In this document: positions 1-64,000 of the stretch, one piece after another | Layout: each line of letters opens with the position of its first letter | How positions within the stretch are numbered: the stretch's first letter is position 1 | Virus record (IMG/VR): IMGVR_UViG_3300034104_003795 | Location: 62,001-126,000 of that record | Length of the DNA: 64,000 nt | Reading direction: 5' to 3' (one strand) | The notes under the pieces: model-generated | The model's database searches: none | Seen by the model: only the letters and a program-made list of their open reading frames with translations | What the model was told of the DNA's origin: nothing | Position numbers and translations under genes: made by a program

Positions 1-209
1 TATTCAATGCTAAATACAACATGCGGCGGAACAAGATAGTTTGTACCTTTGTTTTCAAATTTAGCTAATACAACTGCTCCCCAATTACCGTTTGATGAAC
101 CTACTTTATCCAAAGTATTTACACTCTCAACTTTATATACAGCTTCATTTGCATGGGCTATTGGAAAATTAAACTCACTTCCTTTTATTTTTTCTATACC
201 TACTATCAT
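1..209 (-). CDS. hypothetical protein, partial (runs off left edge)
   Basis: Open frame MIVGIEKIKGSEFNFPIAH... from ATG at 209 to the window edge, overlapping the stop of the next gene. Confidence 0.55.
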   Translation of the reverse strand, partial: MIVGIEKIKGSEFNFPIAHANEAVYKVESVNTLDKVGSSNGNWGAVVLAKFENKGTNYLVPPHVVFSIE

Positions 210-547
210 AATAATTTATTTATTAGGGTTACTACATAAGTTTTAAAGTAATCCTTTTTTCTAAAATGAACTTTACTAACATAATCTTCTATTAATGCCG
301 GCGTAGATTCACCTTTTTTATAAACACAAACCTTATTCATTTTGTTTATATTATCCGCGAATATACCTACTGAATATTTCACATTTGAAACAGGAGCAAC
401 TACTCTTTTTATATCAAAGTATTCAATCAGTTCCGGCTCACTACTTGTACGAATAATATTATTAGGGGCTATCACAAACACATCACCATTCTTAGCAAAG
501 AGTTCGGAACGATATAATTTTTCAAAATTTTCTATTTTCTTAACCAT
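206..547 (-). CDS. hypothetical protein
   Basis: 113 aa ORF tiling with neighbours. Confidence 0.7.
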   Translation of the reverse strand: MVKKIENFEKLYRSELFAKNGDVFVIAPNNIIRTSSEPELIEYFDIKRVVAPVSNVKYSVGIFADNINKMNKVCVYKKGESTPALIEDYVSKVHFRKKDYFKTYVVTLINKLL

Positions 548-548
548 G

Positions 549-812
549 CTAATTATGTTTCATACCTTTACAAACACCATATCCCTGCCTTTGTGATAAC
601 TTATACAATCTATTTGCATCTTCCATCGGCATTATCTGAATTTCATTACCAGTTTTGTGGTTAGCTATTGCTACCCCACCAACTCTTTGTGTTGTACTAC
701 AATTCACACAACTTCTATAACCATACTTTGTGAATCGTAAAAGTGGCATATCATTACCACATTTAACACAACTAGTCATTTCTAATTTGTTTACATTTAC
801 TTTCATATTCAT
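549..812 (-). CDS. small Zn-ribbon protein
   Basis: CVKC...CVNC motif pair. Confidence 0.65.
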   Translation of the reverse strand: MNMKVNVNKLEMTSCVKCGNDMPLLRFTKYGYRSCVNCSTTQRVGGVAIANHKTGNEIQIMPMEDANRLYKLSQRQGYGVCKGMKHN

Positions 813-824
813 ATCTTATAATTT

Positions 825-1295
825 TTATACCATTGGAAAACCAGCAGCTGAATTTGTTGTTGAGTTTTTCCAAGATGGATTAGCTGCAAGAGCATCAATT
901 GATGAACCCATAGGGGCTTTTATTGTTGGGGCCCAACCTTTTGAATGGGTACTAAAATGTTTACTGAATTGTGATGCTAAACCTCTACCTCTAATTTGTT
1001 GTGTAGGTTGTCCGATACTATCCCAAGCACTTTCCCACTTAACAGGTAAGATACCATCCCTAACAGTAATTTCACAAATCGCTGTAGGTTTGAAATTAAC
1101 AATATCTTTTCTATCTACTTTACGGAAAATGTTTTGGCGATTTTCTCTATCAACTTCTATAAAAGTAATTGAACGAGCTTTTACACTACATACTTTTAAT
1201 TCTTTTGTTCCGGTTTTACCATTAAGGGAAACGTGAACTTTACATACCAATCCCTTAATAAAGGAATCCGGCAACTGAATAGGTAATTGTTTCAT
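825..1295 (-). CDS. hypothetical protein
   Basis: 156 aa ORF directly downstream of promoter 1319-1350. Confidence 0.7.
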   Translation of the reverse strand: MKQLPIQLPDSFIKGLVCKVHVSLNGKTGTKELKVCSVKARSITFIEVDRENRQNIFRKVDRKDIVNFKPTAICEITVRDGILPVKWESAWDSIGQPTQQIRGRGLASQFSKHFSTHSKGWAPTIKAPMGSSIDALAANPSWKNSTTNSAAGFPMV

Positions 1296-1318
1296 ATCTT
1301 TAAATTTTTAATACAACG

Positions 1319-1350
1319 TAAAGATACGAAAAAAGCCTGAAACGGCCAAA
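1319..1350 (-). promoter_or_regulatory. Bacteroidota sigma-A type promoter
   Basis: TTTG-N20-TATCTTTA on minus strand. Confidence 0.75.
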
Positions 1351-1481
1351 TTTATTTTGAAGTTTTTTTGGGGAATTAGGGTAATTTAAGGTGATAAAAC
1401 GTACAGAAACACCCCAAATTTCCCCTAAAATACACAAGTAAGGTGAATATACCACCCACCATATTAGGCCAGTTTATATGT

Positions 1482-1533
1482 ATAACTCATTGAGAACCAA
1501 TAAGTTATAAGTCATTGATTATCAATCAGTTAT
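1482..1533. repeat. two copies of ~25 bp palindromic repeat (TAACTCATTGAWWATCAATGAGTTA family)
   Basis: ataactcattgagaaccaataagttat and aagtcattgattatcaatcagttat. Confidence 0.75.
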
Positions 1534-2481
1534 GATGGCATGTATTTTTTGATTCAGGTCTATAAATTTATTAGTTATATCCTGACAAATACCATTGTTA
1601 TAATTTTCGGAATTTTGAATAGGAATTATTTTTGATAAAAATCCAGAAGGTCTCAAATAATCAACTTTATCACGTATTCTAAAATTTTCCTGATACATAG
1701 TTTGTCCGTTTACTTCTTTATTATAATCGGAAACTCTACCTTGATTATGCGTTCTTACAAAACACAAAATCTTTTTTATTGAATTATGTCCCAATCCTAA
1801 ATAATCTAAACTTCCCAAAAATTCAAGATCATCAACAAAAAAAGATGTTAGATTTATTTTATCTTTAACTCTTTTTACCGAAGAAGTTCTCATTGAATAT
1901 GAATGATAAATTGATAATTGATTTGCTTTTGCCGCATGAATTATTGAAGTATAATGTTGCGGGGTTTCAAAGTAATTATCTATAAATTGCCACGGATTTG
2001 TCCACGGACTATTGTTTGGAATAGTATAACCTGCCCACATAGCTCTTGTTTTTTCGTGCTCAAATGGATTTTTGGTTTCAACTAATGATGTTAGTTTATT
2101 ATCATTAAAAAATATAGATGAACCATATGTAAAATCTAATTCACTATTAGTAGTATAAACATCTACTAAAAATTTCAAAGAATCATTTAATAGAATATCA
2201 TCATCATCTAATCTAATCATTATTTCTCCCAATGAAAGTTCTGGTGATAGAATCCAGCTATTTTGAAATAAATCATAACTAGATTTAGTACTCATATACA
2301 AAACTCTCTTATCAGAATTTCTTTGCTTAAACCATTTATAAATTGAAAAATTAATATCAGATGCAGAATCATCAAACATTAATACTTCCCAATCAGTATG
2401 TGATTGTAATTCAATTGACGCCAATGCCTCTTTTAAAAACTCTGGTCTATTGCATGTTCGTACTACTACGGTTACTTTCAT
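1522..2481 (-). CDS. glycosyltransferase family 2 protein
   Basis: VTVVVRTCNRPEFLKEALASI, FDDS and RLDDDD (DxD) motifs. Confidence 0.85.
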   Translation of the reverse strand: MKVTVVVRTCNRPEFLKEALASIELQSHTDWEVLMFDDSASDINFSIYKWFKQRNSDKRVLYMSTKSSYDLFQNSWILSPELSLGEIMIRLDDDDILLNDSLKFLVDVYTTNSELDFTYGSSIFFNDNKLTSLVETKNPFEHEKTRAMWAGYTIPNNSPWTNPWQFIDNYFETPQHYTSIIHAAKANQLSIYHSYSMRTSSVKRVKDKINLTSFFVDDLEFLGSLDYLGLGHNSIKKILCFVRTHNQGRVSDYNKEVNGQTMYQENFRIRDKVDYLRPSGFLSKIIPIQNSENYNNGICQDITNKFIDLNQKIHAIITD

Positions 2482-2482
2482 A

Positions 2483-2788
2483 TTAAATATTTACATTAGC
2501 TTTCCAAAACTGCCACCATTTTTTCTTTGGCGGTGGTACACATTGTGAGAACGGATTATCTCCAAATGAAACCGTATCCAAGTATTTAGCACTCATCATA
2601 TTCAAGAATACCTCTTGATATTTTTCAGGAATATTATCAAAGTCAGCTTCAATTTTTACATCTAAACTAATAGCACCATCACCAATTGTAGTTAATTTTA
2701 AGTTATTGTGAATAGTTACTACTTTGGCGGCTTTTACATTTATATTAGCACCACCACCTAAATATAATTCACGTTCTTTCTTTGTCAT
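2483..2788 (-). CDS. hypothetical protein
   Basis: 101 aa ORF, 1 nt gaps to neighbours. Confidence 0.7.
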   Translation of the reverse strand: MTKKERELYLGGGANINVKAAKVVTIHNNLKLTTIGDGAISLDVKIEADFDNIPEKYQEVFLNMMSAKYLDTVSFGDNPFSQCVPPPKKKWWQFWKANVNI

Positions 2789-2789
2789 A

Positions 2790-3194
2790 TTAATCTATTT
2801 TTATAACTCTAGTAACACGTCCGGTTACCATTTTCATTTTCTTTTGTGAAGCCGGTGGTTCACCTATGCCGTTAGCCATCCAGCTTTTTATTTCCATCTC
2901 ACCCAAATAATCGGATACGTTTGGAATATATTTTTTACCAAAATCTTCTAATATATGCCACTCACATATATCTTTTACCGAAACTAATTTACCATCTGAA
3001 TTATGGATATACTCGCCAAAAATTGGTATCATAACTTCGAAGATAAAAAACATATTATGTGTCAATGCACGATGTCTATTATCGGAAAAGTATTTTTTAC
3101 TACTATCCATTTTGTTATGAAGTGGTAAGTAATCTTCTACCTTGCCACCCCATAACTTAACGGATGATTGAGAATGTTTTAAGGGATTTGCCAC
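2790..3194 (-). CDS. conserved phage protein (DUF6915-like)
   Basis: MANPLKHSQSSVKLWGG..DYLPLHNKMD..HRALTH..HILEDFG pattern. Confidence 0.7.
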   Translation of the reverse strand: MANPLKHSQSSVKLWGGKVEDYLPLHNKMDSSKKYFSDNRHRALTHNMFFIFEVMIPIFGEYIHNSDGKLVSVKDICEWHILEDFGKKYIPNVSDYLGEMEIKSWMANGIGEPPASQKKMKMVTGRVTRVIKID

Positions 3195-3200
3195 TTTAAA

Positions 3201-3581
3201 TTAGTTTTGAGTTTCTACAATATCGTCATCTTCATCTTCTTCCAACTCACCATAGTAATCATCGGATACAGTTGTTTCACAAGTCAACTCACCATCTTCA
3301 TAACGAATACGGCCTGTTGTACCGGCATTATTGAAATTATACACCACACCGGTTGCATCAATAATTTCAAATAAGAAATCAATATCATCGCCTTCACTCA
3401 TATCCCAATCACCTTTTACCTCTGACCACTTTCCGTCTTTATAATCGGATACGTGAATTGAATGAAATGAATCAAAGTTATCACCACCACCACAAAACTC
3501 AATTTCAACTTCCGAAGTTTCTGAATTGAAATCAGGATAATACTCTTTAATTTTAGCTAAAAATTGTTTTTTAAGTCCCAT
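3201..3581 (-). CDS. acidic hypothetical protein (DUF6878-like)
   Basis: EIEFCGGGDNF and FNNAGTTGRI pattern; usual neighbour of DUF6915 genes. Confidence 0.55.
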   Translation of the reverse strand: MGLKKQFLAKIKEYYPDFNSETSEVEIEFCGGGDNFDSFHSIHVSDYKDGKWSEVKGDWDMSEGDDIDFLFEIIDATGVVYNFNNAGTTGRIRYEDGELTCETTVSDDYYGELEEDEDDDIVETQN

Positions 3582-3598
3582 AACATTTGTTTTTGTTT

Positions 3599-4036
3599 TT
3601 ATAAATTGTTTTCTTCTATTTTATTTTCTACTCTTATTCTTATACAGGTTTGAGGTAACTTACAACTCATTAAATAATTGTTTACATACCCCATTATATT
3701 AGCTGAACCAATTGGGTTAGCCGAATGTACATAGATTTGTGGTAAAGGTATATTTTTAGTCATACTTTCAGCCACCAACCATTTAGCACAATCATATCCA
3801 GTTTTTTCATTTACTATATTATCGTAATTCAATTTGTAATTTGGAAGTGCATTGTTATAAAATTCATCTGTAGCTTGTTCACCTAAATCGTGGTCTAATG
3901 AAATCACTTCATAATTTTCTAAACCATTCAATCTAATATGTGCTACAAAGTCATCATAACTTCTGACAATTGTCCAATCTTCTGCAATTGGAGTTCTAAT
4001 ATCATCCAAATACAATCTTATTTTTTGTTTTTTCAT
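3599..4036 (-). CDS. cyclic-phosphate-processing receiver domain protein
   Basis: LYLDDIR, SLDHDLG, KTGYDCAKWL, HSANPIG motifs. Confidence 0.8.
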   Translation of the reverse strand: MKKQKIRLYLDDIRTPIAEDWTIVRSYDDFVAHIRLNGLENYEVISLDHDLGEQATDEFYNNALPNYKLNYDNIVNEKTGYDCAKWLVAESMTKNIPLPQIYVHSANPIGSANIMGYVNNYLMSCKLPQTCIRIRVENKIEENNL

Positions 4037-4040
4037 AACT

Positions 4041-4802
4041 CTACATTAAAAATTCAATCTCACCAGTTTCAAAATTATAATTGAAGCTAATCGGATTATT
4101 TTCAGCCTCATATCTTAAATTGCAACTACATCCATTAAAAGTATGCAAATCATGCCACTTAGTCAATCCCATAGTTTTCCAACCATATGCCTCATGTATA
4201 TGTCCCGCAAAATGTAAGTGTGGTTGCACTTCTCTTAATCGGTGATATAAATCTGAACATCCTACATTTTGATTCGTATTAGATGCCCTATCATTGTATC
4301 CGTATATTGGAGTATGTGTAATAACAATATCGGTATCCATTGGTATTTCATTCCAACATTGTGTTATATCATGCCCCCTATCTTTATTAAATGCCCACCC
4401 ATATCCAAAAGACGGTGAATGTGGTGAACCCCAAATGTTAATACCTTCTAACTTAATAGAACTATTCTCTAAATAATAAACGTTATCGGGTAAATTATCT
4501 AATAACTCAATTAACCAATCGGGTTTACCTTCACTACCCGGCGTATCAAATACCCTTCTCTCAAAGTATGCAGATTTTTCTTCGTACATTCGTTCACTTT
4601 GAAATGTAAGGTCGTGGTTACCAGCTATAAACACTTTGTGTGTATAATCCTGCTTATCAAACCATTCAATAAACTTTTCCACTTCGTGCTTTCTACCAAT
4701 AGACGTGAAATCGCCTGAATGGATTAATAGTTGTCCACCAGGCAATTTACCATTAAGTTGATTATGCTTATTGTGTGTATCCGAAATGTGCGTAATTCTC
4801 AT
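4041..4802 (-). CDS. calcineurin-like metallophosphoesterase (MPPED/239FB-like)
   Basis: DTH, GD, GNHD, THTP and GHIH motifs. Confidence 0.9.
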   Translation of the reverse strand: MRITHISDTHNKHNQLNGKLPGGQLLIHSGDFTSIGRKHEVEKFIEWFDKQDYTHKVFIAGNHDLTFQSERMYEEKSAYFERRVFDTPGSEGKPDWLIELLDNLPDNVYYLENSSIKLEGINIWGSPHSPSFGYGWAFNKDRGHDITQCWNEIPMDTDIVITHTPIYGYNDRASNTNQNVGCSDLYHRLREVQPHLHFAGHIHEAYGWKTMGLTKWHDLHTFNGCSCNLRYEAENNPISFNYNFETGEIEFLM

Positions 4803-4818
4803 AACATATTAGTTGTAA

Positions 4819-4849
4819 CAAAGATACGAAATTAATTTTAATTTTCAAA
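4819..4849 (-). promoter_or_regulatory. Bacteroidota sigma-A type promoter
   Basis: TTTG-N19-TATCTTTG. Confidence 0.7.
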
Positions 4850-4969
4850 ATCTTTTATTTTATCGGGCCATTTATCCCTCATATATTGTACATATCGGTC
4901 TTGTTGCATTCCGTTATAGAACATCCAAGCAAAGTAGTAATCAAACCACCATTCTAATTTTCGTAACAT
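4838..4969 (-). CDS. small hypothetical protein (43 aa)
   Basis: MLRKLEWWFDYYFAW...; below ORF-track cut-off; fills the gap between genes. Confidence 0.5.
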   Translation of the reverse strand: MLRKLEWWFDYYFAWMFYNGMQQDRYVQYMRDKWPDKIKDFEN

Positions 4970-4978
4970 TTTTTCTAA

Positions 4979-5242
4979 TTAAAAGTAAATAGTTGCTTCA
5001 TTGTTTTCATTAATAGAAACTTCAACCGTATGCTTTAACACATTAAGTATGTACAAAATTTCAGGTTGGTCTAAAACTGCATCAACTAATGAAACTTGTC
5101 TTATATTAGCTCCTTCATTTTCGCTTACATACTTAATTTCAGAAAATTGAACACACTTTAAGTTTTCAGTAATTTGAAGAACTGCGTGTTCTGGTTGTCC
5201 TGCCAAGCCGATATTTACTATTCTTGCTGTTTGTTTTTCCAT
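4979..5242 (-). CDS. hypothetical protein
   Basis: 87 aa ORF. Confidence 0.7.
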   Translation of the reverse strand: MEKQTARIVNIGLAGQPEHAVLQITENLKCVQFSEIKYVSENEGANIRQVSLVDAVLDQPEILYILNVLKHTVEVSINENNEATIYF

Positions 5243-5264
5243 AGTTTTTATTTTTATATAAGTA

Positions 5265-5678
5265 TTAATTTAAACAAATATTTTTAAGGATATCTTCACC
5301 ATCCTTAATTCTTTTTACTTTCTCATTTAGTTTATCAACCAATACTCTAGCTTCTTTTACACTTTCCATTAATTGTGCACGATAGTTTTCAACACCCTTC
5401 TTTTCCTCAATTTCTAAACAAAATCTATCAATAGAATTGTTGATAAGATTTGCAAGTGGTTCATCATCACCATCTATAAAACTAACTTCCATCATATTGA
5501 GTAAAGATGCACACATAGCAGATTTGATACTTCCACTAACACCTTTTTCACTATCCAATACATTACATAATAGAATAATCAAAGCAAATCTTTGCTCGTT
5601 TATTCTCATATTTTTTTCACCTGCGGTTAATTTCTTTTTTCTCATTTTAAAAGTTTTGTGAGCTGAATTAAATACCAT
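5265..5678 (-). CDS. hypothetical protein
   Basis: ORF; true start probably MRKKKL. Confidence 0.65.
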   Translation of the reverse strand: MVFNSAHKTFKMRKKKLTAGEKNMRINEQRFALIILLCNVLDSEKGVSGSIKSAMCASLLNMMEVSFIDGDDEPLANLINNSIDRFCLEIEEKKGVENYRAQLMESVKEARVLVDKLNEKVKRIKDGEDILKNICLN

Positions 5679-5833
5679 TTTGGTACTTCAAATTGAGCTC
5701 TAATAAATAGTACTAATTGAAATGATGTCTTATATCTAAGCTCATCATCCGTTTCTTCCATTTTCCTATTAACATGTCTAACAATAGGAAAGCTTAGAAG
5801 AATCCATACTAATAAAATTGTTAATCCATCCAT
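5642..5833 (-). CDS. small membrane protein
   Basis: Hydrophobic N-terminal helix. Confidence 0.6.
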   Translation of the reverse strand: MDGLTILLVWILLSFPIVRHVNRKMEETDDELRYKTSFQLVLFIRAQFEVPKWYLIQLTKLLK

Positions 5834-5835
5834 AC

Positions 5836-6555
5836 CTATAAATATCTACTGAATACCTTTCGGTACTCTTTATTCAATTGTTTACAAAGTTTTTTACTCA
5901 CACCCTTACTAAATTTAGCGTAGTCCCATCCCCAACTTAAATATGCTTGAATCTCATCATCAATCACACTTTCAGTATATCCCATATCCAATAAATTTTG
6001 ACGGAATTTCGTATAATCTTTCAAAGGAATTGTTTGAGTAATTTCATTCATTAACTCCTTATACTCTTTGTTAGTGTAATACAAACCATGTGCAACTTCG
6101 TGCTGAAATGTATCACCTTCCATATCCTTAGCTCCGATAATATAAGCGTTCCAGTTACGAGTATTCTTTTTATTGAACATCTTTAATTCAATAGTACCTA
6201 CAATATCGCTCATCGTTTCATCCCATTTACTTTTCCAAGTATCAGGCATTGAACGAACACCATTGTAACTATTTTTTGGGTTTCGGTTTTCTTTACCTTC
6301 ATAACATTCCCATGCAGTTTTCAATGGAATATTAAACCCACCCCAATCAAACGCGTAAGTAAAAGCACCTTTCTTTGTACGGCTATACCATTCAATATAA
6401 TCCCAAATGTTAAAGTGCTTACCTCTAAAATCAGGGTTAGGTGATTCATAAAACTCTTGAACTCTACAAAAGGTCATAGCTCTATCATAGGCATCTTCAA
6501 TAGTTACAGCGAATACTCTATCTCTAACTTCGGTTATTTTATAATCTATTTTCAT
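5836..6555 (-). CDS. hypothetical protein with HExxH motif
   Basis: FQHEVAHGLYY zincin-like motif. Confidence 0.65.
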   Translation of the reverse strand: MKIDYKITEVRDRVFAVTIEDAYDRAMTFCRVQEFYESPNPDFRGKHFNIWDYIEWYSRTKKGAFTYAFDWGGFNIPLKTAWECYEGKENRNPKNSYNGVRSMPDTWKSKWDETMSDIVGTIELKMFNKKNTRNWNAYIIGAKDMEGDTFQHEVAHGLYYTNKEYKELMNEITQTIPLKDYTKFRQNLLDMGYTESVIDDEIQAYLSWGWDYAKFSKGVSKKLCKQLNKEYRKVFSRYL

Positions 6556-6556
6556 A

Positions 6557-6751
6557 CTATCTATTTTTTGTTGGTGTCCTAATACTCGTCACCTGAGCTT
6601 TACTTACCGTCAATAAATTATCACTATTAAGTACCTTTCCACATTCAATACATTTAAACTTCGCGGTAGGTAGTTCTTTATCCCAAACCAATTCTTTTGT
6701 TAGTGCTCCACATTTACATTGATAAGTGTGATTCTTTAATGTACTTTTCAT
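6557..6751 (-). CDS. small Zn-ribbon protein
   Basis: CKCG...CIEC. Confidence 0.6.
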   Translation of the reverse strand: MKSTLKNHTYQCKCGALTKELVWDKELPTAKFKCIECGKVLNSDNLLTVSKAQVTSIRTPTKNR

Positions 6752-6762
6752 TTTCTAAAAGT

Positions 6763-6927
6763 TTACAATTCTTCAATGATTCCTAATATCTCAGCCAATC
6801 CAAATGTGATTGCTGAATTACCAAATTGTTGATTGAATAGGAAATAACATGCTCCTAATCTTAATACACTTTTAAACAGTGAAATGTAAAAGTGACTTTT
6901 TGCATTACTTGCTTTTGGCTGTGCCAT
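6763..6927 (-). CDS. small membrane protein (54 aa)
   Basis: MAQPKASNAKSHFYISLFKSVLR...AEILGIIEEL; fills the gap between genes. Confidence 0.55.
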   Translation of the reverse strand: MAQPKASNAKSHFYISLFKSVLRLGACYFLFNQQFGNSAITFGLAEILGIIEEL

Positions 6928-6937
6928 AATTTTATTT

Positions 6938-7174
6938 TTAACTAATTACAAAATCGTATAAATCTCTTACTGAATAAATTCCATCTCTACTACTCATTGT
7001 ATCAATGTCCGAAAGTCTTTCAACATTACAACCTTCGTTAATCTCATCATAGGTACAATTGATATTACAACTACCTTCTACACAATACCAACGTTTGCCG
7101 CTGTTTGTTTCATATACAAAAATAGTACCTCTATTTCGGGTACCATAAAATCCATTTACTTCATATAAATTCAT
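6938..7174 (-). CDS. hypothetical protein
   Basis: 78 aa ORF. Confidence 0.7.
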   Translation of the reverse strand: MNLYEVNGFYGTRNRGTIFVYETNSGKRWYCVEGSCNINCTYDEINEGCNVERLSDIDTMSSRDGIYSVRDLYDFVIS

Positions 7175-7336
7175 AACTTTATTTTTTATTTTACAAATAT
7201 TTCACATTGACCGTTAAGAGCTAAATTCTTACGAACATACTCTAAATTAGCTTTGGTAGGTTTAAGGTCAGATTTAGTCCATTTACCTTCCCAATTTTTA
7301 TACCATATACTTTTCATATCTTATATTTTATTTTAA

Positions 7337-7696
7337 TTAAATTCCTTGCTCTCTACGAAGGTCATATTCTTCCTTCTCAATTTCGTTATACTCAACTACT
7401 TTTAAGTAAGGTTTGAAATCGGTCATATAGTAACCATTAAGGTTAGCCAAACTAATCATCGTATCAATAAATGATTTACGAACATAGGTCATATCAGATG
7501 AACCAAATCCCTGGTCACTCGGCCAATCTTGGTAATCTTCGGCTACATCATTAAGTGCTTCATACACCGCATCGGCGTAAGTTATAATTCTTTTAGAATA
7601 TCTTCCCTCAACCGGGAAAGTGTTTCTAACTACATCGAACCCTTCTACCAAAGAAGCGGTTGCTAATACTGAATTCAAATTGAAAGGTAAACTCAT
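7337..7696 (-). CDS. hypothetical protein
   Basis: 119 aa ORF with AAACCCCTT leader motif. Confidence 0.7.
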   Translation of the reverse strand: MSLPFNLNSVLATASLVEGFDVVRNTFPVEGRYSKRIITYADAVYEALNDVAEDYQDWPSDQGFGSSDMTYVRKSFIDTMISLANLNGYYMTDFKPYLKVVEYNEIEKEEYDLRREQGI

Positions 7697-7711
7697 AATA
7701 AGGGGTTTTAA

Positions 7712-7939
7712 TTATTTGTTATTGAATAAATTAGAAATTTGTGTTGGGGTATATCCACATTTGAACACATCATTCAAAGTACATACTGTATCGTACTTCA
7801 AATTTAACCAACTATCCGAATCACACAAATCATCAATACAATTTTGAATAGCGATTGGATACTTTTGAAGTTCGGCAAGAAGAACATTAATGTTATCAAC
7901 ATTCATTCGGTTGATAATTGGATTTTGAGAATTCATCAT
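7712..7939 (-). CDS. hypothetical protein
   Basis: First gene after promoter 7962-7993. Confidence 0.7.
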   Translation of the reverse strand: MMNSQNPIINRMNVDNINVLLAELQKYPIAIQNCIDDLCDSDSWLNLKYDTVCTLNDVFKCGYTPTQISNLFNNK

Positions 7940-7961
7940 AATTTTAAATTTTATTACATAG

Positions 7962-7993
7962 TAAAACTACAAAATTACATTGAGACCACCAAA
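7962..7993 (-). promoter_or_regulatory. Bacteroidota sigma-A type promoter
   Basis: TTTG-N20-TAGTTTTA. Confidence 0.7.
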
Positions 7994-8020
7994 TTTTTAG
8001 GGTAAAATCTTTAAAAAAAG

Positions 8021-8091
8021 TTCATTGAAAATCAATGACTTATGGGTAATAAAATCAAATATTCGTAACTCATTGATAATCAACGGATTAC
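8021..8091. repeat. two palindromic repeat copies
   Basis: ttcattgaaaatcaatgacttat and gtaactcattgataatcaacggattac. Confidence 0.75.
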
Positions 8092-8191
8092 ATATTAAAG
8101 GGTTTCTAGGTAATTTTAGGGGTTATTTTCCAATAAAGGATGTCTAACCCTACCAACACCAAGAAACCCTTCAGGATTCGTTAAAAATAGG

Positions 8192-8569
8192 TTATTCTAC
8201 ACCATTTTTGGTATTCCAAACATCGTTCAATTTACCCATTATCATACTGGTTAAAACAGGCCCTGCTAACCCATCCAACACATATAAAATATCGTTATCT
8301 GTGTACTTTAACTTTATACTATCGTTTATGTCATCAATTTCAGATTGAGCATAAAATTCGTTTTCCAATTCAGTTTGTTCCTGAATTAATTGTCCAACCA
8401 CCTCATCGGGTAATTGTTCACTTTGTTGTTTATAATTTTCCATATATTCTACATATTCAAATGCCGAAATTTCAAATCGTTCATCCATTTCTTCCGGCGT
8501 TAAGTTATTGAGTAACGTTTCTTTTAGTTTTCCCATATTAAATATTTTCTTCCCTATAAATTCTTTCAA
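8192..8569 (-). CDS. hypothetical protein
   Basis: Acidic ORF; start probably MGKLKE. Confidence 0.65.
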   Translation of the reverse strand: MKEFIGKKIFNMGKLKETLLNNLTPEEMDERFEISAFEYVEYMENYKQQSEQLPDEVVGQLIQEQTELENEFYAQSEIDDINDSIKLKYTDNDILYVLDGLAGPVLTSMIMGKLNDVWNTKNGVE

Positions 8570-9158
8570 ACTTTTTGGGTAACTTACTATAATCCATTTT
8601 AAAGTTAGCCGGCATTGCTGCCACTAAACGTTTGTTGTTATATGGCTGGTTACCTGGTTTACTCCATTTTCTAGATTGTTTTAACCAATTGTAGAACATC
8701 AAATATGCATTAGCTCTCTTAATGTACTTATCGGTATCAATACTCAATCCCCATTCGTTAATCATTCGTACACTTCTCATCTCATTATCCCTTTCCAAAC
8801 CAATAGCAATTTCAAATGCTTTGTTCAATGTTTGAGGTCTTTTGTACTTACCTTCCAACCACTCATCAATAACAGGTAATGCTCTACCTGCTTTTTTCCA
8901 CAAATGAAATCCATCTTGCCATTGTGTAAGGTGACAATATTCGTGAACCAATATTTCCAATCCATCCGGCTTACCCATTGAAGCTGCCAGTATAGCACCT
9001 TTTTCAGGATCCGCCTCATCAAAGTATCCACTACATCTAATTGTAGGTGATAACTTTACATAAGCCACATCTTTAATGTGGTTCTTTACACCCAAGCGTT
9101 TACACTCATCCTTTACGAACTGAATGAATGCTTTATCATTTTTTGTATAACGTTTCAT
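8538..9158 (-). CDS. putative zincin metallopeptidase
   Basis: LVHEYCHLTQW plus downstream LERDNE. Confidence 0.65.
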   Translation of the reverse strand: MKRYTKNDKAFIQFVKDECKRLGVKNHIKDVAYVKLSPTIRCSGYFDEADPEKGAILAASMGKPDGLEILVHEYCHLTQWQDGFHLWKKAGRALPVIDEWLEGKYKRPQTLNKAFEIAIGLERDNEMRSVRMINEWGLSIDTDKYIKRANAYLMFYNWLKQSRKWSKPGNQPYNNKRLVAAMPANFKMDYSKLPKKFERIYREENI

Positions 9159-9173
9159 ATTAAGGGGTTTTTA

Positions 9174-9205
9174 CAAATATACGAAATTATTTTGAATCTA
9201 CCAAA
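9174..9205 (-). promoter_or_regulatory. Bacteroidota sigma-A type promoter
   Basis: TTTG-N20-TATATTTG. Confidence 0.8.
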
Positions 9206-9206
9206 T

Positions 9207-9626
9207 CTATACTATTTGATTCACAAAAATCGTACTCAATACTTTTATTTTGTTTCTTTTGTTTTGAGCATGATTATATGAATAACCATGTCTTTTTCTG
9301 AATTCAATAATCAACTTATCAGCTTCTACCGAATATCCATACTTTCTTAAAGTTAGAATTGCCCAACTATCAGCTTCAGCTTCATCATTTGGACCTTTAA
9401 TACCCGTATGATTGAATACTATATGCCCAACTTCATGTGCCTCTACTATCTTTTGTGTTGAAGCAGATTGGTCACCATCAATGAATATCAACTTTTGGTC
9501 AGGTGCTACAAACCCATAACCATACTCATTGAATAGTGGTGCGAGTTGTTGATATTGATAATCACCCTTATCAACAACCGCTACAATCACTCCTTTATGA
9601 AATTCACTTTCAAATACTTTTCCCAT
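9207..9626 (-). CDS. putative metallopeptidase (ImmA/IrrE- or M48-like)
   Basis: AHEVGH and EAEADSWA motifs. Confidence 0.65.
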   Translation of the reverse strand: MGKVFESEFHKGVIVAVVDKGDYQYQQLAPLFNEYGYGFVAPDQKLIFIDGDQSASTQKIVEAHEVGHIVFNHTGIKGPNDEAEADSWAILTLRKYGYSVEADKLIIEFRKRHGYSYNHAQNKRNKIKVLSTIFVNQIV

Positions 9627-9629
9627 AAC

Positions 9630-10121
9630 TTACCAAATTTCAAATCCACCACATCCTCTCAAGAACGTAACGAACTCTTTTATTCTACCTAATGATGTAC
9701 TATGTGCCGATTCTACTACCATACCATCTTTAGTTACAACCGAACTAAAAAGGATACTACCATACTCATACTGCTGATTTAATTCGGTTTCCTTTTCAGA
9801 ACCAATAAATTTACCAGTACCGGCTTCGCACCAAGCACCCAATACTATTTGAATACGGTCATCATTATCAACCATATATTCATTGTAAGTGGCACTATTA
9901 GATATAAGTAGTTCAATAGCATCTGCCAACTTATCACATTGCTTTTGTGTTCTCAATCCTTTACCATCGTTTGAACCCCAATAAGAGAAATCAATCTTTA
10001 ACTTTGATTGTTCAGCTGCTAATTGGCAAATGTAATTGATAGGTCTCCAACCCCACCAATTAGCCCTAAAATAATCACCTTCGTTTGTTGTAGGCTTTCT
10101 GCCTGAAATATCAACTCCCAT
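9630..10121 (-). CDS. conserved phage hypothetical protein
   Basis: MGVDISG..YFRANWWGWRPI..FLRGCGGFEIW pattern. Confidence 0.7.
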   Translation of the reverse strand: MGVDISGRKPTTNEGDYFRANWWGWRPINYICQLAAEQSKLKIDFSYWGSNDGKGLRTQKQCDKLADAIELLISNSATYNEYMVDNDDRIQIVLGAWCEAGTGKFIGSEKETELNQQYEYGSILFSSVVTKDGMVVESAHSTSLGRIKEFVTFLRGCGGFEIW

Positions 10122-10140
10122 AACTTATAATTTAATTTGT

Positions 10141-10599
10141 TTACCAACTTGCCCTATATGCGAAATCGTCAGCCGATTCATCACTAAGCGCTTCTTCTAA
10201 AATTTCAATTGTGTTATCAATATCTTGGTAGTAATACTCATCGTATCCAGTACTACCAAAAAAGAAACCGCTTTGTGTAGGTAACAATTGTTCAGCTTTT
10301 CTTTTATCAATCTTTACAATCCTACATATCCCAAGCAATTCTTCTAACTTCTCTCTACTCACATAAGATTCTTGACACTCATCTTTACCATCCTGCACAT
10401 TGTCAACAAACCAATTGTGAATTTGATTAGCTTTTCTCCAATAACCAACTTCCTCAACTACATACTTAACCCTATTAGGTTTAATTGTGGTATCTACATC
10501 ACCACCTTTCTTTACAAGAACTTCTTGCTTAATTTCCGGCTTTACCCATTCACCTTGCCAAATGTAATTCTTTTTGTACAAATACATGTCTAATCCCAT
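10141..10599 (-). CDS. conserved phage protein (MGLDMY/YWRKANQIH family)
   Basis: MGLDMYL, YWRKANQIHNWF, GFFFGST, YRASW. Confidence 0.75.
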   Translation of the reverse strand: MGLDMYLYKKNYIWQGEWVKPEIKQEVLVKKGGDVDTTIKPNRVKYVVEEVGYWRKANQIHNWFVDNVQDGKDECQESYVSREKLEELLGICRIVKIDKRKAEQLLPTQSGFFFGSTGYDEYYYQDIDNTIEILEEALSDESADDFAYRASW

Positions 10600-10637
10600 A
10601 ACTTTAATTTTTATTTTTGTTTATTAATAATTTATTT

Positions 10638-11084
10638 TTATGATTCATAATCTTCTTCATCATCCCACATATCATTATTCTCATCTTCATCATCATCACC
10701 ATAAAAGAATCCCTGCTCATCACAACTATCAGGTCCACTCATTTGATAAACCCAACCATCAGCTTGCTCCACTAAATTAGGATAGTACACACCATCCGTT
10801 CCAACTCCACTGCCATTGTTTTTACCAAATGCTAAACTAATACCCTCTTGTCTCATATCAAAGGTATATTTTTCACCACCCTCATAAACCGATGTTACTC
10901 CATTCATTTCAGCAAGTAATTCATAATAATCCTTACCACCAAATACACCATAACCATCGTAATCATCTTCGGTCCATACATTACCTTTGTTATCCATCAT
11001 TTGTACTCTAAACGTTCTACGAATAGAATATTTGTTAGCGATACTCTTATCGGTATCTTGCGTTTTCCAACTAAAAAATCCCAT
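10638..11084 (-). CDS. conserved phage hypothetical protein
   Basis: MGFFSWKTQD..YDGYGVFGGKDYY pattern. Confidence 0.7.
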   Translation of the reverse strand: MGFFSWKTQDTDKSIANKYSIRRTFRVQMMDNKGNVWTEDDYDGYGVFGGKDYYELLAEMNGVTSVYEGGEKYTFDMRQEGISLAFGKNNGSGVGTDGVYYPNLVEQADGWVYQMSGPDSCDEQGFFYGDDDEDENNDMWDDEEDYES

Positions 11085-11087
11085 AAC

Positions 11088-11429
11088 TTACTTTTTATTT
11101 TTTATTAATATAATATGTTTACAATCTTTACCACGTCCGAAACTATGCGCAGGACAACTACAATTCCAAACACCTTCATCATTTATCACTTTGTAGGTAT
11201 TACCTTTACTACCTGCTACTTCGTATTCCTTACGTTCTTTCTTAACAGGTTTTACTTTATCTTTAACACCATACTCAATTTTATCCCAAAGTTTTTCCAA
11301 CTCATCCCATCTATAACTTCTATCTACTTTTACCCAACCATCACCAGCGGAACTACATATGATATACCATTGTTTACTGAATATACCTTGAAAGGATACC
11401 GGTGGAAAGTGTGAACGAAATCTTCTCAT
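11088..11429 (-). CDS. SWIM zinc-finger protein
   Basis: GSKGNTYKV..WNCSCPAH..CKH. Confidence 0.8.
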   Translation of the reverse strand: MRRFRSHFPPVSFQGIFSKQWYIICSSAGDGWVKVDRSYRWDELEKLWDKIEYGVKDKVKPVKKERKEYEVAGSKGNTYKVINDEGVWNCSCPAHSFGRGKDCKHIILIKNKK

Positions 11430-11433
11430 TGTA

Positions 11434-11649
11434 TTATCTATATAGGGTTACAAAATGTCCGAAGTGTTTATCAAAGGTTGCTACTAAATGTTCATAGTCA
11501 CCTTTCATCATTTCGGCTTGGATAGCTTTACTATCTAATCCCAATTGTTTAGCCAAATTACTAGCTCTACCAATTAACATAAACGCGTTACCATCAGGTC
11601 CCGTCAAATCAATTTCAATTCCTAAACTTTGTTTTTTACTTTTTATCAT
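11434..11649 (-). CDS. conserved phage hypothetical protein
   Basis: IDLTGPDGNAF..M.GDYEHL pattern. Confidence 0.7.
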   Translation of the reverse strand: MIKSKKQSLGIEIDLTGPDGNAFMLIGRASNLAKQLGLDSKAIQAEMMKGDYEHLVATFDKHFGHFVTLYR

Positions 11650-11666
11650 AACTTAATTTTTAACGA

Positions 11667-11879
11667 TTAATAAAAGAAACTATTCCAAGCAATCCAATTC
11701 GGTACTTTGTACTTAACACCAACAAACTCCGGTTTAGGAAACTTATTGTAAGGTGATGGAACTGATTCAAATGTTGAATTCACTTTGTTTACTTTAACCA
11801 ATCTTGCTCTACAAGTTGGTGATTGATTTTGAGAAGTATCTTTCCCAATAACCGATTTTAATTCTTCTATCTTATTCAT
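11667..11879 (-). CDS. hypothetical protein
   Basis: 70 aa ORF with AAGTTATG start context. Confidence 0.6.
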   Translation of the reverse strand: MNKIEELKSVIGKDTSQNQSPTCRARLVKVNKVNSTFESVPSPYNKFPKPEFVGVKYKVPNWIAWNSFFY

Positions 11880-11882
11880 AAC

Positions 11883-12083
11883 TTAATATTTACTAATTTT
11901 CTTTTCGTATTGTTTTGTAATTGTGATTGATTTTAATTCAGGATTACTATTTGCTATTATCATAATAGTCGAATAACTCAATCCTTTAATTATAATCTTA
12001 TCACCTGACTGTGATACTATTTCAATATCATGTGTTGTTTTGTAATTCATATTAGGCAACTTTATGATAAATTGTTTCACCAT
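11883..12083 (-). CDS. hypothetical protein
   Basis: ORF; start probably MNYKTT. Confidence 0.5.
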   Translation of the reverse strand: MVKQFIIKLPNMNYKTTHDIEIVSQSGDKIIIKGLSYSTIMIIANSNPELKSITITKQYEKKISKY

Positions 12084-12582
12084 TAGAGAATCTAGCGGTA
12101 ACTCCTAACTTCATAGAATAATCTTTGAATATATTTTCAGTTACTTCAACTAATTCATTCCTTAACTTCTCAGCTTTTTTCTCAGCCAATAAAGCGTAAG
12201 CTTTGATTTTAGAATTTGATAAAGCTGTATTGTATCCAATACCATTTTCTAATTCACCAATCTCATATTCATCACCATTGATAAAATAATGAGCGTTCCA
12301 ATCCAAATTCACACCTTCATAGTAACCACTACGAATAACAGGTGAAACCCAAACTTCTAAACTGAAATCGTTGTATGAAAACTCTTTTGTTAATGAACCC
12401 AAAACACGTGAAGGAAAACTTCTACATTCGTGCGGGTCACTTTTGTTACCATCGTACCAATCGGCGTGGTTTTTAAATTCATAAGTAAGATTATCTACTA
12501 AATCTTCATAATCCCATTCGTTCTCTAATGAACACGCGAAAATGTGGGTAGCGTTTACATTGTGGAAATTGCTTGTAGCCAT
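12052..12582 (-). CDS. hypothetical protein
   Basis: First gene after promoter 12606-12637. Confidence 0.7.
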   Translation of the reverse strand: MATSNFHNVNATHIFACSLENEWDYEDLVDNLTYEFKNHADWYDGNKSDPHECRSFPSRVLGSLTKEFSYNDFSLEVWVSPVIRSGYYEGVNLDWNAHYFINGDEYEIGELENGIGYNTALSNSKIKAYALLAEKKAEKLRNELVEVTENIFKDYSMKLGVTARFSNGETIYHKVA

Positions 12583-12605
12583 AATTTTTAAGTTTTATTA
12601 CATCG

Positions 12606-12637
12606 TAAAACTACAAAAAAGGCATGAAACTACCAAA
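12606..12637 (-). promoter_or_regulatory. Bacteroidota sigma-A type promoter
   Basis: TTTG-N20-TAGTTTTA. Confidence 0.7.
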
Positions 12638-12667
12638 TATTTTAGGGGTTATTTTTAGGGGTAAAGA

Positions 12668-12758
12668 CGTAACTAATTGATTCTCAATCAAGAATTTTTT
12701 AGGGGGCGTAACTGATTGATTTTCAATGATTTATAACTCATTGATTATCAACGAGTTA
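12668..12758. repeat. three palindromic repeat copies; first 32 bp identical to 16735-16766
   Basis: cgtaactaattgattctcaatcaagaattttt, gtaactgattgattttcaatgatttat, ataactcattgattatcaacgagtta. Confidence 0.8.
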
Positions 12759-12940
12759 GAATCTCTCCTTTTTAACGTCCTTTATTATCTGATGAACTGA
12801 TAATTCCGGGTGCTCCTTTGCATAAGCTATTACTCTTAAAATGAATATAGCAACTTCATCTTTTTTTTCTAATTTCTTAACCAAATTTATTAGGTCATCT
12901 AAATTCTCATAAAACTTACCCATAGGTTATAATTTATTAA

Positions 12941-13267
12941 TTAATCTATCCACTGTGAACGATGTGTTTTATGTCCCCTCACATTTAATTCAGGAACTTT
13001 TGCGGTAATATGTTTAGCCGCTTCTTTTAACTTATCATTACGAACCATCTCACCTTCTCTACCAATTTCTTTTGCTCTTTTTAATTGCTTTGTTGACAGA
13101 TTCCCACCCATAGTTACTGATGCGAACTTCTTAACGTGATACTGGTCCAAAGGTACTGATTGTTCTTTTAGGTATGCCGATTTACTATCCAAATATTCAA
13201 AGAAAGCATCTTCGGATAATTCCTTCATTTGCTCATCGGTTAATTCTTGTTCAGGATTATATTTCAT
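12941..13267 (-). CDS. hypothetical protein
   Basis: 108 aa ORF preceded by ATATTTATA motif. Confidence 0.7.
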   Translation of the reverse strand: MKYNPEQELTDEQMKELSEDAFFEYLDSKSAYLKEQSVPLDQYHVKKFASVTMGGNLSTKQLKRAKEIGREGEMVRNDKLKEAAKHITAKVPELNVRGHKTHRSQWID

Positions 13268-13285
13268 AAGTGTATAAATATTAAG

Positions 13286-13498
13286 TTAATCATTTACTAT
13301 TTCAGCTTCGGATACTTCGTTTACTAAATAGTGGGTATCATCCGGTCCTCTCAATAGTTTTTCTACACAATAGTATTCACATACTTCTTGTGCATTGAAT
13401 TTGTTTGAGAATAAACCTTGCACAAACCAACTATCTGCTTTGAACTTTCTTTTCACTATCCACAAAGAGTTGTTAGCGTTTAAAAATTCTATTTGCAT
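13286..13498 (-). CDS. hypothetical protein
   Basis: 70 aa ORF. Confidence 0.65.
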   Translation of the reverse strand: MQIEFLNANNSLWIVKRKFKADSWFVQGLFSNKFNAQEVCEYYCVEKLLRGPDDTHYLVNEVSEAEIVND

Positions 13499-13857
13499 AC
13501 TTTATACCAATTTAAATCTTCCATTATAAATGCCTGTTTTTCGTATGGGTGATTATTGTATTTGTATCCCATATTATAATAGCGTGTCATCCATCTAGGA
13601 TCCTGTAAATAATGTGTGTATTCGTGCACTATTGTTTTTGCCAAATCACTTTTTGATGTTATATTTTTTGAATAGATTATAATTTCGTTTTCTTCTGGGT
13701 CATACTCACCATGCCATTCGTTATCTATACCTTCCGATTCCGGAGTTTTTTCTATAACTAAATACGGCGTATGTGTATGGTATTTACTTTCACCCAAAAG
13801 TTCAACAGTCCTATCAAAATATAATTCAGCCAATCTCTCCACTTCTTTTTTATTCAT
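13489..13857 (-). CDS. putative zincin metallopeptidase
   Basis: GEYD..TIVHEYTHYLQ..HPYEKQA. Confidence 0.7.
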   Translation of the reverse strand: MNKKEVERLAELYFDRTVELLGESKYHTHTPYLVIEKTPESEGIDNEWHGEYDPEENEIIIYSKNITSKSDLAKTIVHEYTHYLQDPRWMTRYYNMGYKYNNHPYEKQAFIMEDLNWYKVCK

Positions 13858-14164
13858 AATTTTGTATTTTAGCTGATAACAGCTTTTTAAATGTATCCAT
13901 TCTTTTTAGGTCTAATTTAGACATATCAAATATCTCAATTGGATTCCATTGGTTATCTATATAGACACCGCATGCAATACGTTTATCCAACATCGTAATA
14001 ACAATAGTAAATGCTTTATTATCCTGATTACCACCACTAACAGGATTCAGTCTTAATGTATGTGATTGTGGTGCAACTGTCATAGTATCTTTACAAACTT
14101 CATACATTACATTGTTAGTATAAAGATGTTCACCATAAATTTTATTCCAATTTTCTATTAACAT
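13850..14164 (-). CDS. hypothetical protein
   Basis: 104 aa ORF. Confidence 0.65.
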   Translation of the reverse strand: MLIENWNKIYGEHLYTNNVMYEVCKDTMTVAPQSHTLRLNPVSGGNQDNKAFTIVITMLDKRIACGVYIDNQWNPIEIFDMSKLDLKRMDTFKKLLSAKIQNYE

Positions 14165-14330
14165 AATTTATTATTTAATCCATTCATAATATGCATGTTG
14201 GTATGCCTCTACGGGTGTAAAACCTTCACTAATATATCTTTGTGCGTATTCCTCAACTTCTACTCTCAATCCATATGCAGATGCTTCTTCTAATATCAAT
14301 TCAATATCCATTTGTTCATCTATTGTAATA

Positions 14331-14546
14331 CTATTTGTCATTGTTTTCTCTTTTAATAGTTACATTTGATTTGAAAAGAATATTTGCCAAAAAGTTTATA
14401 CCCATAGCTTGATATAATGTAATTTGCGTTACACCAAATATATTAGGCATCAACCAATTCCATAACCACATTGTTGGAAATGCCAAAATGATTGCTGATA
14501 ATAACAGCAATCCTACTACAATTAAAAATGCTTCTAATGCTTTCAT
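14331..14546 (-). CDS. small membrane protein
   Basis: Two hydrophobic segments, WLWNWLMP.IFG..IT..QA.G pattern. Confidence 0.7.
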   Translation of the reverse strand: MKALEAFLIVVGLLLLSAIILAFPTMWLWNWLMPNIFGVTQITLYQAMGINFLANILFKSNVTIKRENNDK

Positions 14547-14547
14547 T

Positions 14548-14817
14548 TTATGATATGTTTGTTGTTAATAATTCATCGGTATCACTATAAAATAATTCAG
14601 CAGTTGATTCGCCACCATTATCACCGGGTTCCATATCGGTTTCAGTACCATATAAACTTTCACTATCTTCATAGGTATTATCAAAATTATCATTTTTGAA
14701 ACACTCAATCATTTTAGTTTTAGCTTCATCCAATGTCTCACATTCAATTGTGTGATGTTCCCTTACCCACATTGTTATTTTCTTATCAATGTAGAAATTA
14801 AATTTTTCGTTACTCAT
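14548..14817 (-). CDS. hypothetical protein
   Basis: 89 aa acidic ORF. Confidence 0.7.
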   Translation of the reverse strand: MSNEKFNFYIDKKITMWVREHHTIECETLDEAKTKMIECFKNDNFDNTYEDSESLYGTETDMEPGDNGGESTAELFYSDTDELLTTNIS

Positions 14818-14835
14818 AATTTTTATTTTTAATTT

Positions 14836-15099
14836 TTAAAACCCACCAACAAAGCAATTAGCTTTACACATTGTTAATAAATAAATGTTGTTTCTACAAT
14901 CGACATCTGCTCTACTCATAGCAAGGTACAAGTTGTTATCAACTACGGCCTGTACAAACCCGCCACCGGCGTAGGAACTCTTATCACGTGTACACATAAT
15001 AGAAACCATAACATCCAAAATATGTTCACTTACATTTGTGAACCCATAATCAATAGCGAATTGAGTAGCTCGCTCTCTACATTGTTCTCTAATATCCAT
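14836..15099 (-). CDS. conserved phage hypothetical protein
   Basis: GGGFVQAVVDNNLYLAMSRAD pattern. Confidence 0.7.
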   Translation of the reverse strand: MDIREQCRERATQFAIDYGFTNVSEHILDVMVSIMCTRDKSSYAGGGFVQAVVDNNLYLAMSRADVDCRNNIYLLTMCKANCFVGGF

Positions 15100-15121
15100 A
15101 ACTTTATTTTTATTGTTTTAA

Positions 15122-15334
15122 TTAATCAATTTCTCCAAACATTCTAATCCATTCCTCGTGTGTAATTCCCGTCATAAGAAACTCTCTATCTTCCATAGAT
15201 AAGTTGGGAACAATATTCTGAATTAATTCAGAAGTATTCCGTCTACTTTCAATTCTAAGCAATTGCTCCGGCGTAACATCAATGTTTAATGTATTTTCTT
15301 TACCGGTCAAACTACTTATTTTTGTAACATTCAT
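15122..15334 (-). CDS. conserved phage hypothetical protein
   Basis: S.LTGKENT..IQNIVPNLS..DREFLMTGIT..EW pattern. Confidence 0.75.
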   Translation of the reverse strand: MNVTKISSLTGKENTLNIDVTPEQLLRIESRRNTSELIQNIVPNLSMEDREFLMTGITHEEWIRMFGEID

Positions 15335-15375
15335 ATCTTTATCGTTTTTATTTATTACTATTTTTATTGTTTTAA

Positions 15376-16107
15376 TTAATCAATTTCAACTACTACCCAA
15401 TTTGATGGATTCGCTACCTTAATGATATATTTAGCATCGGTATATCTTTTACCTTCTTTAGCTATATATCTTTGTGTTTTACGATTCTTATAAGGAGTTC
15501 TCAATGATTGTAAAATGTGTGAGAAACTATTAGAACCGGTAAGTTGTTTGTAGTATGTTTCCAATTCACCATGCGATACTGCACCTTTCCTATCCACATA
15601 ATCTAAAAGAGCTTGTGTAATATATCCACGTTCTCTTATATTTTTTAAGTGGTTATCGTAATCTTTACTAACCGATGATTCATATCTATCTGAATCTTGT
15701 TGCAACGTTGAACGATAATCTTCATCGGCTTCTTCGTTACTTACAAAATGTGAATTCGTATTATCAAACACATTCACATCTAAAAGGTCCTGATAGGTAT
15801 ATTTTTCAATACCACCATTACAGTTGTATATAGTTAAGGTCTTTCCATCCCAATCCCAATCTTCATAATCATCACCATTTTTAAGCCATCTTTGAATAGC
15901 ATCCAATTGTGATTGAGTTGGTTCATCAAACCAATCTGATTCACTAACTTCTTCATCAATAGCTTCTTCGGCTATTTTAGAATTCAATTCACCATATAAT
16001 TTTTCTAACAAAGATTCATTAACTTCTTTATTAACAAAGTTACCATTATGGTAGGTAATACCCAACGAATAAATGAGTTCGTTAATCTCTTTAATACTTA
16101 AATTCAT
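15376..16107 (-). CDS. hypothetical acidic protein
   Basis: Start trimmed to MNLSIKE to avoid overlap with the upstream gene. Confidence 0.65.
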   Translation of the reverse strand: MNLSIKEINELIYSLGITYHNGNFVNKEVNESLLEKLYGELNSKIAEEAIDEEVSESDWFDEPTQSQLDAIQRWLKNGDDYEDWDWDGKTLTIYNCNGGIEKYTYQDLLDVNVFDNTNSHFVSNEEADEDYRSTLQQDSDRYESSVSKDYDNHLKNIRERGYITQALLDYVDRKGAVSHGELETYYKQLTGSNSFSHILQSLRTPYKNRKTQRYIAKEGKRYTDAKYIIKVANPSNWVVVEID

Positions 16108-16111
16108 ATTC

Positions 16112-16390
16112 TTATTTTTTACTTTTATAATATTGAAATAATTCAGCCCAACCACTACAAGCATCCCAATCGTACTTATAGAATGTTTTTGTACCAAATG
16201 ATACTGAACCGATACATTCAGGTCTACCGCCTAACTTTGATTCGTTCATATCCTTTAACTTTAAGAACTTCTTATAACCGGACATCAAATCTTTACCATC
16301 CGAATTTTCCATAAGGTTACATACCAAAGGATACTTTTTAAGGAAAGCTACACAAGCCTTCTCATTAACTTTAAAAACTAGCTTATTCAT
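16112..16390 (-). CDS. hypothetical protein
   Basis: 92 aa ORF. Confidence 0.65.
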   Translation of the reverse strand: MNKLVFKVNEKACVAFLKKYPLVCNLMENSDGKDLMSGYKKFLKLKDMNESKLGGRPECIGSVSFGTKTFYKYDWDACSGWAELFQYYKSKK

Positions 16391-16396
16391 ATTTTA

Positions 16397-16651
16397 TTAT
16401 TTATTATCAATTAAGTAAATTGTACCTTTAACATAAGGACCACCCCATCTTTGATATTCAAATAATTCATTCCATAACCAATCACAATAGTCATCGGTTA
16501 CACCTTTAGTCAAATCTTCATTAAAGAATGTTATTGCTTTAACAAACTTCAATCTTCGTTTAGCTAATTGCGGGTTAATACTTACTTCAATCATAGCATC
16601 GTTCAAATGTGAACCCACTATAATACCTAAATTTGTTTCAAAACTACTCAT
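16397..16651 (-). CDS. hypothetical protein
   Basis: First gene after promoter 16673-16704. Confidence 0.7.
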   Translation of the reverse strand: MSSFETNLGIIVGSHLNDAMIEVSINPQLAKRRLKFVKAITFFNEDLTKGVTDDYCDWLWNELFEYQRWGGPYVKGTIYLIDNK

Positions 16652-16672
16652 ATTTTCAATCTTTATTATACC

Positions 16673-16704
16673 TAAAACTACAAAATAGTTACCAATCTAC
16701 CAAA
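16673..16704 (-). promoter_or_regulatory. Bacteroidota sigma-A type promoter
   Basis: TTTG-N20-TAGTTTTA. Confidence 0.7.
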
Positions 16705-16734
16705 TATTTAAGGGACTATTTTTACCCCTAAAAG

Positions 16735-16830
16735 CGTAACTAATTGATTCTCAATCAAGAATTTTTGGGCAAAAAATAACCCATTGAAAATCAATGAGTT
16801 ATGAATGTGTTGAAAATCAATGAGTTATGA
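16735..16830. repeat. three palindromic repeat copies
   Basis: cgtaactaattgattctcaatcaag, ataacccattgaaaatcaatgagttat, gttgaaaatcaatgagttat. Confidence 0.8.
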
Positions 16831-16831
16831 A

Positions 16832-17158
16832 TTATCCATAATTTTCCCAATAATATTGCCTTACAGCTCCACCCAATTCCATATCATTAGGATATTGTTC
16901 AACTAGGTATTTAGGTATTGAAATAAGTTCTCTACCCGCTGAACTTCCTTTGGTATAACAAATACCACAAAGTTGTCCAACTCCTTCTACATATCCAGTT
17001 CTTATATCAATATGTGTGCTTGTTTTATATTGTGTTTTCTTTCCACAAATTACACAATTATCATATTGAACGTCATCTTTAATTGTAGTAAATGCAGGAT
17101 TAATTCCTGTTACTAAATTATCTTCTCCAATTTGTAATGTTACGTGATGTTCTCCCAT
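16832..17158 (-). CDS. hypothetical Zn-binding protein
   Basis: CVIC..R.GYVEGVGQLC.IC and YPNDMELG..VR patterns. Confidence 0.7.
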   Translation of the reverse strand: MGEHHVTLQIGEDNLVTGINPAFTTIKDDVQYDNCVICGKKTQYKTSTHIDIRTGYVEGVGQLCGICYTKGSSAGRELISIPKYLVEQYPNDMELGGAVRQYYWENYG

Positions 17159-17194
17159 AGTATTAATATTTATTGTTTATATAAATATATAGTT

Positions 17195-17626
17195 CTATTT
17201 TGAATTTTCCAAATCTAAATTGGCAGTGTACCATTCTAATATTTCTTCACCTGCTATTATATCCCTAGTTGCAACTCCATCTGTTGTTATATTAATATTT
17301 TCTTCATTTGGATATGCCGAATTACAATACGATACCGAATGACAAATGAAATTTATCCCTTTAAACAATCTAAATAATTTATAACCACAATCTTCGTTTA
17401 TAAAATACATATCCAAAAGGTCTTGTACCCCTTCTGGTAAATTTTTTAATTTATCTTTGGGAAGCATATACACACCCGTTTCTCCATCCCATTGTGGAAA
17501 TACTTGCTCTCCTTTTTTTATATCTTTAATTGCAAATACACCTATCCCGTGAATTGGTGATGGTGCAATTTTGCTTTTCACATTCATTTCTAAATGGTCT
17601 ATAACCTTTTGTATATTTGTATTCAT
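17195..17626 (-). CDS. SET domain protein (putative lysine methyltransferase)
   Basis: PSPIHGIGVFAIKDIKKGE...ATRDIIAGEEILEWY. Confidence 0.8.
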   Translation of the reverse strand: MNTNIQKVIDHLEMNVKSKIAPSPIHGIGVFAIKDIKKGEQVFPQWDGETGVYMLPKDKLKNLPEGVQDLLDMYFINEDCGYKLFRLFKGINFICHSVSYCNSAYPNEENINITTDGVATRDIIAGEEILEWYTANLDLENSK

Positions 17627-19161
17627 TAACTATAAAATTTTCCTGACATTAAATTCTTTATAAATTGTTCCTGTGTTTGTAATAACTTAGCTCCTTCATC
17701 CGCACGTCTTATAATTTTAGTGTGTAGTTGTTTTGTATAATGTATAAGAGAATATTTTTTTAATGTATTAAATACTGCGGGTTTAGATAGAGTTTCCAAT
17801 CCGTACAATGTCCAACACCAAACACCCCAACCAGATGAACCATTGTAACTGGAAAAATCAAATGTAGAAGGACTTCTATATTTACAAATTTCTATGATAT
17901 TTTTTACAAAATCACTCATTGGTAATTCGTTATTACAAAACTTCCAAAATTCTGAATCATTTCGTTTATTATAGTAATGGATTCGTATTAGGTCTTTATA
18001 CTCATCTACCAGAGTTCCCATAACCTCATTGTATCGTTTTAAATTTTGTTCTAAAAAAAATTCTTTTTTATTTAAAGAAAAGAAATTACTGAATAACGTA
18101 TCAACTTGTAATAACGTTGTATGAATTGACGTAGCTTGAAGTGGTTCTAAAAATGAAGATGATAATCCTATCGCTACAACATTTTTAATCCAAAATTTAT
18201 CTAATCTACCTGGATCAAAACTTAATTTTCTTATCGGTTGTATTTTCCTACCAGTTGTTTTTTCCAATTCTTCAAGCGCCTTATCATCACTTACAAATTT
18301 ATCGCAATATACATAACCACATCCATATCTTTCTTGCGTTGGTATTTGCCACATCCAACCATTCGGCATTGACCAAGCCAAAGTTTCTAATTTAGCTTCT
18401 TCCGGTCCTTTTTCGTATTGATGTATATAAGGTAATGCGGAATTTACGGGAAGTTCATTTGAATAACTTATCCATTTTGCACCCATTTTATTAATTAACT
18501 TCTTATGAAATCCAGTACAATCTATCCAAAAGTCTGCCTCTAACGGAATTAAGTTACCTTCCAATTTTACGCTATCACATTCACCTGTTATTGGATTTAT
18601 ATTAACATCATCAACTTTAGCATCTATGTGTTTTACACCGTTTTCTATACAAACACTTTTAAAATATTCACCAACTTTATGGGCATCAAAGTGATAACCA
18701 TGTATACCCATATTTTCTTTACCGTTAATGTGATAATCCGATATTCCTCTGGACATAAAATGTCCCGCTATGGATGAATCATAAAAATTACCCTGCATAC
18801 AGGAAGCAAGAAATTCACTATCTACGTTATATCCCGCGGTTTCAGACGGTTGTATGGGACTTAAAAATTCAGTACCAACCCCATTCCAATCTTTAAAACG
18901 TATTCCGTATTTTGGCACTGCACGTGACCCTTTAAAAAAGTTAAATTCAGTTTTTTTCAAAGCAGAAAAACGAGTAGCTACCATTTGTTGCATTAACGCA
19001 GTAGTTCCTTCTCCGGCCCCGATAATTGGTATATCGGAACTTTCAATTACAGTAATATCTATTTGCTCTAATCTATCCTGTTTGTATAATTGGTTTTGAT
19101 TTGCAAAGAATGCCGCAGTCAACCAACCCGCTGTTCCCCCACCTACTATAACAATTTTCAT
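17626..19161 (-). CDS. flavin-dependent (tryptophan) halogenase family protein
   Basis: GGGTAG, IGAGEG, K-YGIRF (catalytic Lys position), GYHFDA, IDCTGF, WMWQIP (WxWxIP), EPLQATSI. Confidence 0.88.
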   Translation of the reverse strand: MKIVIVGGGTAGWLTAAFFANQNQLYKQDRLEQIDITVIESSDIPIIGAGEGTTALMQQMVATRFSALKKTEFNFFKGSRAVPKYGIRFKDWNGVGTEFLSPIQPSETAGYNVDSEFLASCMQGNFYDSSIAGHFMSRGISDYHINGKENMGIHGYHFDAHKVGEYFKSVCIENGVKHIDAKVDDVNINPITGECDSVKLEGNLIPLEADFWIDCTGFHKKLINKMGAKWISYSNELPVNSALPYIHQYEKGPEEAKLETLAWSMPNGWMWQIPTQERYGCGYVYCDKFVSDDKALEELEKTTGRKIQPIRKLSFDPGRLDKFWIKNVVAIGLSSSFLEPLQATSIHTTLLQVDTLFSNFFSLNKKEFFLEQNLKRYNEVMGTLVDEYKDLIRIHYYNKRNDSEFWKFCNNELPMSDFVKNIIEICKYRSPSTFDFSSYNGSSGWGVWCWTLYGLETLSKPAVFNTLKKYSLIHYTKQLHTKIIRRADEGAKLLQTQEQFIKNLMSGKFYS

Positions 19162-19166
19162 ATATT

Positions 19167-19376
19167 TTATTTTTTAGTTTCTTCCATATTACCAACATAT
19201 TGATATACATCCCATAATCTTCCTAATGCGTATTCCAATTGAAATTTAAGTTCACTATCAGTTTCCGTTAATGGATGTTCTACACAATGGTCATTTAGGG
19301 TACACATTATAACATGCAATCTGTCCATCAATTCTAAATAGTGTCCATCATTAATTTTTGTTTCATTTTCTGGCAT
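19167..19376 (-). CDS. hypothetical protein
   Basis: INDGHYLELMDR pattern. Confidence 0.65.
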   Translation of the reverse strand: MPENETKINDGHYLELMDRLHVIMCTLNDHCVEHPLTETDSELKFQLEYALGRLWDVYQYVGNMEETKK

Positions 19377-19387
19377 ATATCATTTGT

Positions 19388-20104
19388 TTAAAATTCAGTT
19401 ATACATCCTGTATTTTTGAAATTACTTCTATAATGAACCCGAATACCTCTGTCTTTTTGAGTTGCTATGTATGGTTTAAGTTCATTAATATCAAATATGT
19501 CAAACCATTTTTTCATATAACTATCCCAAGATATAGTGTTACATATATCAAACATTTTTTCAATTGAATAGTTTTCTTTTTGTTGAACATATGCCATACC
19601 AAGACTTGATTCAGGTGTATTATTATTCCTTAAATTGTTAATTAGATTGTCTTTTGTTTTATTAAACATGATTTTCATATTCTCAACAGTACCACATATT
19701 ATATGGTCTCCTATGTGAAATGGATATGGACAATTCAATGGTCTAAAAAACATAGAACTACATAATAGTTTTTCATCTGACTTTAATGAATGGAACATCT
19801 TATCAATATCGGTCCAGTATTCATCACCTCTAACTTTAATAGCATATTTTGTTTCAGTTAAATTCAATCCATTTAAAGTTGATACCAATTGATATTCTAA
19901 GTTTTGCATATGTCCCTGTCCGGCGAATTCAAAATCAACTCCATCTGCTTTTACCACTTTCCAATTTGATGGTATTTCAAATGGTATAGTATAATCATTC
20001 CAAGTTGATATGATAACTTTATGATTTGAATAATTTTCAATCCACATTTTCAATGGCTCATCTTCACATCTTCCTTGTATTATAATTGTTAAATCATTTA
20101 TCAT
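19388..20104 (-). CDS. WavE-like polysaccharide synthesis protein
   Basis: TIIIQG, IISTW, N...Q..STLNGL, YAIKVRGDE, FHIGDH. Confidence 0.7.
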   Translation of the reverse strand: MINDLTIIIQGRCEDEPLKMWIENYSNHKVIISTWNDYTIPFEIPSNWKVVKADGVDFEFAGQGHMQNLEYQLVSTLNGLNLTETKYAIKVRGDEYWTDIDKMFHSLKSDEKLLCSSMFFRPLNCPYPFHIGDHIICGTVENMKIMFNKTKDNLINNLRNNNTPESSLGMAYVQQKENYSIEKMFDICNTISWDSYMKKWFDIFDINELKPYIATQKDRGIRVHYRSNFKNTGCITEF

Positions 20105-20107
20105 ATT

Positions 20108-20833
20108 TTATTTTTTAACCTTTTCATATAAAATTTCCCAATCAATAAAAGATTGCACTTTGTCACCATACTCTTTCATATACCACTCATGCATTTGTTC
20201 TGCATGTGTAATATCTATATTATAATCAACATACATATTTTCTATTGAATCAAACATATGAAAATATTTGTACATCGCATCGGGTTCACCATACGCAAAA
20301 TAATCGCTCCAATGTGTTTCTATTTTATAGAATTCAATGTTACTTTTTGGAACTACGAATTTAGCTTTTTTGAGTTCAATCTGATGGAATAACATGTCAA
20401 ATCTTACTCTCATTATAACATCGTACTGATGTGGATTTTCTATTAAATCCCAAGCACGCTTAACCATCCACCATTGGTCTCTTATTCTTTCAACATAATA
20501 AGTTCCATGATATATTGCTCTTGGATTTACTTTAAACACATCATCATCTCTATCTAAAAATGAAATATTAGGGAATCTATTTTTTTCATAATTTTCCCAA
20601 GATTCAAAGTTATAATTTTTAAGATATGGTTTTAATTTTGATATTAAACTATCTTTATCAACTGGATGATATGCTAAATTAAACTTACCAACACTATTGA
20701 TAGAATGTTGATTGACATCCCAAGTATTAAAATAAACATCTGCATTATATTTTTTAAATAAATGTTCTTCTAAATTAGCAAATACTAATTCAAAATCTCT
20801 ACAATGTCCTGTTAATACAATTGCTACTTTCAT
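20108..20833 (-). CDS. putative glycosyltransferase-like protein
   Basis: KVAIVLTGHCR, DVYFNTW, YDVIMRVRFD, DYFAYG; paralogous to 51277-52092. Confidence 0.6.
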   Translation of the reverse strand: MKVAIVLTGHCRDFELVFANLEEHLFKKYNADVYFNTWDVNQHSINSVGKFNLAYHPVDKDSLISKLKPYLKNYNFESWENYEKNRFPNISFLDRDDDVFKVNPRAIYHGTYYVERIRDQWWMVKRAWDLIENPHQYDVIMRVRFDMLFHQIELKKAKFVVPKSNIEFYKIETHWSDYFAYGEPDAMYKYFHMFDSIENMYVDYNIDITHAEQMHEWYMKEYGDKVQSFIDWEILYEKVKK

Positions 20834-20834
20834 A

Positions 20835-21290
20835 TTATATTTTAACTAAATGGTCAGCCGCATAAGTTGCAATTGGACCTAATGTTTTATATCTAACTTC
20901 ATATCCCATACCTTCTACTAAACCAACCGCTTGTCTAAACACTTCATTTGATTTAAAGCGTGGGTCTGGATTTAAATCAATATCAATCCATTTTGGTTTT
21001 GGAATACCAGCTTCTTTTAAAAATTCCGCAGTTTCAATTGCATACCAAACTTCATTCAATAATCTAACTGAACGAGTAAACTCTCTATCTGCTTTCCATC
21101 TTCTATAAAGTACATGCGCACCTTTTCCGGTAGTGTACAAAGCCACAACAACCGCATATATTGTTTTATCTGCAAAGTTTTGGGAATCGCATCCAATAAG
21201 AATTTCAATTCCATCATTGTTTTCCAAATAATTTTTAACATAAGGGATAAGTTCAAATTCTTCTTTACCATACAATTTTTTGTACTTCAT
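20835..21290 (-). CDS. RNase H-like YkuK (DUF458) family protein
   Basis: IGCDSQ, GKGAHV, RL..EV..AIE, IDLNPD, KSN, ATYAADH. Confidence 0.85.
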   Translation of the reverse strand: MKYKKLYGKEEFELIPYVKNYLENNDGIEILIGCDSQNFADKTIYAVVVALYTTGKGAHVLYRRWKADREFTRSVRLLNEVWYAIETAEFLKEAGIPKPKWIDIDLNPDPRFKSNEVFRQAVGLVEGMGYEVRYKTLGPIATYAADHLVKI

Positions 21291-21295
21291 ATATT

Positions 21296-22108
21296 TTATT
21301 TTTTACCAAAGTGAGATACTATGTGTTTTACTATTAAACTCATTTTATCTGCACTTTCATTTGCTACTCTTTGCACTTCTTCGTGCGTTATTTCTACTAT
21401 CTTACCTGCAACTCCTAAATCAGTAATCAAAGACATTGAGAATACTTTAACCCCCATATGTCTAGCAACTAATACTTCAGGTATAGTTGACATCCCAACT
21501 GCATCTCCACCTATTATACTCATATATCTATACTCTGCTGGCGTTTCATAGTTTGGACCGGATACTGCTATCAATACTCCTTCATGCGTTCTAATATCAA
21601 CTTCACATTGTTTCGCTACTTCAATCATTTCCTTATCATATGCCGCACTAACATCTAAAAAACGAGGTCCCATTGAATCATCATTTGGACCTAACAATGG
21701 ATTATCACCCATTAGATTAATATGGTCATTTACAAACATCACATCACCAATTTCAAAGTTAGGATTCATACCACCCGTTGCGTTGGATGTTATCAATCTT
21801 TCGATACCTAACATTTTCAGTATTCGTATTGGGTATGTAATTTCTTGCATTGTATATCCTTCGTAATAATGATTTCTACCCTGAAGTGCTACTACCGGTA
21901 CTCCATCAAGTGTACCAAATATTAAATTACCACTATGCCCTTCAATCGTTGGTGTGATAAAACCCGGAATATCTTTATATGGTATTGTAGCTGTAATATC
22001 TATATCGTTAGCCACATCACCTAATCCTGAACCCAATACCAATCCTATCTTTGGTCTAGTATATGTAAACTTATTAATGTAATTTAATGTTTCGTTATAT
22101 TGTGCCAT
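21296..22108 (-). CDS. punA: purine nucleoside phosphorylase (trimeric type)
   Basis: LGSGLG, GHSG, QGRNHYYEG, TNATGG, GPNYETPAE, VGMSTIPE. Confidence 0.92.
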   Translation of the reverse strand: MAQYNETLNYINKFTYTRPKIGLVLGSGLGDVANDIDITATIPYKDIPGFITPTIEGHSGNLIFGTLDGVPVVALQGRNHYYEGYTMQEITYPIRILKMLGIERLITSNATGGMNPNFEIGDVMFVNDHINLMGDNPLLGPNDDSMGPRFLDVSAAYDKEMIEVAKQCEVDIRTHEGVLIAVSGPNYETPAEYRYMSIIGGDAVGMSTIPEVLVARHMGVKVFSMSLITDLGVAGKIVEITHEEVQRVANESADKMSLIVKHIVSHFGKK

Positions 22109-22526
22109 TTGTTATTCTTTTTTTAATTTCGGTTGTACTGATTCCTCTGGTGTATGATAGGTAAACTAATACAATATCATTTTCATCCAGCCAATCCTGT
22201 GTGAATTGCATTTGTGTATAATAATCTTTCTTTGCCCAATCATCACCAATTGCTATGATATCAGGTTTAACTTGTAATATTGATGGTTTACTATCTGCAC
22301 CCCCGATGTTAGGAATAACCTCATCAACAAACTTACAAAACTCCAAAGACTTCTTTCGTTCTTCGTAAGTCATAATTGGTGGTTTACCTTTATAGTATTC
22401 AATAAACTCATCTGTGTTTAGTGATACTATTACTTTATCAGCTATTTTAGAACATTGTTTAAGAAAGTTCATGTGGCCATAATGTAATATGTCAAATGTT
22501 CCACCGGTGTATAATATTTTACTCAT
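22095..22526 (-). CDS. cytidylyltransferase (TagD/RfaE-like)
   Basis: YTGGTFDILHYGH (HxGH), IGDDW, Y..GISTT. Confidence 0.88.
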   Translation of the reverse strand: MSKILYTGGTFDILHYGHMNFLKQCSKIADKVIVSLNTDEFIEYYKGKPPIMTYEERKKSLEFCKFVDEVIPNIGGADSKPSILQVKPDIIAIGDDWAKKDYYTQMQFTQDWLDENDIVLVYLSYTRGISTTEIKKRITNGTI

Positions 22527-23214
22527 ATATTCGTTTAAAAGGTATATTTACTCTGTTTAATTCTGCTTCAATTTCTATTACATTATTTGTATGTAATCCA
22601 TCCCCACAATAATCCGTATATTTTCTAGTAGGAAGTTCTAATATAATTGAATTTTCTATTTGTTTTGTTTTATCATATAATTCATGTCCTAATAATATTT
22701 CAATAGATTCATTTCTTTCGAGAATTGGAAATAGATGATTTAATTTTTTAGGATTTATTGCAAGTGTACAAGCATTAACTTCATACGATGGTCTAGTTGC
22801 ATATGCAATTGGAGGCCACGGTGGTGCGGGCCAATCTCCACATGCTAAATCAAATGTATTATCTAAAAGAAATCTAATTGTTTCACCGCTTGTAAAAAAT
22901 GAATCTTCATCTAATATTAGAACTTTATCATATTCTCTAGTTAGAGCCTGTATTTTATTTATACCTTCAGTAAAGTAAAATCCATTTAATGTAGAACCTG
23001 CTGCAGATGTATTTCCAAAATTCCATTTCTTCTTATCAAAATAAATTGATACTCCTAATTCTAAAAACTTTGGTATGTATTGAATGTATTCGCTTATATC
23101 ATTATCATATAAAAAAAGACATCTTATATCAATATTAGGAAAAAGATGTCTCACCGATTGAACCGATAAATAAGTTCTATCAGTTCGTTTATAATCTTTA
23201 AAAAATACTATCAT
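22519..23214 (-). CDS. putative glycosyltransferase-like protein
   Basis: LILDED (DxD) motif; start trimmed to MIVFFKDY so it clears tRNA-Leu. Confidence 0.55.
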   Translation of the reverse strand: MIVFFKDYKRTDRTYLSVQSVRHLFPNIDIRCLFLYDNDISEYIQYIPKFLELGVSIYFDKKKWNFGNTSAAGSTLNGFYFTEGINKIQALTREYDKVLILDEDSFFTSGETIRFLLDNTFDLACGDWPAPPWPPIAYATRPSYEVNACTLAINPKKLNHLFPILERNESIEILLGHELYDKTKQIENSIILELPTRKYTDYCGDGLHTNNVIEIEAELNRVNIPFKRIYE

Positions 23215-23230
23215 ATTATTAAGTTGTTTG

Positions 23231-23311
23231 TGCCCCAAGAGAGATTCGAACTCTCACACCTCTCGATATCAGTTCCTAAAACTGATGTGTCTACCGTTCC
23301 ACCATCAGGGC
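23231..23311 (-). tRNA. tRNA-Leu(TAG)
   Basis: Cloverleaf, anticodon arm tcagt-ttTAGga-actga, long variable arm. Confidence 0.93.
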
Positions 23312-23839
23312 ATATTTTTGTAATGATTTTAAAAATAATTCAATTCCTTTGTTGTGATTAGCTTCCCAATCATCCGGATTACCGCTATCACTTACATATT
23401 TGTATGCAGTAAAATCAAATCCATAAATCTTACATACCTTTGCAATTGAGTATGCTTCCATATCACATATTACAGATGGTGTGGTTTGAAAATGGTCTTG
23501 TGTATAACATATATTATATCCCAATCCATTGAAATCAATATTACCCATCAATATTTCATTATCAAATGGTGTTTTTGTTTTATCTGCAAATGGTCTAGCG
23601 TCCATATCGTTTTGGACAAATGTTTTACACTTAAATAAACTACCAACCATAACGGCATGCCCACCCGCACTTCCGTAGTTTATAACTACTACATCTTTGG
23701 GGTCTAAATCTTTAAGAGTTTCAGTTGCTTTTATAGCCGCATTTACTTTTCCAACACCAGTATAAACAACTTTAACACCTTCCGGTGCTTTTTCCTTTGG
23801 AAACTCATTTTCTAATGCAACAAATAATATAACGTTCAT
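23291..23839 (-). CDS. mtnN: MTA/SAH nucleosidase-like phosphorylase
   Basis: TGVGKVNAA, INYGSAGG, Q.DMD, CDMEAY, KYVSD; last 21 nt run into tRNA-Leu. Confidence 0.8.
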   Translation of the reverse strand: MNVILFVALENEFPKEKAPEGVKVVYTGVGKVNAAIKATETLKDLDPKDVVVINYGSAGGHAVMVGSLFKCKTFVQNDMDARPFADKTKTPFDNEILMGNIDFNGLGYNICYTQDHFQTTPSVICDMEAYSIAKVCKIYGFDFTAYKYVSDSGNPDDWEANHNKGIELFLKSLQKYALMVER

Positions 23840-23850
23840 AACAATAAGTA

Positions 23851-24023
23851 TGCTGTTAGAGTAGGATTCGAACCATACAGGAGGAGATTCAAAAAGTAAC
23901 ATTTAGTGCTTGCAAGCTGGTGGTCAACCCCATATTACTTTTCTATTTCTTTATCCTCGCCCACGAGACGAGTGGGTGTGTTTGCCAGGTTATAACATAG
24001 ATAACCAATTTCACCATCTAACA
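23851..24023 (-). ncRNA. giant tRNA-like RNA (GTC anticodon, D-loop hairpin insertion, ~80 nt branched variable arm)
   Basis: Acceptor TGTTAGA/TCTAACA-G, D arm GTGAAATT..GGCAAACAC, anticodon arm cccac-tcGTCtc-gtggg, T loop GGTTCGAATCC. Confidence 0.75.
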
Positions 24024-24028
24024 ATTTT

Positions 24029-24115
24029 TGCGGAGAAACAGGGATTCGAACCCCAGAACCTGTTACAGTTGCCGGTTTTCAAGACCGGTGCATTCAACCA
24101 CTCTGCCATTTCTCC
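24029..24115 (-). tRNA. tRNA-Ser(TGA)
   Basis: ccggt-ctTGAaa-accgg, long variable arm. Confidence 0.93.
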
Positions 24116-24132
24116 GTTAAGTACTCTAATAA

Positions 24133-24396
24133 TTAGAATACTTTTTCTTCGCTTTTACCGTCTAAACTATTTTCGGTATCGGCATGCTTTCTTCTAGCTT
24201 CTTCTGCTTCTTTATATATTCTAACCCAAGTTAAGAATATATCTACTGGCGCTAATATCCAACACATAATCAATAGAGCCATAGAATCTAATCCAGGTGA
24301 AATACCTAATCCACCAGCCATTACATCTCTATTCCATTTTCGTATTGACATTATAACACAATAGATGAAACACATTACATAATAAGTAATAAACAT
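24133..24396 (-). CDS. small membrane protein
   Basis: Two hydrophobic segments, located between tRNAs. Confidence 0.65.
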   Translation of the reverse strand: MFITYYVMCFIYCVIMSIRKWNRDVMAGGLGISPGLDSMALLIMCWILAPVDIFLTWVRIYKEAEEARRKHADTENSLDGKSEEKVF

Positions 24397-24415
24397 AACA
24401 TTTGTTTTTAATGAG

Positions 24416-24487
24416 TTACCCGAACTGGACTCGAACCAATACGAACAGAATCAAAATCTGTGATGCTAACCATTACATCATCGGGCA
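24416..24487 (-). tRNA. tRNA-Gln(TTG)
   Basis: acaga-ttTTGat-tctgt. Confidence 0.9.
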
Positions 24488-24492
24488 ATAAT

Positions 24493-24565
24493 CTCAAGCA
24501 TTCTACTTCCCGCAGTGCGAAATTGTATCTTACTTAGCCCATCGCTAGCGGTATGGGTACTTGAG
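24493..24565 (-). ncRNA. candidate structured small RNA between tRNA-Gly and tRNA-Gln
   Basis: Closing stem CTCAAGTA/TGCTTGAG with internal CCCAT/ATGGG hairpin. Confidence 0.4.
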
Positions 24566-24623
24566 TTTTAGTAATTGAAAAACATCTATTCTTCTTGCGG
24601 CCTAATACTAACAGGCCCACTTG

Positions 24624-24696
24624 AGCGAGAGACCAGGCTCGAACTGGCCACCTGAAGCTTGGAAGGCTACCGCTCTACCAAATGAGCTACTCTCGC
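24624..24696 (-). tRNA. tRNA-Gly(TCC)
   Basis: Loop ctTCCaa; near-duplicate body of the adjacent Gly(GCC). Confidence 0.9.
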
Positions 24697-24751
24697 TAAA
24701 GAGTGTAGTGGAAGATATCATTCCTGCAGTTACTACACGTTTTATCTGCTT

Positions 24752-24827
24752 TGGAGCGGAAGACCAGGCTCGAACTGGCCACCCTGACCTTGGCAAGGTC
24801 ATGCTCTACCAAATGAGCTACTTCCGC
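24752..24827 (-). tRNA. tRNA-Gly(GCC)
   Basis: tgacc-ttGCCaa-ggtca, encoded CCA. Confidence 0.93.
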
Positions 24828-24884
24828 AATTAATAGGTGAGGCTATTACCATCATTAAGTCTTTAATGCTTTAGACACCTATTG

Positions 24885-24958
24885 TGGACCCACTTGGAAT
24901 CGAACCAAGCACCTAATGATTATGAGTCATTTGCTCTAACCGAATGAGCTATAGGTCC
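24885..24958 (-). tRNA. tRNA-Ile2(CAT, lysidine type)
   Basis: aatga-ctCATaa-tcatt, G1-C72 acceptor resembling ileX; the Ile2 versus Met assignment is inferred. Confidence 0.8.
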
Positions 24959-24962
24959 GATG

Positions 24963-25036
24963 TGGAGAAGAAGGGATTCGAACCCATGACCCCCTGCGTG
25001 CAAGGCAGGTGCTCTAGCCAACTGAGCTACTTCCCC
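24963..25036 (-). tRNA. tRNA-Ala(TGC)
   Basis: cctgc-ctTGCac-gcagg, G3.U70. Confidence 0.93.
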
Positions 25037-25047
25037 ATAAGTGAACG

Positions 25048-25133
25048 TACCGGGGATGGGATTCGAACCCACACGAGCGATTTCTGCTCAAAAGATTTTA
25101 AGTCTTTCATGTCTACCATTCCATCACCCCGGC
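25048..25133 (-). tRNA. tRNA-Leu(TAA)
   Basis: aaaga-ctTAAaa-tcttt, long variable arm. Confidence 0.93.
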
Positions 25134-25158
25134 GGCGATACTATTTTTAATAACTATA

Positions 25159-25190
25159 CAAAGATACGAATAATAATTTAATTATCCAAA
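25159..25190 (-). promoter_or_regulatory. Bacteroidota sigma-A type promoter internal to the tRNA array
   Basis: TTTG-N20-TATCTTTG. Confidence 0.75.
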
Positions 25191-25627
25191 TCCTTTTTTA
25201 TATTATATATTTTAACCCTTCTGATTTTAGTTCCACTCTCATCAGGATTAATTAATATATCAATTTTTTTTCTCCACCTCTTTGCCATCAAATCTCTGAC
25301 AGTATAAACACCATCTAATTTTCCAGCACCCTTCACTCTTACTTTTTGTCCAAACTTATACTTTCGTTTCAGGTCTCTACTAATCGCTATTACCTTTTGT
25401 TTCTTTGGATTAAGACTATCCAACTTATAACCACTTGCGGTAATTAAGGGAGTTGAATCGGTTTGGCCGGCGGATACCGTATATGTTGTAACCGTAACTA
25501 CATCATAAGGTATGTGTTTCTTTTCTATCATTATATCCGCAACTTCTTCCTCACTCATTTCGGAGTCAATCATATTATGTGGAATAAACATAATAACAGT
25601 TAAGAATAAAAGAATAACTTTTCTCAT
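25178..25627 (-). CDS. 3D domain (MltA-B/RlpA-like) cell-wall protein
   Basis: Signal peptide; VTTY..QTDSTP.ITASG, IAISRDL, FGQKV, VRD.M, IDILI. Confidence 0.85.
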   Translation of the reverse strand: MRKVILLFLTVIMFIPHNMIDSEMSEEEVADIMIEKKHIPYDVVTVTTYTVSAGQTDSTPLITASGYKLDSLNPKKQKVIAISRDLKRKYKFGQKVRVKGAGKLDGVYTVRDLMAKRWRKKIDILINPDESGTKIRRVKIYNIKKDLDN

Positions 25628-25645
25628 AACTTATTTTTTATTTAG

Positions 25646-25719
25646 TGATTCGGAAAGGATTCGAACCTTTGACCCCAAACTTAGAAGGTTTGTGCTCTAT
25701 CCAGCTGAGCTACCGAACC
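25646..25719 (-). tRNA. tRNA-Arg(TCT)
   Basis: caaac-ctTCTaa-gtttg. Confidence 0.93.
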
Positions 25720-25722
25720 ATA

Positions 25723-25821
25723 TAGTAAGAGAGATACTACGTCTAATATCTCAATGTTTCTACCGGCCGTCTATGGAATATGCGCACTGACCATAAACTA
25801 AACTTTCGTCTGCTCTTACTA
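25723..25821 (-). ncRNA. candidate multibranch small RNA between tRNA-Asp and tRNA-Arg
   Basis: 9 bp closing stem TAGTAAGAG/CTCTTACTA plus three internal hairpins. Confidence 0.45.
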
Positions 25822-25825
25822 CTTG

Positions 25826-25896
25826 CGGAAAGTACGGGAATCGAACCCGTCACATTGCCGTGACAAGGCAACATTATACCGATTAACTAACTCTCC
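25826..25896 (-). tRNA. tRNA-Asp(GTC)
   Basis: ttgcc-ttGTCac-ggcaa, G73. Confidence 0.9.
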
Positions 25897-25925
25897 AAAT
25901 TACATTATCGTTCTTTAACTAATTT

Positions 25926-26183
25926 TTATTTTTTATTGTTAGTTAATTTTTGTTCTAATTTATCCAATCTCGAATCTAATTGAGAAAAGATGTGATTTTC
26001 TAATTCATCTGCTCTACGATTAAAGTCAGTTTGATTTCTATCAACTTGACGATACAAATCTTCGCCGATGCTTTCTAATTCTTTTTCTATTTTTCTTGCC
26101 TTAACAAGCCCAATAACAGCAACTATCGACACTGCGATAACCACCACTACAGACATTCCTAAAACGAATGATAATATTTCCAT
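25926..26183 (-). CDS. membrane-anchored coiled-coil protein
   Basis: N-terminal TM helix plus ...SQLDSRLDKLE; flanked by 15 bp inverted repeat. Confidence 0.7.
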   Translation of the reverse strand: MEILSFVLGMSVVVVIAVSIVAVIGLVKARKIEKELESIGEDLYRQVDRNQTDFNRRADELENHIFSQLDSRLDKLEQKLTNNKK

Positions 26184-26220
26184 AATTTATTTCTCCTATA
26201 TGTCAAAGAACGATAATGTG

Positions 26221-26293
26221 AGCCCAAGACAAGAATCGAACTTGCGACCTACTGATTACAAATCAGTTGCTCTACCTGCTGAGCTACTCGGGC
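26221..26293 (-). tRNA. tRNA-Thr(TGT)
   Basis: actga-ttTGTaa-tcagt. Confidence 0.93.
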
Positions 26294-26297
26294 GTTT

Positions 26298-26391
26298 AGG
26301 AAAGTAGAAGATGGGTGCGTGGACATCTACTTTTATGATTGGCATTTCTAACCGATTTATGCATACTAATATGCTTATCCCAATCAACCTT
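26298..26391 (-). ncRNA. candidate structured small RNA between tRNA-Glu and tRNA-Thr
   Basis: TGATTGG/CCAATCA, GCATA/TATGC and AAAGTAG/CTACTTT stems. Confidence 0.35.
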
Positions 26392-26393
26392 TG

Positions 26394-26465
26394 TACTCTG
26401 TACGGGATTCGAACCCGTATTACATCCGTGAAAGGGATGTGACCTAACCCTTAGTCGAACAGAGC
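26394..26465 (-). tRNA. tRNA-Glu(TTC)
   Basis: catcc-ctTTCac-ggatg. Confidence 0.93.
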
Positions 26466-26483
26466 GTTAATGTTAATGTTATA

Positions 26484-26515
26484 CAAATATACGAATAATA
26501 TCTGATATAACCAAA
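26484..26515 (-). promoter_or_regulatory. Bacteroidota sigma-A type promoter internal to the tRNA array
   Basis: TTTG-N20-TATATTTG. Confidence 0.75.
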
Positions 26516-26521
26516 TCTATT

Positions 26522-26665
26522 TTAACAATAGGTTTTATATTTTTTTATACCACCTTTCAAACGTCTTATACATATCATACAAGCTCCGTTTTCTCTTATT
26601 ATTTTTCTTATTCGGTATAACTTATTACTTCGTCTATTAATTTCAAACTTATCATTTTTCATAAT
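26522..26665 (-). CDS. small basic hypothetical protein
   Basis: Start trimmed to approximately MKNDKFE to clear tRNA-Ser. Confidence 0.35.
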   Translation of the reverse strand: MMKNDKFEINRRSNKLYRIRKIIRENGACMICIRRLKGGIKKYKTYC

Positions 26666-26678
26666 GTCCAATTTAATG

Positions 26679-26767
26679 CGGAGAATGTTGGATTCGAACC
26701 AACGGTACAACTTTCATCGTACAACGGTTTAGCAAACCGGCCCCATCGTCCACTCGGGCAATTCTCC
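26679..26767 (-). tRNA. tRNA-Ser(GCT)
   Basis: Loop ttGCTaa, long variable arm. Confidence 0.9.
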
Positions 26768-26771
26768 GTTG

Positions 26772-26844
26772 GGGTGTAAGGACGGTATCGAACCGTCTTA
26801 TCTAGCTCCACAAACTAGCGCATCACCTTAATGCTTCAAACACC
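26772..26844 (-). tRNA. tRNA-His(GTG)
   Basis: ctagt-ttGTGga-gctag, G-1/C73. Confidence 0.9.
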
Positions 26845-26847
26845 ATT

Positions 26848-26919
26848 TGGTTGCGGGGCCAGGAATCGAACCTGAATATCTGGCTTATGAGACCAAACGG
26901 ATTACCTAATCTCCCCACA
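26848..26919 (-). tRNA. tRNA-Met(CAT) with shortened D arm
   Basis: TGTGGGG/CCCCGCA-A-CCA, loop ctCATaa, D arm only GATT-AGGT-AATC. Confidence 0.75.
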
Positions 26920-26927
26920 ATATCAAG

Positions 26928-26998
26928 AGGCGAGTACAAGATTCGAACTTGTGTAAAAGCTTTTGCAGAGCTCCATATAACCACTCTAACAACTCGCC
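26928..26998 (-). tRNA. tRNA-Cys(GCA)
   Basis: gagct-ctGCAaa-agctt, U73. Confidence 0.92.
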
Positions 26999-27004
26999 AT
27001 TTTG

Positions 27005-27077
27005 TAGCCCCTAAAGGATTCGAACCCATACTCCGAAGTCCGTAGCTTCGTGTGCTAATCCATTACACCAAAGAGCC
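27005..27077 (-). tRNA. tRNA-Arg(ACG)
   Basis: cgaag-ctACGga-cttcg. Confidence 0.92.
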
Positions 27078-27081
27078 ATAG

Positions 27082-27152
27082 CACCGGTGGAAGGACTCGA
27101 ACCCTCACAAACAGTTTTGGAGACTGGTATGCTACCATTACACTACACCGAT
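27082..27152 (-). tRNA. tRNA-Trp(CCA)
   Basis: Loop ctCCAaa, G73. Confidence 0.9.
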
Positions 27153-27158
27153 ATATTG

Positions 27159-27232
27159 TTGGAATAAAAAGAATCGAACTTTTAACCTTCCGCGTATCAG
27201 ACGGATGCTCTAACCAATTGAGCTATATTCCA
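27159..27232 (-). tRNA. tRNA-Ile(GAT)
   Basis: tccgt-ctGATac-gcgga. Confidence 0.9.
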
Positions 27233-27280
27233 ATTTTGCACTTCCTATTTCCCAATGCTGTGTAGTGCGAACCATATCGG

Positions 27281-27354
27281 TTGGGAATGCAGGATTCGAA
27301 CCTACGGCCTCTAGCTCCCAAAGCTAGCGCGATACCTGACTACGCTAATTCCCA
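27281..27354 (-). tRNA. tRNA-Pro(TGG)
   Basis: ctagc-ttTGGga-gctag. Confidence 0.92.
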
Positions 27355-27429
27355 ATGTGATAAGTTTCCATCCTATCGTATAATGTGTACATCATTATTT
27401 TAACTCAATATTAAGTTCGGAACTTTTTG

Positions 27430-27503
27430 TGACCCCTAATGGATTCGAACCATTGACTCCTATATTAAAAGTATAGTGCTCTAACCAACTGAGCTAAGAG
27501 GTC
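27430..27503 (-). tRNA. tRNA-Lys(TTT)
   Basis: ctata-ctTTTaa-tatag. Confidence 0.93.
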
Positions 27504-27543
27504 TGACTTTTGTCATACTTGTCACTTTCCATAGTATTTGTTT

Positions 27544-27753
27544 TTAATTGTTATCTTCTAATTCTATTTTACAATATTCGTCCAATGATATTTTATCAAA
27601 TGTTATCCATTGTCCATTTCCAAAATCTACTGCGAACTTACCATCTTCTGGTAGATACGCAGTTACTATTCCTTTACTACCCATTTCAATTTTTCCTTTT
27701 GGTGTCACCAACTCTTTTATTAATGTACCAACTCCATGATTAAAATCTGCCAT
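27544..27753 (-). CDS. small SH3/beta-barrel-like hypothetical protein
   Basis: 69 aa ORF between tRNAs. Confidence 0.65.
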   Translation of the reverse strand: MADFNHGVGTLIKELVTPKGKIEMGSKGIVTAYLPEDGKFAVDFGNGQWITFDKISLDEYCKIELEDNN

Positions 27754-27775
27754 AATTGTTTTTTTAATTGTTAAG

Positions 27776-27848
27776 TGGTAATGAGTGGTATCGAACCACT
27801 TCCTAAAGATTTTCAGTCTTTCGCTTCTACCTAGTTAGCTTCATCACC
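27776..27848 (-). tRNA. tRNA-Phe(GAA)
   Basis: aaaga-ctGAAaa-tcttt. Confidence 0.92.
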
Positions 27849-27852
27849 GGTG

Positions 27853-27934
27853 TTGGGGTAGACGGACTCGAACCGCCGAACTCAAATGAGAGCTGATTTA
27901 CAGTCAGCCGCAATTGCCACTATGCGATACCCCA
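27853..27934 (-). tRNA. tRNA-Tyr(GTA)
   Basis: gctga-ctGTAaa-tcagc, long variable arm. Confidence 0.93.
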
Positions 27935-27939
27935 ATGGC

Positions 27940-28033
27940 GTTCCATATAACTCACATTTGATAGCCCTATCGTGCTACTCACTCAATCCTACAACAGCTT
28001 TCAACTGAGAGATTGTAGGAATGTGTATGGAAC
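27940..28033 (-). ncRNA. candidate three-way-junction small RNA between tRNA-Val and tRNA-Tyr
   Basis: GTTCCATA/TATGGAAC, CACATT/AATGTG, CCTACAA/TTGTAGG, CAGTT-GAAA-GCTG. Confidence 0.45.
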
Positions 28034-28039
28034 ATGTTG

Positions 28040-28114
28040 TGGAAGTTACAGGATTCGAACCTATGACCCTCACGGTGTAAACGTGATGCTCTAAACCAAC
28101 TGAGCTAAACTTCC
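28040..28114 (-). tRNA. tRNA-Val(TAC)
   Basis: tcacg-ttTACac-cgtga. Confidence 0.93.
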
Positions 28115-28122
28115 TACTTATC

Positions 28123-28140
28123 CAATATGTCAAAGAACTT
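28123..28140 (-). promoter_or_regulatory. rrn boxA-like antitermination element
   Basis: AAGTTCTTTGACATATTG just after the first tRNA of the array; related copies at 26197-26211, 29536-29547, 30018-30029. Confidence 0.55.
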
Positions 28141-28147
28141 AATCTTG

Positions 28148-28219
28148 CGCTCCCTCTTGGATTCGAACCAAGGACCAACAGATTAACAGTCTGCTGCGCT
28201 ACCGCTGCGCCAAAGGAGC
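28148..28219 (-). tRNA. tRNA-Asn(GTT)
   Basis: gcaga-ctGTTaa-tctgt. Confidence 0.93.
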
Positions 28220-28221
28220 TT

Positions 28222-28262
28222 AAAACGAAAAAACCTCTAACCGATTTTATTCAGTTAGAGGT
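28222..28262 (-). terminator. intrinsic terminator / attenuator directly upstream of tRNA-Asn
   Basis: ACCTCTAACTG-aataaaat-CGGTTAGAGGT followed by TTTTTCGTTTT. Confidence 0.8.
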
Positions 28263-28288
28263 CTTTCTATTTAAGTTAAGTTATGTAA

Positions 28289-28450
28289 TTACCCAACATC
28301 AGTGTCCTCTAACTGCTTCGTACTAATATAATCCACCTTGCCTAAATTTAAGTTTGCCGGATTACTTAACGTACTAAACATACGAATCCCAGCCCACTCA
28401 TTTCTCAATGTAGGTTGCGAACAATTTGTATGTAGTGTTAAAGTTTTCAT
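28289..28450 (-). CDS. putative attenuator leader peptide (53 aa, all 20 amino acids)
   Basis: MKTLTLHTNCSQPTLRNEWAGIRMFSTLSNPANLNLGKVDYISTKQLEDTDVG; codons 46-49 (CAGTTAGAGG) are the exact complement of the terminator 5' arm. Confidence 0.65.
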   Translation of the reverse strand: MKTLTLHTNCSQPTLRNEWAGIRMFSTLSNPANLNLGKVDYISTKQLEDTDVG

Positions 28451-28600
28451 CACTGTTTGTTTATATAAGTATATAATAATTTTATTTTCCGAATCTTTGT
28501 TAGTTTTATCAGGCTTAAATTGGGGAACATATTGATATGCCCCCCTTTTCAAGTTGTAATAAAAATTAAGATATGAAACGAACAACTTTTCAGTTGTTAG

Positions 28601-28646
28601 TAGCTCTCTCTATTGGAATCGAACCAATATGCAACCATTGAGAAAG
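28601..28646 (-). ncRNA. tRNA-like minihelix (acceptor stem plus T arm, no anticodon arm)
   Basis: CTTTCTC/GAGAGAG stem, ATTGG-TTCGATT-CCAAT T arm, 11-nt linker containing TGG. Confidence 0.5.
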
Positions 28647-28659
28647 TAAAAACGCTGAG

Positions 28660-29520
28660 AATATACGTTGGGATAACTAGCTTTAGAAAGATTATTTTGT
28701 TTCCTTTCGTTTCCACATCCTTTTGAGATGTACCAGTCAATGCAGGTTATTATAGATTAACCACTCTTAAAGTTGTAACTTACTCACCTATTACTCCCCT
28801 TATTCAATCCTGCCGAACTGATTAAACCTTGCGGGTCTATAAGCTTTTCGTAGATATCACATTCGCCTTGCGGGCGTTTGTGGCTGGGAACAACTCCCAA
28901 CTATGTATGCACCTTTCGGTCACAACTGATGAACACTTTTGCTTTTATTTATAATTGAATAATCAAATCCGCATTTGATAAAAGTTTTGGTTCGTAGATG
29001 GATTCAGGTAGCGGTTCACCACTAGCTCTGTCCCCTTTTGAAGAACAGAATACTATACTACCCGATGCGTTATCTCAACGCCATACTTCAAGTCATCTTC
29101 ATTAATAGGGATTGGTGTCCCATATTAAAGGATAGTAACGGCACCACCCGTACACAGTCTTATCTTACGTCCTTTCGGATAGCTTGATTGTCAAGACCAC
29201 TTTGGTATTGAATCACGCAATAATAAAAAGGGATTAGCTTTCTATTTCTTACAATAATCCTATGAGTTATTCTTATCGTTCTTCCGAACTCAACTGAACA
29301 ATCTACAATTGCTCAGTCACCCAAACTCTTCTGCTACAGTGTTACCCTCACATACAAAGCCCAAATGATATCTCACTTGCCTACTCAAGCTCATAACCTT
29401 ACAGGGATATGAACCGCAAAATGCTTAACCAAACATTTCACTTTATCCTACTTTCGTAGTTTATTTAATGACCATAGGCGGCCATTTTGTACACTATATA
29501 ACACGAAGTTATTATGTGTA
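28660..29520 (-). ncRNA. large structured ncRNA, GOLLD-like (~860 nt)
   Basis: No minus-strand ORF >=60 aa in the track, higher GC, many GNRA-capped hairpins (CTAC-GAAA-GTAG, TCC-GAAA-GGA, ACC-GAAA-GGT, two GCAA loops), own promoter, next to phage tRNA cluster; family name not confirmed by a covariance search. Confidence 0.7.
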
Positions 29521-29564
29521 AATTATTTCAATAATGTAAAGAACTTTGTTATTTGATAACTTTA

Positions 29565-29596
29565 TAAAGATACGAAATCTTTTTCAAACTACCAAA
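29565..29596 (-). promoter_or_regulatory. Bacteroidota-type promoter (array unit 1; drives the GOLLD-like RNA)
   Basis: TTTGGTAGTTTGAAAAAGATTTCG-TATCTTTA. Confidence 0.8.
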
Positions 29597-29606
29597 TTTA
29601 TTTTTA

Positions 29607-29663
29607 AAGATTCTCAATTTTGTTTTCTGGTCAAACCAATCAACTACTTTATTTTTGAATCTT
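29607..29663 (-). ncRNA. candidate small RNA 1 of the promoter array
   Basis: Starts just after its promoter; ends pair (AAGATTC/GAATCTT). Confidence 0.45.
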
Positions 29664-29665
29664 CA

Positions 29666-29697
29666 TAAAGATACGATAATTTTTTCAAACTACCAAA
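29666..29697 (-). promoter_or_regulatory. Bacteroidota-type promoter (array unit 2)
   Basis: TTTG-N20-TATCTTTA. Confidence 0.8.
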
Positions 29698-29708
29698 TCT
29701 TTTTTTAA

Positions 29709-29791
29709 AAGTTATTAAGGTATCCGGCTTTATTAGGAGCTTGCGCCCCTCACACAATCGGTTTTATTATTGTTGGCTTCAACCTTAACTT
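29709..29791 (-). ncRNA. candidate small RNA 2 of the promoter array
   Basis: Closing stem AAGTTAAGG/CCTTAATAACTT; internal GGGGC-GCAA-GCTCC GNRA hairpin. Confidence 0.55.
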
Positions 29792-29794
29792 TGT

Positions 29795-29826
29795 TAAAGA
29801 TACGAAAGTTTTTTCAAACTACCAAA
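29795..29826 (-). promoter_or_regulatory. Bacteroidota-type promoter (array unit 3)
   Basis: TTTG-N20-TATCTTTA. Confidence 0.8.
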
Positions 29827-29836
29827 TCTTTTTTTA

Positions 29837-29934
29837 AATCTATTATAATGGGGTTGGGTTGTACCCTTTTCAATCTGCTTTCACACCCATCACTCCCAAA
29901 GAGCTGTCAGTATCAGATACCACTATTATAGATT
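29837..29934 (-). ncRNA. candidate small RNA 3 (co-transcribed after tRNA-fMet)
   Basis: Long closing stem AATCTATAATAGTGG/CCATTATAATAGATT. Confidence 0.5.
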
Positions 29935-29937
29935 TTG

Positions 29938-30009
29938 TTGCGAGGGATGGATTCGAACCACCGGCCTCCAGGTTATGAGCCTGGCGAGCTACCACTGCTC
30001 TACCTCACG
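29938..30009 (-). tRNA. tRNA-fMet(CAT), initiator
   Basis: C1:A72 mismatch, ccagg-ctCATaa-cctgg. Confidence 0.9.
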
Positions 30010-30030
30010 ATATTATTTTAAAGAACTTTG

Positions 30031-30062
30031 TAAAGATAGTACATTTTTTTGAAACGGCCAAA
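30031..30062 (-). promoter_or_regulatory. Bacteroidota-type promoter for tRNA-fMet
   Basis: TTTG-N20-TATCTTTA followed by a boxA-like element. Confidence 0.75.
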
Positions 30063-30093
30063 TCTTTTTTTCAAAATGTGGATAACTTTTTTA

Positions 30094-30118
30094 ATTCATT
30101 GATTATCAATGAGTTACG
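30094..30118. repeat. palindromic repeat copy
   Basis: attcattgattatcaatgagttacg. Confidence 0.7.
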
Positions 30119-30142
30119 CACATAAGAATTTATAAGTATATG

Positions 30143-30174
30143 TAAATATACAAAAAATATACGAATCCGCCAAA
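30143..30174 (-). promoter_or_regulatory. Bacteroidota-type promoter
   Basis: TTTG-N20-TATATTTA. Confidence 0.65.
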
Positions 30175-30181
30175 TTTATTT

Positions 30182-30457
30182 TTAAACTAATGCGTTCAGC
30201 TTATTAAGTACCAATTCTCTTACTGAATTAAAAAGTTCTTCCGTATCAGTTTGGAATAATGGCGCCGAACCAACCGGTCTATCACTACCGGATATTTCAG
30301 ACATTGCGTGTTCATATACAGCTCTAAATGCCATTGGGTCTTTTGTATATGCAATAGCAGAGTTATCAACTCTGGATGAATTAGTAATTGAAATTATCGT
30401 TTTTTCTTCATCATCAAAGCAGATATGGCTTTCGCCGGTTACAACATAAGTTTTCAT
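30182..30457 (-). CDS. hypothetical protein
   Basis: 91 aa ORF. Confidence 0.7.
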   Translation of the reverse strand: MKTYVVTGESHICFDDEEKTIISITNSSRVDNSAIAYTKDPMAFRAVYEHAMSEISGSDRPVGSAPLFQTDTEELFNSVRELVLNKLNALV

Positions 30458-30475
30458 AATATATTAATTAATTTT

Positions 30476-31069
30476 TTAACAATAGTATTCTACTGCATAA
30501 GTATATAAAGGTTCACCACTCCATATTGGATTTACTTCTGCATATCTTTGGTATCCAGCTGGGTCACATCCCCAATAGATGATATTTCCGCGAATCGGAC
30601 TATATACTGCTTTATAAGTAGTTTTCCAATAATTACCCCATCCAAAATGATTCCATAAGAAAGTAATTCTATCATCCATTCTAGCAGGAGCCGCAGGACC
30701 ATTAGAACCATCGCCACCATTAGATGCGTCATGCCAAGGGCCTATATTATAAAAATACCATCTCTCACTCCACTCAGCTGCACCATACACATTATATTTG
30801 TAAAGTCTGATACTGCAACTCGCTTGGCTTTCATATTTGAATATGTAAACGTATGGTCTACTTGCACTATGCGTATATCCCCACCAATGAGAAAATGCAT
30901 ATCCACTCTGCCCATTGGCAGTTGGTCTATAACTACTTGCATCATTTATACCACCATAACTACCATTTCTAGCGTCCCATATGGTAAAGTATCCACCTCT
31001 ATTGAATTCGGTATTTATATCGGATGCTGCGATTGTACCGCCTACTATATATCGTAACCTATCTGGCAT
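30476..31069 (-). CDS. putative virion/tail-associated protein
   Basis: GTIAASDINTEFNR..YAFSHWWGYTHS N-terminal motif typical of tail-fibre-associated modules; rich in Gly and aromatic residues. Confidence 0.45.
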   Translation of the reverse strand: MPDRLRYIVGGTIAASDINTEFNRGGYFTIWDARNGSYGGINDASSYRPTANGQSGYAFSHWWGYTHSASRPYVYIFKYESQASCSIRLYKYNVYGAAEWSERWYFYNIGPWHDASNGGDGSNGPAAPARMDDRITFLWNHFGWGNYWKTTYKAVYSPIRGNIIYWGCDPAGYQRYAEVNPIWSGEPLYTYAVEYYC

Positions 31070-31072
31070 ATC

Positions 31073-31798
31073 TTATTTAGATTTTTGCATAATCTTTACC
31101 AATGACATTGCACTCTTTTTAACAGGAGCATCATCTTGATATCTAAGCGCAGATTGTACTTTTATATCTCTACCGGTTTCAGGATTTCTTACAGTTTTAT
31201 TAAGAATATCCTTTGGTAACATTTTGATTAATTTATCATCTCTTTCTGCAGATGATCCTGGTAAATTTTGTAAATTTCTTTGTGTACCTTTTTTTCTTTG
31301 AAATGCGAAAACTTGTTTGGTATTTCTCATTTTTGAATATGCTTGCTGCATTGTACCAGGATGCATATCCCCAACACTTTCTACTCTACCATTTTTATAA
31401 ACCAAAACACCTTTACCTTTGGTATCTTCGCCACCATACAAAACTGAATCCTGTGTGAATTCATTTCCTAATTGGTGAATATCTTTAATTGAAATGTTTG
31501 GAACGAATAAGGAAATTTCGGTTGAATCAACTAATTTATCTTTTGGACAATCAAAATAGTTTACTCTATTATCTTGACACTCTTGCCAATGACCTTCCAT
31601 CTCAAAAAATCCTAATCCTTTAGCTCTTATTTTATCCGCTAATATTTTGTTAGCCGCTTTATTTTCAGCAGGAGTATTTGCATATCTATAAGCAGTTATA
31701 ACTCCCCAACTTTTTACCTTCTTTTTACCTTGAACGTGTTGGAGAACCCTACCCAGTGAGGCTTCAGTTAGTTGTGCTATTTTACATCCTTTTTCCAT
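31073..31798 (-). CDS. conserved phage protein (DUF3293-like) with C-terminal NPETGRDIKVQSAL module
   Basis: E.SLGRV.QH, ITAYR, N...N..L, GHWQE, QDSVL. Confidence 0.6.
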   Translation of the reverse strand: MEKGCKIAQLTEASLGRVLQHVQGKKKVKSWGVITAYRYANTPAENKAANKILADKIRAKGLGFFEMEGHWQECQDNRVNYFDCPKDKLVDSTEISLFVPNISIKDIHQLGNEFTQDSVLYGGEDTKGKGVLVYKNGRVESVGDMHPGTMQQAYSKMRNTKQVFAFQRKKGTQRNLQNLPGSSAERDDKLIKMLPKDILNKTVRNPETGRDIKVQSALRYQDDAPVKKSAMSLVKIMQKSK

Positions 31799-32010
31799 TC
31801 CTTATATATTTCATTAGATAAATATATAGAATCGTGGAAATGAATCTTTTCCTGAACCTTTGCTAGCTTTTCTTTTAAAGAATCAAGTTTGGTTTGTCTA
31901 GCCCATTTTCCCATATTATTTACAGGTGGATAGGCTTCCCAATATGCAAGTTGTTCTTGCAATTCTTTTTCCCTAATCTTTAGCTTTACTATTTTCTCAT
32001 TTATTTCCAT
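31777..32010 (-). CDS. coiled-coil hypothetical protein
   Basis: First gene after promoter 32018-32049. Confidence 0.65.
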   Translation of the reverse strand: MEINEKIVKLKIREKELQEQLAYWEAYPPVNNMGKWARQTKLDSLKEKLAKVQEKIHFHDSIYLSNEIYKEWKKDVK

Positions 32011-32017
32011 ATCTATA

Positions 32018-32049
32018 CAAATATACGAATTTTATTTGATATTACCAAA
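32018..32049 (-). promoter_or_regulatory. Bacteroidota-type promoter
   Basis: TTTG-N20-TATATTTG. Confidence 0.75.
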
Positions 32050-32277
32050 TTTATTTAAACACTTCGTAAACCAGATATAAAGTCCAAAAAATAACCCCGC
32101 AATACAATACAAAACGAAGTTCGCTTTCCATAAACTTCCCGTCAGTAGTATTAGGGAATACTGAACGGCATCGAATCCAAACGGATTGAAGAATAGAGCC
32201 AACATCAATGCCATGTCTTTGTAAAGCATTAAGCGATTGCTTTTGTCCTTTAATTTGTTTATTGTTTTTACTATCAC
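32032..32277 (-). CDS. small membrane protein
   Basis: LALFFNPFGFDA..Y..AGLFFGLY pattern. Confidence 0.6.
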   Translation of the reverse strand: MIVKTINKLKDKSNRLMLYKDMALMLALFFNPFGFDAVQYSLILLTGSLWKANFVLYCIAGLFFGLYIWFTKCLNKFGNIK

Positions 32278-32316
32278 CTTCGTCCATGTGTGGTTTATTT
32301 CGTTTAGGTGTGTAAC

Positions 32317-32961
32317 TTATTTTATTAGGTTGTGTTTAACCAATTGTTTAAATATATATTCCGATACTTTTCTATCAGATGGATAGTGTAATCCACTTAA
32401 TTCTCTTGCTCTCTTTATCTCGTGATAAAAATCATCAAGCTCTTCCGCTAATGCTGGATTCATCTTTCCAAAGTGATAAAGTATAACTAAAAAATCCATT
32501 GTGTGTCCAGATGGATATGCTGCCGAATTTGCATCAGTAGCGGTAATCGGATGTAAATCCAATCTTAACTCTTTAGCTAATTGATAAGGTCTTGGACGAT
32601 TGAATTTATCCTTTAAGTAAAACGTTATAGGGTCTATATCACCAACCCATTTTAGAATTTCTTCTTTACTCACATCTAATCCCAATTTCTTTGCTACAAT
32701 AACAAAAAAATCATAGTGATTTGTTTCTATCAACTTACAAAAACGGATATCATCTTCATCTGCGTTATTAGTTATCTTTGTAAGATATTCTAATTCGTTT
32801 TTTGTTTCATCAGATGAGTTAGCTGGAAATGGATGATTTTCTAATACATCTTTGATAATACCAGTTTCAATAGCAGCCTTTAATATACCGGCTCTATCCT
32901 CTTTAACTTTAGCTTCTTGCTCTCTAGTTGTATTACCATATTTAATATCATCCAAATTCAT
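32317..32961 (-). CDS. PAP2 superfamily phosphatase
   Basis: K..FNRPRP, YPSGH, RELSGLHYPSD. Confidence 0.88.
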   Translation of the reverse strand: MNLDDIKYGNTTREQEAKVKEDRAGILKAAIETGIIKDVLENHPFPANSSDETKNELEYLTKITNNADEDDIRFCKLIETNHYDFFVIVAKKLGLDVSKEEILKWVGDIDPITFYLKDKFNRPRPYQLAKELRLDLHPITATDANSAAYPSGHTMDFLVILYHFGKMNPALAEELDDFYHEIKRARELSGLHYPSDRKVSEYIFKQLVKHNLIK

Positions 32962-33401
32962 TAAACCTGCTTTCTTTTAAATATATCTATTATTTGTTTT
33001 ATCTTACTTTTCTTAAAGTGTCCAGAATCAATCACTTTAAAATTATTCCCGTTTCTGTCAATAAATTGCCAATGAGCTTCGGTTAATCCAAACCAATCGT
33101 CTAAATGATTTAAAACATCTTTTGGTTTAAAATTTGAACAACTATATAAATCAAACTGAAACATCGCTGGGTTTTCATTATCCCAAACGTGAATTGATGC
33201 GTGTGATGTAGCTAATGTAACAGTTCCGGTTATCCCTTCGTTACCCGGTTCATTAACATAAACCGAAGTGGGGCCGGCTACTACTTTCATTCCCACATTT
33301 TGTACTAATTGTGTAAACCAGATGTTTAACACTTTGTCTGTTTTTGGTGGAGTCTTTACATAACCCTTTACCAAAAGATGAAGATGGTTTGGTACGAACA
33401 T
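32961..33401 (-). CDS. speD: S-adenosylmethionine decarboxylase proenzyme
   Basis: G.TG...LATSHASIHVW (self-cleavage at TS/SH), DLYSC. Confidence 0.85.
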   Translation of the reverse strand: MFVPNHLHLLVKGYVKTPPKTDKVLNIWFTQLVQNVGMKVVAGPTSVYVNEPGNEGITGTVTLATSHASIHVWDNENPAMFQFDLYSCSNFKPKDVLNHLDDWFGLTEAHWQFIDRNGNNFKVIDSGHFKKSKIKQIIDIFKRKQV

Positions 33402-33438
33402 TATTTAAACTTTATTTATTTGTGTATATAAATATAAT

Positions 33439-33813
33439 TTAAATATTTTTAGGTTTTCTTCCTCTTTTTTTCTTTGGTTTTGGATTATCTTTCTCATTTT
33501 GCAGTTTAAGTATTTCTGCACATTTTTCATATTCCTCAACTTCAATATAATAATCCATCATTTTCTTTAATGTTAAATCTATATCATCTTTTGATATTAT
33601 AAAATCAACATTAATAGGTGGTTCAAATGTTCGTGGTGTTTTTGGTTTTTGTGCCAATTTAGGAGTAACTTGTAATATAACTCTATCATCTTCATCTGAT
33701 TGAAGAAAATCAAATACGTTAGAGTATATCGAATCCATTATCACTCCCTTATTCGCATCTGCCCATTGTTCTATGGGAGTGCCAAAATCTATGTATATTC
33801 TTTTTGGTGTCAT
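33439..33813 (-). CDS. hypothetical protein with UVR-like helix pair
   Basis: YIEVEEYEKCAEI motif, basic tail. Confidence 0.65.
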   Translation of the reverse strand: MTPKRIYIDFGTPIEQWADANKGVIMDSIYSNVFDFLQSDEDDRVILQVTPKLAQKPKTPRTFEPPINVDFIISKDDIDLTLKKMMDYYIEVEEYEKCAEILKLQNEKDNPKPKKKRGRKPKNI

Positions 33814-34439
33814 ATCTTTGGGAATAATATGTTTTCCATAAAATACTTTGCTTTTTCCTCACCAATTAGTGCTTTCAATGCTGAAAACGTTCTTGGGTTA
33901 GTAGCCTGTATTTGACAATAAATATTTTGTTTCTCTATTACACCTTCAATATTATCGGTTTTCTTTTCCAACCAAAGAAGTGAATTAAGATACCAATCGT
34001 ATTTTTCCACTACCCAATTACAAAAACGAACCAATTCCTCATCGGATTCCGGTTTTAACATAATAAATCTATCGGAAAAAACAGTAGCCCATTCAGGTAT
34101 CTTTTTTCTTTGTTTAAAATCCATACCATCATCAAAAGGATATGTTTTAAGACCAGGACTCAAATCCATATATGCACCCGTTACCATTTTTTCAGTTGAT
34201 ATAACATCAAATCCAAAAATAGGCTCTGGTGAATCTTTATGTGGGAATGTTGTAAAGTGTAGTACTTCTATTTTACCATCACCATATCTTTCCACGTGAG
34301 CCATACGAAATAACTTTGATTCATATCTAAAATTATCCCATCCATAATCTTCGGTTTCTAATGGTTGGCAATTAGGCGCCTTCTCCACCATCTCCTTCAA
34401 CGTCCACGCTAGCTGATTCAGATACTCTTTGTAATTCAT
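33810..34439 (-). CDS. ferredoxin-dependent bilin reductase (PcyA/PcyX/PebS family)
   Basis: RMAHVE, VLHF..FP....PIFGFD, DLSP, R..PEWA.VFS, Q..YC..Q..NPRT. Confidence 0.85.
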   Translation of the reverse strand: MNYKEYLNQLAWTLKEMVEKAPNCQPLETEDYGWDNFRYESKLFRMAHVERYGDGKIEVLHFTTFPHKDSPEPIFGFDVISTEKMVTGAYMDLSPGLKTYPFDDGMDFKQRKKIPEWATVFSDRFIMLKPESDEELVRFCNWVVEKYDWYLNSLLWLEKKTDNIEGVIEKQNIYCQIQATNPRTFSALKALIGEEKAKYFMENILFPKI

Positions 34440-34935
34440 CTAATATAGTTATGTTGTAATCCAATGCTTTGTTTGCTTCATCTGCCCATTCATCTTTTTG
34501 AATTGCTCTAATCGTTCCGGCAATTTCTCTAACATCACCCTCAAACTCATACATCTTACCACTTCCAGGTACATTCTTTTTCATCATCTGCCCACCAAAC
34601 ATAATTGCTAAGTAGTTTAGGTAAACGTGTGGAAGTATTTCTTCTTTACTCAATGTACGAAGGTATTTACGATATTCATTCGTTGCTACCAATGGTGTAA
34701 TTTGAATTTGAGTTTCTCCCATCAATTCTTTAATGTCCTCAAATACCTTACCAGCTCTATCTAAAGCTGGGTGTGGTAATTCATGTACTTCAATTGCATC
34801 AAATATTGCCAATTGCTGACACAAATACAAAATGTATTCTTCGTTTGATAATTCTCCTTTAAACATTCTTTGATTAAATGTCATCTTTTCTGCCAAAGAG
34901 TGCTTTTCAGCTATGGCTTCTTTTAATGGTAACAT
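34372..34935 (-). CDS. heme oxygenase
   Basis: LKE....H..AE (proximal His), Y...L.Q, HVYLNY...FGGQMM distal helix; overlaps the reductase start. Confidence 0.88.
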   Translation of the reverse strand: MLPLKEAIAEKHSLAEKMTFNQRMFKGELSNEEYILYLCQQLAIFDAIEVHELPHPALDRAGKVFEDIKELMGETQIQITPLVATNEYRKYLRTLSKEEILPHVYLNYLAIMFGGQMMKKNVPGSGKMYEFEGDVREIAGTIRAIQKDEWADEANKALDYNITILDELQRVSESASVDVEGDGGEGA

Positions 34936-35014
34936 ATTTTTATAATTTAATTTTTAGATAATACTCTGCCTTGTCATGTCTAAACATAACCTAAATGAAT
35001 TGATTTAGTTGATA

Positions 35015-35215
35015 CTAAAAATCCCCTTCTGTGTGTACAATGTTGTCATCCCAACCATCTCTACCTGCGGTTTTAGTCACATCATCATCTCCCCAGTCCA
35101 AAAAATCTTCTCCTTTGTAATCAGGATGATTCTTTTTCATGTGGTCAATTCCTCTTACCCATGACCAGCTTAGTAACGCTGTTGCGGCAACAACAAAAAT
35201 AATAATTCCCACCAT
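35015..35215 (-). CDS. small membrane-anchored protein
   Basis: TM helix then GID.M...HPDYKGED. Confidence 0.65.
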   Translation of the reverse strand: MVGIIIFVVAATALLSWSWVRGIDHMKKNHPDYKGEDFLDWGDDDVTKTAGRDGWDDNIVHTEGDF

Positions 35216-35251
35216 ATATTGTTTTTGTTTGTTTACCTCTCTATTGGACTT

Positions 35252-35824
35252 CTAGTCCCACCATCCTCTCAAATCACTACCATCGTATTTCTCCCAAGTA
35301 GTAAATTTTTTCCCTTTGAAGATGTCCCATAATTCCTTCCACTCCTTTTCTTCTATAACTCTTGCTCTCTTATATACTTTCCTAGCATGCTTCTTCTCAG
35401 CTGGCGTATCGTTATCTATCAATCTATAATTTCCATCTTCCGTTTTCTCAAACTCAAATTCACTACGATTTATCTTACCCAACTCATCCTCTGCTCTTTG
35501 GATATAATCATCATCCAACTTATGCTTCAATAACTCCAATGCTCTACGCATCTTTATTAACTTTATATTTCGGGTTTCAGCAACTTCTATTCCTTTTTCA
35601 CTCATTCCCTTCTCCATAATACTCAAAGAGCGATACATCATTTCTAAATGGAAACGATAATCCCACCACTGGTGATTGTATAACTCCTTTCTGAATCTCC
35701 ATACATTCTTAAAGAACAATGGAATATCATATCTTATAGCAGACCAAACTTTCCATAGGTTGCTATCATACCATACCAATTTCTCTAAGCTCTCAAAGAA
35801 TGAGTCTTTAAATTCTACTTTCAT
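35252..35824 (-). CDS. conserved phage hypothetical protein
   Basis: WDYRF.LE...GWWD pattern. Confidence 0.7.
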   Translation of the reverse strand: MKVEFKDSFFESLEKLVWYDSNLWKVWSAIRYDIPLFFKNVWRFRKELYNHQWWDYRFHLEMMYRSLSIMEKGMSEKGIEVAETRNIKLIKMRRALELLKHKLDDDYIQRAEDELGKINRSEFEFEKTEDGNYRLIDNDTPAEKKHARKVYKRARVIEEKEWKELWDIFKGKKFTTWEKYDGSDLRGWWD

Positions 35825-35990
35825 AACTTATTTTTTTTCTTAAAGAGGTCTGATAATTTGTTGCCTTCCTTTATAATCTTTCCAGTTTTCTCATCCATCA
35901 TTGGTGCTTTCCACATATGGTAAGCGATGAACAACCCACTAGCTATCATAGAAAGTCCGATAATTTCGATTGCACTCATAATTATTGTTT

Positions 35991-36839
35991 TTATAAATTT
36001 TCAATATACTCTCTTAATACATCCTTTGGTCTCCAATCAAGCCTATTTAATGCATCATCATTCTCTCTACGTGTTTCTTTGTAATTTCCTTTTTGATTAT
36101 CTATATAAAGTTTCTCACATCCAAATTTTTCAATAAAGATATCAGCCACTTCATTAATTGAATAATTAAATCCAGTACCCAATTCCCAAGCATCTTCGTG
36201 TTTTTCATCACTAAATGCAATCTTAATTAAACCATCAACAATATCATCAACATGCGTAAAATCTCTCCTTTGCTCACCATCACCAACTATTGTAATCTGT
36301 TTCCCTTCCGTAATCTGCCCTCTCCATAATCCAATTACAGCAGCCCACTCACCTTCGGTTATTTCCGTTGGGCCATACACATTATAGAAACGAGCTATCT
36401 CAATATTAGTACCAAATACTTTACGATACATTTTACAAATATCTTCACCTAACTTCTTATACATGGCATAAGGTGATTGATATGGGTCATGCCATTGTGA
36501 AGATGAACCCGAATATACTACCTTTACATTCCAGTTTCTAGCCCACTCACAAACCGCTTCCGTTCCAGATGTATTAACTCTGAAAAACTCCGATGGGGTT
36601 TCGAATGATGGTTGAATTCTACTCAATCCCGCTAAATGAAAACATATATCAACTTCTTCTCCGCTGATGTAATCTATTTGTTCAACATTCATTGGTAAGT
36701 ACCGTACTCCTTCTATTTGATTTTCTACTTTACCAGTAGAATAATCATCAATTACAATTACTTTATGTCCTTCGTTGTGAAGTCTTTTTACTAAATTAGT
36801 TCCTACGAAACCAACTCCGCCTGTTACTACTATATTCAT
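35991..36839 (-). CDS. NAD-dependent epimerase/dehydratase
   Basis: TGGVGFVG, HLAG, SSS, YAMYK (YxxxK), RFYNVYGP, RRDFTHV.D. Confidence 0.92.
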   Translation of the reverse strand: MNIVVTGGVGFVGTNLVKRLHNEGHKVIVIDDYSTGKVENQIEGVRYLPMNVEQIDYISGEEVDICFHLAGLSRIQPSFETPSEFFRVNTSGTEAVCEWARNWNVKVVYSGSSSQWHDPYQSPYAMYKKLGEDICKMYRKVFGTNIEIARFYNVYGPTEITEGEWAAVIGLWRGQITEGKQITIVGDGEQRRDFTHVDDIVDGLIKIAFSDEKHEDAWELGTGFNYSINEVADIFIEKFGCEKLYIDNQKGNYKETRRENDDALNRLDWRPKDVLREYIENL

Positions 36840-36840
36840 A

Positions 36841-37131
36841 CTATGCCGTTTTTTCTATTCTTATTGTTATACCCGCTGGCCCAGCGTTTACAAAATATTT
36901 ATTGTACTTATTATCGTTTATCCACCCGTATTTATGAAATCTGAAAATAATTACATCATTACCTTCAAACCAACAATGTATGGCGTTTGTAGCGTAATCA
37001 ATGGATGGTTCTTTTAAAACTCCCATCTTCCAACTATTTACAAATTCCGGTTCCAATTCATCCGGTAGAATGTTTATTATCATTTCCAAAGTATTTGAAT
37101 CAATATTATCGCCACACTCAATCCCAAACAA
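36841..37131 (-). CDS. hypothetical protein
   Basis: 96 aa ORF. Confidence 0.6.
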   Translation of the reverse strand: MFGIECGDNIDSNTLEMIINILPDELEPEFVNSWKMGVLKEPSIDYATNAIHCWFEGNDVIIFRFHKYGWINDNKYNKYFVNAGPAGITIRIEKTA

Positions 37132-37418
37132 ACCAATGTTTTAGTATTTAAATGCTCACCAAACAATTGCCAACTCATTAGGGTAAATATAATAACCCCA
37201 ATACCGTATCCCAAAAGACGAGATGGCCAAATCTCACCATCAAATGCCAATACAAAATGTTGTACCGATTTTAGAAACAACCATCCCGAAGGTATTGATG
37301 CTAAAATAATTATGATTGGATATTTTTCATACCAACCATATTTGATACTACCCTGTAATTGTAAAAAGGTTAATACCTGTGCCACTAATCCATAAAGAAA
37401 CCCTATTAATAAATTCAT
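37080..37418 (-). CDS. small multi-pass membrane protein (DMT/SMR-like)
   Basis: Four hydrophobic helices; start trimmed to MNLLIG after the promoter. Confidence 0.65.
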   Translation of the reverse strand: MNLLIGFLYGLVAQVLTFLQLQGSIKYGWYEKYPIIIILASIPSGWLFLKSVQHFVLAFDGEIWPSRLLGYGIGVIIFTLMSWQLFGEHLNTKTLVCLGLSVAIILIQILWK

Positions 37419-37422
37419 AATG

Positions 37423-37454
37423 TAAAGATACGAAAAATTATTGATATTACCAAA
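37423..37454 (-). promoter_or_regulatory. Bacteroidota-type promoter
   Basis: TTTG-N20-TATCTTTA. Confidence 0.75.
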
Positions 37455-38004
37455 GACTTGCTGAACCAAATGTTATAGTAATACCACTATTTAGTACGTG
37501 ATTCACAATTCCACCTCTCATTCCACTTCTTGCACCAATATTACCATTCATTTCCGATAGGTAGTCCAAAACCTTTCTTATTTCAGGGTCACCCATCATC
37601 ATCATTCCAATTGTTTGTATAAAGATAGATGGGTCTTTAATATGGTCTTTGGTTATTTGCTTACGAGTATGAAATGGTGGTGAAATTGTATCTGGTCTGA
37701 ATGTTTTAATATCAATTTCTTTATCAGCCAAATACATATCAACTCTCATTAGTGGTTCGGTTGTTACTTCCTTATCAATTAACCAAACTGTGTATCTATC
37801 AATCTCAATATCAACTTCGGCATTTTGCATTCTCATAGAGACTCCCATTACATCAAATTCTTGCCCTTCTAACTTATTCCAATTTTGTAATTTAGGTAAC
37901 CCCGTTTTTAATAGACATGAAATATGGTCATATCCTATAAGATAATCTATATCAACATCCAAAGTTGATTGGCCACATTTACTACATACCCATTCTTTTT
38001 TCAT
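37447..38004 (-). CDS. hypothetical protein with N-terminal Zn ribbon
   Basis: CSKC..H.SC. Confidence 0.65.
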   Translation of the reverse strand: MKKEWVCSKCGQSTLDVDIDYLIGYDHISCLLKTGLPKLQNWNKLEGQEFDVMGVSMRMQNAEVDIEIDRYTVWLIDKEVTTEPLMRVDMYLADKEIDIKTFRPDTISPPFHTRKQITKDHIKDPSIFIQTIGMMMMGDPEIRKVLDYLSEMNGNIGARSGMRGGIVNHVLNSGITITFGSASLW

Positions 38005-38006
38005 TA

Positions 38007-38399
38007 TTAATTATATGTTTCAAATCTTAAATCATCTTCATCGGATGGTTTGTTGTGTGGCTTTGGTCTTCCGTTTTCATCTACTGCAACAAATACAATT
38101 TTATCTATTCGGATAATTGTTTGTTTTGTATCTTTGTTTCGTACTTCACAACTTATTGTTACCGATGTTGTACCAAATTGTACTAACTGACAACCTATCT
38201 CAATGATATCACCTGTTTTTGCAGATGCTACAAAGTTGATTTCACTCATTGCCTTTGTAACAATACTACGTTCACCTAATTGACAAATTGTAAATATGGA
38301 TGCTTCTTCATCAATCCACTTCAATACCTGTCCACCAAATAGTGTACCTCTGGCATTTAAATCTTCCGGCTTAATTAATTTTCTCGTTCTGAATATCAT
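38007..38399 (-). CDS. acyl-CoA thioesterase (hotdog fold, YciA-like)
   Basis: DLNARGTLFGG..LKWIDE, F.ASA..GD, V.VD..GRP. Confidence 0.88.
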   Translation of the reverse strand: MIFRTRKLIKPEDLNARGTLFGGQVLKWIDEEASIFTICQLGERSIVTKAMSEINFVASAKTGDIIEIGCQLVQFGTTSVTISCEVRNKDTKQTIIRIDKIVFVAVDENGRPKPHNKPSDEDDLRFETYN

Positions 38400-38635
38400 T
38401 CGTAAATTCTTTTAATATCTATACAATCTTCTTTACCAATATCATCAAATGATTTCCAATTTCCAAACTTCCTATTTGTTCTTGGAAGGGTATGATGTTC
38501 CCTATGTCCACACCATTTACATTCTCTAACAACAACTCGAATAACATCTCTACCATGTGGATGTCCTTTACATTCGTGTTTTTCTTTTCGGTACTCCCAG
38601 TTATGGGCCCCGATGTAGCAAAAAGGGGTAATCAT
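38396..38635 (-). CDS. hypothetical Cys/His-rich protein
   Basis: C..G.H.W and CKWC motifs. Confidence 0.6.
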   Translation of the reverse strand: MITPFCYIGAHNWEYRKEKHECKGHPHGRDVIRVVVRECKWCGHREHHTLPRTNRKFGNWKSFDDIGKEDCIDIKRIYE

Positions 38636-38638
38636 AAT

Positions 38639-39289
38639 TTATTTCTTTTTTATTATTAAAGGAATTATAAATGCTAATAAGGTTAAGATTGAAAATACGG
38701 CATCAATCGCTTCCGTATTCAAATCATGCAACCAATACGATGATACTAACTTCAATCCCAATGCTCCAATTACCCAATATGCTACTCTCTCCAATATTGG
38801 ATTCTTCTCTAATACTTTCACAAACTTTGTTGTTGCAAATCTCATAGCAAGGATACCAATAAACACACCACCACATATCAACCATAAGTTAGGGGTGAAT
38901 GCAACAGCGGCAAATACATTATCAATACTGAATACCAAATCCATCATCTCAATTGCTACGATTGTAGACCATAATGCTGATAAGAATGGTATCTTAATTG
39001 TCATCTTACTACCACCATCCGTTTCAACTTTTGATGATAGGGCGTTATATGCTAAATACATAAGATATAAGCCACCTGCTACTTTTAACCATACCAATTT
39101 GATAAGAACCGATGCAAATAGTAAGGCCAATCCTCTAAAAAGGTAAGCTCCTGCTATACCGTATGTTAGTGCTTTCTTTTGTTGGTCTTTTGGCAGTTCC
39201 TTTACCATCGCAGCCAGTACAGCAGCATTGTCTATGCTGAGTACAATTTCCAAAATCATTATGTTTAGGAAAATCAGTAACTCTGTCAT
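38639..39289 (-). CDS. terC: TerC family membrane protein
   Basis: LEIVLSIDNA, G..GAY.FR, E.MDLVFSIDNVFAA. Confidence 0.9.
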   Translation of the reverse strand: MTELLIFLNIMILEIVLSIDNAAVLAAMVKELPKDQQKKALTYGIAGAYLFRGLALLFASVLIKLVWLKVAGGLYLMYLAYNALSSKVETDGGSKMTIKIPFLSALWSTIVAIEMMDLVFSIDNVFAAVAFTPNLWLICGGVFIGILAMRFATTKFVKVLEKNPILERVAYWVIGALGLKLVSSYWLHDLNTEAIDAVFSILTLLAFIIPLIIKKK

Positions 39290-39479
39290 TGTTTTCTATT
39301 TTTGAATGTTCGTATGGATAACTATCTAATAAATTAACTTTTTCTTCCAACGTAATTATTCGTTCTTTTAACTCGTAGTTTTCATCTACTAAATTAAAAT
39401 AATAAACCATTGTTGAAAAGAAAGCCAATGTAGCTATCACAAGTAGTAAATGTATTTTATATGTCTTAATCCAATTCAT
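39135..39479 (-). CDS. membrane-anchored hypothetical protein
   Basis: N-terminal TM helix; long 3' overlap with terC makes the extent uncertain. Confidence 0.5.
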   Translation of the reverse strand: MNWIKTYKIHLLLVIATLAFFSTMVYYFNLVDENYELKERIITLEEKVNLLDSYPYEHSKIENNDRVTDFPKHNDFGNCTQHRQCCCTGCDGKGTAKRPTKESTNIRYSRSLPF

Positions 39480-39480
39480 A

Positions 39481-40761
39481 TTAATATCTATTAAATCCTA
39501 TTGGTGAATACTTGTCTTCCGATTTGTATTCTGCCTCATCTAAATTATATATTTCAGTTAATGTCATTGGTTTGGTTGCAACATGCTCTTTACCTAAATG
39601 TTTAATTAGATTATTAGCATCATCAATTGGTAAGGCATCGAATTTATGTTCTGCAATCAATCTTCCCTTTCTTAATAGTGCCGAATCAATCTTAGCTTTA
39701 TCCATATTGAATGTTGCCACAATTTGAATTTTTAGAATATCACTTAATATACCATCGGTAATGTTAAGGATGTTTGATACCCCATTAGCTCCACCATTGT
39801 TTCTATCCGTAATTACTCTTTCCGCATCTTCAATGAATAGAATTGAATTACTATTTTGAATTAGGAAAGGTGTCATCTCCGGTGATGTGATGAAATCTGC
39901 CAAGTATGGTGGGATGAATAGAACTCTCTTATCCTTAATCTTACTTGCGATATACTTTAAGTAGTGAGTCTTACCAGTACCCGGTGTTCCATGCAATAGA
40001 ACTAATCCTTTACCATTCTTTTTATTAAGTGTATTGATAATCTTTTCGTGGATTGGTTTAAATGCCTTACCATATCCCAACTCAATATCTAACTTCTGGT
40101 CAGGTAATTCAAACGATGTTGTATCATATCCTCTTGGAGTTTGGATAACCAATGCGATATTATTACTTTCGTGCTTTCGTTTCTTACCTAAACCGATAAT
40201 CTTCTCAACCAATTCGGTATATAATTGAGATTCATCATTTGAAAACACTTGTACATCTACACCAATACTATCTTTGAATGATTTCTTAACTTTGGCCGTC
40301 CACTTACGAATTACATTGGATATATTAATCAATGTAACTGAACCACCTGTTCTTTTTTCCCACACTTCTGTTGCTCCATAATTATTGTGCCCATAGTACT
40401 CTCTGACATAAATTTTATTAAAACCCATATCCTTAACCATAGCAAGAAACGGAGCCTGTTTGATTTGGTATTCATCACTAATTCGGAAATGTTTTGTTAC
40501 AATTCTACCTGTTTGATTTTGAACATAAGTACCGAATGGAAAATCATCCGAATCACTCAAACGATATGGTTGACCGGTTGTTACTTCATTAGTAGCACTA
40601 CCGCCACTACCAACCGCTTCATCGTGAGCATTTCTAATTGCATCAAGAAGTTCTTCTGGAACATCTCCATCTAATTCAAGATTCAATTCATCCAACATAT
40701 CACTCTGCAATTTCTCAATAAGTTTTCTTTCGTTTTCTAAAACTTGCTGTCTTTTACTCAT
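39481..40761 (-). CDS. AAA+ ATPase
   Basis: Walker A GTPGTGKT, Walker B LFIEDAE, LN..DG, D.ALLRKGR. Confidence 0.9.
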   Translation of the reverse strand: MSKRQQVLENERKLIEKLQSDMLDELNLELDGDVPEELLDAIRNAHDEAVGSGGSATNEVTTGQPYRLSDSDDFPFGTYVQNQTGRIVTKHFRISDEYQIKQAPFLAMVKDMGFNKIYVREYYGHNNYGATEVWEKRTGGSVTLINISNVIRKWTAKVKKSFKDSIGVDVQVFSNDESQLYTELVEKIIGLGKKRKHESNNIALVIQTPRGYDTTSFELPDQKLDIELGYGKAFKPIHEKIINTLNKKNGKGLVLLHGTPGTGKTHYLKYIASKIKDKRVLFIPPYLADFITSPEMTPFLIQNSNSILFIEDAERVITDRNNGGANGVSNILNITDGILSDILKIQIVATFNMDKAKIDSALLRKGRLIAEHKFDALPIDDANNLIKHLGKEHVATKPMTLTEIYNLDEAEYKSEDKYSPIGFNRY

Positions 40762-40763
40762 TT

Positions 40764-41303
40764 TTATCGGTTTAATTTATTAATACATTCATCAATTTTA
40801 TCTCTTAATCGTCCACCAATCCCAAAATCACCATCAACCTGCACATGCCTCCACATTGGAATACGAGGTTTCATCCATTTGAACTCTGCACTTAATTTCA
40901 TATCATCAATTGCAATCCAATTACTAATCTTATTATCCTTTGCCCATTTTACAATTTGATGTGCTCTATCAAATTCCAAAGTTGAATTACTCATCTTATT
41001 CCAAATTCCCATTTGTCTGGTACTCATATGGGTTGTGATATCTACAATTGGTGCCGTAATTCCATAGTATTGAAATATACGCTTTAACTGAATAAAACTA
41101 AAATGTTTTTTCCAATCTGAACTCACTACCAAACTTGCATTGGTTTCATTACAAATTTTTTCAAGTGCTTGACAATCTTCTTCAACCCAAGGGTATGGTA
41201 TCGTAAAAGTTTTAGTTGCTTCATTTAGGGTAACTCTGCCATCACCCCACGTTCCCCACGCCAACGGTCCATCTACATCAATGAAAATAATCTTACGTCT
41301 CAT
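40764..41303 (-). CDS. HAD domain protein (Swiss-Army-knife RNA-repair-like)
   Basis: IFIDVDGPL, VVSSDW, WIAIDD, G.G. Confidence 0.8.
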   Translation of the reverse strand: MRRKIIFIDVDGPLAWGTWGDGRVTLNEATKTFTIPYPWVEEDCQALEKICNETNASLVVSSDWKKHFSFIQLKRIFQYYGITAPIVDITTHMSTRQMGIWNKMSNSTLEFDRAHQIVKWAKDNKISNWIAIDDMKLSAEFKWMKPRIPMWRHVQVDGDFGIGGRLRDKIDECINKLNR

Positions 41304-41320
41304 AACTTTTTATTTATATA

Positions 41321-41352
41321 CAAATATACGAAATTTTACCGATTCTACCAAA
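41321..41352 (-). promoter_or_regulatory. Bacteroidota-type promoter
   Basis: TTTG-N20-TATATTTG. Confidence 0.8.
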
Positions 41353-41356
41353 TAAA

Positions 41357-41407
41357 TAACCCATTGATTTTCAATGACTTATAATCAGTTGATTTTCAAT
41401 GGGTTAT
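41357..41407. repeat. two palindromic repeat copies
   Basis: taacccattgattttcaatgacttat and aatcagttgattttcaatgggttat. Confidence 0.8.
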
Positions 41408-41623
41408 GGGTGTTTTTTAATCCCACCAGAACGATTTCGTGGTGGTTTCTTGGATGGCATGCAAGTAGTTAAATATCTTATAGGTTTTTAGGTTTTTCTC
41501 CCAAATAACCCCTTCTTGTAAAGGACTGCCCTACTCTTTTTAGCTATCTTATTATGGATACGTGCCTTCTTTTGTTTTTTAGTTAATCTCATCTTATTAG
41601 GTTTTTTACCCATATAAGTATGA

Positions 41624-41806
41624 TTATTGTTTAGGACTCGTTTTTTTGACCTCTTTTATACCCGCTGCCCATTTTCTTTTTAATCTAAAAAATATGTAAT
41701 TAAAAATTAAGTATGTATTCCAAACAATAGCTACAATTATACCAATAGCAATTATCGGTAACATAATTAGATAGGTCAATAATTTAATCAGTATATTTTT
41801 TATCAT
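41624..41806 (-). CDS. small membrane protein
   Basis: Hydrophobic 60 aa ORF. Confidence 0.45.
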
Positions 41807-42135
41807 AGGGAGAATGATTCACCACATCCACAGGTTCTACTAGCGTTTGGATTTTCCCATTGGAATCCTTTACCATTTAATCCATCTGAATATGTTAATT
41901 GAGTACCATAAAGATATAGTAAACTCTTTCTATCAATTACTACTTTCAATCCACCATCCACCTGAACTACTTCATCGGTTGGTTCTATCTTATCATCAAA
42001 ATCCATTGTGTAAGATAATCCACTACACCCACCACCCTTCACACCAACTCGTAAGTTATGCGTATCAGGTGTTAAACCACCTTCCACCATTAATTCAATT
42101 ACATGCTCTAATGCTTTAGGTTGTAGTGTTACCAT
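41803..42135 (-). CDS. iscA: Fe-S cluster assembly A-type carrier
   Basis: [15 protein letters not shown] and [12 protein letters not shown]. Confidence 0.95.
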
Positions 42136-42137
42136 AA

Positions 42138-42437
42138 TTATTCAGTATTGTGAGACATCCAATCTTCCATCTCTTGACCCAATTTCGGATTCACTTCTTT
42201 TAGGTGCTCAAATGTTAGTTCGTATCTTCCGTTTGTAATGTGTTTAATAAATAATTCATCTTCCAAACTATCTACTACGTGTTGTATAGAATCAATCACA
42301 TATGGTACGGTTGATACCTCTACATGCTCACTTCTTAATTTAGCCAGTTCTTTTTGTTGGAAGTAACATAGTACTAACACAGCTACGGCGCCAGTTCCTA
42401 CAATTGCTTTTTGGTATTTTTGAATAAACTCTTTCAT
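42138..42437 (-). CDS. membrane-anchored hypothetical protein
   Basis: N-terminal TM, DSL.DELF..GRYE. Confidence 0.65.
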
Positions 42438-42447
42438 ATCTCTTATT

Positions 42448-42636
42448 TTATAATGCGTGATGTTTAGGTATTATCGCCCAAGCTATAAAGTAAAACATAA
42501 TAACGGGTACGGGTGCAAATATTAGGGTTAGAAAAACGATTCTCCAAACCGATGGGTCACTATTTGTATAAAGTGCTAACCCACCACATATACCTGCTAT
42601 TTTCTTCTCATAACGGCTTCTAAACAATCTTCTCAT
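42448..42636 (-). CDS. PspC domain protein
   Basis: LFRSR..KKIAGICGGLA.Y...D...R...Y..AW.IIP. Confidence 0.88.
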   Translation of the reverse strand: MRRLFRSRYEKKIAGICGGLALYTNSDPSVWRIVFLTLIFAPVPVIMFYFIAWAIIPKHHAL

Positions 42637-43046
42637 TAGTGTAGTTTTTCTTCAAATTGTAATGGCTCTAAACCATTCTTTGTTCTATAATCGTTAATAG
42701 CAGCTTGAACCGCATCTTGAGCAAGAACCGAACAATGTATCTTAACAGGTGGTAGAGATAATTCCTCAACCAAATCCATATTATCTAACTTTGCCGCCTC
42801 ATCCACACTCTTACCCTTTAACCATTCAGTTGCTAGGGAAGATGCAGCAATTGCCGAACCACATCCAAACGTTTTAAATTTCGCATCGGTTATGATTCCA
42901 TCTTCAATCTCTATTTGGAGTCTCATTACATCACCACATTCAGGTGCTCCAACTAACCCAGTCCCCACTGTTGATTTACTTTTATCCAACGTACCAACAT
43001 TGCGCGGGTTTTGGTAATGGTCTATTACCTTTTCTCCGTATGCCAT
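42636..43046 (-). CDS. iscU: Fe-S cluster scaffold
   Basis: DHY.NPRN.G, GAPECGD, FGCGSA, LPPVKIHC. Confidence 0.95.
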   Translation of the reverse strand: MAYGEKVIDHYQNPRNVGTLDKSKSTVGTGLVGAPECGDVMRLQIEIEDGIITDAKFKTFGCGSAIAASSLATEWLKGKSVDEAAKLDNMDLVEELSLPPVKIHCSVLAQDAVQAAINDYRTKNGLEPLQFEEKLH

Positions 43047-43220
43047 ATTATTGTATTTTTAGTTTCTTAATACCAAGGCCTGTTACCACCTTTGAAATAC
43101 TCATACATCGCTATTCCAAACGTAATTAAGGCTGCTTCAATCTTTAGTAATAATAGTTTCATACCAATAAGTATGAACTATCAAAAATTTTTCCCCTTAC
43201 GACTCATCCTTCGGATTTCG

Positions 43221-43412
43221 TTATTCGAAGATATTCACCGATGCCATCTTTACACCACCCTTACCATTATCAACAAATAGTTGCAATTCACCCGTTTTAG
43301 GATTGAATTTCTTTTGGGTAAGTTTCTTCTTATCTTCGGGCTGAATGGATTGATTAGCCAATGCTTTGTTTAATCTGTCCAACTCCGCTTGTTGTATCGG
43401 GTCTAATTCCAT
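43221..43412 (-). CDS. hypothetical protein
   Basis: 63 aa ORF. Confidence 0.6.
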   Translation of the reverse strand: MELDPIQQAELDRLNKALANQSIQPEDKKKLTQKKFNPKTGELQLFVDNGKGGVKMASVNIFE

Positions 43413-43413
43413 A

Positions 43414-43692
43414 TTATCTCCAAATTGGTTCTATATGAAGGTTCACTTCATACAAGTCTTTATAACCACTTTCCATTGGTTCAATTCCATTGATTTTCCA
43501 TAACATTTTTTCAAATGATAACTTACCGCCTAACGTGTAAGCAGGTCCACCTTCAAAATCAAATAGGGTTACATCACCATTCTTATTTGTTGATTTACGA
43601 ACAAATTGTGATTCACCTAAAACTCTCACTTTGTTTAGATTAATTCTTTCAATACTTCTTTCTTGTCCGAATCTGCTCTTTGTGATTTCCAT
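43414..43692 (-). CDS. hypothetical protein
   Basis: SRFG.ER..DFEGGP pattern. Confidence 0.65.
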   Translation of the reverse strand: MEITKSRFGQERSIERINLNKVRVLGESQFVRKSTNKNGDVTLFDFEGGPAYTLGGKLSFEKMLWKINGIEPMESGYKDLYEVNLHIEPIWR

Positions 43693-43694
43693 AA

Positions 43695-43895
43695 CTAATC
43701 TTTGTTGTTTTTGTTATTAATAATTGTGTTTATTTTTTCTTTATCTTCGTTAGATAATTGTTGAAACCATTCCGGCTCTATATTATCCCAACTTTTTGAT
43801 TCTTCTAATATTGGTAAGCCGTTATCATCACAATTCATAATACCCAACGGTCCAACCCATACATTAATTGAATCTAGTTTTATCAAATTTTTCAT
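43695..43895 (-). CDS. hypothetical protein
   Basis: 66 aa ORF. Confidence 0.6.
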   Translation of the reverse strand: MKNLIKLDSINVWVGPLGIMNCDDNGLPILEESKSWDNIEPEWFQQLSNEDKEKINTIINNKNNKD

Positions 43896-43908
43896 ATTAA
43901 CGTTTCAT

Positions 43909-44400
43909 TTAGAATAAATATTCCAATCCTTTGGTATTCGGTTTTCTCAACTGAATATCCTGTATTGATTGTGGGTTCTTTACTCTGCTATTCTTACGAT
44001 ACCATTCATATAAATCTTCCAACGTTCCCTTCCCCCTACTTCTCTCCATTGCCTTATCCCATAAATCCTTTCCGAATTCCTTTTTTAATTCCATTCTCAA
44101 TTTCCACAATATCATTTCCTCATCTCTGGCAGCTTCCAACTCTAACTTAATAGATTTGATACGTTTCATTCTACTTGCTTCTAATGCAGCCTGTTCTCTA
44201 TTCTTCTCGTCAGTACCACCATAATTTTTATAAGCCTGTTCGTATGCTTTTTGAGAAGTATCTCTCATCTCTTTAGCTTCACCGAACATATACGAATAAT
44301 CAAAATCACCATTTCGTATTTTTAATAACAATGGTGCTTCTGCTTTTAGTGGTTTGTTAGGTCTACCCTTAGTCCACCATCTATAAGGATTATATCCCAT
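43909..44400 (-). CDS. hypothetical protein
   Basis: 163 aa ORF. Confidence 0.7.
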   Translation of the reverse strand: MGYNPYRWWTKGRPNKPLKAEAPLLLKIRNGDFDYSYMFGEAKEMRDTSQKAYEQAYKNYGGTDEKNREQAALEASRMKRIKSIKLELEAARDEEMILWKLRMELKKEFGKDLWDKAMERSRGKGTLEDLYEWYRKNSRVKNPQSIQDIQLRKPNTKGLEYLF

Positions 44401-44403
44401 AAT

Positions 44404-44598
44404 TTATTTATTAATAATAATATAATTTTTAAGAATATGTTGTAACTTACTCATTCCGTTTGTAAGTCCATCCACCTTTTCAATTTCGGAATCATACATA
44501 TCCAATCCTGTTTCAATAATAGATTCGGCTTCAACACAATCAAAGCAATAACCCATTCTTAAATCTTTTTCTCTTTTGCAACATTTACATTGTGCCAT
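44404..44598 (-). CDS. small Zn-binding protein
   Basis: CKCC..LRMGYCFDC. Confidence 0.6.
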   Translation of the reverse strand: MAQCKCCKREKDLRMGYCFDCVEAESIIETGLDMYDSEIEKVDGLTNGMSKLQHILKNYIIINK

Positions 44599-44602
44599 AA
44601 TA

Positions 44603-45019
44603 TTAGTTTACAAGTTCAATTCTGATTGTACCATCTTCATTGAACCATCCTTTTAATTGATATTGTTTATCTGATTCCGATGCTGAACGAAGATACCCTG
44701 CAAAATGTGGTCTATCGTTCATACCCTGCTGATTATACATCTCAAATTCTACATTCATAGTTTTAAGATATGCCGTATCAGGTTGAACACCTATACCCAT
44801 CGGTTTACTATCAATACTCATTTTCTTAAAACCACTCACTTTCATATGTCCGGCAGCTTGTAACTTACCCAAATAGGTTTGTACTTGTGAATCACTCACA
44901 CCATCTTTTTTAGCCTTAACAAGTGCTCGTTCCATTCTCATTTTACGAACTCTCTCCGATGTATATTGTTGTCTTTTAGTTCCTGCAAATCTCATATCAC
45001 TATTGTTGTATAACTTCAT
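44603..45019 (-). CDS. hypothetical protein
   Basis: 138 aa basic ORF. Confidence 0.65.
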   Translation of the reverse strand: MKLYNNSDMRFAGTKRQQYTSERVRKMRMERALVKAKKDGVSDSQVQTYLGKLQAAGHMKVSGFKKMSIDSKPMGIGVQPDTAYLKTMNVEFEMYNQQGMNDRPHFAGYLRSASESDKQYQLKGWFNEDGTIRIELVN

Positions 45020-45020
45020 T

Positions 45021-45302
45021 TTATAGTTCTTGAATTTGTTCCAATATTTTTGTTACATCATCTTCACTCAAATAACCTTCCACATCATTAGTAACTGGTG
45101 TATCATATGCTATGTGCCCATCCTTACCAAACACCGCTAATTCATACAATCCCATATCACCACCGTAGGTATGTGGAGTTTTAACTACACTAGCACCATA
45201 CCCATTATCAAAATAGATACGAGCTTGAACACCACCCAAGTGATTAGGGTGCGGGTTGAATTCCAAATCTTTAAATGTTTTCATCTTAATTAATTTATAC
45301 AA
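45021..45302 (-). CDS. conserved phage protein
   Basis: F.NGYGASVV..YGG..GLYELAV..TP...DV.G.L pattern. Confidence 0.75.
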   Translation of the reverse strand: MYKLIKMKTFKDLEFNPHPNHLGGVQARIYFDNGYGASVVKTPHTYGGDMGLYELAVFGKDGHIAYDTPVTNDVEGYLSEDDVTKILEQIQEL

Positions 45303-45331
45303 ATATACGAAATTATTTCTTATTAACCAAA
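45300..45331 (-). promoter_or_regulatory. Bacteroidota-type promoter
   Basis: TTTG-N20-TATATTTG. Confidence 0.75.
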
Positions 45332-45478
45332 TCTTTTTTATCCCTCTCCATAATGATACGAAGTTGGGACTCTTTGAGTAACTTTACAGGTTCTTTCTTT
45401 TCTTTGGGTTGTTCTTCTGGTATGCGATAATTTTTCACTAACTTATCCATCCAATCTTTTGTTGTATCCTTATTCATA

Positions 45479-45721
45479 TTATCCGATTTTTTTACCTTTT
45501 AATACTTCTTCTCTTAATTGTTGATTTATTTCATCTAAATTAATTTGTCTTCCACTATTAAATTCAAATGATACCCATCCGAATAGAAATCCCAAACTGA
45601 ATTCAATGGTTCTTACTAATACAGGATATCCCTCATCGTTTTTCTTTAAATAACCACTATGTCCAATTTCAAATCCGATGAATGACCTCATCTTGCTAAG
45701 TAAGCTTAAATTTACTTTCAT
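45479..45721 (-). CDS. hypothetical protein
   Basis: 80 aa ORF. Confidence 0.6.
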   Translation of the reverse strand: MKVNLSLLSKMRSFIGFEIGHSGYLKKNDEGYPVLVRTIEFSLGFLFGWVSFEFNSGRQINLDEINQQLREEVLKGKKIG

Positions 45722-45725
45722 ATTA

Positions 45726-46391
45726 TTACTTTAAATTATTCATTTTAATTGCGTTCATAAATTCTTCTCTAATCAAGTTATCACTATCCAAAAATCTTCC
45801 ACTAAATTTGTTTGTAGTCATTAAAGAATCAGGATGTTGAATACCTCTCATACCACAACAAAGGTGATGTCCACTAATTGATACAGCTACACTTTCACAC
45901 TCTAACTTATCAGTTAAGAACTTATGTATTTGTGCAGTTAGTGATTCTTGCATTTGTGGCCTTCTACTAAACCAATCAACAACCCTATTCAACTTACTCA
46001 ATCCAATCACATTCTTTTCAGGAAGATAAGCCACAGCTGCATAACCATAGAACGGTAAGTTGTGGTGTGCGCACATTGAGTTCACTTTGATACCCGTCTG
46101 AATAACAATACCATCATACCCTTCTTCATTTGGGAATGTAGTTATATTCGGTGCTTCAGTCATACTACCTTTTACTAAATCATCTACCCAAGCTTTAGCT
46201 ACCCTCAAAGGAGTTTCTATTGTTTGTGGGTCAGCCTCATAATCAAATCCCAATGATTCTAAAAATAAGCCATAGTATTTAGCGGCATCTCTAATCCTTT
46301 TCTTTTTCTCAAAGGAATCAACTACCTCATTTTCATTTGCCTTCTTTAACATATTCGTATGCTTTAACCGAAAGTAATCCACTGTATTCAC
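45726..46391 (-). CDS. folE: GTP cyclohydrolase I
   Basis: ETP.RVAK, S.CAHH.LPF.G, GLSKL.R, RRPQ.QE, H.CC.MRG. Confidence 0.93.
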   Translation of the reverse strand: MNTVDYFRLKHTNMLKKANENEVVDSFEKKKRIRDAAKYYGLFLESLGFDYEADPQTIETPLRVAKAWVDDLVKGSMTEAPNITTFPNEEGYDGIVIQTGIKVNSMCAHHNLPFYGYAAVAYLPEKNVIGLSKLNRVVDWFSRRPQMQESLTAQIHKFLTDKLECESVAVSISGHHLCCGMRGIQHPDSLMTTNKFSGRFLDSDNLIREEFMNAIKMNNLK

Positions 46392-46488
46392 AATACATTT
46401 CCTCTCTTTCTTTTTCTAATTCTTTTTTAATTTCATCTGAAAAATAAATTCCATTACTTTCCATATCTGCTAATATAATCTTTTCCAT
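46333..46488 (-). CDS. small hypothetical protein
   Basis: MEKIILAD...YCEYSGL.S. Confidence 0.5.
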   Translation of the reverse strand: MEKIILADMESNGIYFSDEIKKELEKEREEMYCEYSGLLSVKAYEYVKEGK

Positions 46489-46509
46489 TTTTTTGGGTTT
46501 GGGATTTAC

Positions 46510-46540
46510 AAAAAATGGTGGATGGCCGAAGCCACCCACC
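46510..46540 (-). terminator. intrinsic terminator
   Basis: GGTGGGTGGC-TTCG-GCCATCCACC followed by ATTTTTT. Confidence 0.85.
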
Positions 46541-46565
46541 TTATGTCTGGATTTAACCCCTTAAA

Positions 46566-47771
46566 TTACCAAACAATCTTCTCACTATCATCTTCGGTTG
46601 GTTCGGTGAATAATGCCTCATCAGCTTTATCATCCTTAATATACTTTTGAACCAACTGCTTCACATACGTTCTTTCACTATCTACACCACCATCGTTAGA
46701 GAAGAATGGGAACATACTAATTTCAGCTGCTTCAAACAAACTGAAACCATCGTATAACAACCCAGCAGTTTCTACACTAGCACGAGTTGAAACACCGGTT
46801 GAAAGTTTACCATCACCTGTCTTTGCAATATCACGAGTGTGAGTAGCAATTTCAGCAACTGCTTTCAAATCTTCTTCATTAACTTGCGGATACATATACT
46901 TTAAGAGATTCAACTCTTGCTCATCATTCAACACATCCATTTCAATTGTAGTGAAACGGTCTAATATCGCTCTATCCAATACTCTAGTTGAAGTATATTC
47001 ACCACCAATGTTAGCGGTAGCGATAAAAGTAACACCATCAGCTACTTTAACAATTGGAGAATCAACAGCCTCATCTAAACGAAGGTAACGTTGTCCCAAA
47101 TCCAATACAGTCATTAGAATATTCCAAGCGTCAGGATGTGCTCTACTCAACTCATCCAATAGGATAACAGCGTTTGGAGTACTAATTGCTTTTACGAAAG
47201 CAGATTCAGCGAAGAATGTACCTTTCTTACTATCAAAGTGTGTGTTACCAATTAGGGTTGCTCTCGCATCTTGCGTTGCACCAAGGTTGAAATAGAAATC
47301 AGGTCTCTTTAAGCCTTTGGTAAGTGCTTTAGCCGCTAATGTCTTACCACAACCAGCCGGTCCTGTCATCATAATATTCTTAGCTCTAACAGCTGAACGA
47401 ATAAGGTATTTCCACTTTAAGTCAGAAATAACCAATCCTTCAGGTTTAAGTTTAACCGATTCGTTATGGATAAAATCGGTAATCTCTTTATGATTATCCA
47501 ACTTCTCTACATTAACTTCGGCGTTACTTTTCAATGGAGCAACCAAGTTATCAAATTCAGTCATATCGGTTAAGCGGTATTGAATCTTACCACCACTACC
47601 AACTACCTTACGAAGTGCTTTACCTGCTTCATAAGCTTTTTTACGAGTAGGAGTACCAATTCCTTGTGTACCTACTATTTTACCAGCAGTATTTGCTAGT
47701 TTGAAATGTGAGCCAATCTTTACAACTTTAAAGATTTGTTTACTCATTTTGTCTACATTAGGCTTTGCCAT
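46566..47771 (-). CDS. MoxR-family AAA+ ATPase (CbbQ/NirQ/CobS-like)
   Basis: GPAGCGKT, ILLDELSR, ATAN.G.EY, LDRA..DRF, STR. Confidence 0.9.
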   Translation of the reverse strand: MAKPNVDKMSKQIFKVVKIGSHFKLANTAGKIVGTQGIGTPTRKKAYEAGKALRKVVGSGGKIQYRLTDMTEFDNLVAPLKSNAEVNVEKLDNHKEITDFIHNESVKLKPEGLVISDLKWKYLIRSAVRAKNIMMTGPAGCGKTLAAKALTKGLKRPDFYFNLGATQDARATLIGNTHFDSKKGTFFAESAFVKAISTPNAVILLDELSRAHPDAWNILMTVLDLGQRYLRLDEAVDSPIVKVADGVTFIATANIGGEYTSTRVLDRAILDRFTTIEMDVLNDEQELNLLKYMYPQVNEEDLKAVAEIATHTRDIAKTGDGKLSTGVSTRASVETAGLLYDGFSLFEAAEISMFPFFSNDGGVDSERTYVKQLVQKYIKDDKADEALFTEPTEDDSEKIVW

Positions 47772-47828
47772 AATTAAGGGGTTTTAATATATAATAATAA
47801 ATGTTTCTTTCTTATCAATCTTACTATG

Positions 47829-47860
47829 TAAAGATACGAAATCTTTTTGAATCTACCAAA
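47829..47860 (-). promoter_or_regulatory. Bacteroidota-type promoter
   Basis: TTTG-N20-TATCTTTA. Confidence 0.8.
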
Positions 47861-47876
47861 TTTATTTTTTGGGGTT

Positions 47877-47942
47877 ATAAGTGGTTGAAAATCAACGAGT
47901 TAGGAGTGATTTTCGTAACTCGTTGATAATCAATCAGTTATG
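47877..47942. repeat. two palindromic repeat copies
   Basis: aagtggttgaaaatcaacgagtta and gtaactcgttgataatcaatcagttat. Confidence 0.75.
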
Positions 47943-50163
47943 AATTTTGTGGTTTGCTCATAAATAATCGGTTCATTGTACGTGCTACCTCATTAACATT
48001 TGTTACGTTAATATAACTAGCAGCAGGTCCATAACACTCTTTGAATGTTCTAGCTGAACCACTACTATTTTCATCCATTTCGTAACTACTATCACTAACG
48101 AAATAACTCAATACTTTGATACCCATACCTTCAATTGATTTCATCATCTTACGAGTATGTTTAGCCGCATTACTACCACTATAACTCATACCCTTTCCAT
48201 GAAAGTAAGGTTCACCATCCGATATGTTTAGGAAGTATGAATCAACTTCACCATTACTACCTACCATTTGTTTCATCACTGCCTCAAAACACAATCCTTC
48301 AGGTGTAGTTCCGTTTGGATGTAAGTAACCAAACAATTGTTTAACCTTCATAAACTTATCAACTCTACTATCGTAAGCCAATACAATGTAAGGTAACTCA
48401 CCGGTTGTTGTACGGAAACTAATCTGAATATTAAGGTTAGGAATCATATCCACTGCCTTAGCCAATGCTACGATGTTAGTCATAGTTTTTCTCCACTTCT
48501 CACCACCCATTGAACCACTAGCATCTACCGAAATATGTAGGTTAGCTTTCTTAAACATATCAATCTCTCTAGTATAGAATACGTGCTCATTACCATAACC
48601 CAACGATGATACCATTCTCTTATCCATCTTACCTACAAGCTGACGGTTAAAGATAGTTTCTCTACTCTCACCTCTAACTTGCATTTTCTTACCCAACAAT
48701 GTGCCGATACGAATACCTTCGGCAACTTCTTTAGAATATTGGTCATACATCGTATCTTCAGTCTTATTATAACGTTTAGATGTAAGTGGGAAGTTTTCTT
48801 GCTCCATTAAGTTACGAGTCATCTTCTTAACCACAACACACTCAATACCTTTGAATGAATTACCATTACCATAATAGTCTTGTGCTACAACTTTCATCTC
48901 TGCACCAGCTTCTTCAATTGATTCCAATTGTTTTGCTTCGGTTGATGATACTTTGGCTTTCTTAATCTTACCACGTAAGAACTCTTTTTGTTTTTCTATC
49001 TTCTTACGAATAATATCAATCTGTCTTTGAGATAAACGTCCTTCCGCCGGCTTACCATTACCTTTACCTTTACCAGGTTTAATAACAATCTTACCCTTCA
49101 CACCTTTACCATCTTCGGCAGGTTCGTTACCATCACCACTCACATCACTATCACCATCATCACCACTACCATTCTCATTATCACCATTCTCACTATCACC
49201 ATCATCGCCACTCATATCAACTTCAATATCATCTTCACCAGCCTCTTGCTCACCTTCACCGGCTTGCCCATTACCGCTACCCTGTCCTTGTCCTTTTTGT
49301 TGTTGTTGTGGAGTAAGTGGTTCGATTGCGTCAATAAGAATAGCGTAAACTTCTAATGCTATTTTAAGTGCATCTTCGGTTGTTTTCAATCTACTAATCT
49401 CATTAAGTTTAATAATCCTAGCAATTTCTGGCATACGTTTCAACGCGTTTGGTTTACTGAACTTTGAATGTAAGTTAATCAAACGGAACATATATGATTC
49501 AAAGTTTTCTTCGGTGAATTCATCCGATTTCATACCCCTATCAATAGCAGGGTCATTGAAGTACTTGTCATACATTGAACGATAGTAATCTCTATAACCG
49601 GGTGCTGATTTGTAGATGAAGTTATCAATCCTTCTATCTTCTACATAGTTCAATATGTCTTTCACAACACCTGCGAAATATGTAACACCCTTTTGATTTG
49701 AAATTTCATCTAAACGTTTGGATTCTTCAATACCAATAATTCTAATGATTACCATTTCCAAATCTCTCAATATGTCAAAGTTGGAAAGTTTAATGTGTGA
49801 ACCTTCGTGAAGTGCCAAACCCACCGCCGGGTCAAACTCCTTTGGTTCAGCGATGTTAGCGGAAATAGTTACTACCTTACCATCGGTATAAGAATCACCT
49901 TTGGTAGAAAACTTAACAGGTATAGATTGACCTGTTACAATAGATACGAAGTTAGCAATCGCTCTACGATGTGCTGCTAACTTATACAAGTTCTTTGTAG
50001 CCAATTCCTTCGTGGAATAAGATGAATATACGGGAGCAGAATAATCCCAATCATCCATCCACCAAGAAGATTTACCATAAGAACTATATGATTTACTTTT
50101 TTTAGATTTGCCACTAACTAGGTGGTCTTTTGTACCTGTCTTAAAATCTGTGTACCAACTCAT
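47938..50163 (-). CDS. VWA domain protein (CobT-like) with N-terminal HExxH domain and acidic Gly/Asp linker
   Basis: ALHEGSH, N..ED.RI, low-complexity D/G/E tract, MIDAS DASGSM, GTTPEG, ISDGEP; start trimmed to MSWYTD. Confidence 0.85.
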   Translation of the reverse strand: MSWYTDFKTGTKDHLVSGKSKKSKSYSSYGKSSWWMDDWDYSAPVYSSYSTKELATKNLYKLAAHRRAIANFVSIVTGQSIPVKFSTKGDSYTDGKVVTISANIAEPKEFDPAVGLALHEGSHIKLSNFDILRDLEMVIIRIIGIEESKRLDEISNQKGVTYFAGVVKDILNYVEDRRIDNFIYKSAPGYRDYYRSMYDKYFNDPAIDRGMKSDEFTEENFESYMFRLINLHSKFSKPNALKRMPEIARIIKLNEISRLKTTEDALKIALEVYAILIDAIEPLTPQQQQKGQGQGSGNGQAGEGEQEAGEDDIEVDMSGDDGDSENGDNENGSGDDGDSDVSGDGNEPAEDGKGVKGKIVIKPGKGKGNGKPAEGRLSQRQIDIIRKKIEKQKEFLRGKIKKAKVSSTEAKQLESIEEAGAEMKVVAQDYYGNGNSFKGIECVVVKKMTRNLMEQENFPLTSKRYNKTEDTMYDQYSKEVAEGIRIGTLLGKKMQVRGESRETIFNRQLVGKMDKRMVSSLGYGNEHVFYTREIDMFKKANLHISVDASGSMGGEKWRKTMTNIVALAKAVDMIPNLNIQISFRTTTGELPYIVLAYDSRVDKFMKVKQLFGYLHPNGTTPEGLCFEAVMKQMVGSNGEVDSYFLNISDGEPYFHGKGMSYSGSNAAKHTRKMMKSIEGMGIKVLSYFVSDSSYEMDENSSGSARTFKECYGPAASYINVTNVNEVARTMNRLFMSKPQNS

Positions 50164-50194
50164 ATAAAGGGGTTTAATTTTGAATGAATATACC

Positions 50195-50226
50195 CAAATA
50201 TACAAAGAAGTTTTCAGACCACCAAA
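50195..50226 (-). promoter_or_regulatory. Bacteroidota-type promoter
   Basis: TTTG-N20-TATATTTG. Confidence 0.75.
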
Positions 50227-50245
50227 TATTTTTTGAAATATTTTT

Positions 50246-50324
50246 TAAGTCATTGGAAATCAATAAGTTATAATACGTTGGAAATCAATGAGTTACATAA
50301 GTCATTGAAAATCAATTAATTACG
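50246..50324. repeat. three palindromic repeat copies
   Basis: aagtcattggaaatcaataagtta, gttggaaatcaatgagttac, aagtcattgaaaatcaattaatta. Confidence 0.8.
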
Positions 50325-51062
50325 CGGGTCCGAATATCCCAGCTCCTTTATTATATCGGATTCCGTTAGAATTTTATTAAGTTCTTCTGGAATATCAACT
50401 TCACCATTCATATTTTGAAACGATTGGTTTATCTGCCAAGTTCTATATGCGTACCTATCGGATTTATAGGTTTCATCGTCTTTTATATTAGCATAATGCT
50501 TGTTAGGCCAATGGATATAATCTTTTGTACGATTTGTAAAAATTTCTTCCGTATAATCCAACTCTAACGTATCCATAAGTTCACGTAACTTTTCAAAATT
50601 ATTTGGAAAGAAATCTTCATATCTAATTGTGTATATATTTGGATAGTTATTATCTCTAGCTTGTCTAAATAATTCAGCAGCAACTTCATATTCCTCCACT
50701 TTAGAATGATATTCGGAATTACCACCATCCACTGTTAAATTATTCATAGGAGTACTCCCTGCCTTAATCATACCCGTATATACATTCCAAGGATTTCTAA
50801 TTACCATAATGATTGTATATTCATAGTACCGAGAATCAGGATGTCTTGTATATGCAATACCACCAGCTCTTATATCAACTGGTAGCATTGGGTATTTTAT
50901 TAAAATGTTTTCTCTATCACCAGAATAATGTATATCTTCTGGTCTTACAAATGGGGTTTCAAAAGGCACTTCGTATAAATTGGAACATTCTCCCAATTTA
51001 GATTTAAGAATAGATGTGCCAGTATGTGGAAAGCCTGTAACTAATATTTTTGTTTTTTTCAA
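50316..51062 (-). CDS. sulfotransferase-like protein
   Basis: VTGFPHTGTS (5'-PSB loop-like), IRNPW.VY.G (3'-PB-like), IRYED. Confidence 0.75.
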   Translation of the reverse strand: MKKTKILVTGFPHTGTSILKSKLGECSNLYEVPFETPFVRPEDIHYSGDRENILIKYPMLPVDIRAGGIAYTRHPDSRYYEYTIIMVIRNPWNVYTGMIKAGSTPMNNLTVDGGNSEYHSKVEEYEVAAELFRQARDNNYPNIYTIRYEDFFPNNFEKLRELMDTLELDYTEEIFTNRTKDYIHWPNKHYANIKDDETYKSDRYAYRTWQINQSFQNMNGEVDIPEELNKILTESDIIKELGYSDPRN

Positions 51063-51073
51063 AATTTTATGTA

Positions 51074-51235
51074 TTAATCAAGTTCTTCATTATCCCATTC
51101 ATCCATTGGAAATGATGACTCAATTTCTTCAAACAAAAATGTTAATTCTTTTCTAGCATCTTCCACTCTACGCCAATCTTCAAATGAAATAGCATCTTCT
51201 AGCATTTCTATTATGTCTTTAATTTTATTTTCCAT
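51074..51235 (-). CDS. small acidic protein (53 aa)
   Basis: MENKIKDIIEMLEDAISFEDW...; below ORF-track cut-off. Confidence 0.5.
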   Translation of the reverse strand: MENKIKDIIEMLEDAISFEDWRRVEDARKELTFLFEEIESSFPMDEWDNEELD

Positions 51236-51276
51236 ATTCATAATACTATATTTTGATTAAATATATCATTGTTGAA

Positions 51277-52092
51277 TTAAACGTTAAAATCATCTTTTAT
51301 AGAACTCTTTTTAAAACTACCATTTGGGTCCGGTAAAAATTCAGTCCTATCACTCCATAGAATTTCTTCTCTAGGTGGTGATATAAATTTGTTATACACT
51401 TCATGTTGAGTTCCTTTGGATATCCTAGTTATAATCATATAATTTGGAAATTCTCTTATTTCCATTTTTATCTTACTAAAATGTACCGATAAAAAATGTT
51501 CGGGTGGAAATGCATAGTGTCCTTGTTTTAAGTATTCCATCATTTGTAAAAATATAAAAGAATAATAATCCATTATTTTTGGCCTACCATACGCAAAACA
51601 ATCATTGATTCCAAAATTATTTGACCAAGTATAAGATTGTACTCTGCCCATTGGTACATTTAAATAATTGTTTAATTGAAGCTCAAAATTTTCATCTAAT
51701 ACAATATCAATACGAGTTCGTATAACAATATCATATTCAATTCCTAATTGTTTTGATAACATATTTGCTCTCCATACTTTATAGTACATAGATAGTTGCC
51801 CAAACGCTTTAGTTGTATTCTGAAAAAGTAAATCTATATTTGTTGGCGATTGTATGTGCATGGATGCGAAATCCTGTGTGGTTTGTTTGAAGATATCATA
51901 ACTTTCTACTTCCAAACGTTTAGGAGTATATACTTTTTCAAATTCTTTTATAGTATCGCCTAATTCAGGATTTTCAATATCCCAAAAAGAAGCATATACA
52001 TCTATATCATACTTCTTAATAAGCTCTGTCCAAAAATTTTTAGTTTCATTTAGGTCTCTCATATGACCTGAAAAACATAACGCTACTCTCAT
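51277..52092 (-). CDS. putative glycosyltransferase-like protein
   Basis: RVALCFSGHMR, YDIVIRTR.D, NDCFAYG, PE..L; paralog of 20108-20833. Confidence 0.6.
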   Translation of the reverse strand: MRVALCFSGHMRDLNETKNFWTELIKKYDIDVYASFWDIENPELGDTIKEFEKVYTPKRLEVESYDIFKQTTQDFASMHIQSPTNIDLLFQNTTKAFGQLSMYYKVWRANMLSKQLGIEYDIVIRTRIDIVLDENFELQLNNYLNVPMGRVQSYTWSNNFGINDCFAYGRPKIMDYYSFIFLQMMEYLKQGHYAFPPEHFLSVHFSKIKMEIREFPNYMIITRISKGTQHEVYNKFISPPREEILWSDRTEFLPDPNGSFKKSSIKDDFNV

Positions 52093-52490
52093 ATTACATT
52101 CGTATTAGTTCTACCATCTTGCCAATAATTCACACCACCATACCAAACAAATATTTCTTCATCCTTTTCAATTCGCCTATTGGAAACAAACTCAAATGTT
52201 TCTTTTTCTAAATTAGAACGCCAATATGCATTTGCACTTTCAGAATGATTATATAAACACCCATATCCCCATGCCAAAACCTGCTTTTGCCATTCCGAAC
52301 CAGCACCTTGTGGCCAGTTAAAACGATAATCATTCATTAAGGGACTCATTTCTCCTTTTTGAATTTTTAAATCATATATAGGGCATTCTTCTATAATTTC
52401 ATTCGCATCTATTATTTCATTTGCGAATATACCATATCCATGTACAGGACTTTTTGAAATATAAATTTTATTTGGTGGATAAATTCTCAT
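52089..52490 (-). CDS. SET domain protein
   Basis: KSPVHGYGIFA, YNHSESANA, R.IEKDEEIFVWYG. Confidence 0.88.
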   Translation of the reverse strand: MRIYPPNKIYISKSPVHGYGIFANEIIDANEIIEECPIYDLKIQKGEMSPLMNDYRFNWPQGAGSEWQKQVLAWGYGCLYNHSESANAYWRSNLEKETFEFVSNRRIEKDEEIFVWYGGVNYWQDGRTNTNVI

Positions 52491-52935
52491 CTTTGTATTT
52501 TTGAATATAATCTGAACATATTCCGCTGCATTTGGAAACGTCATCGTTGTATATTTCAGGCATTACGGCTATACTTTTCTTAATCGGTTGTTTACCAGGA
52601 TAAACCCAAACATAATTAAACGATGTCAAAGTCATTGTATCTTCCTCATGCCAAAACCAATTAATATTGGCCGCCTCATAATCGTTTTCAGTAAGGTATT
52701 CAACAGCCTGCTTATTCTTACAATGTACCCATACTCTAGCACTTCTATCGTCTATCCAATTAAAATCTATTTCGTATTGCGGACCATCATGCCCCAGCCA
52801 CCATTTACCATCTATGTACCAAACATCAACCTCAACATCAAATCCCATTTGAAGTGCATCATCAATATATTCTGGCTTATTTTCAGCTTCTTCTATTTTT
52901 CCGTTTACGTTTCCTCTATGTGATATATAAATCAT
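52468..52935 (-). CDS. PLC-like/glycerophosphodiester phosphodiesterase-like protein
   Basis: ISHRGN, EN.P, GFDVEVDVW, LGHD, HCKN. Confidence 0.75.
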   Translation of the reverse strand: MIYISHRGNVNGKIEEAENKPEYIDDALQMGFDVEVDVWYIDGKWWLGHDGPQYEIDFNWIDDRSARVWVHCKNKQAVEYLTENDYEAANINWFWHEEDTMTLTSFNYVWVYPGKQPIKKSIAVMPEIYNDDVSKCSGICSDYIQKYKDENLSTK

Positions 52936-53705
52936 TTCTCGTCATTTCGTTTATAAGGGTCATCTGCAAATAGTTGTTCTATTCTAGATATACTAAAATT
53001 TCTTTCAGGTATAAATCCACTCGTCCATTCTTTTCTAAATAGATTTGCTTTAATTTTATAAGGATGAAGTAATTCAATATCTAAAATATTAAAATGCTCC
53101 ATCATTATAATTCTACCATCAACTTTCTCAAATCTAAATGGTTCTTTTGCATTTAAATATGATTTAGTAATTCTTTCTTCCGGCGCATGTGTGGTAACCC
53201 ATTTATGAAATTTACCATCCACTTTCCATTTAGAAATATTTACTTTACCAGTATCAAAATTATATTTAGTTTCACCAAACATAACTAACATATTTTCCAA
53301 AGTTCCCGCAACAATATGGTCTGATATGTGGTATTCCGCATATTCCCATGCTCTAAAAAATATAGGTGATGTGTGTATTTTGTGCGGTTCAACTAATATA
53401 GAATTTCTAATATATTGTAAATTGGAGTAATATTCATCTCCTCTTAATTTTATAACATATTTTGTTTCAACCCGTTTTAATGCAGTTAAAGTTGATATTA
53501 GTTGAAGGTTGAGATTTTGTGCACCAAAATCAAAAGGATATGGACTGAGTAATACGGTAAAGTTTTCAGGTAAATTTTTAAAATCTATTTCAGTATCTAC
53601 CCAAGTTGAAAGTATGACAGGACAATCTTTATAATTCTTTATCCAAAATTCATAACATTCAGGTAGTAATCTTCCTTGAATAATAACCGTAACATCTTCC
53701 ATCAC
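52932..53705 (-). CDS. WavE-like polysaccharide synthesis protein
   Basis: TVIIQG, LSTW, N...Q..ST, IKLRGDE, YHISDH; paralog of 19388-20104. Confidence 0.7.
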   Translation of the reverse strand: MMEDVTVIIQGRLLPECYEFWIKNYKDCPVILSTWVDTEIDFKNLPENFTVLLSPYPFDFGAQNLNLQLISTLTALKRVETKYVIKLRGDEYYSNLQYIRNSILVEPHKIHTSPIFFRAWEYAEYHISDHIVAGTLENMLVMFGETKYNFDTGKVNISKWKVDGKFHKWVTTHAPEERITKSYLNAKEPFRFEKVDGRIIMMEHFNILDIELLHPYKIKANLFRKEWTSGFIPERNFSISRIEQLFADDPYKRNDEK

Positions 53706-53722
53706 TATAACTATACATTATA

Positions 53723-54136
53723 TTATTTTCTCCATCCAATTTTTTCTCCAGCTTTTACTCTACGTTCATATTCTTCTTCCGAACCTGGATATCTCCACGC
53801 CCATACTAACCAAAATAACATAAACAATGCTATTCCAATAAGTGCAAATGGTTTGTGTGAAAGTGTGAATAATAGAATAGTGTAACTAACTATCATAGTG
53901 ATAGCCATTATCCATTTTACTTTTGTTGGATAAATACTTTTAGTTTCCCATCTTATTAAGTGTGGTGAAAATGTTGGATGTGTGTGTAGCCAATGATTTA
54001 ATGCCGGTGAGCTTTTAGCAAATGCCCACGCTGCTAGTACCACAAAGGTTGTCATAGGTATACCTGGTACAATAGCTCCTATGTACGCACAACCTACAAA
54101 AAGTAAGCCGAGCGCTCTCCATAACCATTTATTCAT
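53723..54136 (-). CDS. YbaN (DUF454) family membrane protein
   Basis: G...G.IGA.VPG.P.T.F..LA...FAKSSP....WL..HP.F. Confidence 0.85.
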   Translation of the reverse strand: MNKWLWRALGLLFVGCAYIGAIVPGIPMTTFVVLAAWAFAKSSPALNHWLHTHPTFSPHLIRWETKSIYPTKVKWIMAITMIVSYTILLFTLSHKPFALIGIALFMLFWLVWAWRYPGSEEEYERRVKAGEKIGWRK

Positions 54137-54318
54137 AACTCTATATTTTAATCCCAATCTTCCGAAAAACTCTTTTTACCTTTTACCGGTTTAGAATCTT
54201 TCTTCTTTGGTTTTAGTTTCTTAATCTTGCCTTTCTCTTTTATGTATAATTCTTCTTCATCGATTTCATTATACACAAACTTTTTCAGATAAGCCTTTTC
54301 GTTTTTCATAAACCCATT

Positions 54319-54444
54319 TTATCTACCCTGTCCTCTATATTTTTTAGGTGCTTGCGCTTTAGGACCATACGATTTCTTACCATTAGGATTGCTCTTTCTT
54401 TTACCAAAAGATACTTTGTTTGCCGAACCTACTGACTTTGCCAT
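54319..54444 (-). CDS. small basic peptide ending YRGQGR (41 aa)
   Basis: MAKSVGSANKVSFGKRKSNPNGKKSYGPKAQAPKKYRGQGR. Confidence 0.55.
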   Translation of the reverse strand: MAKSVGSANKVSFGKRKSNPNGKKSYGPKAQAPKKYRGQGR

Positions 54445-54480
54445 TTGTTGTTACATTTTTGTTGTAAATTGTAACGTAAC

Positions 54481-55272
54481 CTATTTAAAATGCTTCTTAA
54501 TTAATCTAGCTCCCAATATCCATTTTTTTCCTATTGGGTTTTCAATTGGTTTTCTTAAAAATGCATCCACTTGTTTTTGTACTGATTTAGAAACTGGTTG
54601 ATATTCCGTATTATCTACTATGATAAAATTGTTGTGGAATATTCCCTGAAACTTACCCATATTCTCTTGGCATTTAGACCATACTTCTCTTACCAATGAT
54701 TCAGGTAAACTTCTACTTCTTTCAGCATTTCTTTTAATCGCAACTTCCAACGAAGTGTTTACGAATACCATATAACAATCATATCCAAGCTTTTCAGCTC
54801 TGTCTTTTTTGTTACGGATTTTAAGAATTTCATCTCCTGTTCCGTCGATTATCATTCCCAATCTCCCTGCCTCGTAAAATGCTTGTTGTTTTTGTGTAAC
54901 GGCTTTAGCTTTGTTACGAATTGAATCACCTTCTTCTCCAGCTATATAAGCCCAGAAGTTAGGGTCATTCTTTTCTATATCCGCTAAATCTTTTGGATTA
55001 ATACCATTCTTTTTAAGAGCTTGTTCAAATGCAGTATCCGAACTGATGAGTTTTAACCCACCCGCCGATACGGTTTCAATATCACCCTTACCTACACCAA
55101 AGATTTCCTTTGCAGTATAGGATTTACCACTACCCGGTCCACCAGCCAAAAAGATGCATTTAAGAATACCAGGATCATCAACTCCTTCGGTGATTATTTC
55201 AGCGAATAGTTTGTTTCTGATTTCCTTAATCTCTTTTTGGATAGTAGATAGTTCGGATATAAGGTTCTTCAT
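54481..55272 (-). CDS. zeta-toxin-like P-loop kinase
   Basis: FLAGGPGSGKS, IIDGTG, GY...MVFV.T....A..RN..R.R. Confidence 0.8.
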   Translation of the reverse strand: MKNLISELSTIQKEIKEIRNKLFAEIITEGVDDPGILKCIFLAGGPGSGKSYTAKEIFGVGKGDIETVSAGGLKLISSDTAFEQALKKNGINPKDLADIEKNDPNFWAYIAGEEGDSIRNKAKAVTQKQQAFYEAGRLGMIIDGTGDEILKIRNKKDRAEKLGYDCYMVFVNTSLEVAIKRNAERSRSLPESLVREVWSKCQENMGKFQGIFHNNFIIVDNTEYQPVSKSVQKQVDAFLRKPIENPIGKKWILGARLIKKHFK

Positions 55273-55275
55273 TGA

Positions 55276-55533
55276 TTACTTAATCTTCTTAGCTGCTGGT
55301 TTCTTAGCTGCTGGCTTTTTCTTTTCAACAACAACAGTTTTAGCAACTTTTTTAGCTTTATCAGCTACTTTCTTTACTTTAACTGCAACTTCCTTTACTT
55401 CTTCGATTTTTTCTTCGATAACGTCAGGAATGTTATTGTTGTTCTTATCTTCAATCTTACCAGATTTCATACCAAAGTATGCAAATGTTCCACCGATTGC
55501 TAGAACTGCCACAATAATTAAAAATGTAGTCAT
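55276..55533 (-). CDS. membrane-anchored protein with Lys/Ala-rich tail
   Basis: TM helix, DKNNNNIPD, KKPAAKKPAAKK. Confidence 0.7.
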   Translation of the reverse strand: MTTFLIIVAVLAIGGTFAYFGMKSGKIEDKNNNNIPDVIEEKIEEVKEVAVKVKKVADKAKKVAKTVVVEKKKPAAKKPAAKKIK

Positions 55534-55586
55534 AATTTTTGTTTTAAGGTTTATGTATAAATATATAGTTTTTTTGTAAACAAACG

Positions 55587-55844
55587 TTAATCTTCACCAT
55601 ATAAAGAGTATTTTGTAATAGGTTTTTCTACCTTTACTTCCTCTTTATAGATTACTTCTACCGTCCCTTTACGAGCTGATAGGAAGAATTCGGTTTGTCC
55701 AGTTTGTTGGAAATGATACTCCAACCCATCGGTTAGAGATTCCAAAATTGTAGAAGGAGAATCCACTGGTTGCCATCTGTCACCCGGTGGAACTCTCTTT
55801 AATACAACTTCTTTAATTTCTTCTATTTTAGTTTCAAATGCCAT
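55587..55844 (-). CDS. conserved phage hypothetical protein
   Basis: KRVPPGDRW..LTD.LE pattern. Confidence 0.7.
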   Translation of the reverse strand: MAFETKIEEIKEVVLKRVPPGDRWQPVDSPSTILESLTDGLEYHFQQTGQTEFFLSARKGTVEVIYKEEVKVEKPITKYSLYGED

Positions 55845-56065
55845 TACTTGATAACTTGTAAAATTTTAGATTCTTTTGCAGATGTTACTTCGTAATCCAA
55901 TTGGATACCAGCATCTTCAAATTCTTTAACCACTCTAGCTTCTGCTTCAGTAACTGTCATAGCATCTACTAAATAGTTTTCCTTTACTTTCTTAATTTTT
56001 GTACCACCTTTGCCACCGTCTACTTCGTGTTGTACGGTCACTGTAACTTCAAAATACTTTGCCAT
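55844..56065 (-). CDS. DUF4494-like protein
   Basis: KKVKENYLVDAMTVTEAEARV..ESKI. Confidence 0.75.
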   Translation of the reverse strand: MAKYFEVTVTVQHEVDGGKGGTKIKKVKENYLVDAMTVTEAEARVVKEFEDAGIQLDYEVTSAKESKILQVIK

Positions 56066-56090
56066 AATTTATGTTTTTAATGTTTAATTA

Positions 56091-56122
56091 CAAATATACG
56101 ATATTTTATTGAATCTACCAAA
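56091..56122 (-). promoter_or_regulatory. Bacteroidota-type promoter
   Basis: TTTG-N20-TATATTTG. Confidence 0.8.
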
Positions 56123-56686
56123 TTAATATTCATATTCTTTTTTAGGACCTGATAGGTTTCCGTTAATTAGGAACGAACAATTGAAGCATAACATCCTTAA
56201 ATTATCGTATTTATGGTTCTTTTTATCACCATCTATAAAATCAAGTACCAATGGAACTCTATGGTCAGTAATCCGTCTTTCTTCAAACCCACAATTACAG
56301 CATTTTTCTTCCATATACCCACTAAGCAATAATCTTCTTTTTAATTTCCATACTGGGTATTTTGGGTATTTTCCAGCAATAATATCATCCAACGAATGAT
56401 ACCCATGCACACTTTGAGAACCCTTACGAATTCCTATGCCATGTGGATTTTTCAAATCCTCAAATACTTTATATTCTTTTGCGTATTTTTTATAGGTATT
56501 GTAAGATACCCCTAATAATTTTGCAGCTTCGGCTGCTGAACGTGCTTTCTTTTGTATATCCCTAATTTCAGACTCTAACAATGGTCTTGCACCTAATCCT
56601 CTCTTTGTTCTTCTTTGGGGAGCTAATGATAAATCCTTTGTAGGGTCAAAGTTTGTAAACTCCTTAAATTCTTTTTGTTCTTCCAT
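56123..56686 (-). CDS. HTH plus degenerate HNH/Zn-finger protein
   Basis: AAKLLGVSYNTY HTH; CCNC..LDFIDGD..N....NLRMLCFNC. Confidence 0.7.
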   Translation of the reverse strand: MEEQKEFKEFTNFDPTKDLSLAPQRRTKRGLGARPLLESEIRDIQKKARSAAEAAKLLGVSYNTYKKYAKEYKVFEDLKNPHGIGIRKGSQSVHGYHSLDDIIAGKYPKYPVWKLKRRLLLSGYMEEKCCNCGFEERRITDHRVPLVLDFIDGDKKNHKYDNLRMLCFNCSFLINGNLSGPKKEYEY

Positions 56687-56734
56687 AACAATTTTGATAT
56701 ACTAATTTAATTTCTTTATATAAGTATATCAATT

Positions 56735-56944
56735 TTATTTTTTCAGACCGTATTTTATCCATTTATACCAAATTCTTTCATGGATGTAATACTGAATAGG
56801 TTTGTAAATCAATTCTGCTACCCCAAATGCGGCGCCAATTTTAATTGAACCACTTACCCACCACATTATAATAAACCCAATTAAAGTACTTAAAATACGA
56901 TATGAGATGGTTTTAGCTATGTGTCTCTTTCGCTGTACTATCAT
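56735..56944 (-). CDS. DUF2061 membrane protein
   Basis: RHIAKTISYR..Y..HERIW. Confidence 0.85.
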   Translation of the reverse strand: MIVQRKRHIAKTISYRILSTLIGFIIMWWVSGSIKIGAAFGVAELIYKPIQYYIHERIWYKWIKYGLKK

Positions 56945-57320
56945 TTTTATCTACGTTGTAAACAATTATATCGCCATTTGTATCTATATAGCCTTGTCTA
57001 ATACCTGTACCACTTATAGCTTCAATATCAGTTGGTGGTTGGTGATATATAACTTCATACCCTACACCTCTACCATAGTTTACACTTTCAATATCAGGAA
57101 TAATACTGATTAGGATTCTATCTATGTTTTCTTGAAAGAATGGTTCTTCCATTAAATCCATCATAACTCTATGGGCTGATTTTGGATTTTTCTCATCGGT
57201 TTCAACATCTCTAATTGCTACCCAAACATTTTTACCCTTTGTTAATTGTTGATTAATTAACCACTCATGTCCTTTATGCCATGTCTGCCATCTTCCGATG
57301 AATAATGCATATTTTTTCAT
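56913..57320 (-). CDS. cytidyl/adenylyltransferase-like protein
   Basis: FIGRWQTWHKGH (HxGH), PDIESVNYGR.VGY, ISGT.IR. Confidence 0.8.
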   Translation of the reverse strand: MKKYALFIGRWQTWHKGHEWLINQQLTKGKNVWVAIRDVETDEKNPKSAHRVMMDLMEEPFFQENIDRILISIIPDIESVNYGRGVGYEVIYHQPPTDIEAISGTGIRQGYIDTNGDIIVYNVDKNDSTAKETHS

Positions 57321-57322
57321 AA

Positions 57323-57622
57323 CTACTTATTTGAATTATTTTGTTCTTGTTCTAATTTTTTCGCTCTTTCGTATTGGTATCTAGCTTGAAAATACTCATT
57401 ATCTATACGATTCCATTTTCCAGCTGGACATGCACCATTTACGGGTGAATATATTTTTCCTTTTAAAGCACATCCACATAATCCACAGTGAATTACAGGT
57501 GAAGTTTTTTTATTCTCACACCCATCACATACTTCCATTCTTTTAGCAGCTAAATCAACTTGTTTATCATCTGGGTTAAAAGCAATACCCCACGCTTTAA
57601 ATATTTCAACTATTTTATTCAT
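57323..57622 (-). CDS. Cys-rich hypothetical protein (DUF6171-like)
   Basis: R...CDGC..C..CGC.L..K..CP..KW. Confidence 0.7.
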   Translation of the reverse strand: MNKIVEIFKAWGIAFNPDDKQVDLAAKRMEVCDGCENKKTSPVIHCGLCGCALKGKIYSPVNGACPAGKWNRIDNEYFQARYQYERAKKLEQEQNNSNK

Positions 57623-57623
57623 A

Positions 57624-58094
57624 TTATAACTTATTTGTATCTTTCAAAAAATGTATTAATTTGGTGAAAGATTGTATTGGAGTTTCCGATGTAGTATTCA
57701 TATCAAAAAAATTCACTTCAGGTGCTTCATACTCCTGTACTTTGAATTCTTCTCTACCTCTTTTACGAGTTGTGTGTACATATATTTCAACAATATTCTC
57801 TCCACATTCAGTTTTAAATTCTTCTCTTAATTCCTTGTACGGCGATACCAATGATACAACAACATCACATCCTTTTGCATTTAAGAAAAAAGCAATTAAT
57901 TGTGCGTTCTTTATATTTTGCACTCTACCTGTTTCTGAATAATCTTTGTTAAGTGTCAATTCTCTCAAATCATCACCGTCAATGTGAAATACGTCTTTTC
58001 TCCAATTACGTTTTTCAGTTTGAAGAAATTCTCTAAGTTTTGTAGCCTGAATAGTTTTTCCGGCACCCGGTTGTCCTGTAAACCAATATATCAT
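57624..58094 (-). CDS. cysC: adenylyl-sulfate (APS) kinase-like protein
   Basis: WFTGQPGAGKT, DGD.LR, R..N, SLVSPY, YEAP. Confidence 0.82.
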   Translation of the reverse strand: MIYWFTGQPGAGKTIQATKLREFLQTEKRNWRKDVFHIDGDDLRELTLNKDYSETGRVQNIKNAQLIAFFLNAKGCDVVVSLVSPYKELREEFKTECGENIVEIYVHTTRKRGREEFKVQEYEAPEVNFFDMNTTSETPIQSFTKLIHFLKDTNKL

Positions 58095-58122
58095 AACTTC
58101 CTTTTAGAAATAAGTATATTGA

Positions 58123-58389
58123 TTAAAAATTATTTGATTTTTTTGTCTTTCCGCTTAATGCAGATGATGGCAAAATTCCAGCAGCTATTTTATCCAATAT
58201 AACATCTCTCTGGCTCCTTCTAATAGCTTTTTGCTTTTGTTCCCTTTTTTCAGTTGTAGGTTTTGTGTATTCTTTTCGGTCTCTCAATTCCATAATGTGA
58301 CCGGATTTGATTACCTTTCTTTTGAATTCCTTTAGAGCCTTATTGATATCCTGTTTTGTACAGTCTACTATAACGATTGATACACCCAT
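58123..58389 (-). CDS. rpsU: ribosomal protein bS21
   Basis: INKALKEFKRKVIKSGHIMELRDRKEYTKPTTEKR. Confidence 0.88.
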   Translation of the reverse strand: MGVSIVIVDCTKQDINKALKEFKRKVIKSGHIMELRDRKEYTKPTTEKREQKQKAIRRSQRDVILDKIAAGILPSSALSGKTKKSNNF

Positions 58390-58390
58390 A

Positions 58391-59131
58391 TTATGAATTT
58401 TTTAGTTGTTGTAATGCGTCTTTATACAATAAACTATCTTTACTATGTGAAAGTGCAGAAGCTAATTTTATTTTTTTGTTTGTTGAGGGATTAAGTATAG
58501 TTTTATTTAAGATATTTTTTTTTTCTTCAGGTGATTTTTTAAAAAAATCATGCCAAATTTTAGATGAATATCCGTATTCTTTAATTGGATTTATAGACTC
58601 GTTTGTTTTAATATGTTGTATTTTTTGTTTTACATTTGGATATGCTTTAAGTCTTTTTCTAACCGCTTCTACATTTTTAAGAGAATCATCTACAAAGAAT
58701 ACATCATCGTATCCTTCATCTTTTACTTTTGCTTCTATCCAATCTGCTTTCTTTTCTGGGTTAGCATCACCCAATGCAACTACATACAAATTACGAATTC
58801 CCAAATCTTTGATAAATTTATGAATTGGTTTATATGCAGAACGTGCAGTTAAAATATAAATTGTTCTACCACTATTAGATGCTGACATTCTTTTCAGTAA
58901 TTCAACATATCCTTTGATTAATTTAGGTTGATTTATTTTTTGAAAATCAGAATAATCAAAAACATCACCAGGTTTTTCAGTATAAACCGCATATTCACCG
59001 GGAGTTAGTGTTGATTTTTTTCCGTCTTTATGAGTTACATATATAAAAGAAGTTGTTTTGACAAGTGTATCGTCAAAATCAAATACTCTTAATTTTTTAT
59101 TTTCCATAAATAATGTTCTTGATATTGGCAT
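58391..59131 (-). CDS. HAD-superfamily phosphatase (RNA-repair/PNKP-like)
   Basis: FDFDDTL, ILTARS, K, FVDDS.KN; C-terminal LNPSTNKKIKLASAL module. Confidence 0.75.
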   Translation of the reverse strand: MPISRTLFMENKKLRVFDFDDTLVKTTSFIYVTHKDGKKSTLTPGEYAVYTEKPGDVFDYSDFQKINQPKLIKGYVELLKRMSASNSGRTIYILTARSAYKPIHKFIKDLGIRNLYVVALGDANPEKKADWIEAKVKDEGYDDVFFVDDSLKNVEAVRKRLKAYPNVKQKIQHIKTNESINPIKEYGYSSKIWHDFFKKSPEEKKNILNKTILNPSTNKKIKLASALSHSKDSLLYKDALQQLKNS

Positions 59132-59445
59132 TATCCGTTAAGTTGTCTTTTAGCCTTTGGAAGTGCTTTTTCCAATTTATCGTTTTCTCTAGTTAGATAC
59201 TCAACTTTTACAGTCAATTCTGCAACTTTTGCTGTCATATCTATAATCATCTTACGCATTTCATCTTTCTCCTTTGATGATGCTACTAAAAGGGCTTCTA
59301 ATTTAGAAATTCTATCTCTACAATCGTGTCTGATAAATTCCTCATCTCTTTCTTTTCTGATTGATTTCTTCTCATAGAAACGAAATGCTGCTGCACTACC
59401 CAATACCGTAATGGCCGTAATAAGTACTGAATATATATTTTCCAT
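59131..59445 (-). CDS. membrane-anchored coiled-coil protein
   Basis: TM helix then leucine-heptad coiled coil. Confidence 0.65.
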   Translation of the reverse strand: MENIYSVLITAITVLGSAAAFRFYEKKSIRKERDEEFIRHDCRDRISKLEALLVASSKEKDEMRKMIIDMTAKVAELTVKVEYLTRENDKLEKALPKAKRQLNG

Positions 59446-59446
59446 A

Positions 59447-59776
59447 TTAGATTTCTTTTTGTGGTTCTTCTTCGGTTTGAGGTAACGCTGCTGCAACTCT
59501 TTCATTTCCCTTCTTATCAAAGTATTCTTTTACATACTTCAATTTCTTTTCCACATCAAGTATTTCATGATAGTCCATATCCATAAGGTCATTTAGAATC
59601 ATACCTCTATTTGCATTTTTATTAGCGGATACTACAATTGCCACTTGCTTTTTTGTTGAAGGAGTACCTTTATCATAATATTTCATAATAGCTTTAAGAT
59701 GCATATCATTCTTACCCATCTCCTTTATGAAATTTTCTCTTACGATTTTTCTAATTGTATCTTTAATGTTTGCCAT
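59447..59776 (-). CDS. hypothetical protein (possible internal head protein)
   Basis: N-terminal IRKIVRE..KE leader. Confidence 0.6.
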   Translation of the reverse strand: MANIKDTIRKIVRENFIKEMGKNDMHLKAIMKYYDKGTPSTKKQVAIVVSANKNANRGMILNDLMDMDYHEILDVEKKLKYVKEYFDKKGNERVAAALPQTEEEPQKEI

Positions 59777-59817
59777 TTTTACCTAAAATTATAGATATAA
59801 ATATACTTTTTAAAGAA

Positions 59818-60696
59818 TTACCCTAAATTCAATATCCTTTTTGCAAATACTAACAACTCGTCTCTACCTAGAGCAAACGCCTTATCATAAAACTCTTTCT
59901 TCTTATCAATTCTTACAATCTTGTCTATAAAAGAAGGTTTATTATTAATATAGTCTTCGGTTATGTATATACCATCAAGAAGAACCTGAACTATCTCATG
60001 CCCATATTTACGTGCAACATCAGTACAATTCATAGCGTATGTATCTTCTGGACCATAACCACCAAATGAATCAGGAATTCCTGTGAAATTCCAAAAACTT
60101 CTTGAATATAAAGTATGCATACCACATCCAAATTTTGCAGATGGAACAATTCTAACCGATATATCACTTACATCCTGTGTATATGCATTTTTTACAGCAT
60201 CTTCACTATGTGCATATCCTAATCCTGTATTTAATAAATTTTTATGCACAATTACATCCCAACTATCATCCCACCAACGAGGAATGGATGGTGATACTAT
60301 ATACATATTATTTAACTGATATGATAAATTTAATTGGTGTTTCAATAAATGTTCATGTAAAAGTATATCCGCATCGCAGAATATAAATTGGTCATAATAT
60401 AATTTGATACTTTCTCTTTTTTGTTGAGTAGTTCCCCACAATGAATTATCGGTGATTATTTCATTTATATTTTTTATACCATCAAATAGTGTATTAAATT
60501 TTTCAATAAAATAATCTTGTTTTAATTCACTAGCTTCCCAATCAGTTAATTCTGGATTTAAATTAAGACTAACTTTCATTGTAAAGTTGTCATTTGCATC
60601 TAAATAAGAAAGAGCCTTACGATATTGTACCATAAACCTTTCAAGCATTTCAATTTCATGTGGCATCACATGCATACAAAATAAAGTAGTCTTCAT
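59818..60696 (-). CDS. putative glycosyltransferase
   Basis: FCDAD (DxD), FGGYGPED. Confidence 0.65.
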   Translation of the reverse strand: MKTTLFCMHVMPHEIEMLERFMVQYRKALSYLDANDNFTMKVSLNLNPELTDWEASELKQDYFIEKFNTLFDGIKNINEIITDNSLWGTTQQKRESIKLYYDQFIFCDADILLHEHLLKHQLNLSYQLNNMYIVSPSIPRWWDDSWDVIVHKNLLNTGLGYAHSEDAVKNAYTQDVSDISVRIVPSAKFGCGMHTLYSRSFWNFTGIPDSFGGYGPEDTYAMNCTDVARKYGHEIVQVLLDGIYITEDYINNKPSFIDKIVRIDKKKEFYDKAFALGRDELLVFAKRILNLG

Positions 60697-61856
60697 TAGA
60701 TATTATATTTTATTAGTTCGGTTTCCATATGATAAATTCTATTTACTTTAAATTTGAAAATACCAAACTGATATTCTCCTTTTTCTAATTGATTATCATC
60801 TAAAATTAAACTCAAATCAACTATAAAATTTATTGCTTCTTGTGTAATTTGATTTATATCAAATTCAATTTCAATATCACTTTCAGTTGCGTTATTTATT
60901 TTATCAATCAATGGTACAATACATCCATCTTGTTGTTTTGAGATGAACTCATTTATTTTTTCTTGCGATAAATCTGTTTTGATATTTGAACACCAAGGTT
61001 CTAAAAAATCCAATGCTTCTATTTTTGTGTTTTTTATGTTAAAACATATATCGTATTTATGTGGTATAATCGGATGTTGGTATTCATCGTTTTTAACAAA
61101 ATGTCCCCATTTTCTAATATAGTTTTTAAATGCACTATTTTTCATTTTATGAAATGCTTCATCTTTGGTTACCTGTTCAATTCCATCTTGAAATTGTCCA
61201 CCTCTACATGTCAAATGATATACCAATGCTTCCCACGTTTGAATTATCTCATAACCATTTAAAATAAAACGATTAAATATATCAGAATCTTCGTGATAAG
61301 AATGAAATCTCTCATCATGCATACCAATTGAGGTAATATCTTCTTTATATATTGCCCAAGGTGCAAATATTCCTTTAGTTGTTTTTCCTTCATACACATA
61401 TCTCATCTCATAAACAAACTTATCAAATTCTGCTTTTTTGAAATCTTCTGGATACATACCAAAATCTTCTACAATCTTTTCTAATCCCTTTGGATGTAGT
61501 GGTGGTTCTATACGAGTACCACTAACTACCGAAAGTGGTTTTAGATGTTTTAATATAGCATCATCAAACCACTGCCCCATGTACATATCGGCATGAAACA
61601 TACATACTATTGGTGTAGTTGCTGCTTCAATACATCTATTGTATCCATACGCAATTCCCTTCGGTGTATCGGTATCATTAACCAAATACTTTATACGATT
61701 TTCATCTAACCATTCTTTTGTACCATCGTTATCCGCATCCACATATACTATAATTTCGTTTTGATGTAAACTATTTGCTTTAATAGATTGAATACTATTT
61801 TTAAGATAACGAAGATTGTTTTTAGATGGTATGCAAAATGTAATTTTTCTATTCAT
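60696..61856 (-). CDS. glycosyltransferase family 2 protein
   Basis: ITFCIP, DADNDGT, G....YN, HADM, DERF..EDSD, YH...RG. Confidence 0.85.
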   Translation of the reverse strand: MNRKITFCIPSKNNLRYLKNSIQSIKANSLHQNEIIVYVDADNDGTKEWLDENRIKYLVNDTDTPKGIAYGYNRCIEAATTPIVCMFHADMYMGQWFDDAILKHLKPLSVVSGTRIEPPLHPKGLEKIVEDFGMYPEDFKKAEFDKFVYEMRYVYEGKTTKGIFAPWAIYKEDITSIGMHDERFHSYHEDSDIFNRFILNGYEIIQTWEALVYHLTCRGGQFQDGIEQVTKDEAFHKMKNSAFKNYIRKWGHFVKNDEYQHPIIPHKYDICFNIKNTKIEALDFLEPWCSNIKTDLSQEKINEFISKQQDGCIVPLIDKINNATESDIEIEFDINQITQEAINFIVDLSLILDDNQLEKGEYQFGIFKFKVNRIYHMETELIKYNI

Positions 61857-62548
61857 TATTTATTTTTTAAAAAAAGACAATCACCCCACTCTTTACCAGT
61901 ATCATGATACTCTTTAAGTTCAAATCCATGTGGTTTTAAAAATTCAATCAATTGTTCTCTAGTACAAGAACCTTCAAATCTTATTTTATCCTGTGTTTCT
62001 AACATAATACAATCTAAATGCTTTAATACTTCGGTAGCTCCACTTAAAACAATCAACTCAGCACCTTCAACATCCATATTTAAGAAATTGTAAGTATTTT
62101 TATTTTCAACCAATTTATCTAATGTAATGGTTGGTACTTCAATTTCAGCAATATGTTCATACGGTACCCAAGATGAATCTCTACCCCACTCATTGATTTT
62201 AAAAATAGAATCAGTACCACCATCGTAGTTACTCAAATTAAAAGTAATAACACCATCTTCTTTATCGCTAACTGCGTAGTTATATGCTTTGTATCCTTTT
62301 AGAATTTGGGCTTCACTATCGTTAAAATAAGAATATGTAAGTGGTGAACACCAAGTAACATATCTACCGGTATTTAATGATTCGCTTAAATTGCTGAATC
62401 TAAATGGATTTGCTTCAACGAGTATCACATCTTTTATACCAGCTTTTACATAAGCTAACGTTTCACCGCCTTCATGTGCCCCAACGTGTAGAACACCATT
62501 TATTTTAATATTGTATTTTTCTAACAATTGGTTAAAATCTAACATCAT
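61856..62548 (-). CDS. FkbM family methyltransferase
   Basis: LHVGAHEG, VEANP, ITLD, MDVEGAEL.VL.GA, WGD.LF. Confidence 0.9.
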   Translation of the reverse strand: MMLDFNQLLEKYNIKINGVLHVGAHEGGETLAYVKAGIKDVILVEANPFRFSNLSESLNTGRYVTWCSPLTYSYFNDSEAQILKGYKAYNYAVSDKEDGVITFNLSNYDGGTDSIFKINEWGRDSSWVPYEHIAEIEVPTITLDKLVENKNTYNFLNMDVEGAELIVLSGATEVLKHLDCIMLETQDKIRFEGSCTREQLIEFLKPHGFELKEYHDTGKEWGDCLFLKNK

Positions 62549-62559
62549 AGTTTATAAGT

Positions 62560-63936
62560 TTATTTATTGTAATTTTCTAGGTAATATTTTAAATCTTCAG
62601 GTGTACCTAATCCCCACATTTTTTCAATATTGAATGTTTTTATTTTTTTACCATCACCAATTGCTTCATTGAAAACAGGACAAACATAGAATTCATTATT
62701 TACTCTTATATTTTTATTAATCATTTGTTCTGCATACTTTACATAATCAGAACCTTTAGCCCAATAGTAAACACCAACAGTTGCTATATCTGAAATTGGA
62801 TTCTTCTCTTGTACTTCGGTTACATAACCATACTCATCCACTTTAGCAAATGACCATTTAGGATGAGTTGAATGAAATGAAAGGATACCACCATCAACTT
62901 TTTGTTCAATCATCTTATACATAAACTCATTTGAATCCCACTCTATAAATTGGTCAGAGTTTGCCATCAATAAAGGTGCATCGGAATCAATCAATTCTTT
63001 TGCCAATAGAGTAGTACATGCTGCACCTTCTGTCAATCCATCAACTTCCACAATCTTACAATTAGGCGTAATTAAGTTTAAAAGGGTATCCAAGTTATAC
63101 TTCTCTCTATGTGATTTCTGAACTACATAGATAAATGTAGCATCTATGTTTAGGTTATCAACTACAACCTGAATCATTGGTTTACCTTCCACATCAATTA
63201 GTGGTTTAGGGAACGTATATCCGGCTTGTTGAAATCTAGTTCCTGCACCTGCCATTGGGATAAGTACGTTCATCTTACCACCTTGCCATTTTGGTTTACT
63301 CATAACTTTCTTTTCGTTTAATTTGTTTACTATTTTTTCTAATGTCAAATCATGTGGATTATCTACTCTCAAAACATTTGCTCTACTTCTACTCGCAGCT
63401 AACAAACCGGGTGGTGAATCTTCTACAATTAACGTTTCTTCTGGTAATACACCCATCATACTCATAGCCTTCCAATACATTTCAGGATGTGGTTTAGAGT
63501 TCTTTACATCCTCATTAGAAAGGATTAAATCCATATACTCAATAAGTCCTATCTTTGATAACATAACCAATACAGACCTTCTAATTGAATTTGAAGCACA
63601 TGCTAATTGATAACCTCTATCTCTCAACTCTTTGAATACCGAAACCAATACATGATTAGTTTGTAATTGGGATATTGCCTCAATAGTTAAGTGTTGTTTT
63701 CTATACCAAATTTCATCATAGAAATCGGTATGTAACCCTTTATTTTTAGTAAGCATTTCAAGCTTTTGAGTTGTCTTTAATCCATCGTATATTGATAGAT
63801 GTTCAGCTTCGGTAATTACATAAGAATTACCAGTTAGAATTTCGATTTCTCTCAATGCCTGGTTTAATGTATTGTAGTGTATTTCTTTTGCTTCAACTAG
63901 TACACCATCTAAGTCAAAGATAATTAATTTTGTCAT
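62560..63936 (-). CDS. HAD phosphatase / sugar-phosphate nucleotidyltransferase fusion
   Basis: N-terminal DLDGVL..SNS..KPHP..EDS; C-terminal IPMAGAG.RF..PKPLI, TEGAA.T, NSDQ, LGTPEDL. Confidence 0.88.
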   Translation of the reverse strand: MTKLIIFDLDGVLVEAKEIHYNTLNQALREIEILTGNSYVITEAEHLSIYDGLKTTQKLEMLTKNKGLHTDFYDEIWYRKQHLTIEAISQLQTNHVLVSVFKELRDRGYQLACASNSIRRSVLVMLSKIGLIEYMDLILSNEDVKNSKPHPEMYWKAMSMMGVLPEETLIVEDSPPGLLAASRSRANVLRVDNPHDLTLEKIVNKLNEKKVMSKPKWQGGKMNVLIPMAGAGTRFQQAGYTFPKPLIDVEGKPMIQVVVDNLNIDATFIYVVQKSHREKYNLDTLLNLITPNCKIVEVDGLTEGAACTTLLAKELIDSDAPLLMANSDQFIEWDSNEFMYKMIEQKVDGGILSFHSTHPKWSFAKVDEYGYVTEVQEKNPISDIATVGVYYWAKGSDYVKYAEQMINKNIRVNNEFYVCPVFNEAIGDGKKIKTFNIEKMWGLGTPEDLKYYLENYNK

Positions 63937-64000
63937 ATTACCAAATTCCTCTATCAAACGGGTTTATATTATATTCTTCAAAAATAGGATTTAATTCGGT

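What the first reader, a model, noticed from the sequence alone, without database searches (positions are those of the whole stretch)
1482..50324. About 18 copies of a 25 bp palindrome, clustered upstream of host-type promoters at eight loci
Seen: consensus ~TAACTCATTGAWWATCAATGAGTTA in groups of 1-3 at 1482, 8021, 12668, 16735, 30094, 41357, 47877 and 50246. Each group lies 5-150 bp upstream of a TTTG-N20-TAnnTTTR promoter, often with an AACCCCTAAAA tract between. Loci 12668 and 16735 share 32 identical bp. Established: dyad sites in tandem imply a dimeric DNA-binding protein, and promoter-linked repeats (PeSLs) shuffle early gene modules in T4-like phages. Inference: operator or activator sites of a phage master regulator, nucleoid or segregation anchors, or recombination sites that make early genes exchangeable cassettes.
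Basis: partly seen in the sequence, partly recalled or inferred. Interest (0 to 1): 0.6.

Follow-up and report, generated by a model that had tools for sequence, protein, structure and literature searches.

The report
IHF-type dyad sites before phage promoters
The 25-bp palindromes are real, and their conserved letters match a two-fold symmetric integration-host-factor (IHF) site, so they most likely recruit a host DNA-bending protein just upstream of one subclass of early promoters in a T4-like jumbo phage of freshwater Bacteroidota.

Summary
There are 18 copies at 8 loci in the window and 32 copies at 13 loci in the 274-kb phage genome. All are intergenic, and none is expected by chance.

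The phage is T4-like (Gp23 capsid protein). Nearly all its genes lie on the minus strand, and it uses Bacteroidota-type promoters. Each cluster runs: stop codon, then 1-3 palindromes, then 4-157 bp, then a promoter.

Conservation is in sequence, not in pairing. The blocks TAA / TTGA / TCAA / TTA are nearly invariant. The four bases between them vary freely, with no covariation in 62 sites from six related phages. Most copies fold weakly and lack a T-run.

The skeleton equals two inverted IHF consensus half-sites (WATCAA-N4-TTR), and its TT and AA steps are 9 bp apart. A matrix built from these sites ranks lambda attP sites H1, H2 and H' at #2, #4 and #8 of about 97,000 positions.

No HU/IHF-family (DNABII) protein or clear regulator is encoded by the phage. 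The same dyad occurs in unrelated small phages, which points to a host reader.

The linked promoters form a distinct subclass. Gene-content breakpoints are not enriched at the sites.

Best reading: cassettes built like PeSLs (promoter-early stem-loops), in which the "stem-loop" is an IHF-type architectural site. Binding itself is untested.

The parts
1483..1532 (.). Cluster 1: two abutting 25-bp dyads (1483-1507, 1508-1532). The stop codon of the glycosyltransferase gene (1522-2481) lies inside the second dyad.
1319..1350 (-). Host-type promoter (-33 TTTGG, -7 TATCTTTA) 133 bp downstream of cluster 1. It drives the 156-aa ORF at 825-1295.
8018..8090 (.). Cluster 2: dyads at 8018-8042 and 8066-8090. 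The proximal dyad is followed by a T-run.
7962..7993 (-). Subclass-B promoter (ends TAGTTTTA) 25 bp from cluster 2. It drives ORF 7712-7939.
12670..12758 (.). Cluster 3: dyads at 12734-12758 and 12709-12733, plus an asymmetric unit at 12670-12694 (one intact arm and an A/T tract).
12606..12637 (-). Subclass-B promoter 33 bp from cluster 3. It drives ORF 12052-12582.
16737..16827 (.). Cluster 4: dyads at 16803-16827 and 16777-16801, plus an asymmetric unit at 16737-16761. The 16777 dyad is the only clean hairpin with a T6 run (-10.2 kcal/mol). The cluster shares 32 identical bp with cluster 3.
16673..16704 (-). Subclass-B promoter 33 bp from cluster 4. It drives ORF 16397-16651.
30092..30116 (.). 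Cluster 5: a single dyad, followed by a DnaA-box-like TTATCCACA.
30031..30062 (-). Subclass-B promoter 30 bp from cluster 5. It drives tRNA-Met (29937-30009) at the head of the tRNA/GOLLD region.
41357..41406 (.). Cluster 6: two abutting dyads (41382-41406, 41357-41381).
41321..41352 (-). Promoter 5 bp from cluster 6 (ends TATATTTG). It drives the HAD_SAK_2 gene at 40764-41303.
47878..47940 (.). Cluster 7: dyads at 47916-47940 and 47878-47902, starting at the stop codon of the VWA/CobT-like gene. It is kept at the same place in relatives with at least 60% amino-acid identity.
47829..47860 (-). Subclass-B promoter 18 bp from cluster 7. It drives the MoxR-type AAA gene at 46566-47771.
50246..50322 (.). 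Cluster 8: three dyads (50298-50322, 50271-50295, 50246-50270). The cluster as a whole folds weakly as RNA (z = -1.3).
50195..50226 (-). Promoter 20 bp from cluster 8. It drives the 755-aa VWA/CobT-like gene at 47938-50205.

Best explanation
Each 25-bp palindrome is a two-fold symmetric binding site of the IHF/HU (DNABII) type: TAA-N4-TTGA-www-TCAA-N4-TTA, which is two inverted WATCAA-N4-TTR half-sites.

Shown:
- The conserved letters and the free N4 gap match the IHF consensus.
- The TT step (positions 8/9) and the AA step (17/18) are 9 bp apart, which is the spacing of the two proline-induced kinks.
- The sites are intergenic. In 36 of 41 clusters across six related phages they lie 4-33 bp upstream of the -33 box.
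- The linked promoters form a subclass whose -7 box ends TTTA(C) rather than the canonical TTTG.

Inferred:
- A host DNABII homodimer, of the Bacteroides BHFa kind, binds each dyad and bends the DNA sharply.
- Abutting copies 25 bp apart build a compact bent array.
- This array stimulates or times the weaker promoter subclass, as IHF does upstream of lambda pL or Mu Pe, and marks the border between early transcription units.
- The whole unit is built like a T4-type PeSL cassette, but the 'stem-loop' is read mainly as duplex DNA. A terminator role survives in only a few copies.
For: Sequence rather than pairing is conserved:
- TTGA/TCAA and TAA/TTA are 29-32 of 32 conserved. Positions 4, 6, 7 and 19, 20, 22 form Watson-Crick pairs in only 10, 10 and 16 of 32 copies.
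- In 62 unique sites from six phages, pairing at the four inner positions equals the shuffle expectation (P = 0.14-0.87).
- Complementarity between neighbouring copies is no higher than between copies at different loci.
- Single copies fold at a mean of -3.4 kcal/mol, against -11.1 for the perfect consensus, and few have T-runs.
- The phage has about 25 ordinary GC-rich hairpin-plus-T-run terminators elsewhere.

Match to IHF:
- The consensus elements WATCAA, TTR four bp away, two AA steps 9 bp apart and an optional A-tract are described in PMC1874591.
- The lambda H' site read from NC_001416 matches the 25-mer consensus at 18 of 25 positions by my hand count. That includes 13 of 14 core positions (CATTGnTTATCAAT).
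- A PWM from the 32 sites ranks H' third of 48,478 lambda positions. The 13-mer half-site PWM ranks H1, H2 and H' at #2, #4 and #8 of about 97,000.
- Strict half-sites number 129 in the genome against 83 expected, and the whole excess lies inside the palindromes.

A host reader is more likely than a phage one:
- No DNABII protein is found in this phage or its relatives.
- The same dyad occurs 3-5 times in unrelated ~35-kb phages among AAACAAT iterons. These share only metabolic genes with this phage.
- It also flanks the MoxR/VWA gene pair in a distant T4-like relative that uses another promoter type.
- Bacteroidota have 1-3 classical HU/IHF proteins per genome (PMC5499826). [quoted passage not shown]

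Promoter link: TTTA versus TTTG gives Fisher p = 0.0014. The clusters are kept at orthologous places in relatives.
Against: - No binding has been shown, and the host and its DNABII proteins are unknown.
- The cultured relative Flavobacterium phage immuto, and the sister clades with 50-56% identity, lack the dyad. It is therefore not a general feature of Bacteroidota phages.
- In the distant relative G005, the same palindrome has perfect stems plus T7 runs and looks like an ordinary terminator. A hairpin origin or a dual role is therefore likely.
- Distances to the promoter fall in several classes (4/14/24, 17-20, 29-33 bp). That does not fit a single helical face.
- The IHF consensus was defined for a proteobacterial heterodimer.
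Confidence: 0.5

Rival explanations
1. The palindromes are only the stem-loop halves of PeSL-type terminator/promoter cassettes. As RNA hairpins they end the upstream early transcript. Their shared sequence reflects copying between cassettes, not a protein reader.
For: - The phage is T4-like.
- The order stop codon, palindrome, promoter matches PeSLs (PMC4122927).
- Whole clusters fold well as RNA (z = -4 to -8.7 for 6 of 8).
- Relative G005 has perfect copies with T7 runs.
- More distant relatives have GC-rich terminators at the same place.
- One copy (window 16777) is a clean terminator.
- One compensatory change is seen between orthologues at window 47.9 kb.
Against: - There is no covariation at 4 of 11 stem pairs in 62 sites, and no extra complementarity between neighbours.
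- The mean hairpin energy is -3.4 kcal/mol, and several loci have no copy better than -3.
- T-runs are mostly missing.
- Asymmetric units occur in both orientations.
- The outermost TAA/TTA pairs are the best conserved, which is unexpected for a stem.
- The phage uses normal terminators elsewhere.
- An RNA-library contig bridges cluster 7 without a difference from the reference. This is weak evidence, because contigs cannot show transcript ends and DNA carry-over is possible.
Confidence: 0.2
2. The palindromes are operators of a phage-encoded dimeric regulator of unknown fold that switches the promoter subclass on or off. The likeness to IHF sites is coincidental.
For: - Dyad symmetry, tandem sites and a tight link to a distinct promoter subclass fit this idea.
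- The motif is confined to one clade among close relatives, as a co-evolving regulator-operator pair would be.
- Most small ORFs of the phage have no known family.
Against: - No HTH regulator, MotA or DNABII protein was found. The only HTH-like hit is an HNH homing endonuclease.
- The TTGA and TCAA centres are 7 bp apart, which is tight for two recognition helices (inference).
- The PWM picks all three lambda attP IHF sites.
- The dyad is present in unrelated phages that share only two metabolic-type genes (asparagine synthase, dUTPase) with this phage.
- Only a small part of the proteome was screened, so this rival is not excluded.
Confidence: 0.17
3. The palindromes are recombination or mobility sites, either PeSL-type exchange points or REP/BIME-like mobile palindromes, that shuffle early-gene cassettes.
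For: - Two cassettes share a 32-bp identical stretch.
- Copy number changes between orthologous clusters.
- The motif has a patchy distribution across relatives and appears in unrelated phages.
- A GIY-YIG endonuclease gene sits beside a palindrome in this phage, and its homologue does so in a distant relative.
Against: - Breakpoints against G001 are not enriched at palindrome junctions (8/13 versus 117/197, p = 1.0).
- The clusters are stable at orthologous positions.
- The block-wise conservation needs a sequence reader, not just homology between copies.
- No tyrosine recombinase or RAYT transposase was searched for.
Confidence: 0.06

Closest known systems
PeSLs (promoter-early stem-loops) of T4-type phages (Arbiol et al. 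2010, PMC2839356; Comeau et al. 2014, PMC4122927)
   Same: Both occur in T4-like phages. Both are composite intergenic cassettes with a conserved palindrome just upstream of a strong host-sigma early promoter. Both are repeated many times in the region of small accessory genes, and their consensus differs between phage clades.
   Different: PeSL stem-loops are described as effective terminators with simple stems such as A3-4G3-loop-C3T3-4. Here the stems are mostly mismatched and lack T-runs, the conserved letters match an IHF site, the copies are tandem at 25 bp, and no enrichment at gene-content breakpoints was found.
IHF binding sites, for example lambda attP H1/H2/H', and the sites upstream of lambda pL and Mu Pe
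   Same: They share WATCAA-N4-TTR, the kink steps 9 bp apart and a core nearly identical to H'. They also sit upstream of promoters, or among iterons in the unrelated small phages.
   Different: Known IHF sites are asymmetric, with one consensus half plus an A/T-rich half, and are read by a heterodimer. These sites are two-fold symmetric, tandem, and found in phages of a phylum that has HU/IHF-like proteins (presumed homodimers) of untested specificity.
REP/BIME elements of enterobacteria
   Same: Both are clusters of imperfect extragenic palindromes placed after stop codons. Some BIMEs carry IHF sites.
   Different: REPs are chromosomal, about 35-40 bp long, keep their pairing and are linked to RAYT transposases. 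None of this was seen or tested here.
Intrinsic (Rho-independent) terminators
   Same: Both have a palindrome directly after a gene. A few copies here, and the G005 relatives, have a T-run.
   Different: Most copies lack a stable stem and a T-run. The phage's ordinary terminators are GC-rich and unrelated in sequence.
TF1 of Bacillus phage SPO1 (a phage-encoded HU-type protein binding at early promoters)
   Same: Both involve a DNABII-type protein acting at phage early promoters.
   Different: TF1 is phage-encoded and prefers hmU DNA. No DNABII gene was found in this phage.

Membership tests
PeSL composite promoter/terminator cassette | Found in a T4-type phage | tested here: met
   Gp23 (PF07068), E = 8e-75. 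The closest cultured capsid is that of Flavobacterium phage immuto, at 52% identity.
PeSL composite promoter/terminator cassette | Strong host-sigma-type early promoter with a conserved stem-loop just upstream | tested here: met
   TTTGG-N17-19-TAnnTTT[AG] lies 4-33 bp after the last palindrome in 36 of 41 clusters.
PeSL composite promoter/terminator cassette | The stem-loop is an effective transcription terminator | tested here: inconclusive
   Most copies are weak hairpins without T-runs, and there is no covariation. Whole clusters do fold, and the G005 copies look like terminators. No end-mapping data are available.
PeSL composite promoter/terminator cassette | Enriched at indels and replacements between close relatives | tested here: not met
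   8/13 versus 117/197 junctions, Fisher p = 1.0, against G001.
IHF/DNABII binding site | WATCAA followed four bp later by TTR | tested here: met
   Lambda attP sites H1, H2 and H' rank #2, #4 and #8 with the half-site PWM.
IHF/DNABII binding site | Two AA (TT) steps 9 bp apart for proline intercalation | tested here: met
   T8T9 and A17A18 are invariant in 32 of 32 copies. The rule is taken from PMC1874591.
IHF/DNABII binding site | Bound and bent by a DNABII protein | not testable with these tools
   The phage has no DNABII gene. The host genome is not identified.
Intrinsic terminator | Stable hairpin followed by a U-run | tested here: not met
   Only 1-2 of 32 copies pass a hairpin-plus-T-run screen that finds 35 sites genome-wide, about 25 of them ordinary GC-rich terminators.
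Operator of a phage HTH regulator | A cognate regulator gene in the phage | tested here: inconclusive
   HTH_3 gives one sub-threshold hit, which is an HNH endonuclease. MotA is absent. Only part of the proteome was screened.
REP/BIME | A RAYT transposase and pairing-preserving palindromes | not tested
   Pairing is not preserved. No search for a RAYT transposase was made.

The most novel reading that the evidence does not exclude
The dyad TAA-N4-TTGA-W3-TCAA-N4-TTA may be the recognition element of a homodimeric IHF-like host factor in a group of freshwater bacteria whose genes lack Shine-Dalgarno sites (probably Bacteroidota). Unrelated phages would exploit it independently. T4-like jumbo phages use it as tandem bending arrays that switch a subclass of early promoters. 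Small ~35-kb phages use it among AAACAAT iterons, about 1.4 kb upstream of a gene with a sub-threshold large-terminase match, in a layout like lambda cosB or a replication origin. If so, this would be the first defined specific site for a Bacteroidota DNABII protein.
Probability: 0.35. Interest if true: 0.7.

Novelty: new variant of a known kind. Interest (0 to 1): 0.55.

Why it matters
Early transcription control in Bacteroidota phages is almost unknown. No specific DNA site is known to me for the HU/IHF-type proteins that have expanded in this phylum, and the literature searches here turned up none.

A 25-bp element that can be synthesised and tested by gel shift would:
- give a direct handle on which host protein these phages recruit;
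- show how a weaker promoter subclass is switched;
- show whether PeSL-like cassettes can work through DNA architecture rather than termination.

It also offers a simple sequence mark for finding early regulatory units, and possibly for linking uncultured phages that share a host group.

Tried and rejected
- **Close DNA relatives:** a megablast of 6 kb against GenBank phages found nothing.
- **Host identification:** a scan of bacterial genomes with the phage's tryptophan halogenase gave only distant non-Bacteroidota hits. Relatives cannot be drawn for a virus record. I therefore could not test whether the dyad is enriched in Bacteroidota chromosomes.
- **DNABII genes:** Pfam Bac_DNA_binding and HU-HIG gave nothing in a six-frame search. 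A small HMM built from E. coli IhfA and HupB found nothing in twelve phage genomes or contigs. The best weak hit is a SAM-lyase-family protein.
- **Phage regulators:** HTH_3 gave one sub-threshold hit, in an HNH endonuclease, and MotA gave none.
- **A shared 'reader' gene:** a gene common to this phage and a distant relative that sits next to palindromes turned out to be a GIY-YIG endonuclease.
- **RNA evidence:** four metatranscriptome runs are held only as contigs. They cover the flanking genes, and one contig bridges cluster 7. Contigs cannot show transcript ends, and breaks inside palindromes may be assembly effects.
- **Pairing between neighbouring copies:** this looked attractive in cluster folds and in one orthologue pair. 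It is not above the between-locus background.
- **Cultured relatives:** Flavobacterium phage immuto, RM378, Mel-JY01 and LR756508 lack the dyad.
- **Spacing to the promoter:** no single helical phase was found.

Full report
**1. What is there**

The window is bases 62001-126000 of a 273,997-bp virus record. The record has about 32% G+C, and nearly all genes lie on the minus strand. It encodes a T4-type major capsid protein (Gp23, E = 8e-75). The closest cultured capsid is that of Flavobacterium phage immuto, at 52% identity. The phage is found in lake-water metagenomes.

Two features point to a Bacteroidota host. Promoters have the Bacteroidota form TTTG-N19-TAnnTTTG (70 on the coding strand against about 7 in shuffles). 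Leaders are A-rich without Shine-Dalgarno sites.

The palindrome is real. There are 20 strand matches at up to 3 mismatches against 0 expected. The genome holds 32 copies at 13 loci, all between 22 and 112 kb. That is the region of small accessory genes. Every locus reads, on the coding strand: end of a gene (the stop codon is often inside the first copy), 1-3 copies (often exactly 25 bp apart), a short spacer, then a promoter.

**2. Hairpin or duplex site?**

The blocks TAA (1-3), T5, TTGA (8-11), TCAA (15-18) and TTA (23-25) are nearly invariant. Positions 4, 6, 7 and their partners 22, 20, 19 vary, and they form Watson-Crick pairs in only 10, 10 and 16 of 32 copies.

I collected 62 unique sites from this phage and five relatives (G001, G006-G008, G010). 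Pairing at the four inner positions equals the shuffle expectation (P = 0.14-0.87). Cluster folds suggested that neighbouring copies pair with each other. However, complementarity between neighbours is no higher than between copies from different loci.

Single copies fold at a mean of -3.4 kcal/mol, against -11.1 for a perfect consensus, and few are followed by T-runs. The phage has about 25 ordinary GC-rich terminators with T-runs elsewhere. One-armed units, with one intact arm plus an A/T tract, occur in both orientations.

Selection therefore acts on particular letters of duplex DNA, not on pairing.

**3. What reads it?**

The skeleton TAA-N4-TTGA-www-TCAA-N4-TTA is YAA-N4-TTGATW joined to WATCAA-N4-TTR. 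These are two inverted copies of the IHF consensus. The four canonical IHF elements are listed in PMC1874591: WATCAA, TTR four bp away, two AA steps 9 bp apart where the prolines intercalate, and an optional A-tract. In the palindrome the invariant T8T9 and A17A18 steps are exactly 9 bp apart. The variable N4 bases are the N4 of the consensus.

I read the lambda attP region from NC_001416. By my hand count, the H' site matches the 25-mer consensus at 18 of 25 positions, and its core CATTGCTTATCAAT differs from the phage core at one base.

As an objective test I built a matrix from the 32 sites and scanned all of lambda. H' ranks third of 48,478 positions. The 13-mer half-site matrix ranks H1, H2 and H' at second, fourth and eighth of about 97,000.

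Strict half-sites are in excess in the phage genome (129 against 83 expected). The whole excess lies within the palindromes, so the dyad is the functional unit.

**4. Host or phage protein?**

No DNABII gene was found in the phage or its relatives. There is no MotA, and the only HTH-like hit is an HNH endonuclease.

A collection-wide pattern scan found the same dyad in several other settings:
- 3-5 copies in ~35-kb phages of 46-50% G+C (G011, G012), lying among about 20 AAACAAT iterons about 1.4 kb upstream of a gene with a sub-threshold large-terminase match (Terminase_6N, 21.2 bits against a cut-off of 22);
- a short unrelated fragment (G013);
- a distant T4-like relative (G015), where it flanks the MoxR/VWA gene pair but sits upstream of a different, sigma-70-like promoter.

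The small phages share only asparagine synthase and dUTPase-like genes with this phage. A host-encoded reader is the simpler explanation.

Bacteroidota have 1-3 classical HU/IHF proteins per genome plus large HU expansions (PMC5499826). [quoted passage not shown]

Against generality, the sister clades at 50-56% identity and the cultured relatives lack the dyad.

**5. Link to promoters**

Promoters preceded by palindromes end TA(k)(y)TTTA(C)..TGTAAtAAA. The roughly 30 other strong promoters end TATATTTGTATA. The split is 11 TTTA to 2 TTTG for linked promoters, against 15 to 30 for the rest (Fisher p = 0.0014).

Across six phages, 36 of 41 clusters end 4-33 bp before the -33 box, with favoured distances of 4/14/24, 17-20 and 29-33 bp. 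This close coupling fits an upstream architectural element, but it is not a single helical phase.

I infer that a bent nucleoprotein array stimulates or times a promoter subclass with a weaker -7 box. This step is inference only.

**6. Evolution**

The clusters are kept at orthologous places in relatives down to about 60% protein identity. Copy numbers and N4 bases change freely between them.

In the more distant G005, the same palindrome has perfect stems and T7 runs and sits before promoters, as a classic PeSL-type terminator. Other relatives have unrelated GC-rich terminators at the same place.

The element therefore probably began as, or doubles as, a terminator hairpin. In this clade the pairing constraint has been relaxed while the protein-type letters are kept.

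Gene-content breakpoints against G001 are not enriched at palindrome junctions. One 32-bp stretch is identical between two cassettes.

**7. Verdict**

The elements are built like PeSLs but read like symmetric IHF sites, so I class them as a new variant of a known kind.

My confidence is about 0.8 that they act as duplex protein-binding sites. It is about 0.5 for the full statement: a host DNABII reader acting as an upstream architectural element of a promoter subclass.

RNA-library contigs neither support nor exclude termination.

Noticed in passing
window 28652-29065 (-): A full-length GOLLD RNA (RF02032, 306.8 bits, E = 7e-87) lies inside the tRNA cluster. It is preceded by a row of host-type promoters at window 30174, 30062, 29826, 29697 and 29596.
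   Followed up: partly
window 23230-30009 (-): A cluster of 26 tRNA genes on the coding strand, including three tRNA-Met.
   Followed up: no
whole genome; promoters listed: There are two subclasses of Bacteroidota-type promoters. About 30 end TATATTTGTATA. About 13 end TAkyTTTAC..TGTAAtAAA, and these are the ones preceded by palindromes.
   Followed up: partly
window 30066-30080; genome 44.5 kb and 47.5 kb; also L019, L096, G010 and L148/L154: Exact DnaA-box sequences (TTATCCACA) lie next to palindromes. The genome has 9 against 3.7 expected, and 3 of them are within 80 bp of a palindrome. The same pairing recurs in relatives.
   Followed up: partly
window 12600-12670, 7995-8015, 8100-8130 and others: A recurrent ACCCCTAAAA-like tract lies between palindromes and promoters. 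ACCCC(T)T often sits just before start codons.
   Followed up: no
window 46566-50205 (-): A MoxR-type AAA ATPase (401 aa) and a 755-aa VWA/CobT-like protein form two single-gene units. Each unit is preceded by a palindrome cluster. The pair, with its palindromes, recurs in a distant relative (L035/G015).
   Followed up: partly
window 31073-31798 (-): An S-adenosylmethionine-lyase-family protein (PF23780, E = 5e-9), a possible anti-restriction function.
   Followed up: no
window 17626-19161 (-): A tryptophan-halogenase-family flavoenzyme (E = 7e-89). It is absent from relative G001, and its nearest bacterial homologues are only about 30% identical.
   Followed up: no
window 56123-56686 (-); genome 41987-42421 (-): An HNH homing endonuclease with a NUMOD-like HTH, and a GIY-YIG (SegE-like) endonuclease. 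The GIY-YIG gene is directly downstream of a palindrome, and its homologue has the same neighbourhood in L035.
   Followed up: partly
genome 42-48 kb (L253), outside the window: A stretch of low coding density and higher G+C. It contains G-rich repeats, four spaced palindromes and DnaA boxes. It may be a regulatory or origin-like region.
   Followed up: no
L023 10680-11280 (G011, a 35-kb phage with terminal repeats): About 20 AAACAAT iterons in both orientations, interleaved with three of the same dyads. The region lies about 1.4 kb upstream of a gene with a sub-threshold large-terminase match (Terminase_6N, 21.2 bits). The layout resembles lambda cosB or an iteron origin with IHF sites.
   Followed up: partly
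G005 (L202-L216): A 288-kb relative with terminal repeats. It carries 6-8 nearly identical perfect copies of TAACCCATTGAwwwTCAATGGGTTA plus T7, each before a promoter whose -7 region reads TATATTAGCT.
   Followed up: partly

What the first reader, a model, noticed from the sequence alone, without database searches (positions are those of the whole stretch)
23231..30009. Self-sufficient tRNA set: 26 tRNAs covering all 20 amino acids, fMet and Ile2
Seen: one tRNA per codon box, mostly U34 in family boxes (Leu TAG, Ser TGA, Ala TGC, Thr TGT, Pro TGG, Val TAC), plus Gly TCC/GCC, Arg ACG/TCT, Ile GAT/CAT and Met/fMet. There is almost no redundancy. Established: this resembles minimal organellar or Mycoplasma sets, and phage tRNAs can offset host tRNA destruction. 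Inference: a selected replacement for the whole host tRNA pool rather than a codon-bias supplement.
Basis: partly seen in the sequence, partly recalled or inferred. Interest (0 to 1): 0.6.

Follow-up and report, generated by a model that had tools for sequence, protein, structure and literature searches.

The report
Near-minimal complete phage tRNA array
A 274-kb freshwater phage carries 26 real tRNA genes, essentially one broad-reading tRNA per codon box, clustered around a GOLLD RNA gene; this is a tidy, conserved example of a known kind of phage tRNA island, and one of its three Met-anticodon genes is odd enough that "fully self-sufficient" is not proven.

Summary
ARAGORN and Rfam both tRNA genes at 23230-30009 (- strand). 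They carry 24 anticodons, and they are the only tRNAs in the 274-kb genome.

The set equals my count of 25 decoding functions plus Gly-GCC, as in the Chlamydomonas plastid. It reads 98.05% of phage codons by conservative wobble and 99.98% by superwobble.

The CAT genes:
- 29937-30009 is an initiator.
- 24884-24958 is Ile2-like.
- 26848-26919 has a compact D arm and initiator-like features, so a true elongator tRNA-Met is unproven.

The same 26-gene set and order recur in related jumbo phages, although individual genes have been swapped. Other relatives carry 16-24 tRNAs.

Against a Chitinophagaceae host proxy, every phage anticodon also exists in the host, codon usage is alike (r 0.89), and 20 of 26 anticodon loops are identical. 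This gives no support to codon compensation or nuclease-escape mutations.

The array most likely provides an autonomous tRNA supply amplified with phage copy number, still dependent on host processing, CCA addition, modification and charging. It is a new member of a known kind.

The parts
29937..30009 (-). tRNA-fMet (CAT), initiator
   Evidence: 64.7 bits. C1xA72 mismatch and A11:U24. 0.78 identity to the host-proxy initiator. A promoter-like motif lies directly upstream.
28652..29556 (-). GOLLD RNA. The conserved 3' domain is 28652-29065; the variable 5' half extends to about 29556.
   Evidence: RF02032 at 306.8 bits, model positions 1-416 of 416. Conserved in L009, L011 and L012. Metatranscriptome contigs lie over 28653-29466 in 4 runs.
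28604..28646 (-). tRNA-like minihelix (7-bp acceptor-like stem plus T arm) directly 3' of GOLLD
   Evidence: Sequence. Conserved in 4 phages: 100% of cells paired, 3 compensatory pairs. MFE fold.
28147..28219 (-). tRNA-Asn (GTT)
   Evidence: 69.6 bits
28039..28114 (-). tRNA-Val (TAC)
   Evidence: 70.3 bits
27852..27934 (-). tRNA-Tyr (GTA), long variable arm
   Evidence: (53.9 bits)
27775..27848 (-). tRNA-Phe (GAA)
   Evidence: 58.6 bits
27429..27503 (-). tRNA-Lys (TTT)
   Evidence: 69.8 bits
27279..27354 (-). tRNA-Pro (TGG)
   Evidence: 67.7 bits
27158..27232 (-). tRNA-Ile (GAT)
   Evidence: 72.5 bits
27081..27152 (-). tRNA-Trp (CCA)
   Evidence: 57.3 bits
27004..27077 (-). tRNA-Arg (ACG)
   Evidence: 48 bits
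26927..26998 (-). tRNA-Cys (GCA)
   Evidence: 54.4 bits
26848..26919 (-). Compact CAT tRNA with a 4-bp D stem, 4-nt D loop, U1:A72, A11:U24 and encoded CCA. Met-type; its role as elongator, initiator or both is unresolved.
   Evidence: (30.3 bits)
26770..26843 (-). tRNA-His (GTG), with encoded G-1, C73 and CCA
   Evidence: (41.4 bits)
26678..26767 (-). tRNA-Ser (GCT)
   Evidence: 49.9 bits
26393..26465 (-). tRNA-Glu (TTC)
   Evidence: 58.9 bits
26220..26293 (-). tRNA-Thr (TGT)
   Evidence: 71.4 bits
25825..25896 (-). tRNA-Asp (GTC)
   Evidence: 59 bits
25645..25719 (-). tRNA-Arg (TCT)
   Evidence: 67.9 bits
25047..25133 (-). tRNA-Leu (TAA)
   Evidence: 56.8 bits
24962..25036 (-). tRNA-Ala (TGC), G3:U70
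   Evidence: (69.4 bits)
24884..24958 (-). tRNA-Ile2-like (CAT)
   Evidence: 68.3 bits. The best hit in all 5426 E. coli genomes is the tRNA-Ile next to mug, which I take to be ileX. C4:G69 and C5:G68. 0.81 identity to the host-proxy Ile2-type gene.
24752..24827 (-). tRNA-Gly (GCC), CCA encoded
   Evidence: (60.1 bits). 0.92 identity to the host proxy.
24623..24696 (-). tRNA-Gly (TCC)
   Evidence: 59 bits. 0.92 identity to the host proxy.
24415..24487 (-). tRNA-Gln (TTG)
   Evidence: 53.5 bits
24030..24115 (-). tRNA-Ser (TGA)
   Evidence: 57.3 bits
23230..23311 (-). tRNA-Leu (TAG)
   Evidence: 54 bits
30031..30062 (-). Bacteroidota-type promoter-like motif (TTTG-N-TAnnTTTR) upstream of tRNA-fMet
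   Evidence: 31 motifs in the window against 7.2 expected; 0 of 100 shuffles reach 31.
29565..29826 (-). Three tandem copies of the same promoter-like motif (29795-29826, 29666-29697, 29565-29596). The last one abuts the 5' edge of the GOLLD-covered stretch.
26484..26515 (-). Promoter-like motif upstream of tRNA-Glu
25159..25190 (-). Promoter-like motif upstream of tRNA-Leu (TAA)
28227..28261 (-). Terminator-like hairpin (8-bp stem, 12-nt loop, U run) just upstream of tRNA-Asn
   Evidence: Read from the sequence. The scanner missed it because of its loop limit.
28289..28552 (-). ORF, 87 aa, unknown function
27544..27753 (-). ORF, 69 aa, unknown function
25926..26183 (-). ORF, 85 aa, hydrophobic N-terminal stretch, unknown function
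25178..25627 (-). ORF, 149 aa, unknown function. It sits in the same slot between Arg-TCT and Leu-TAA in the related arrays.
24133..24396 (-). ORF, 87 aa, unknown function
23291..23902 (-). ORF with a weak nucleoside phosphorylase (PNP_UDP_1) hit. Its last 21 nt and stop codon overlap tRNA-Leu (TAG).

Best explanation
The interval is a lineage-conserved tRNA island of a 274-kb T4-like jumbo phage from freshwater lakes. The host is probably a low-GC Bacteroidota, with Chitinophagaceae favoured. The island carries one broad-reading tRNA for every codon box: U34 in seven family boxes, ACG for CGN, G34 or U34 in the split boxes, an initiator, an Ile2-type CAT tRNA and a compact Met-type CAT tRNA, plus Gly-GCC. 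A GOLLD RNA gene sits inside it.

Proposed mechanism: the genes are transcribed in several units from host-sigma-type (Bacteroidota) promoters. Host enzymes then cut the transcripts, complete the CCA end, modify the tRNAs (lysidine, inosine) and charge them. Because the genes multiply with the phage genome, the infected cell gains a second, almost complete decoding pool. That pool does not depend on the host's single-copy tRNA genes or on the fate of the host pool. It therefore sustains translation of a very large AT-rich gene set late in a long infection, whatever depletes host tRNAs (shut-off, loss of the host chromosome, or tRNA-cleaving defence).

Shown: the genes, their repertoire, their conservation, the promoter motifs, and the decoding arithmetic.
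Inferred: expression of the tRNAs, four-way reading by U34, the benefit to the phage, and the host.
For: - All 26 genes pass two methods and are the only tRNAs in the genome.
- The repertoire equals my count of 25 decoding functions plus Gly-GCC. It reads 98.05% of phage codons by conservative wobble and 99.98% by superwobble. The single unread codon, CGG, is the rarest (0.2 per 1000).
- Gly, the only doubled box, is the most used four-codon box, and GGT is its commonest codon.
- The same set and near-identical gene order occur in L009/L010. G007 (238 kb, rated 100% complete) has the same set and order except Ser-ACT for Ser-GCT. G008 has 26 genes in a different order, lacking Ala-TGC and with an Ile-TAT elsewhere on its contig.
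- Orthologous slots show 236 compensatory stem pairs and mosaic identities, for example Thr 0.53 to L009 but 0.96 to L018 (G005). Selection therefore keeps the repertoire while genes are exchanged.
- Random subsets of a host-like gene pool are almost never complete.
- Promoter motifs of Bacteroidota type are enriched (31 against 7.2 expected) and lie before fMet, GOLLD, Glu and Leu-TAA.
- The host proxy Ferruginibacter has 34 detected tRNA genes with 31 anticodons, each in a single copy apart from four CAT genes. In it the Val and Pro boxes are served by U34 alone.
- Codon compensation is not supported.
Against: - tRNA expression was not shown. The metatranscriptome data are contigs only and resolve GOLLD but not the tRNAs.
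- The compact CAT tRNA has initiator-like features, so a canonical elongator tRNA-Met may be missing.
- Relatives carry only 16-24 tRNAs, and the nearest cultured relative, Flavobacterium phage immuto, has 3. A complete set is therefore not obligatory in this group.
- The host is inferred only from promoter type, the homologues of one phage gene and tRNA similarity.
- Nothing shows that host tRNAs are depleted.
Confidence: 0.55

Rival explanations
1. Anti-defence set. The tRNAs exist mainly to replace host tRNAs that are cut by tRNA-targeting defence nucleases (PrrC, PARIS, retron effectors or Schlafen-like enzymes), as shown for phage T5. A full set is insurance against any such nuclease.
For: The mechanism is established in other phages (PMC10264068, PMC11555353, PMC11464382, PMC13056530). 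A one-per-box set would cover any target. Three isoacceptors (Ile-GAU position 38, His positions 37-38, Val positions 32 and 38) differ from the host proxy in every clade member that carries them.
Against: 20 of 26 anticodon loops are identical to the host proxy. That includes Lys, Tyr, Asn, Arg and Thr; the Asp loop differs only at position 32. I know these as the usual nuclease targets. The loop-mutation signature described in PMC10264068 is therefore largely absent. No defence nuclease of the host is known, and the host itself is only a proxy.
Confidence: 0.2
2. Codon-usage compensation. The phage carries tRNAs for codons that it uses more than its host does.
For: The chosen isoacceptors read A- or U-ending codons, which dominate this 33% GC genome. 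If the true host were a higher-GC Chitinophagaceae (homologue loci reach 41-52% GC), a mismatch would exist.
Against: With the low-GC proxy (34.6% GC), codon usage correlates at r 0.89. Codons with a cognate phage tRNA are not enriched in the phage (p 0.31). Every phage anticodon already exists in the proxy. A supplement would not need all 20 amino acids plus an initiator.
Confidence: 0.12
3. GOLLD-linked module. The array is primarily the cargo or partner of the GOLLD RNA, for example tRNAs held or delivered by the GOLLD cage. Alternatively it is a mobile tRNA-GOLLD cassette that spreads by recombination, with general translation supply as a by-product.
For: GOLLD lies inside the array in all four diverged relatives examined. 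A conserved tRNA-like minihelix follows it. GOLLD next to tRNA islands and downstream of a Met-tRNA is a known association (PMC12286853, PMC6582537). The mosaic identities show cassette-like exchange.
Against: The function of GOLLD is unknown. ARAGORN and Rfam find no tRNA between 28652 and 29556. The repertoire logic (one tRNA per box, matched to codon use) is explained by decoding needs and not by GOLLD.
Confidence: 0.08

Closest known systems
Large tRNA islands of jumbo and T5-like phages (for example Xanthomonas phage XacN1 with 56 tRNAs for all 20 amino acids, PMC5852040; Shigella phage Sf14 with 26 tRNAs for 19 amino acids, PMC12482277; the tRNAs of phage T5, PMC11555353)
   Same: Clustered phage tRNA genes that cover all or nearly all amino acids. 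The proposed role is to keep translation going during infection.
   Different: Here there is almost no redundancy (24 anticodons in 26 genes). There are no C34 isoacceptors other than CAT and CCA. The same slots are conserved across a clade. By contrast, an unrelated huge-phage contig examined here (G011) has 33 tRNAs with duplicates, C34 species and a CTA suppressor.
Minimal decoding sets of plastids and Mycoplasma (superwobble; PMC8877259)
   Same: One U34 tRNA per four-codon box and G34 or U34 in two-codon boxes. There is an extra Gly-GCC, exactly as in the Chlamydomonas plastid. ACG is the only CGN reader. A CAU-anticodon tRNA reads AUA.
   Different: The set is carried by a virus beside a host proxy that has a fuller set of 31 anticodons. 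The U34 modification state and four-way reading are untested. The elongator tRNA-Met is not canonical.
GOLLD RNA within tRNA arrays (Rfam RF02032; PMC12286853; PMC6582537)
   Same: A full-length match in a phage, downstream of a Met-tRNA, with tRNA genes on both sides.
   Different: Bacteroidota-type promoter motifs lie upstream. A conserved acceptor/T-arm minihelix lies immediately 3' of the Rfam model end. I did not find this described in the papers I could read.
Flavobacterium phage vB_FspM_immuto (Immutovirus), the nearest cultured relative by large terminase (57.5% identity)
   Same: T4-like head-assembly and packaging genes (terminase, gp20-like capsid assembly protein). The host belongs to Bacteroidota.
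   Different: 160 kb with only 3 tRNA genes.

Membership tests
Phage tRNA gene array (tRNA island) | Twenty or more clustered genes that pass a tRNA covariance model | tested here: met
   26 of 26 score above the Rfam gathering score, and ARAGORN agrees.
Phage tRNA gene array (tRNA island) | Located on a viral genome | tested here: met
   A 274-kb single contig held as a virus record. 270 of 273 long ORFs lie on one strand, and some ORFs are giant. The T4-like terminase is 57.5% identical to that of a cultured Flavobacterium phage. IMG/VR holds relatives.
GOLLD RNA (RF02032) | Match to the covariance model above the gathering score, over the full model | tested here: met
   306.8 bits against a gathering score of 150, model positions 1-416 of 416.
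GOLLD RNA (RF02032) | Long RNA (over 800 nt) with a variable 5' half, actually made as RNA | tested here: inconclusive
   Metatranscriptome contigs from 4 runs lie over 28653-29466. Depth drops at about 29556 and 28653. The data are contigs only, with no mapped ends.
GOLLD RNA (RF02032) | Homo-oligomeric cage | not testable with these tools
   Known from cryo-EM of another family member (PMC12286853).
Minimal superwobble decoding set (plastid or Mycoplasma type) | A single U34 tRNA per four-codon box and no redundant isoacceptors | tested here: met
   Leu-TAG, Val-TAC, Ser-TGA, Pro-TGG, Thr-TGT and Ala-TGC each stand alone. Gly has TCC plus GCC. Arg has ACG.
Minimal superwobble decoding set (plastid or Mycoplasma type) | U34 reads all four codons | not testable with these tools
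   Indirect evidence only: the host proxy has U34-only Val and Pro boxes. That search scored 150 of 251 candidates, so some host tRNAs may have been missed.
Minimal superwobble decoding set (plastid or Mycoplasma type) | Every sense codon and initiation are covered | tested here: inconclusive
   CGG has no reader, and the elongator tRNA-Met is doubtful.
Bacterial initiator tRNA (gene 29937-30009) | Unpaired or weak 1:72, A11:U24, G:C pairs at the bottom of the anticodon stem | tested here: met
   C1xA72 and A11:U24 are present. G30:C40 and G31:C39 are present, so two of the three G:C pairs. Nearest to the host-proxy initiator.
tRNA-Ile2 (lysidine type; gene 24884-24958) | CAU anticodon, with sequence closer to Ile2 than to Met tRNAs, and C4:G69/C5:G68 (TilS determinants in E. 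coli, from my own knowledge) | tested here: met
   The best hit in all E. coli genomes is the tRNA-Ile beside mug. 0.81 identity to the host-proxy Ile2-type gene against 0.60-0.65 to its other CAT genes. The acceptor pairs are visible.
tRNA-Ile2 (lysidine type; gene 24884-24958) | C34 is converted to lysidine | not testable with these tools
   No TilS-like gene was found in the phage. A host enzyme would be needed.
Elongator tRNA-Met (gene 26848-26919) | Y11:R24, a stable 1:72 pair, and a standard D arm | tested here: not met
   The gene has A11:U24, U1:A72 and a 4-bp D stem with a 4-nt loop. Of the 40 viral tRNAs sharing its anticodon arm that could be parsed, 37 have a weak or mismatched 1:72. 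In L012 the same slot holds an elongator-type gene, and L011 holds a degenerate copy that neither tool called. I therefore do not file it as a canonical elongator. It may still work as one.
Nuclease-evading phage tRNAs (T5 type, PMC10264068) | Anticodon-loop substitutions relative to host tRNAs | tested here: inconclusive
   20 of 26 loops are identical to the host proxy. Only Ile, His and Val differ in every clade member that carries them. The true host is unknown.

The most novel reading that the evidence does not exclude
The compact CAT tRNA (26848-26919) is a dual-purpose tRNA-Met, as in animal mitochondria. It would serve as the elongator in arrays that also have a canonical initiator, and as the initiator in arrays that have a separate elongator. 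It belongs to a widespread, structurally conserved class borne by phages. With it, the 26-gene array would be truly complete. Together with GOLLD, whose 3' end would be set by RNase P cutting at the conserved tRNA-like minihelix, and a phage tmRNA, this clade would carry the whole RNA side of a translation system able to outlast collapse of the host tRNA pool.
Probability: 0.2. Interest if true: 0.7.

Novelty: new member of a known kind. Interest (0 to 1): 0.45.

Why it matters
Phage tRNA islands and their link with GOLLD RNA are known, but their purpose is still debated. This clade offers an unusually clean natural experiment. It has a repertoire cut down to one tRNA per codon box, kept constant while the individual genes are exchanged, and it sits beside relatives with partial sets. 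That pattern shows selection on the repertoire itself. It also gives testable predictions about four-way reading by U34, about an unusual Met tRNA, and about what GOLLD does next to tRNAs.

Tried and rejected
- A megablast of the array against the phage collection found only short matches to single tRNAs and no close relative.
- PHROGs on the ORFs in and beside the array gave no named function apart from a weak SAM-dependent methyltransferase hit on the flanking ORF at 31073-31798. A PDB sequence search with the 149-aa array ORF found nothing.
- A BLAST of the compact CAT tRNA against E. coli genomes gave no match.
- Sigma-70-type promoters are not enriched (29 found against 28.4 expected). 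I therefore rejected that promoter model in favour of the Bacteroidota motif.
- I searched for phage-encoded tRNA enzymes in four ways: Pfam annotations on near-identical contigs covering most of the window, motif patterns over all 273 long ORFs, NCBIfam on 10 ORFs and PHROGs on 10 more. None was found. The one exception is a weak PSTK/PNK-like P-loop kinase at 54481-55272, far below its curated cut-off. This search was not exhaustive.
- I tried to show tRNA expression from four metatranscriptome runs. Only contigs are held. Low-depth contigs span His-CAT-Cys-Arg and Trp-Ile-Pro, and the higher-depth tRNA pieces carry foreign flanks, so no conclusion is possible for the tRNAs.
- The paper by Morgado et al. 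2020 on GOLLD in Mycobacterium tRNA arrays is not held.
- I considered a tRNA remnant between Ser-TGA and the nucleosidase-like ORF. The T-arm does not pair, so I dropped it.

Full report
**Observation.**
- Rfam's tRNA model scores all 26 above its gathering score of 29 bits (repeated with laxer filters). The range is 30.3-72.5 bits.
- All 26 draw as cloverleaves with the expected identity marks. These include G3:U70 in Ala, long variable arms in Leu, Ser and Tyr, and an encoded G-1 with C73 in His.
- A scan of the whole 273,997-bp contig finds no other tRNA.
- There are 24 distinct anticodons. CAT occurs three times, and Gly is the only box with two tRNAs.
- By my own count, 25 functions are needed under superwobble: 8 four-codon boxes plus 17 others, including initiator, elongator Met and AUA-Ile. 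The set is those 25 plus Gly-GCC.
- PMC8877259 describes the same layout, including the extra Gly-GCC, for the Chlamydomonas plastid.

**The three CAT genes.**
- 29937-30009 has C1xA72 and A11:U24 and is closest to the host-proxy initiator. It is an initiator.
- 24884-24958 has C4:G69 and C5:G68. Its best match in all 5426 E. coli genomes is the tRNA-Ile beside mug, which I recognise as ileX. It is 0.81 identical to the Ile2-type gene of the host proxy against 0.60-0.65 to that genome's other CAT genes. It is Ile2-like.
- 26848-26919 is the weak call at 30.3 bits. It has a 4-bp D stem with a 4-nt loop, U1:A72, A11:U24 and an encoded CCA, and no E. coli match.
  - It is not a decayed gene. Its anticodon arm occurs in more than 117 IMG/VR contigs. 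The compact D stem covaries between phages: GATT/AATC here, GGTT/AACC and GGAT/ATCC elsewhere.
  - Of 44 unique tRNAs sharing that arm, 40 could be parsed. Of these, 37 have a weak or mismatched 1:72 and 35 have A73. These are initiator-like traits.
  - In one array type with two CAT genes plus Ile-TAT, the other CAT is elongator-type, so the compact one is the initiator by elimination.
  - Yet in the window, L009, G007 and G008 it sits beside a canonical-looking initiator and an Ile2-type gene, with no canonical elongator.
  - In L012 the same slot holds an elongator-type gene scoring 68 bits. In L011 the slot holds a degenerate CAT copy that neither ARAGORN nor Rfam called.
  - Its role as elongator, second initiator or both is unresolved.

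**What else lies in the interval.**
- Rfam finds a full-length GOLLD RNA at 28652-29065 (306.8 bits), between tRNA-fMet and tRNA-Asn.
- Immediately 3' of the model end lies a tRNA-like minihelix at 28604-28646, with a 7-bp acceptor-like stem and a canonical T arm. In four diverged phages every cell pairs, and three pairs change on both sides. With partners slid, only 42-58% pair. Four sequences is a small sample.
- The Bacteroidota promoter consensus TTTG-N18-21-TAnnTTTR occurs 31 times in the window against 7.2 expected, and no shuffle of 100 reaches 31. Nearly all copies are on the coding strand.
- Copies lie before tRNA-fMet, three times in tandem before GOLLD, and before tRNA-Glu and tRNA-Leu-TAA.
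- None precedes the Asn-to-Ser-GCT block. That block follows a terminator-like hairpin.
- Sigma-70-type promoters are not enriched.
- Six small ORFs of unknown function are interleaved.

**RNA evidence.**
- All runs are held as contigs only. The tool warns that depth cannot rank genes.
- In four freshwater metatranscriptome runs from four studies, contigs at 95% identity or more lie over 28653-29466.
- The depth of these contigs is hundreds to tens of thousands. Contigs over neighbouring ORFs and tRNA spacers in the same lay have depth 2-12.
- Coverage stops at about 29556, just inside the last promoter motif.
- One contig ends at 28653 against sequencing-adapter letters (my reading of the loose letters).
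- I read this as GOLLD, or very close relatives of it, being an abundant RNA of about 900 nt in situ. The depth may sum related phages.
- tRNA expression cannot be judged. The low-depth contigs spanning several tRNAs could be precursor RNA or carried-over DNA. The higher-depth tRNA pieces carry foreign flanks.

**Genome and host.**
- The contig has 33% GC, 270 of 273 long ORFs on one strand, and ORFs of 3069-4184 aa.
- Its large terminase is 57.5% identical to that of Flavobacterium phage immuto, a T4-like phage of a Bacteroidota host.
- Near-identical contigs occur in several lake metagenomes.
- A phage-encoded TonB-dependent receptor has its best cellular homologues (50-54% identity, full length) mainly in Chitinophagaceae such as Ferruginibacter and Sediminibacterium.
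- Phage tRNAs are up to 0.92 identical to those of Ferruginibacter yonginensis.
- The host is therefore inferred to be a Bacteroidota, with Chitinophagaceae favoured. It is not known.

**Relatives.**
- The 149-aa array ORF was used to fetch diverged phages.
- L009/L010 (80% protein identity) have the same 26 genes in nearly the same order (Pro has moved). L011 has 24 Rfam calls, L012 has 19-21, and G005 has 16.
- G007 (238 kb, rated 100% complete) has the same 26-gene order, with Ser-ACT in place of Ser-GCT.
- G008 has 26 genes in a different order. Its array lacks Ala-TGC, and an Ile-TAT gene lies elsewhere on the contig.
- None of the syntenic relatives (L009/L010, L011, L012, G005, G007) has a duplicated isoacceptor other than Gly, or an extra C34 species.
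- An unrelated huge-phage contig (G011) has a redundant 33-gene set.
- Phage immuto has only 3 tRNAs.
- Across 23 anticodon groups, 236 stem pairs show compensatory change. Identities are mosaic: Thr is 0.53 to L009 but 0.96 to L018 (G005), and Pro is 1.00 to L018 (G005) but 0.83 to L009.
- The slots are kept while the genes are exchanged. This is the best evidence that the repertoire itself is under selection.
- Against a null of drawing 26 of the proxy's 34 genes, amino-acid completeness occurs in 0.1% of draws and box completeness in 5e-7.

**Decoding and the rival hypotheses.**
- The set reads 98.05% of phage codons by conservative wobble and 99.98% by superwobble. Only CGG is left, and it is the rarest codon.
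- The host proxy has 34 detected tRNA genes with 31 anticodons, each in a single copy apart from four CAT genes. That search scored 150 of 251 candidates, so a few may be missed.
- All 24 phage anticodons are present in the proxy. The proxy's extras are Ala-GGC, Arg-CCG, Arg-CCT, Leu-CAA, Leu-GAG, Ser-GGA and Thr-GGT.
- Phage and proxy codon usage correlate at r 0.89. Codons cognate to phage tRNAs are not enriched in the phage (p 0.31). Codon compensation is therefore not supported, unless the true host has a much higher GC content.
- Anticodon loops are identical to the proxy in 20 of 26 genes. Only Ile, His and Val differ in every clade member that carries them.
- The loop-mutation signature of nuclease-evading phage tRNAs (PMC10264068) is therefore largely absent.
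- The phage is not independent of the host. 23 of 26 genes lack CCA. No CCA-adding enzyme, TilS, TadA, aminoacyl-tRNA synthetase or RNA-repair enzyme was found in a non-exhaustive screen.

**Mechanism proposed.**
- Host RNA polymerase transcribes the island from several promoters.
- Host enzymes mature and charge the tRNAs.
- Gene copies rise with phage replication.
- The infected cell thus gains a near-complete second decoding pool that does not depend on the host's single-copy tRNA genes.
- The benefit is sustained translation of a very large genome when host supply is limiting or lost.
- Which cause of loss matters (shut-off, chromosome breakdown or defence nucleases) is open.

**Comparison and novelty.**
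- Phage tRNA islands covering all amino acids are known (PMC5852040). GOLLD in tRNA islands and downstream of a Met-tRNA is also known (PMC12286853, PMC6582537).
- This is a new member of that kind.
- It is notable for its plastid-like economy, its clade-wide slot conservation with gene exchange, the compact Met tRNA, and the minihelix after GOLLD.

Noticed in passing
Metatranscriptome contigs from four lake runs lie over it. Their depths are orders of magnitude above those of contigs over the flanks (contig data, with the caveats that brings).
   Followed up: yes
window 28604-28646 (- strand); L009 about 4418-4460, L011 about 4377-4418, L012 about 4469-4510: A conserved tRNA-like minihelix (acceptor-like stem plus T arm, no D or anticodon arm) lies directly after the GOLLD model end. 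Compensatory changes occur across four phages. It could mark an RNase P cut that sets the GOLLD 3' end.
   Followed up: partly
L028:6074-6460 (- strand), equal to genome 171074-171460, outside the window: The phage encodes a tmRNA. ARAGORN calls it with a 24-residue tag ending LAVAA, and Rfam RF00023 scores it at 83.1 bits (gathering score 47) over the full model.
   Followed up: partly
window 29565-29826 (- strand): Three tandem, nearly identical promoter-like repeats lie about 100-130 nt apart between tRNA-fMet and GOLLD. Each is followed by a short non-coding stretch, and what these produce is unknown. A 13-nt inverted repeat also brackets about 65 nt just after tRNA-fMet (about 29835-29925).
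   Followed up: no
window 23291-23311: The last 21 nt and the stop codon of the nucleosidase-like ORF (23291-23902) lie inside tRNA-Leu (TAG). Excising the tRNA from a shared transcript would leave that mRNA without a stop codon.
   Followed up: no
IMG/VR loci L141-L220, for example L147, L163, L164, L167, L197, L199, L200: The anticodon arm of the compact CAT tRNA is shared by a large class of phage CAT tRNAs with a weak or mismatched 1:72. A subset has the same miniature D arm, with covariation. These occur in at least two unrelated array types.
   Followed up: partly
L268 (G007) 4925-5009; also L147 and L197: In these relatives the AGY-Ser slot holds an ACT (A34) anticodon instead of GCT. 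This is unusual for bacteria-type tRNA-Ser. It fits the strong AGT-over-AGC bias seen in the window's phage (22.5 against 2.7 per 1000).
   Followed up: no
window 54481-55272 (- strand): A 263-aa P-loop kinase (Pfam AAA_33) has a weak match to the seryl-tRNA(Sec) kinase (PSTK) family (E 3.6e-8, far below the curated cut-off). PSTK is related to polynucleotide kinases. It could act on RNA ends, but this is untested.
   Followed up: partly
window 31073-34935 (- strand): Auxiliary genes lie just upstream of the array: heme oxygenase, ferredoxin-dependent bilin reductase, AdoMet decarboxylase and an S-AdoMet lyase (Pfam hits on near-identical contigs). Further along are NifU, an IscA-like Fe-S assembly protein, GTP cyclohydrolase I, TerC, an APS kinase and two purine-nucleoside-phosphorylase-family genes.
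   Followed up: no
L022:13749-17009 (+ strand), equal to genome 28749-32009, outside the window: One of only three long + strand ORFs is a 1086-aa TonB-dependent-receptor-like protein. It has full-length homologues at 50-54% identity, mainly in Chitinophagaceae, and was used here as the host clue.
   Followed up: partly
L115-L140 (Ferruginibacter yonginensis tRNA loci): Both initiator-like tRNAs of this host proxy have U1:A72 rather than the classical C1xA72 mismatch. In this lineage the 1:72 pair may therefore not separate initiators from elongators.
   Followed up: no

What the first reader, a model, noticed from the sequence alone, without database searches (positions are those of the whole stretch)
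28222..28472. Candidate universal tRNA-depletion attenuator controlling the phage tRNA array
Seen in the sequence: (i) an intrinsic terminator (11 bp stem plus T tract, 28222-28262) ends a few nt before the first tRNA (Asn); (ii) 27 nt upstream, a 53-codon ORF ends (28450->28289); (iii) its codons 46-49, CAGTTAGAGG (28306-28315), are the perfect 10-nt complement of the terminator 5' arm CCTCTAACTG (28252-28261), so the two pairings exclude each other; (iv) the peptide has 17 different amino acids in its first 25 codons and all 20 by Tyr41, just ahead of the antiterminator; (v) its codons sample both Leu boxes (TTA/TTG, CTA), both Ser boxes (TCG, AGT), both Arg boxes (AGA, CGT) and both Gly isoacceptors (GGG, GGC), which covers 25 of the 26 tRNA species in the array (only AUA/Ile2 is missing), and many are G/C-ending codons atypical of this AT-rich genome. 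Established: trp/his-type attenuators work by ribosome stalling in a leader but sense one or a few amino acids, and host anti-phage effectors (anticodon nucleases such as PrrC, RloC and PARIS) destroy tRNAs. Inference: a stall at any codon from 1 to about 41 frees the antiterminator and switches on the phage tRNAs, making this a general translation-stress sensor tied to a tRNA rescue kit. I know of no described phage system like it. Caveat: internal promoters at 26484 and 25159 can feed the left half of the array independently.
Basis: partly seen in the sequence, partly recalled or inferred. Interest (0 to 1): 0.92.

Follow-up and report, generated by a model that had tools for sequence, protein, structure and literature searches.

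The report
All-20-amino-acid leader controlling phage tRNAs
A 53-codon mini-gene that uses every one of the 20 amino acids sits in front of a transcription stop signal and a 25-tRNA gene array in a large freshwater phage, and its conservation in over 150 relatives indicates a switch that turns the phage's tRNA genes on when translation falters.

Summary
Comparison with relatives gives the interpretation strong support.

- **Family size:** About 97 related loci and 158 protein clusters carry the same short ORF, 38-53 codons long.
- **Context:** A hairpin plus T-tract terminator always follows the ORF, and a tRNA gene (almost always tRNA-Asn) follows the terminator. A GOLLD RNA lies upstream in all 24 relatives tested and in the window.
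- **Composition:** 55 of 57 and 107 of 110 distinct peptides contain all 20 amino acids. Some reach all 20 within 28 codons. A tree-aware neutral simulation expects 8.6 of 57.
- **Peptide drift:** The peptide sequence itself drifts almost neutrally, and lost singleton residues reappear at other positions.
- **Alternative pairing:** The ORF segment complementary to the terminator's 5' arm covaries with it in four sequence classes.
- **Geometry:** That segment ends 11-17 nt before the stop codon, and the last new amino acid sits about 13 nt upstream of it.

This is best read as a ribosome-mediated transcription attenuator with a pan-amino-acid leader. It is a new variant of a known mechanism, and I found no description of it in the literature.

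Still untested: translation of the ORF, termination, and the natural trigger (defence nucleases versus feedback on tRNA supply). Matching at the level of individual tRNA species is not conserved.

The parts
28465..28473 (-). Promoter-like motif TATACTTAT, 15-23 nt upstream of the leader ATG.
   Evidence: There are 5 copies in the window. All lie on the gene strand. Four lie in intergenic DNA upstream of a gene or the tRNA-Met; the copy at 30497-30505 lies in the last codons of the 197-aa ORF, about 40 nt upstream of the next gene's start. A similar TATA(C/T)TTAT block precedes the ATG in all relatives. Promoter function is inferred.
28289..28450 (-). Leader ORF of 53 codons plus TAA. It contains all 20 amino acids by codon 41.
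   Evidence: The ORF is intact in every related locus that is not cut by a contig end. Its start context is A-rich at -12 to -10, like the phage's other genes.
28378..28433 (-). Conserved stem inside the ORF. ACAUAC (28433-28428, codons 6-8) pairs with GUAUGU (28383-28378, codons 23-25).
   Evidence: RNAalifold predicts it in both the long and the short families. It is kept in 26 of 26 and 11 of 11 sequences, with only one-sided G-U changes. Its role is unknown.
28322..28374 (-). Internal hairpin specific to the long family, about codons 26-43. It includes the nearly invariant block TTAGGCAAGGTGGATTATATT.
   Evidence: One pair covaries (AU in 18 sequences, GC in 7). The whole segment is deleted in the short family. 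A role as a transcription pause signal is speculation.
28306..28315 (-). Antiterminator strand CAGTTAGAGG (codons 46-49). It ends 14 nt before the stop codon.
   Evidence: It is a perfect 10-nt complement of 28261-28252. The helix covaries across 59 distinct sequences. It is the minimum-energy fold of the nascent RNA before the 3' arm is transcribed.
28228..28261 (-). Intrinsic terminator: 5' arm 28261-28251, loop, 3' arm 28244-28234, T6 at 28233-28228.
   Evidence: A stem of 8-11 bp followed by at least five T is present in all 66 distinct sequences with enough downstream DNA to score. The stem covaries.
23230..28219 (-). Regulated target: an array of 25 tRNA genes that starts with tRNA-Asn(GTT) 8 nt after the T tract. 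It also holds three small protein genes.
   Evidence: The same gene order (Asn Val Tyr Phe Lys Pro Ile Trp Arg Cys ...) is seen in relatives.
28652..29065 (-). Context: conserved 3' domain of a GOLLD RNA. A tRNA-Met lies at 29937-30009 upstream of it.
   Evidence: Rfam RF02032 scores 306.8 bits, E = 1e-87. GOLLD lies upstream of the leader in 24 of 24 relatives tested.

Best explanation
This is a ribosome-mediated transcription attenuator placed between a promoter and the phage's tRNA gene array.

Proposed mechanism:
1. RNA polymerase transcribes a 53-codon leader ORF, then a terminator, then the tRNAs.
2. A 10-nt segment near the end of the ORF can pair with the terminator's 5' arm. When it does, the terminator hairpin cannot form.
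3. If a ribosome translates the leader smoothly, it sits on or next to that segment (codons 46-49, 14 nt before the stop) while the terminator is being made. The terminator then forms and the tRNA genes stay off.
4. If the ribosome stalls earlier, or never loads, the segment is free. It pairs with the 5' arm and transcription reads through into the tRNA genes.

The leader contains all 20 amino acids upstream of that segment. A shortage of any charged tRNA can therefore cause a stall, so the element reports overall decoding capacity.

Status of each step:
- Shown by sequence comparison: the ORF, the two mutually exclusive helices, their covariation, the fixed geometry and the selected all-20 composition.
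- Inferred: that the ORF is translated, that termination occurs, and the direction of the switch.
- Open: whether the natural trigger is tRNA destruction by host defence, host shut-off, or plain negative feedback on phage tRNA supply.
For: **1. Conservation.**
- The ORF, terminator and complementarity are present in 4 independent arrays.
- They are also present in about 97 loci from viral and metagenome contigs.
- A profile search finds 158 protein clusters, all named only 'hypothetical protein'.

**2. All-20 composition.**
- 55 of 57 distinct peptides contain all 20 amino acids, as do 107 of 110 in the protein database.
- Short variants complete the set within 28-31 codons.
- Chance rates in this phage's own proteins: 4.3% at 53 aa, 0.4-0.7% at 39-41 aa, and 0 of 11,726 windows at 28 aa.
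- A neutral simulation on the family tree gives 8.6 +/- 7.7 of 57 leaves with all 20 (maximum 38 in 1000 runs). The observed number is 55.
- Compensation is seen. Cys moves between positions 10, 17 and 20. The short family deleted the segment holding the only Tyr, the first Val and the first Asp, and has these amino acids at other positions.

**3. The peptide sequence is close to neutral.**
- Variable sites by codon position are 37/38/40.
- Nonsynonymous to synonymous codon differences are about 3.7 to 1.
- Even so, no variant carries an internal stop. That is the pattern expected of a leader, not of a working protein.

**4. Antiterminator helix.**
- 90.6% of cells are paired, against 20-54% when the partner columns are slid.
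- Five pairs change on both sides, and 0 of 500 shuffles reach the observed covariation score.
- In the core pairs there are no unpaired cells (0-2), apart from the outermost pair 34/96 (10 of 59): U-A in 44, C-G in 12 and U-G in 3 sequences; A-U in 37 and G-C in 20.
- The encoded residues change (LE, LR, SG, LG) while the pairing is kept.
- The terminator helix covaries in the same way.

**5. Geometry.**
- The segment ends 11-17 nt (mode 14) before the stop codon.
- The stop codon lies 23-37 nt before the 5' arm.
- The codon of the last new amino acid lies a median of 13 nt upstream of the segment.

**6. Energetics.** The antiterminator is the minimum-energy fold of the nascent RNA at -13 to -22 kcal/mol. 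The terminator is -16 to -22 kcal/mol.

**7. Target.** A tRNA gene follows the T tract directly. It is tRNA-Asn in 21 of the 22 loci scanned, and also in L008-L010.

**8. Start context.** It matches the phage's other genes, with no Shine-Dalgarno motif and A-rich positions -12 to -10.
Against: - **No direct evidence.** There is no experiment, transcript data or ribosome footprint, and no cultured phage or host.
- **One codon per rare amino acid.** Several amino acids occur once per leader (3-12 singletons). Classical attenuators use runs of regulatory codons to gain sensitivity (subject of PMC1183508, abstract listed). This design should therefore respond mainly to severe shortage.
- **Some residues lie too close to the antiterminator.** In some short variants the last unique residue lies only 6-11 nt from the antiterminator. 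In L087 it lies inside it. Not every amino acid can be sensed in every variant.
- **Isoacceptor matching is imperfect.**
  - CGN codons are absent from 23 of 61 leaders although tRNA-Arg(ACG) is present.
  - L010 has a GGC codon but no tRNA-Gly(GCC).
- **No anti-antiterminator.** No conserved structure was found that would hold the antiterminator in the absence of ribosomes. The ribosome-free state is therefore predicted to be 'on', unlike trp.
- **Unexplained RNA-level conservation.** Blocks of the ORF are invariant even at synonymous sites, which the model does not account for.
- **Terminator scan.** The simple scan did not flag the hairpin.
Confidence: 0.72

Rival explanations
1. General translation-status sensor. 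The element is an attenuator as described, but it reports only whether ribosomes are loading and moving at all, for example during host shut-off, ribosome shortage or drug action. The all-20 content would be a side effect or serve another purpose.
For: No conserved structure masks the antiterminator when ribosomes are absent, so any failure of translation gives readthrough. Known drug-responsive leader attenuators work this way, for example bmrB-bmrCD (PMC4191407, listed). Single codons give low sensitivity to mild starvation.
Against: It gives no reason for the strong selection on composition: 55 of 57 against 8.6 expected, with singleton residues regained after deletion. It also gives no reason why the last new amino acid sits just upstream of the antiterminator.
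Confidence: 0.13
2. RNA-only switch. The terminator and antiterminator alternative is real, but it is set by a trans factor (a protein, a tRNA as in T-box elements, or the neighbouring GOLLD RNA). The ORF would not be translated.
For: Parts of the ORF are invariant at synonymous sites and form conserved stems. GOLLD is always adjacent, and ends 38 nt before the ATG in L100 and L107.
Against: An untranslated RNA would not keep an ATG-to-stop frame free of stops across more than 150 variants while changing at all three codon positions. It would not keep indels in multiples of three. It would not keep all 20 amino acids. No T-box or other Rfam cis-regulatory family matches 28222-28472 at E <= 1. 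The only hit there is a chance-level sRNA match (NsiR1, 23 bits, E 0.53).
Confidence: 0.08
3. Ordinary small protein gene with its own terminator. The peptide would have a function of its own, and the complementarity and composition would be incidental.
For: The ORF is conserved, has a gene-like start context, and is called as a gene by metagenome annotators.
Against: Substitutions are spread evenly over codon positions, and nonsynonymous changes dominate. There is no Pfam family. The C-terminal residues change with the RNA pairing. A terminator ending 8 nt before a tRNA gene leaves no room for a separate tRNA promoter. The all-20 composition remains unexplained.
Confidence: 0.05

Closest known systems
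Leader-peptide transcription attenuators of amino-acid operons (trpL, hisL, leuL, thrL, ilvL, pheL) and of pheST (pheM), as established in enterobacteria (from my own knowledge)
   Same: A short leader ORF, an intrinsic terminator before the regulated genes, a mutually exclusive antiterminator, and ribosome position deciding which helix forms. The terminator is about as stable as or more stable than the antiterminator.
   Different: There is no run of one or a few regulatory codons. Instead, all 20 amino acids appear, mostly once or twice each. The antiterminator strand lies inside the ORF, upstream of the stop codon, not downstream of it. No 1:2-type anti-antiterminator was found. The regulated genes are tRNAs, not biosynthetic enzymes. 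The element is phage-encoded, probably in a host without Shine-Dalgarno-led initiation. No Rfam leader family matches.
Drug-responsive ribosome-mediated attenuators (bmrB-bmrCD PMC4191407; mef/mel PMC4335068; hflXr PMC6310831)
   Same: Ribosome stalling in a leader ORF relieves a downstream terminator. They respond to translation stress, not to one amino acid.
   Different: Those leaders have no compositional design and control efflux or ribosome-rescue genes. This one samples all 20 amino acids and controls tRNA genes.
T-box riboswitches (from my own knowledge)
   Same: They link tRNA charging status to readthrough of a terminator by stabilising an antiterminator.
   Different: A T-box binds one specific uncharged tRNA directly, with no ribosome and no ORF. 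Each senses a single amino acid. No T-box match was found here.
GOLLD RNA (Rfam RF02032) and its tRNA-island context
   Same: The element lies directly 3' of a GOLLD RNA. GOLLD is known to lie near tRNA islands and downstream of tRNA-Met (bioRxiv 10.1101/2024.12.08.627333; PMC6582537).
   Different: The leader lies outside the GOLLD model. It is absent where GOLLD is followed directly by a tRNA, as in Acinetobacter phage Herod and the huge phage LR756502. No leader ORF was found near GOLLD in LR745206 either. The two GOLLD papers I read do not mention a leader ORF.

Membership tests
Ribosome-mediated (leader-peptide) transcription attenuator | A short ORF lies in the transcribed leader upstream of the regulated genes. 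| tested here: met
   A 53-codon ORF at 28450-28289. It is intact in about 97 loci and has a gene-like start context.
Ribosome-mediated (leader-peptide) transcription attenuator | An intrinsic terminator lies between the leader ORF and the regulated genes. | tested here: met
   An 11-bp stem plus T6 ends 8 nt before tRNA-Asn. It is present in all 66 sequences with enough downstream DNA to score and covaries.
Ribosome-mediated (leader-peptide) transcription attenuator | A mutually exclusive antiterminator helix shares one strand with the terminator. | tested here: met
   A complement of 7-11 nt in every scored locus. 90.6% of cells are paired, 5 pairs change on both sides, and slid controls give 20-54%. 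It is the minimum-energy fold of the nascent RNA.
Ribosome-mediated (leader-peptide) transcription attenuator | Ribosome position relative to the antiterminator strand is constrained. | tested here: met
   The segment ends 11-17 nt before the stop. The stop lies 23-37 nt before the 5' arm. The last new amino acid lies a median of 13 nt upstream of the segment.
Ribosome-mediated (leader-peptide) transcription attenuator | Regulatory codons are enriched for the amino acid or acids linked to the regulated genes. | tested here: not met
   There is no run of any codon. The leader instead holds all 20 amino acids, with 3-12 singletons per peptide. This is the feature that makes it a new variant.
Ribosome-mediated (leader-peptide) transcription attenuator | Readthrough depends on translation of the leader and rises when the ribosome stalls. 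| not testable with these tools
   This needs reporter, in vitro or infection transcript data.
Rfam leader and attenuator families (for example His, Trp, Thr and Leu leaders) and T-box | A covariance-model match. | tested here: not met
   cmscan of 22000-32000 at E <= 1 shows only a chance-level NsiR1 hit (23 bits, E 0.53) at 28226-28278, and no leader or T-box family.
GOLLD RNA (RF02032), the neighbouring element | A covariance-model score above the gathering threshold (150 bits). | tested here: met
   306.8 bits at 28652-29065. The finding's coordinates lie 180 nt or more 3' of the model's end, so the leader is not part of the curated family.
Known protein families for the 53-aa product | A Pfam match. 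| tested here: not met
   No family at E <= 0.001. Database homologues are all named 'hypothetical protein'.

The most novel reading that the evidence does not exclude
A phage-encoded pan-aminoacyl-tRNA sensor. One leader peptide tests the cell's ability to decode all 20 amino acids, and switches on a near-complete phage tRNA set whenever any of them fails. This would give either homeostatic control of viral tRNA supply or an inducible rescue kit against host tRNA-cleaving defences. It may work in concert with the adjacent GOLLD RNA and, in relatives, a phage tmRNA.
Probability: 0.55. Interest if true: 0.92.

Novelty: new variant of a known kind. Interest (0 to 1): 0.9.

Why it matters
**A new kind of attenuator input and output.** Attenuators are textbook devices, but each known one senses one or a few amino acids and controls enzymes. 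A leader under selection to contain all 20 amino acids, placed before tRNA genes, would be the first attenuator that reads overall decoding capacity and regulates tRNA supply.

**Regulation of phage tRNA arrays.** Why phages carry tRNA arrays is actively debated (codon bias, host shut-off, escape from tRNA-cleaving defences). This element suggests the arrays are conditionally expressed.

**A lead on GOLLD.** GOLLD has a solved nanocage structure but no known function. This element is the first conserved regulatory neighbour described for it.

**A compact test object.** The sequence family gives 38-53-codon elements that can be moved into reporters.

Tried and rejected
1. **Terminator and promoter scan.** It did not report the hairpin, so I relied on folding and covariation. 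It also gave no more promoter-like sites than shuffles did, so it says nothing about promoters.
2. **Phage GenBank collection.** It holds no close relative. Hits were tRNAs and GOLLD only.
3. **Neighbour gene 30476-31069 as an anchor.** It gave one relative, but that contig ends before the leader.
4. **Homologues of the 149-aa array gene, L012-L016.** They have no tRNAs or GOLLD nearby, so they were not informative.
5. **A cultured example.** Acinetobacter phage Herod and the huge phages LR756502 and LR745206 have GOLLD. In Herod and LR756502 a tRNA follows it directly. None of the three has an all-20 small ORF in the right place. The leader is lineage-specific.
6. **Host assignment through a large protein.** It gave only 36-39% matches to a Microcystis phage and an uncultured phage. 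I rejected this as a host call.
7. **A conserved anti-antiterminator.** The pairing of codons 3-5 with the antiterminator in the single-sequence fold is not recovered by RNAalifold in either family.
8. **Conserved codon-to-isoacceptor matching.** It holds for the Leu, Ser and Gly boxes (56-59 of 61) but fails for Arg CGN (38 of 61).
9. **Enrichment of G-ending and U-ending wobble codons.** It is real, but it is confounded by shared ancestry and by RNA stems, so it is not used as evidence.
10. **Literature.** Six full-text searches found no description of such a leader.

Full report
**1. The observation**

Genes in this window run on the minus strand.

- The ORF starts at ATG 28450 and ends at TAA 28291-28289 (53 codons).
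- The hairpin has a 5' arm CCTCTAACTGA at 28261-28251 and a 3' arm TCGGTTAGAGG at 28244-28234, followed by T6 at 28233-28228.
- tRNA-Asn starts at 28219.
- CAGTTAGAGG at 28315-28306 is the exact complement of the 5' arm.
- The peptide has 17 kinds of residue in 25 codons and all 20 by Tyr41.
- Read against the ARAGORN list, its codons cover every elongator anticodon in the array, including both Leu, Ser, Arg and Gly species. ATA is absent.
- The region folds better than all 200 shuffles (z = -4.7), with the terminator in the minimum-energy structure.

For this window alone, a 10-nt complement has a chance of 4e-4. All 20 amino acids in 53 residues is not rare: 4.3% of windows of the phage's own proteins, and 5 of 298 small ORFs. 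The simple terminator scan did not list the hairpin.

**2. Surroundings**

- Rfam places the conserved 3' domain of a GOLLD RNA at 28652-29065 (306.8 bits). A tRNA-Met lies upstream at 29937-30009. The candidate leader therefore sits between GOLLD and a 25-tRNA array.
- The window is part of a 274-kb viral contig with about 31-35% G+C outside the tRNA array.
- Its genes lack Shine-Dalgarno motifs (4 of 74, background 7.7%). They have A-rich positions -12 to -10. From my own knowledge this resembles Bacteroidota initiation, and the leader's ATG shares that context.
- A motif TATACTTAT lies 15-23 nt upstream of the ATG. It occurs five times in the window, always on the gene strand. Four copies are in intergenic DNA ahead of a gene or the tRNA-Met; the fifth lies at the end of the 197-aa ORF just ahead of the next start. 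It may be a phage promoter element.

**3. Relatives**

- Anchoring on genes inside the array gave three independent contigs with the same layout.
- The alignment shows the ORF with the same start and stop, indels only in multiples of three, the terminator and the complementary segment.
- Searching with the peptide alignment gave 17 viral and 80 metagenome loci.
- A profile search of the protein database gave 158 clusters, all unnamed.
- GOLLD lies upstream in 24 of 24 relatives tested. A phage tmRNA lies further upstream in many.
- A tRNA follows the T tract directly. It is tRNA-Asn in all but two of the loci scanned for tRNAs: L011, where tRNA-Tyr comes first, and L100, which has a roughly 400-nt insertion.
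- GOLLD loci in Acinetobacter phage Herod and in two huge phages have no such ORF. The leader belongs to one freshwater phage lineage.

**4. The composition is selected**

- 55 of 57 distinct peptides from the loci contain all 20 amino acids. So do 107 of 110 distinct core peptides from the protein database.
- A short branch (38-41 codons) completes the set within 28-31 codons. No window of 28 residues in this phage's proteins does so (0 of 11,726; 1.75e-5 under independent draws).
- The short branch lacks the 15-codon segment that supplies the only Tyr, the first Val and the first Asp in the long branch. It has these residues at new positions.
- Cys moves among positions 10, 17 and 20.
- A neutral simulation along the family tree predicts 8.6 +/- 7.7 of 57 leaves with all 20 (maximum 38 in 1000 runs). 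The observed number is 55.
- Apart from composition, the peptide is nearly unconstrained. Variable sites are 37/38/40 by codon position, and nonsynonymous codon differences outnumber synonymous ones about 3.7 to 1.

An ORF that stays open and keeps its amino-acid set while its sequence drifts is what a sensing leader predicts. A working protein or an untranslated RNA does not predict it.

**5. The alternative pairing is selected**

Across 59 distinct sequences:
- The ORF segment and the 5' arm are paired in 90.6% of cells, against 20-54% when the partners are slid.
- Five pairs change on both sides, and no shuffle reaches the observed covariation score.
- Four sequence classes exist: GTTAGAGG/CCTCTAAC, GTTAAGGG/CCCTTAAC, GTCAGGG/CCCTGAC and GTTAGGG/CCCTAAC. 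The encoded residues change with them (LE, LR, SG, LG).
- The terminator helix covaries too. It often uses G-U where the antiterminator uses Watson-Crick pairs.
- Before the 3' arm exists, the antiterminator is the minimum-energy fold of the nascent RNA at -13 to -22 kcal/mol. The terminator is -16 to -22 kcal/mol.

**6. Geometry**

- The segment ends 11-17 nt (mode 14) before the stop codon.
- The stop lies 23-37 nt before the 5' arm.
- The codon of the last new amino acid lies a median of 13 nt upstream of the segment.

By inference from typical ribosome footprints:
- A ribosome paused on any sensing codon leaves the segment free.
- A ribosome on the last codons or the stop covers part of it.
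- A ribosome at the stop does not reach the terminator.

**7. Mechanism and its limits**

The best reading is ribosome-mediated attenuation. Smooth translation gives termination. A stall at any of the 20 amino acids, or no translation, gives readthrough into the tRNA genes.

Limits:
- There are no expression data.
- Single codons should make the element respond mainly to severe shortage.
- A few short variants place the last unique residue too close to, or inside, the antiterminator.
- Arg CGN codons are missing from 23 of 61 leaders although tRNA-Arg(ACG) is present. The design works at the level of amino acids, not isoacceptors.
- No conserved anti-antiterminator was found.
- Two conserved stems inside the ORF remain unexplained.
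- Whether the trigger is host tRNA cleavage, host shut-off or feedback on phage tRNA supply cannot be decided here.

**8. Comparison and novelty**

The element works like trp/his-type attenuators, and like the drug-responsive leader attenuators. It fails the one classical feature of amino-acid-specific regulatory codons, it controls tRNA genes, and it matches no Rfam leader or T-box family. Six full-text searches and two GOLLD papers gave no prior description. I rate it a new variant of a known kind, of high interest.

Noticed in passing
window 28652-29065 (-), probably extending towards 29900: A GOLLD RNA (Rfam RF02032, 306.8 bits) lies between tRNA-Met (29937-30009) and the leader. No ORF of 60 aa or more lies in 28600-29930, which fits a large noncoding RNA whose variable 5' domain is not covered by the model.
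   Followed up: partly
window 28597-28625 (-); L008 6704-6775; L025 2519-2590; L026 2781-2852; L030 2611-2684: Just after the GOLLD 3' domain the window keeps only a T-arm-like remnant (GGTTCGATTCC...). Relatives have a whole tRNA-Gly (TCC or ACC) or an odd tRNA-like gene at that spot.
   Followed up: partly
L019 757-1127; L028 396-770; L030 988-1350; L033 143-517; L066 991-1387; L101 876-1247: Many relatives encode a phage tmRNA just upstream of the tRNA-Met and GOLLD. Its long tag ends in ...AFVG(M/A)DYAVAA. None was found in this window.
   Followed up: no
window 28465, 30132, 30497, 56720, 58110 (all - strand): The motif TATACTTAT, often preceded by an A-rich stretch, recurs on the gene strand. 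Four copies are in intergenic DNA upstream of a gene or tRNA-Met; the one at 30497 overlaps the end of the preceding ORF. It may be a phage promoter element.
   Followed up: partly
window, 74 minus-strand genes: There are no Shine-Dalgarno motifs (4 of 74). A is strongly enriched at -12 to -10, and A or G at -3. This points to a host with Bacteroidota-style initiation.
   Followed up: partly
window 28540-28600 (-): Between GOLLD and the leader there are two hairpins with compensatory changes in relatives. One is AACAACT-GAAA-AGTTGTT followed by a T-rich run, possibly the GOLLD terminator. The other is a GGGGGG...CCCC stem.
   Followed up: partly
window 17626-19161 (-): A 511-aa gene with a full-length tryptophan halogenase domain (PF04820, E = 7e-89), which is unusual cargo for a phage.
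   Followed up: no
window 27544-27753, 25178-25627, 23291-23902 (-): Protein genes sit inside the tRNA array. The 69-aa and 149-aa ones are conserved in relatives, and the 203-aa one has a phosphorylase-superfamily domain.
   Followed up: no
L019 5428-5512; L030 4959-5043; L101 5105-5189: ARAGORN calls a tRNA-Ser with anticodon ACT in several relatives, where others have GCT.
   Followed up: no
leader ORFs of all loci: Leaders use far more G-ending codons than phage genes do (GTG 0.71 against 0.12, CCG 0.64 against 0.12, GAG 0.57 against 0.21). They use only the U-ending codon for His, Tyr and Cys. This could raise sensitivity through wobble decoding, or it could merely reflect RNA stems and shared ancestry.
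   Followed up: partly
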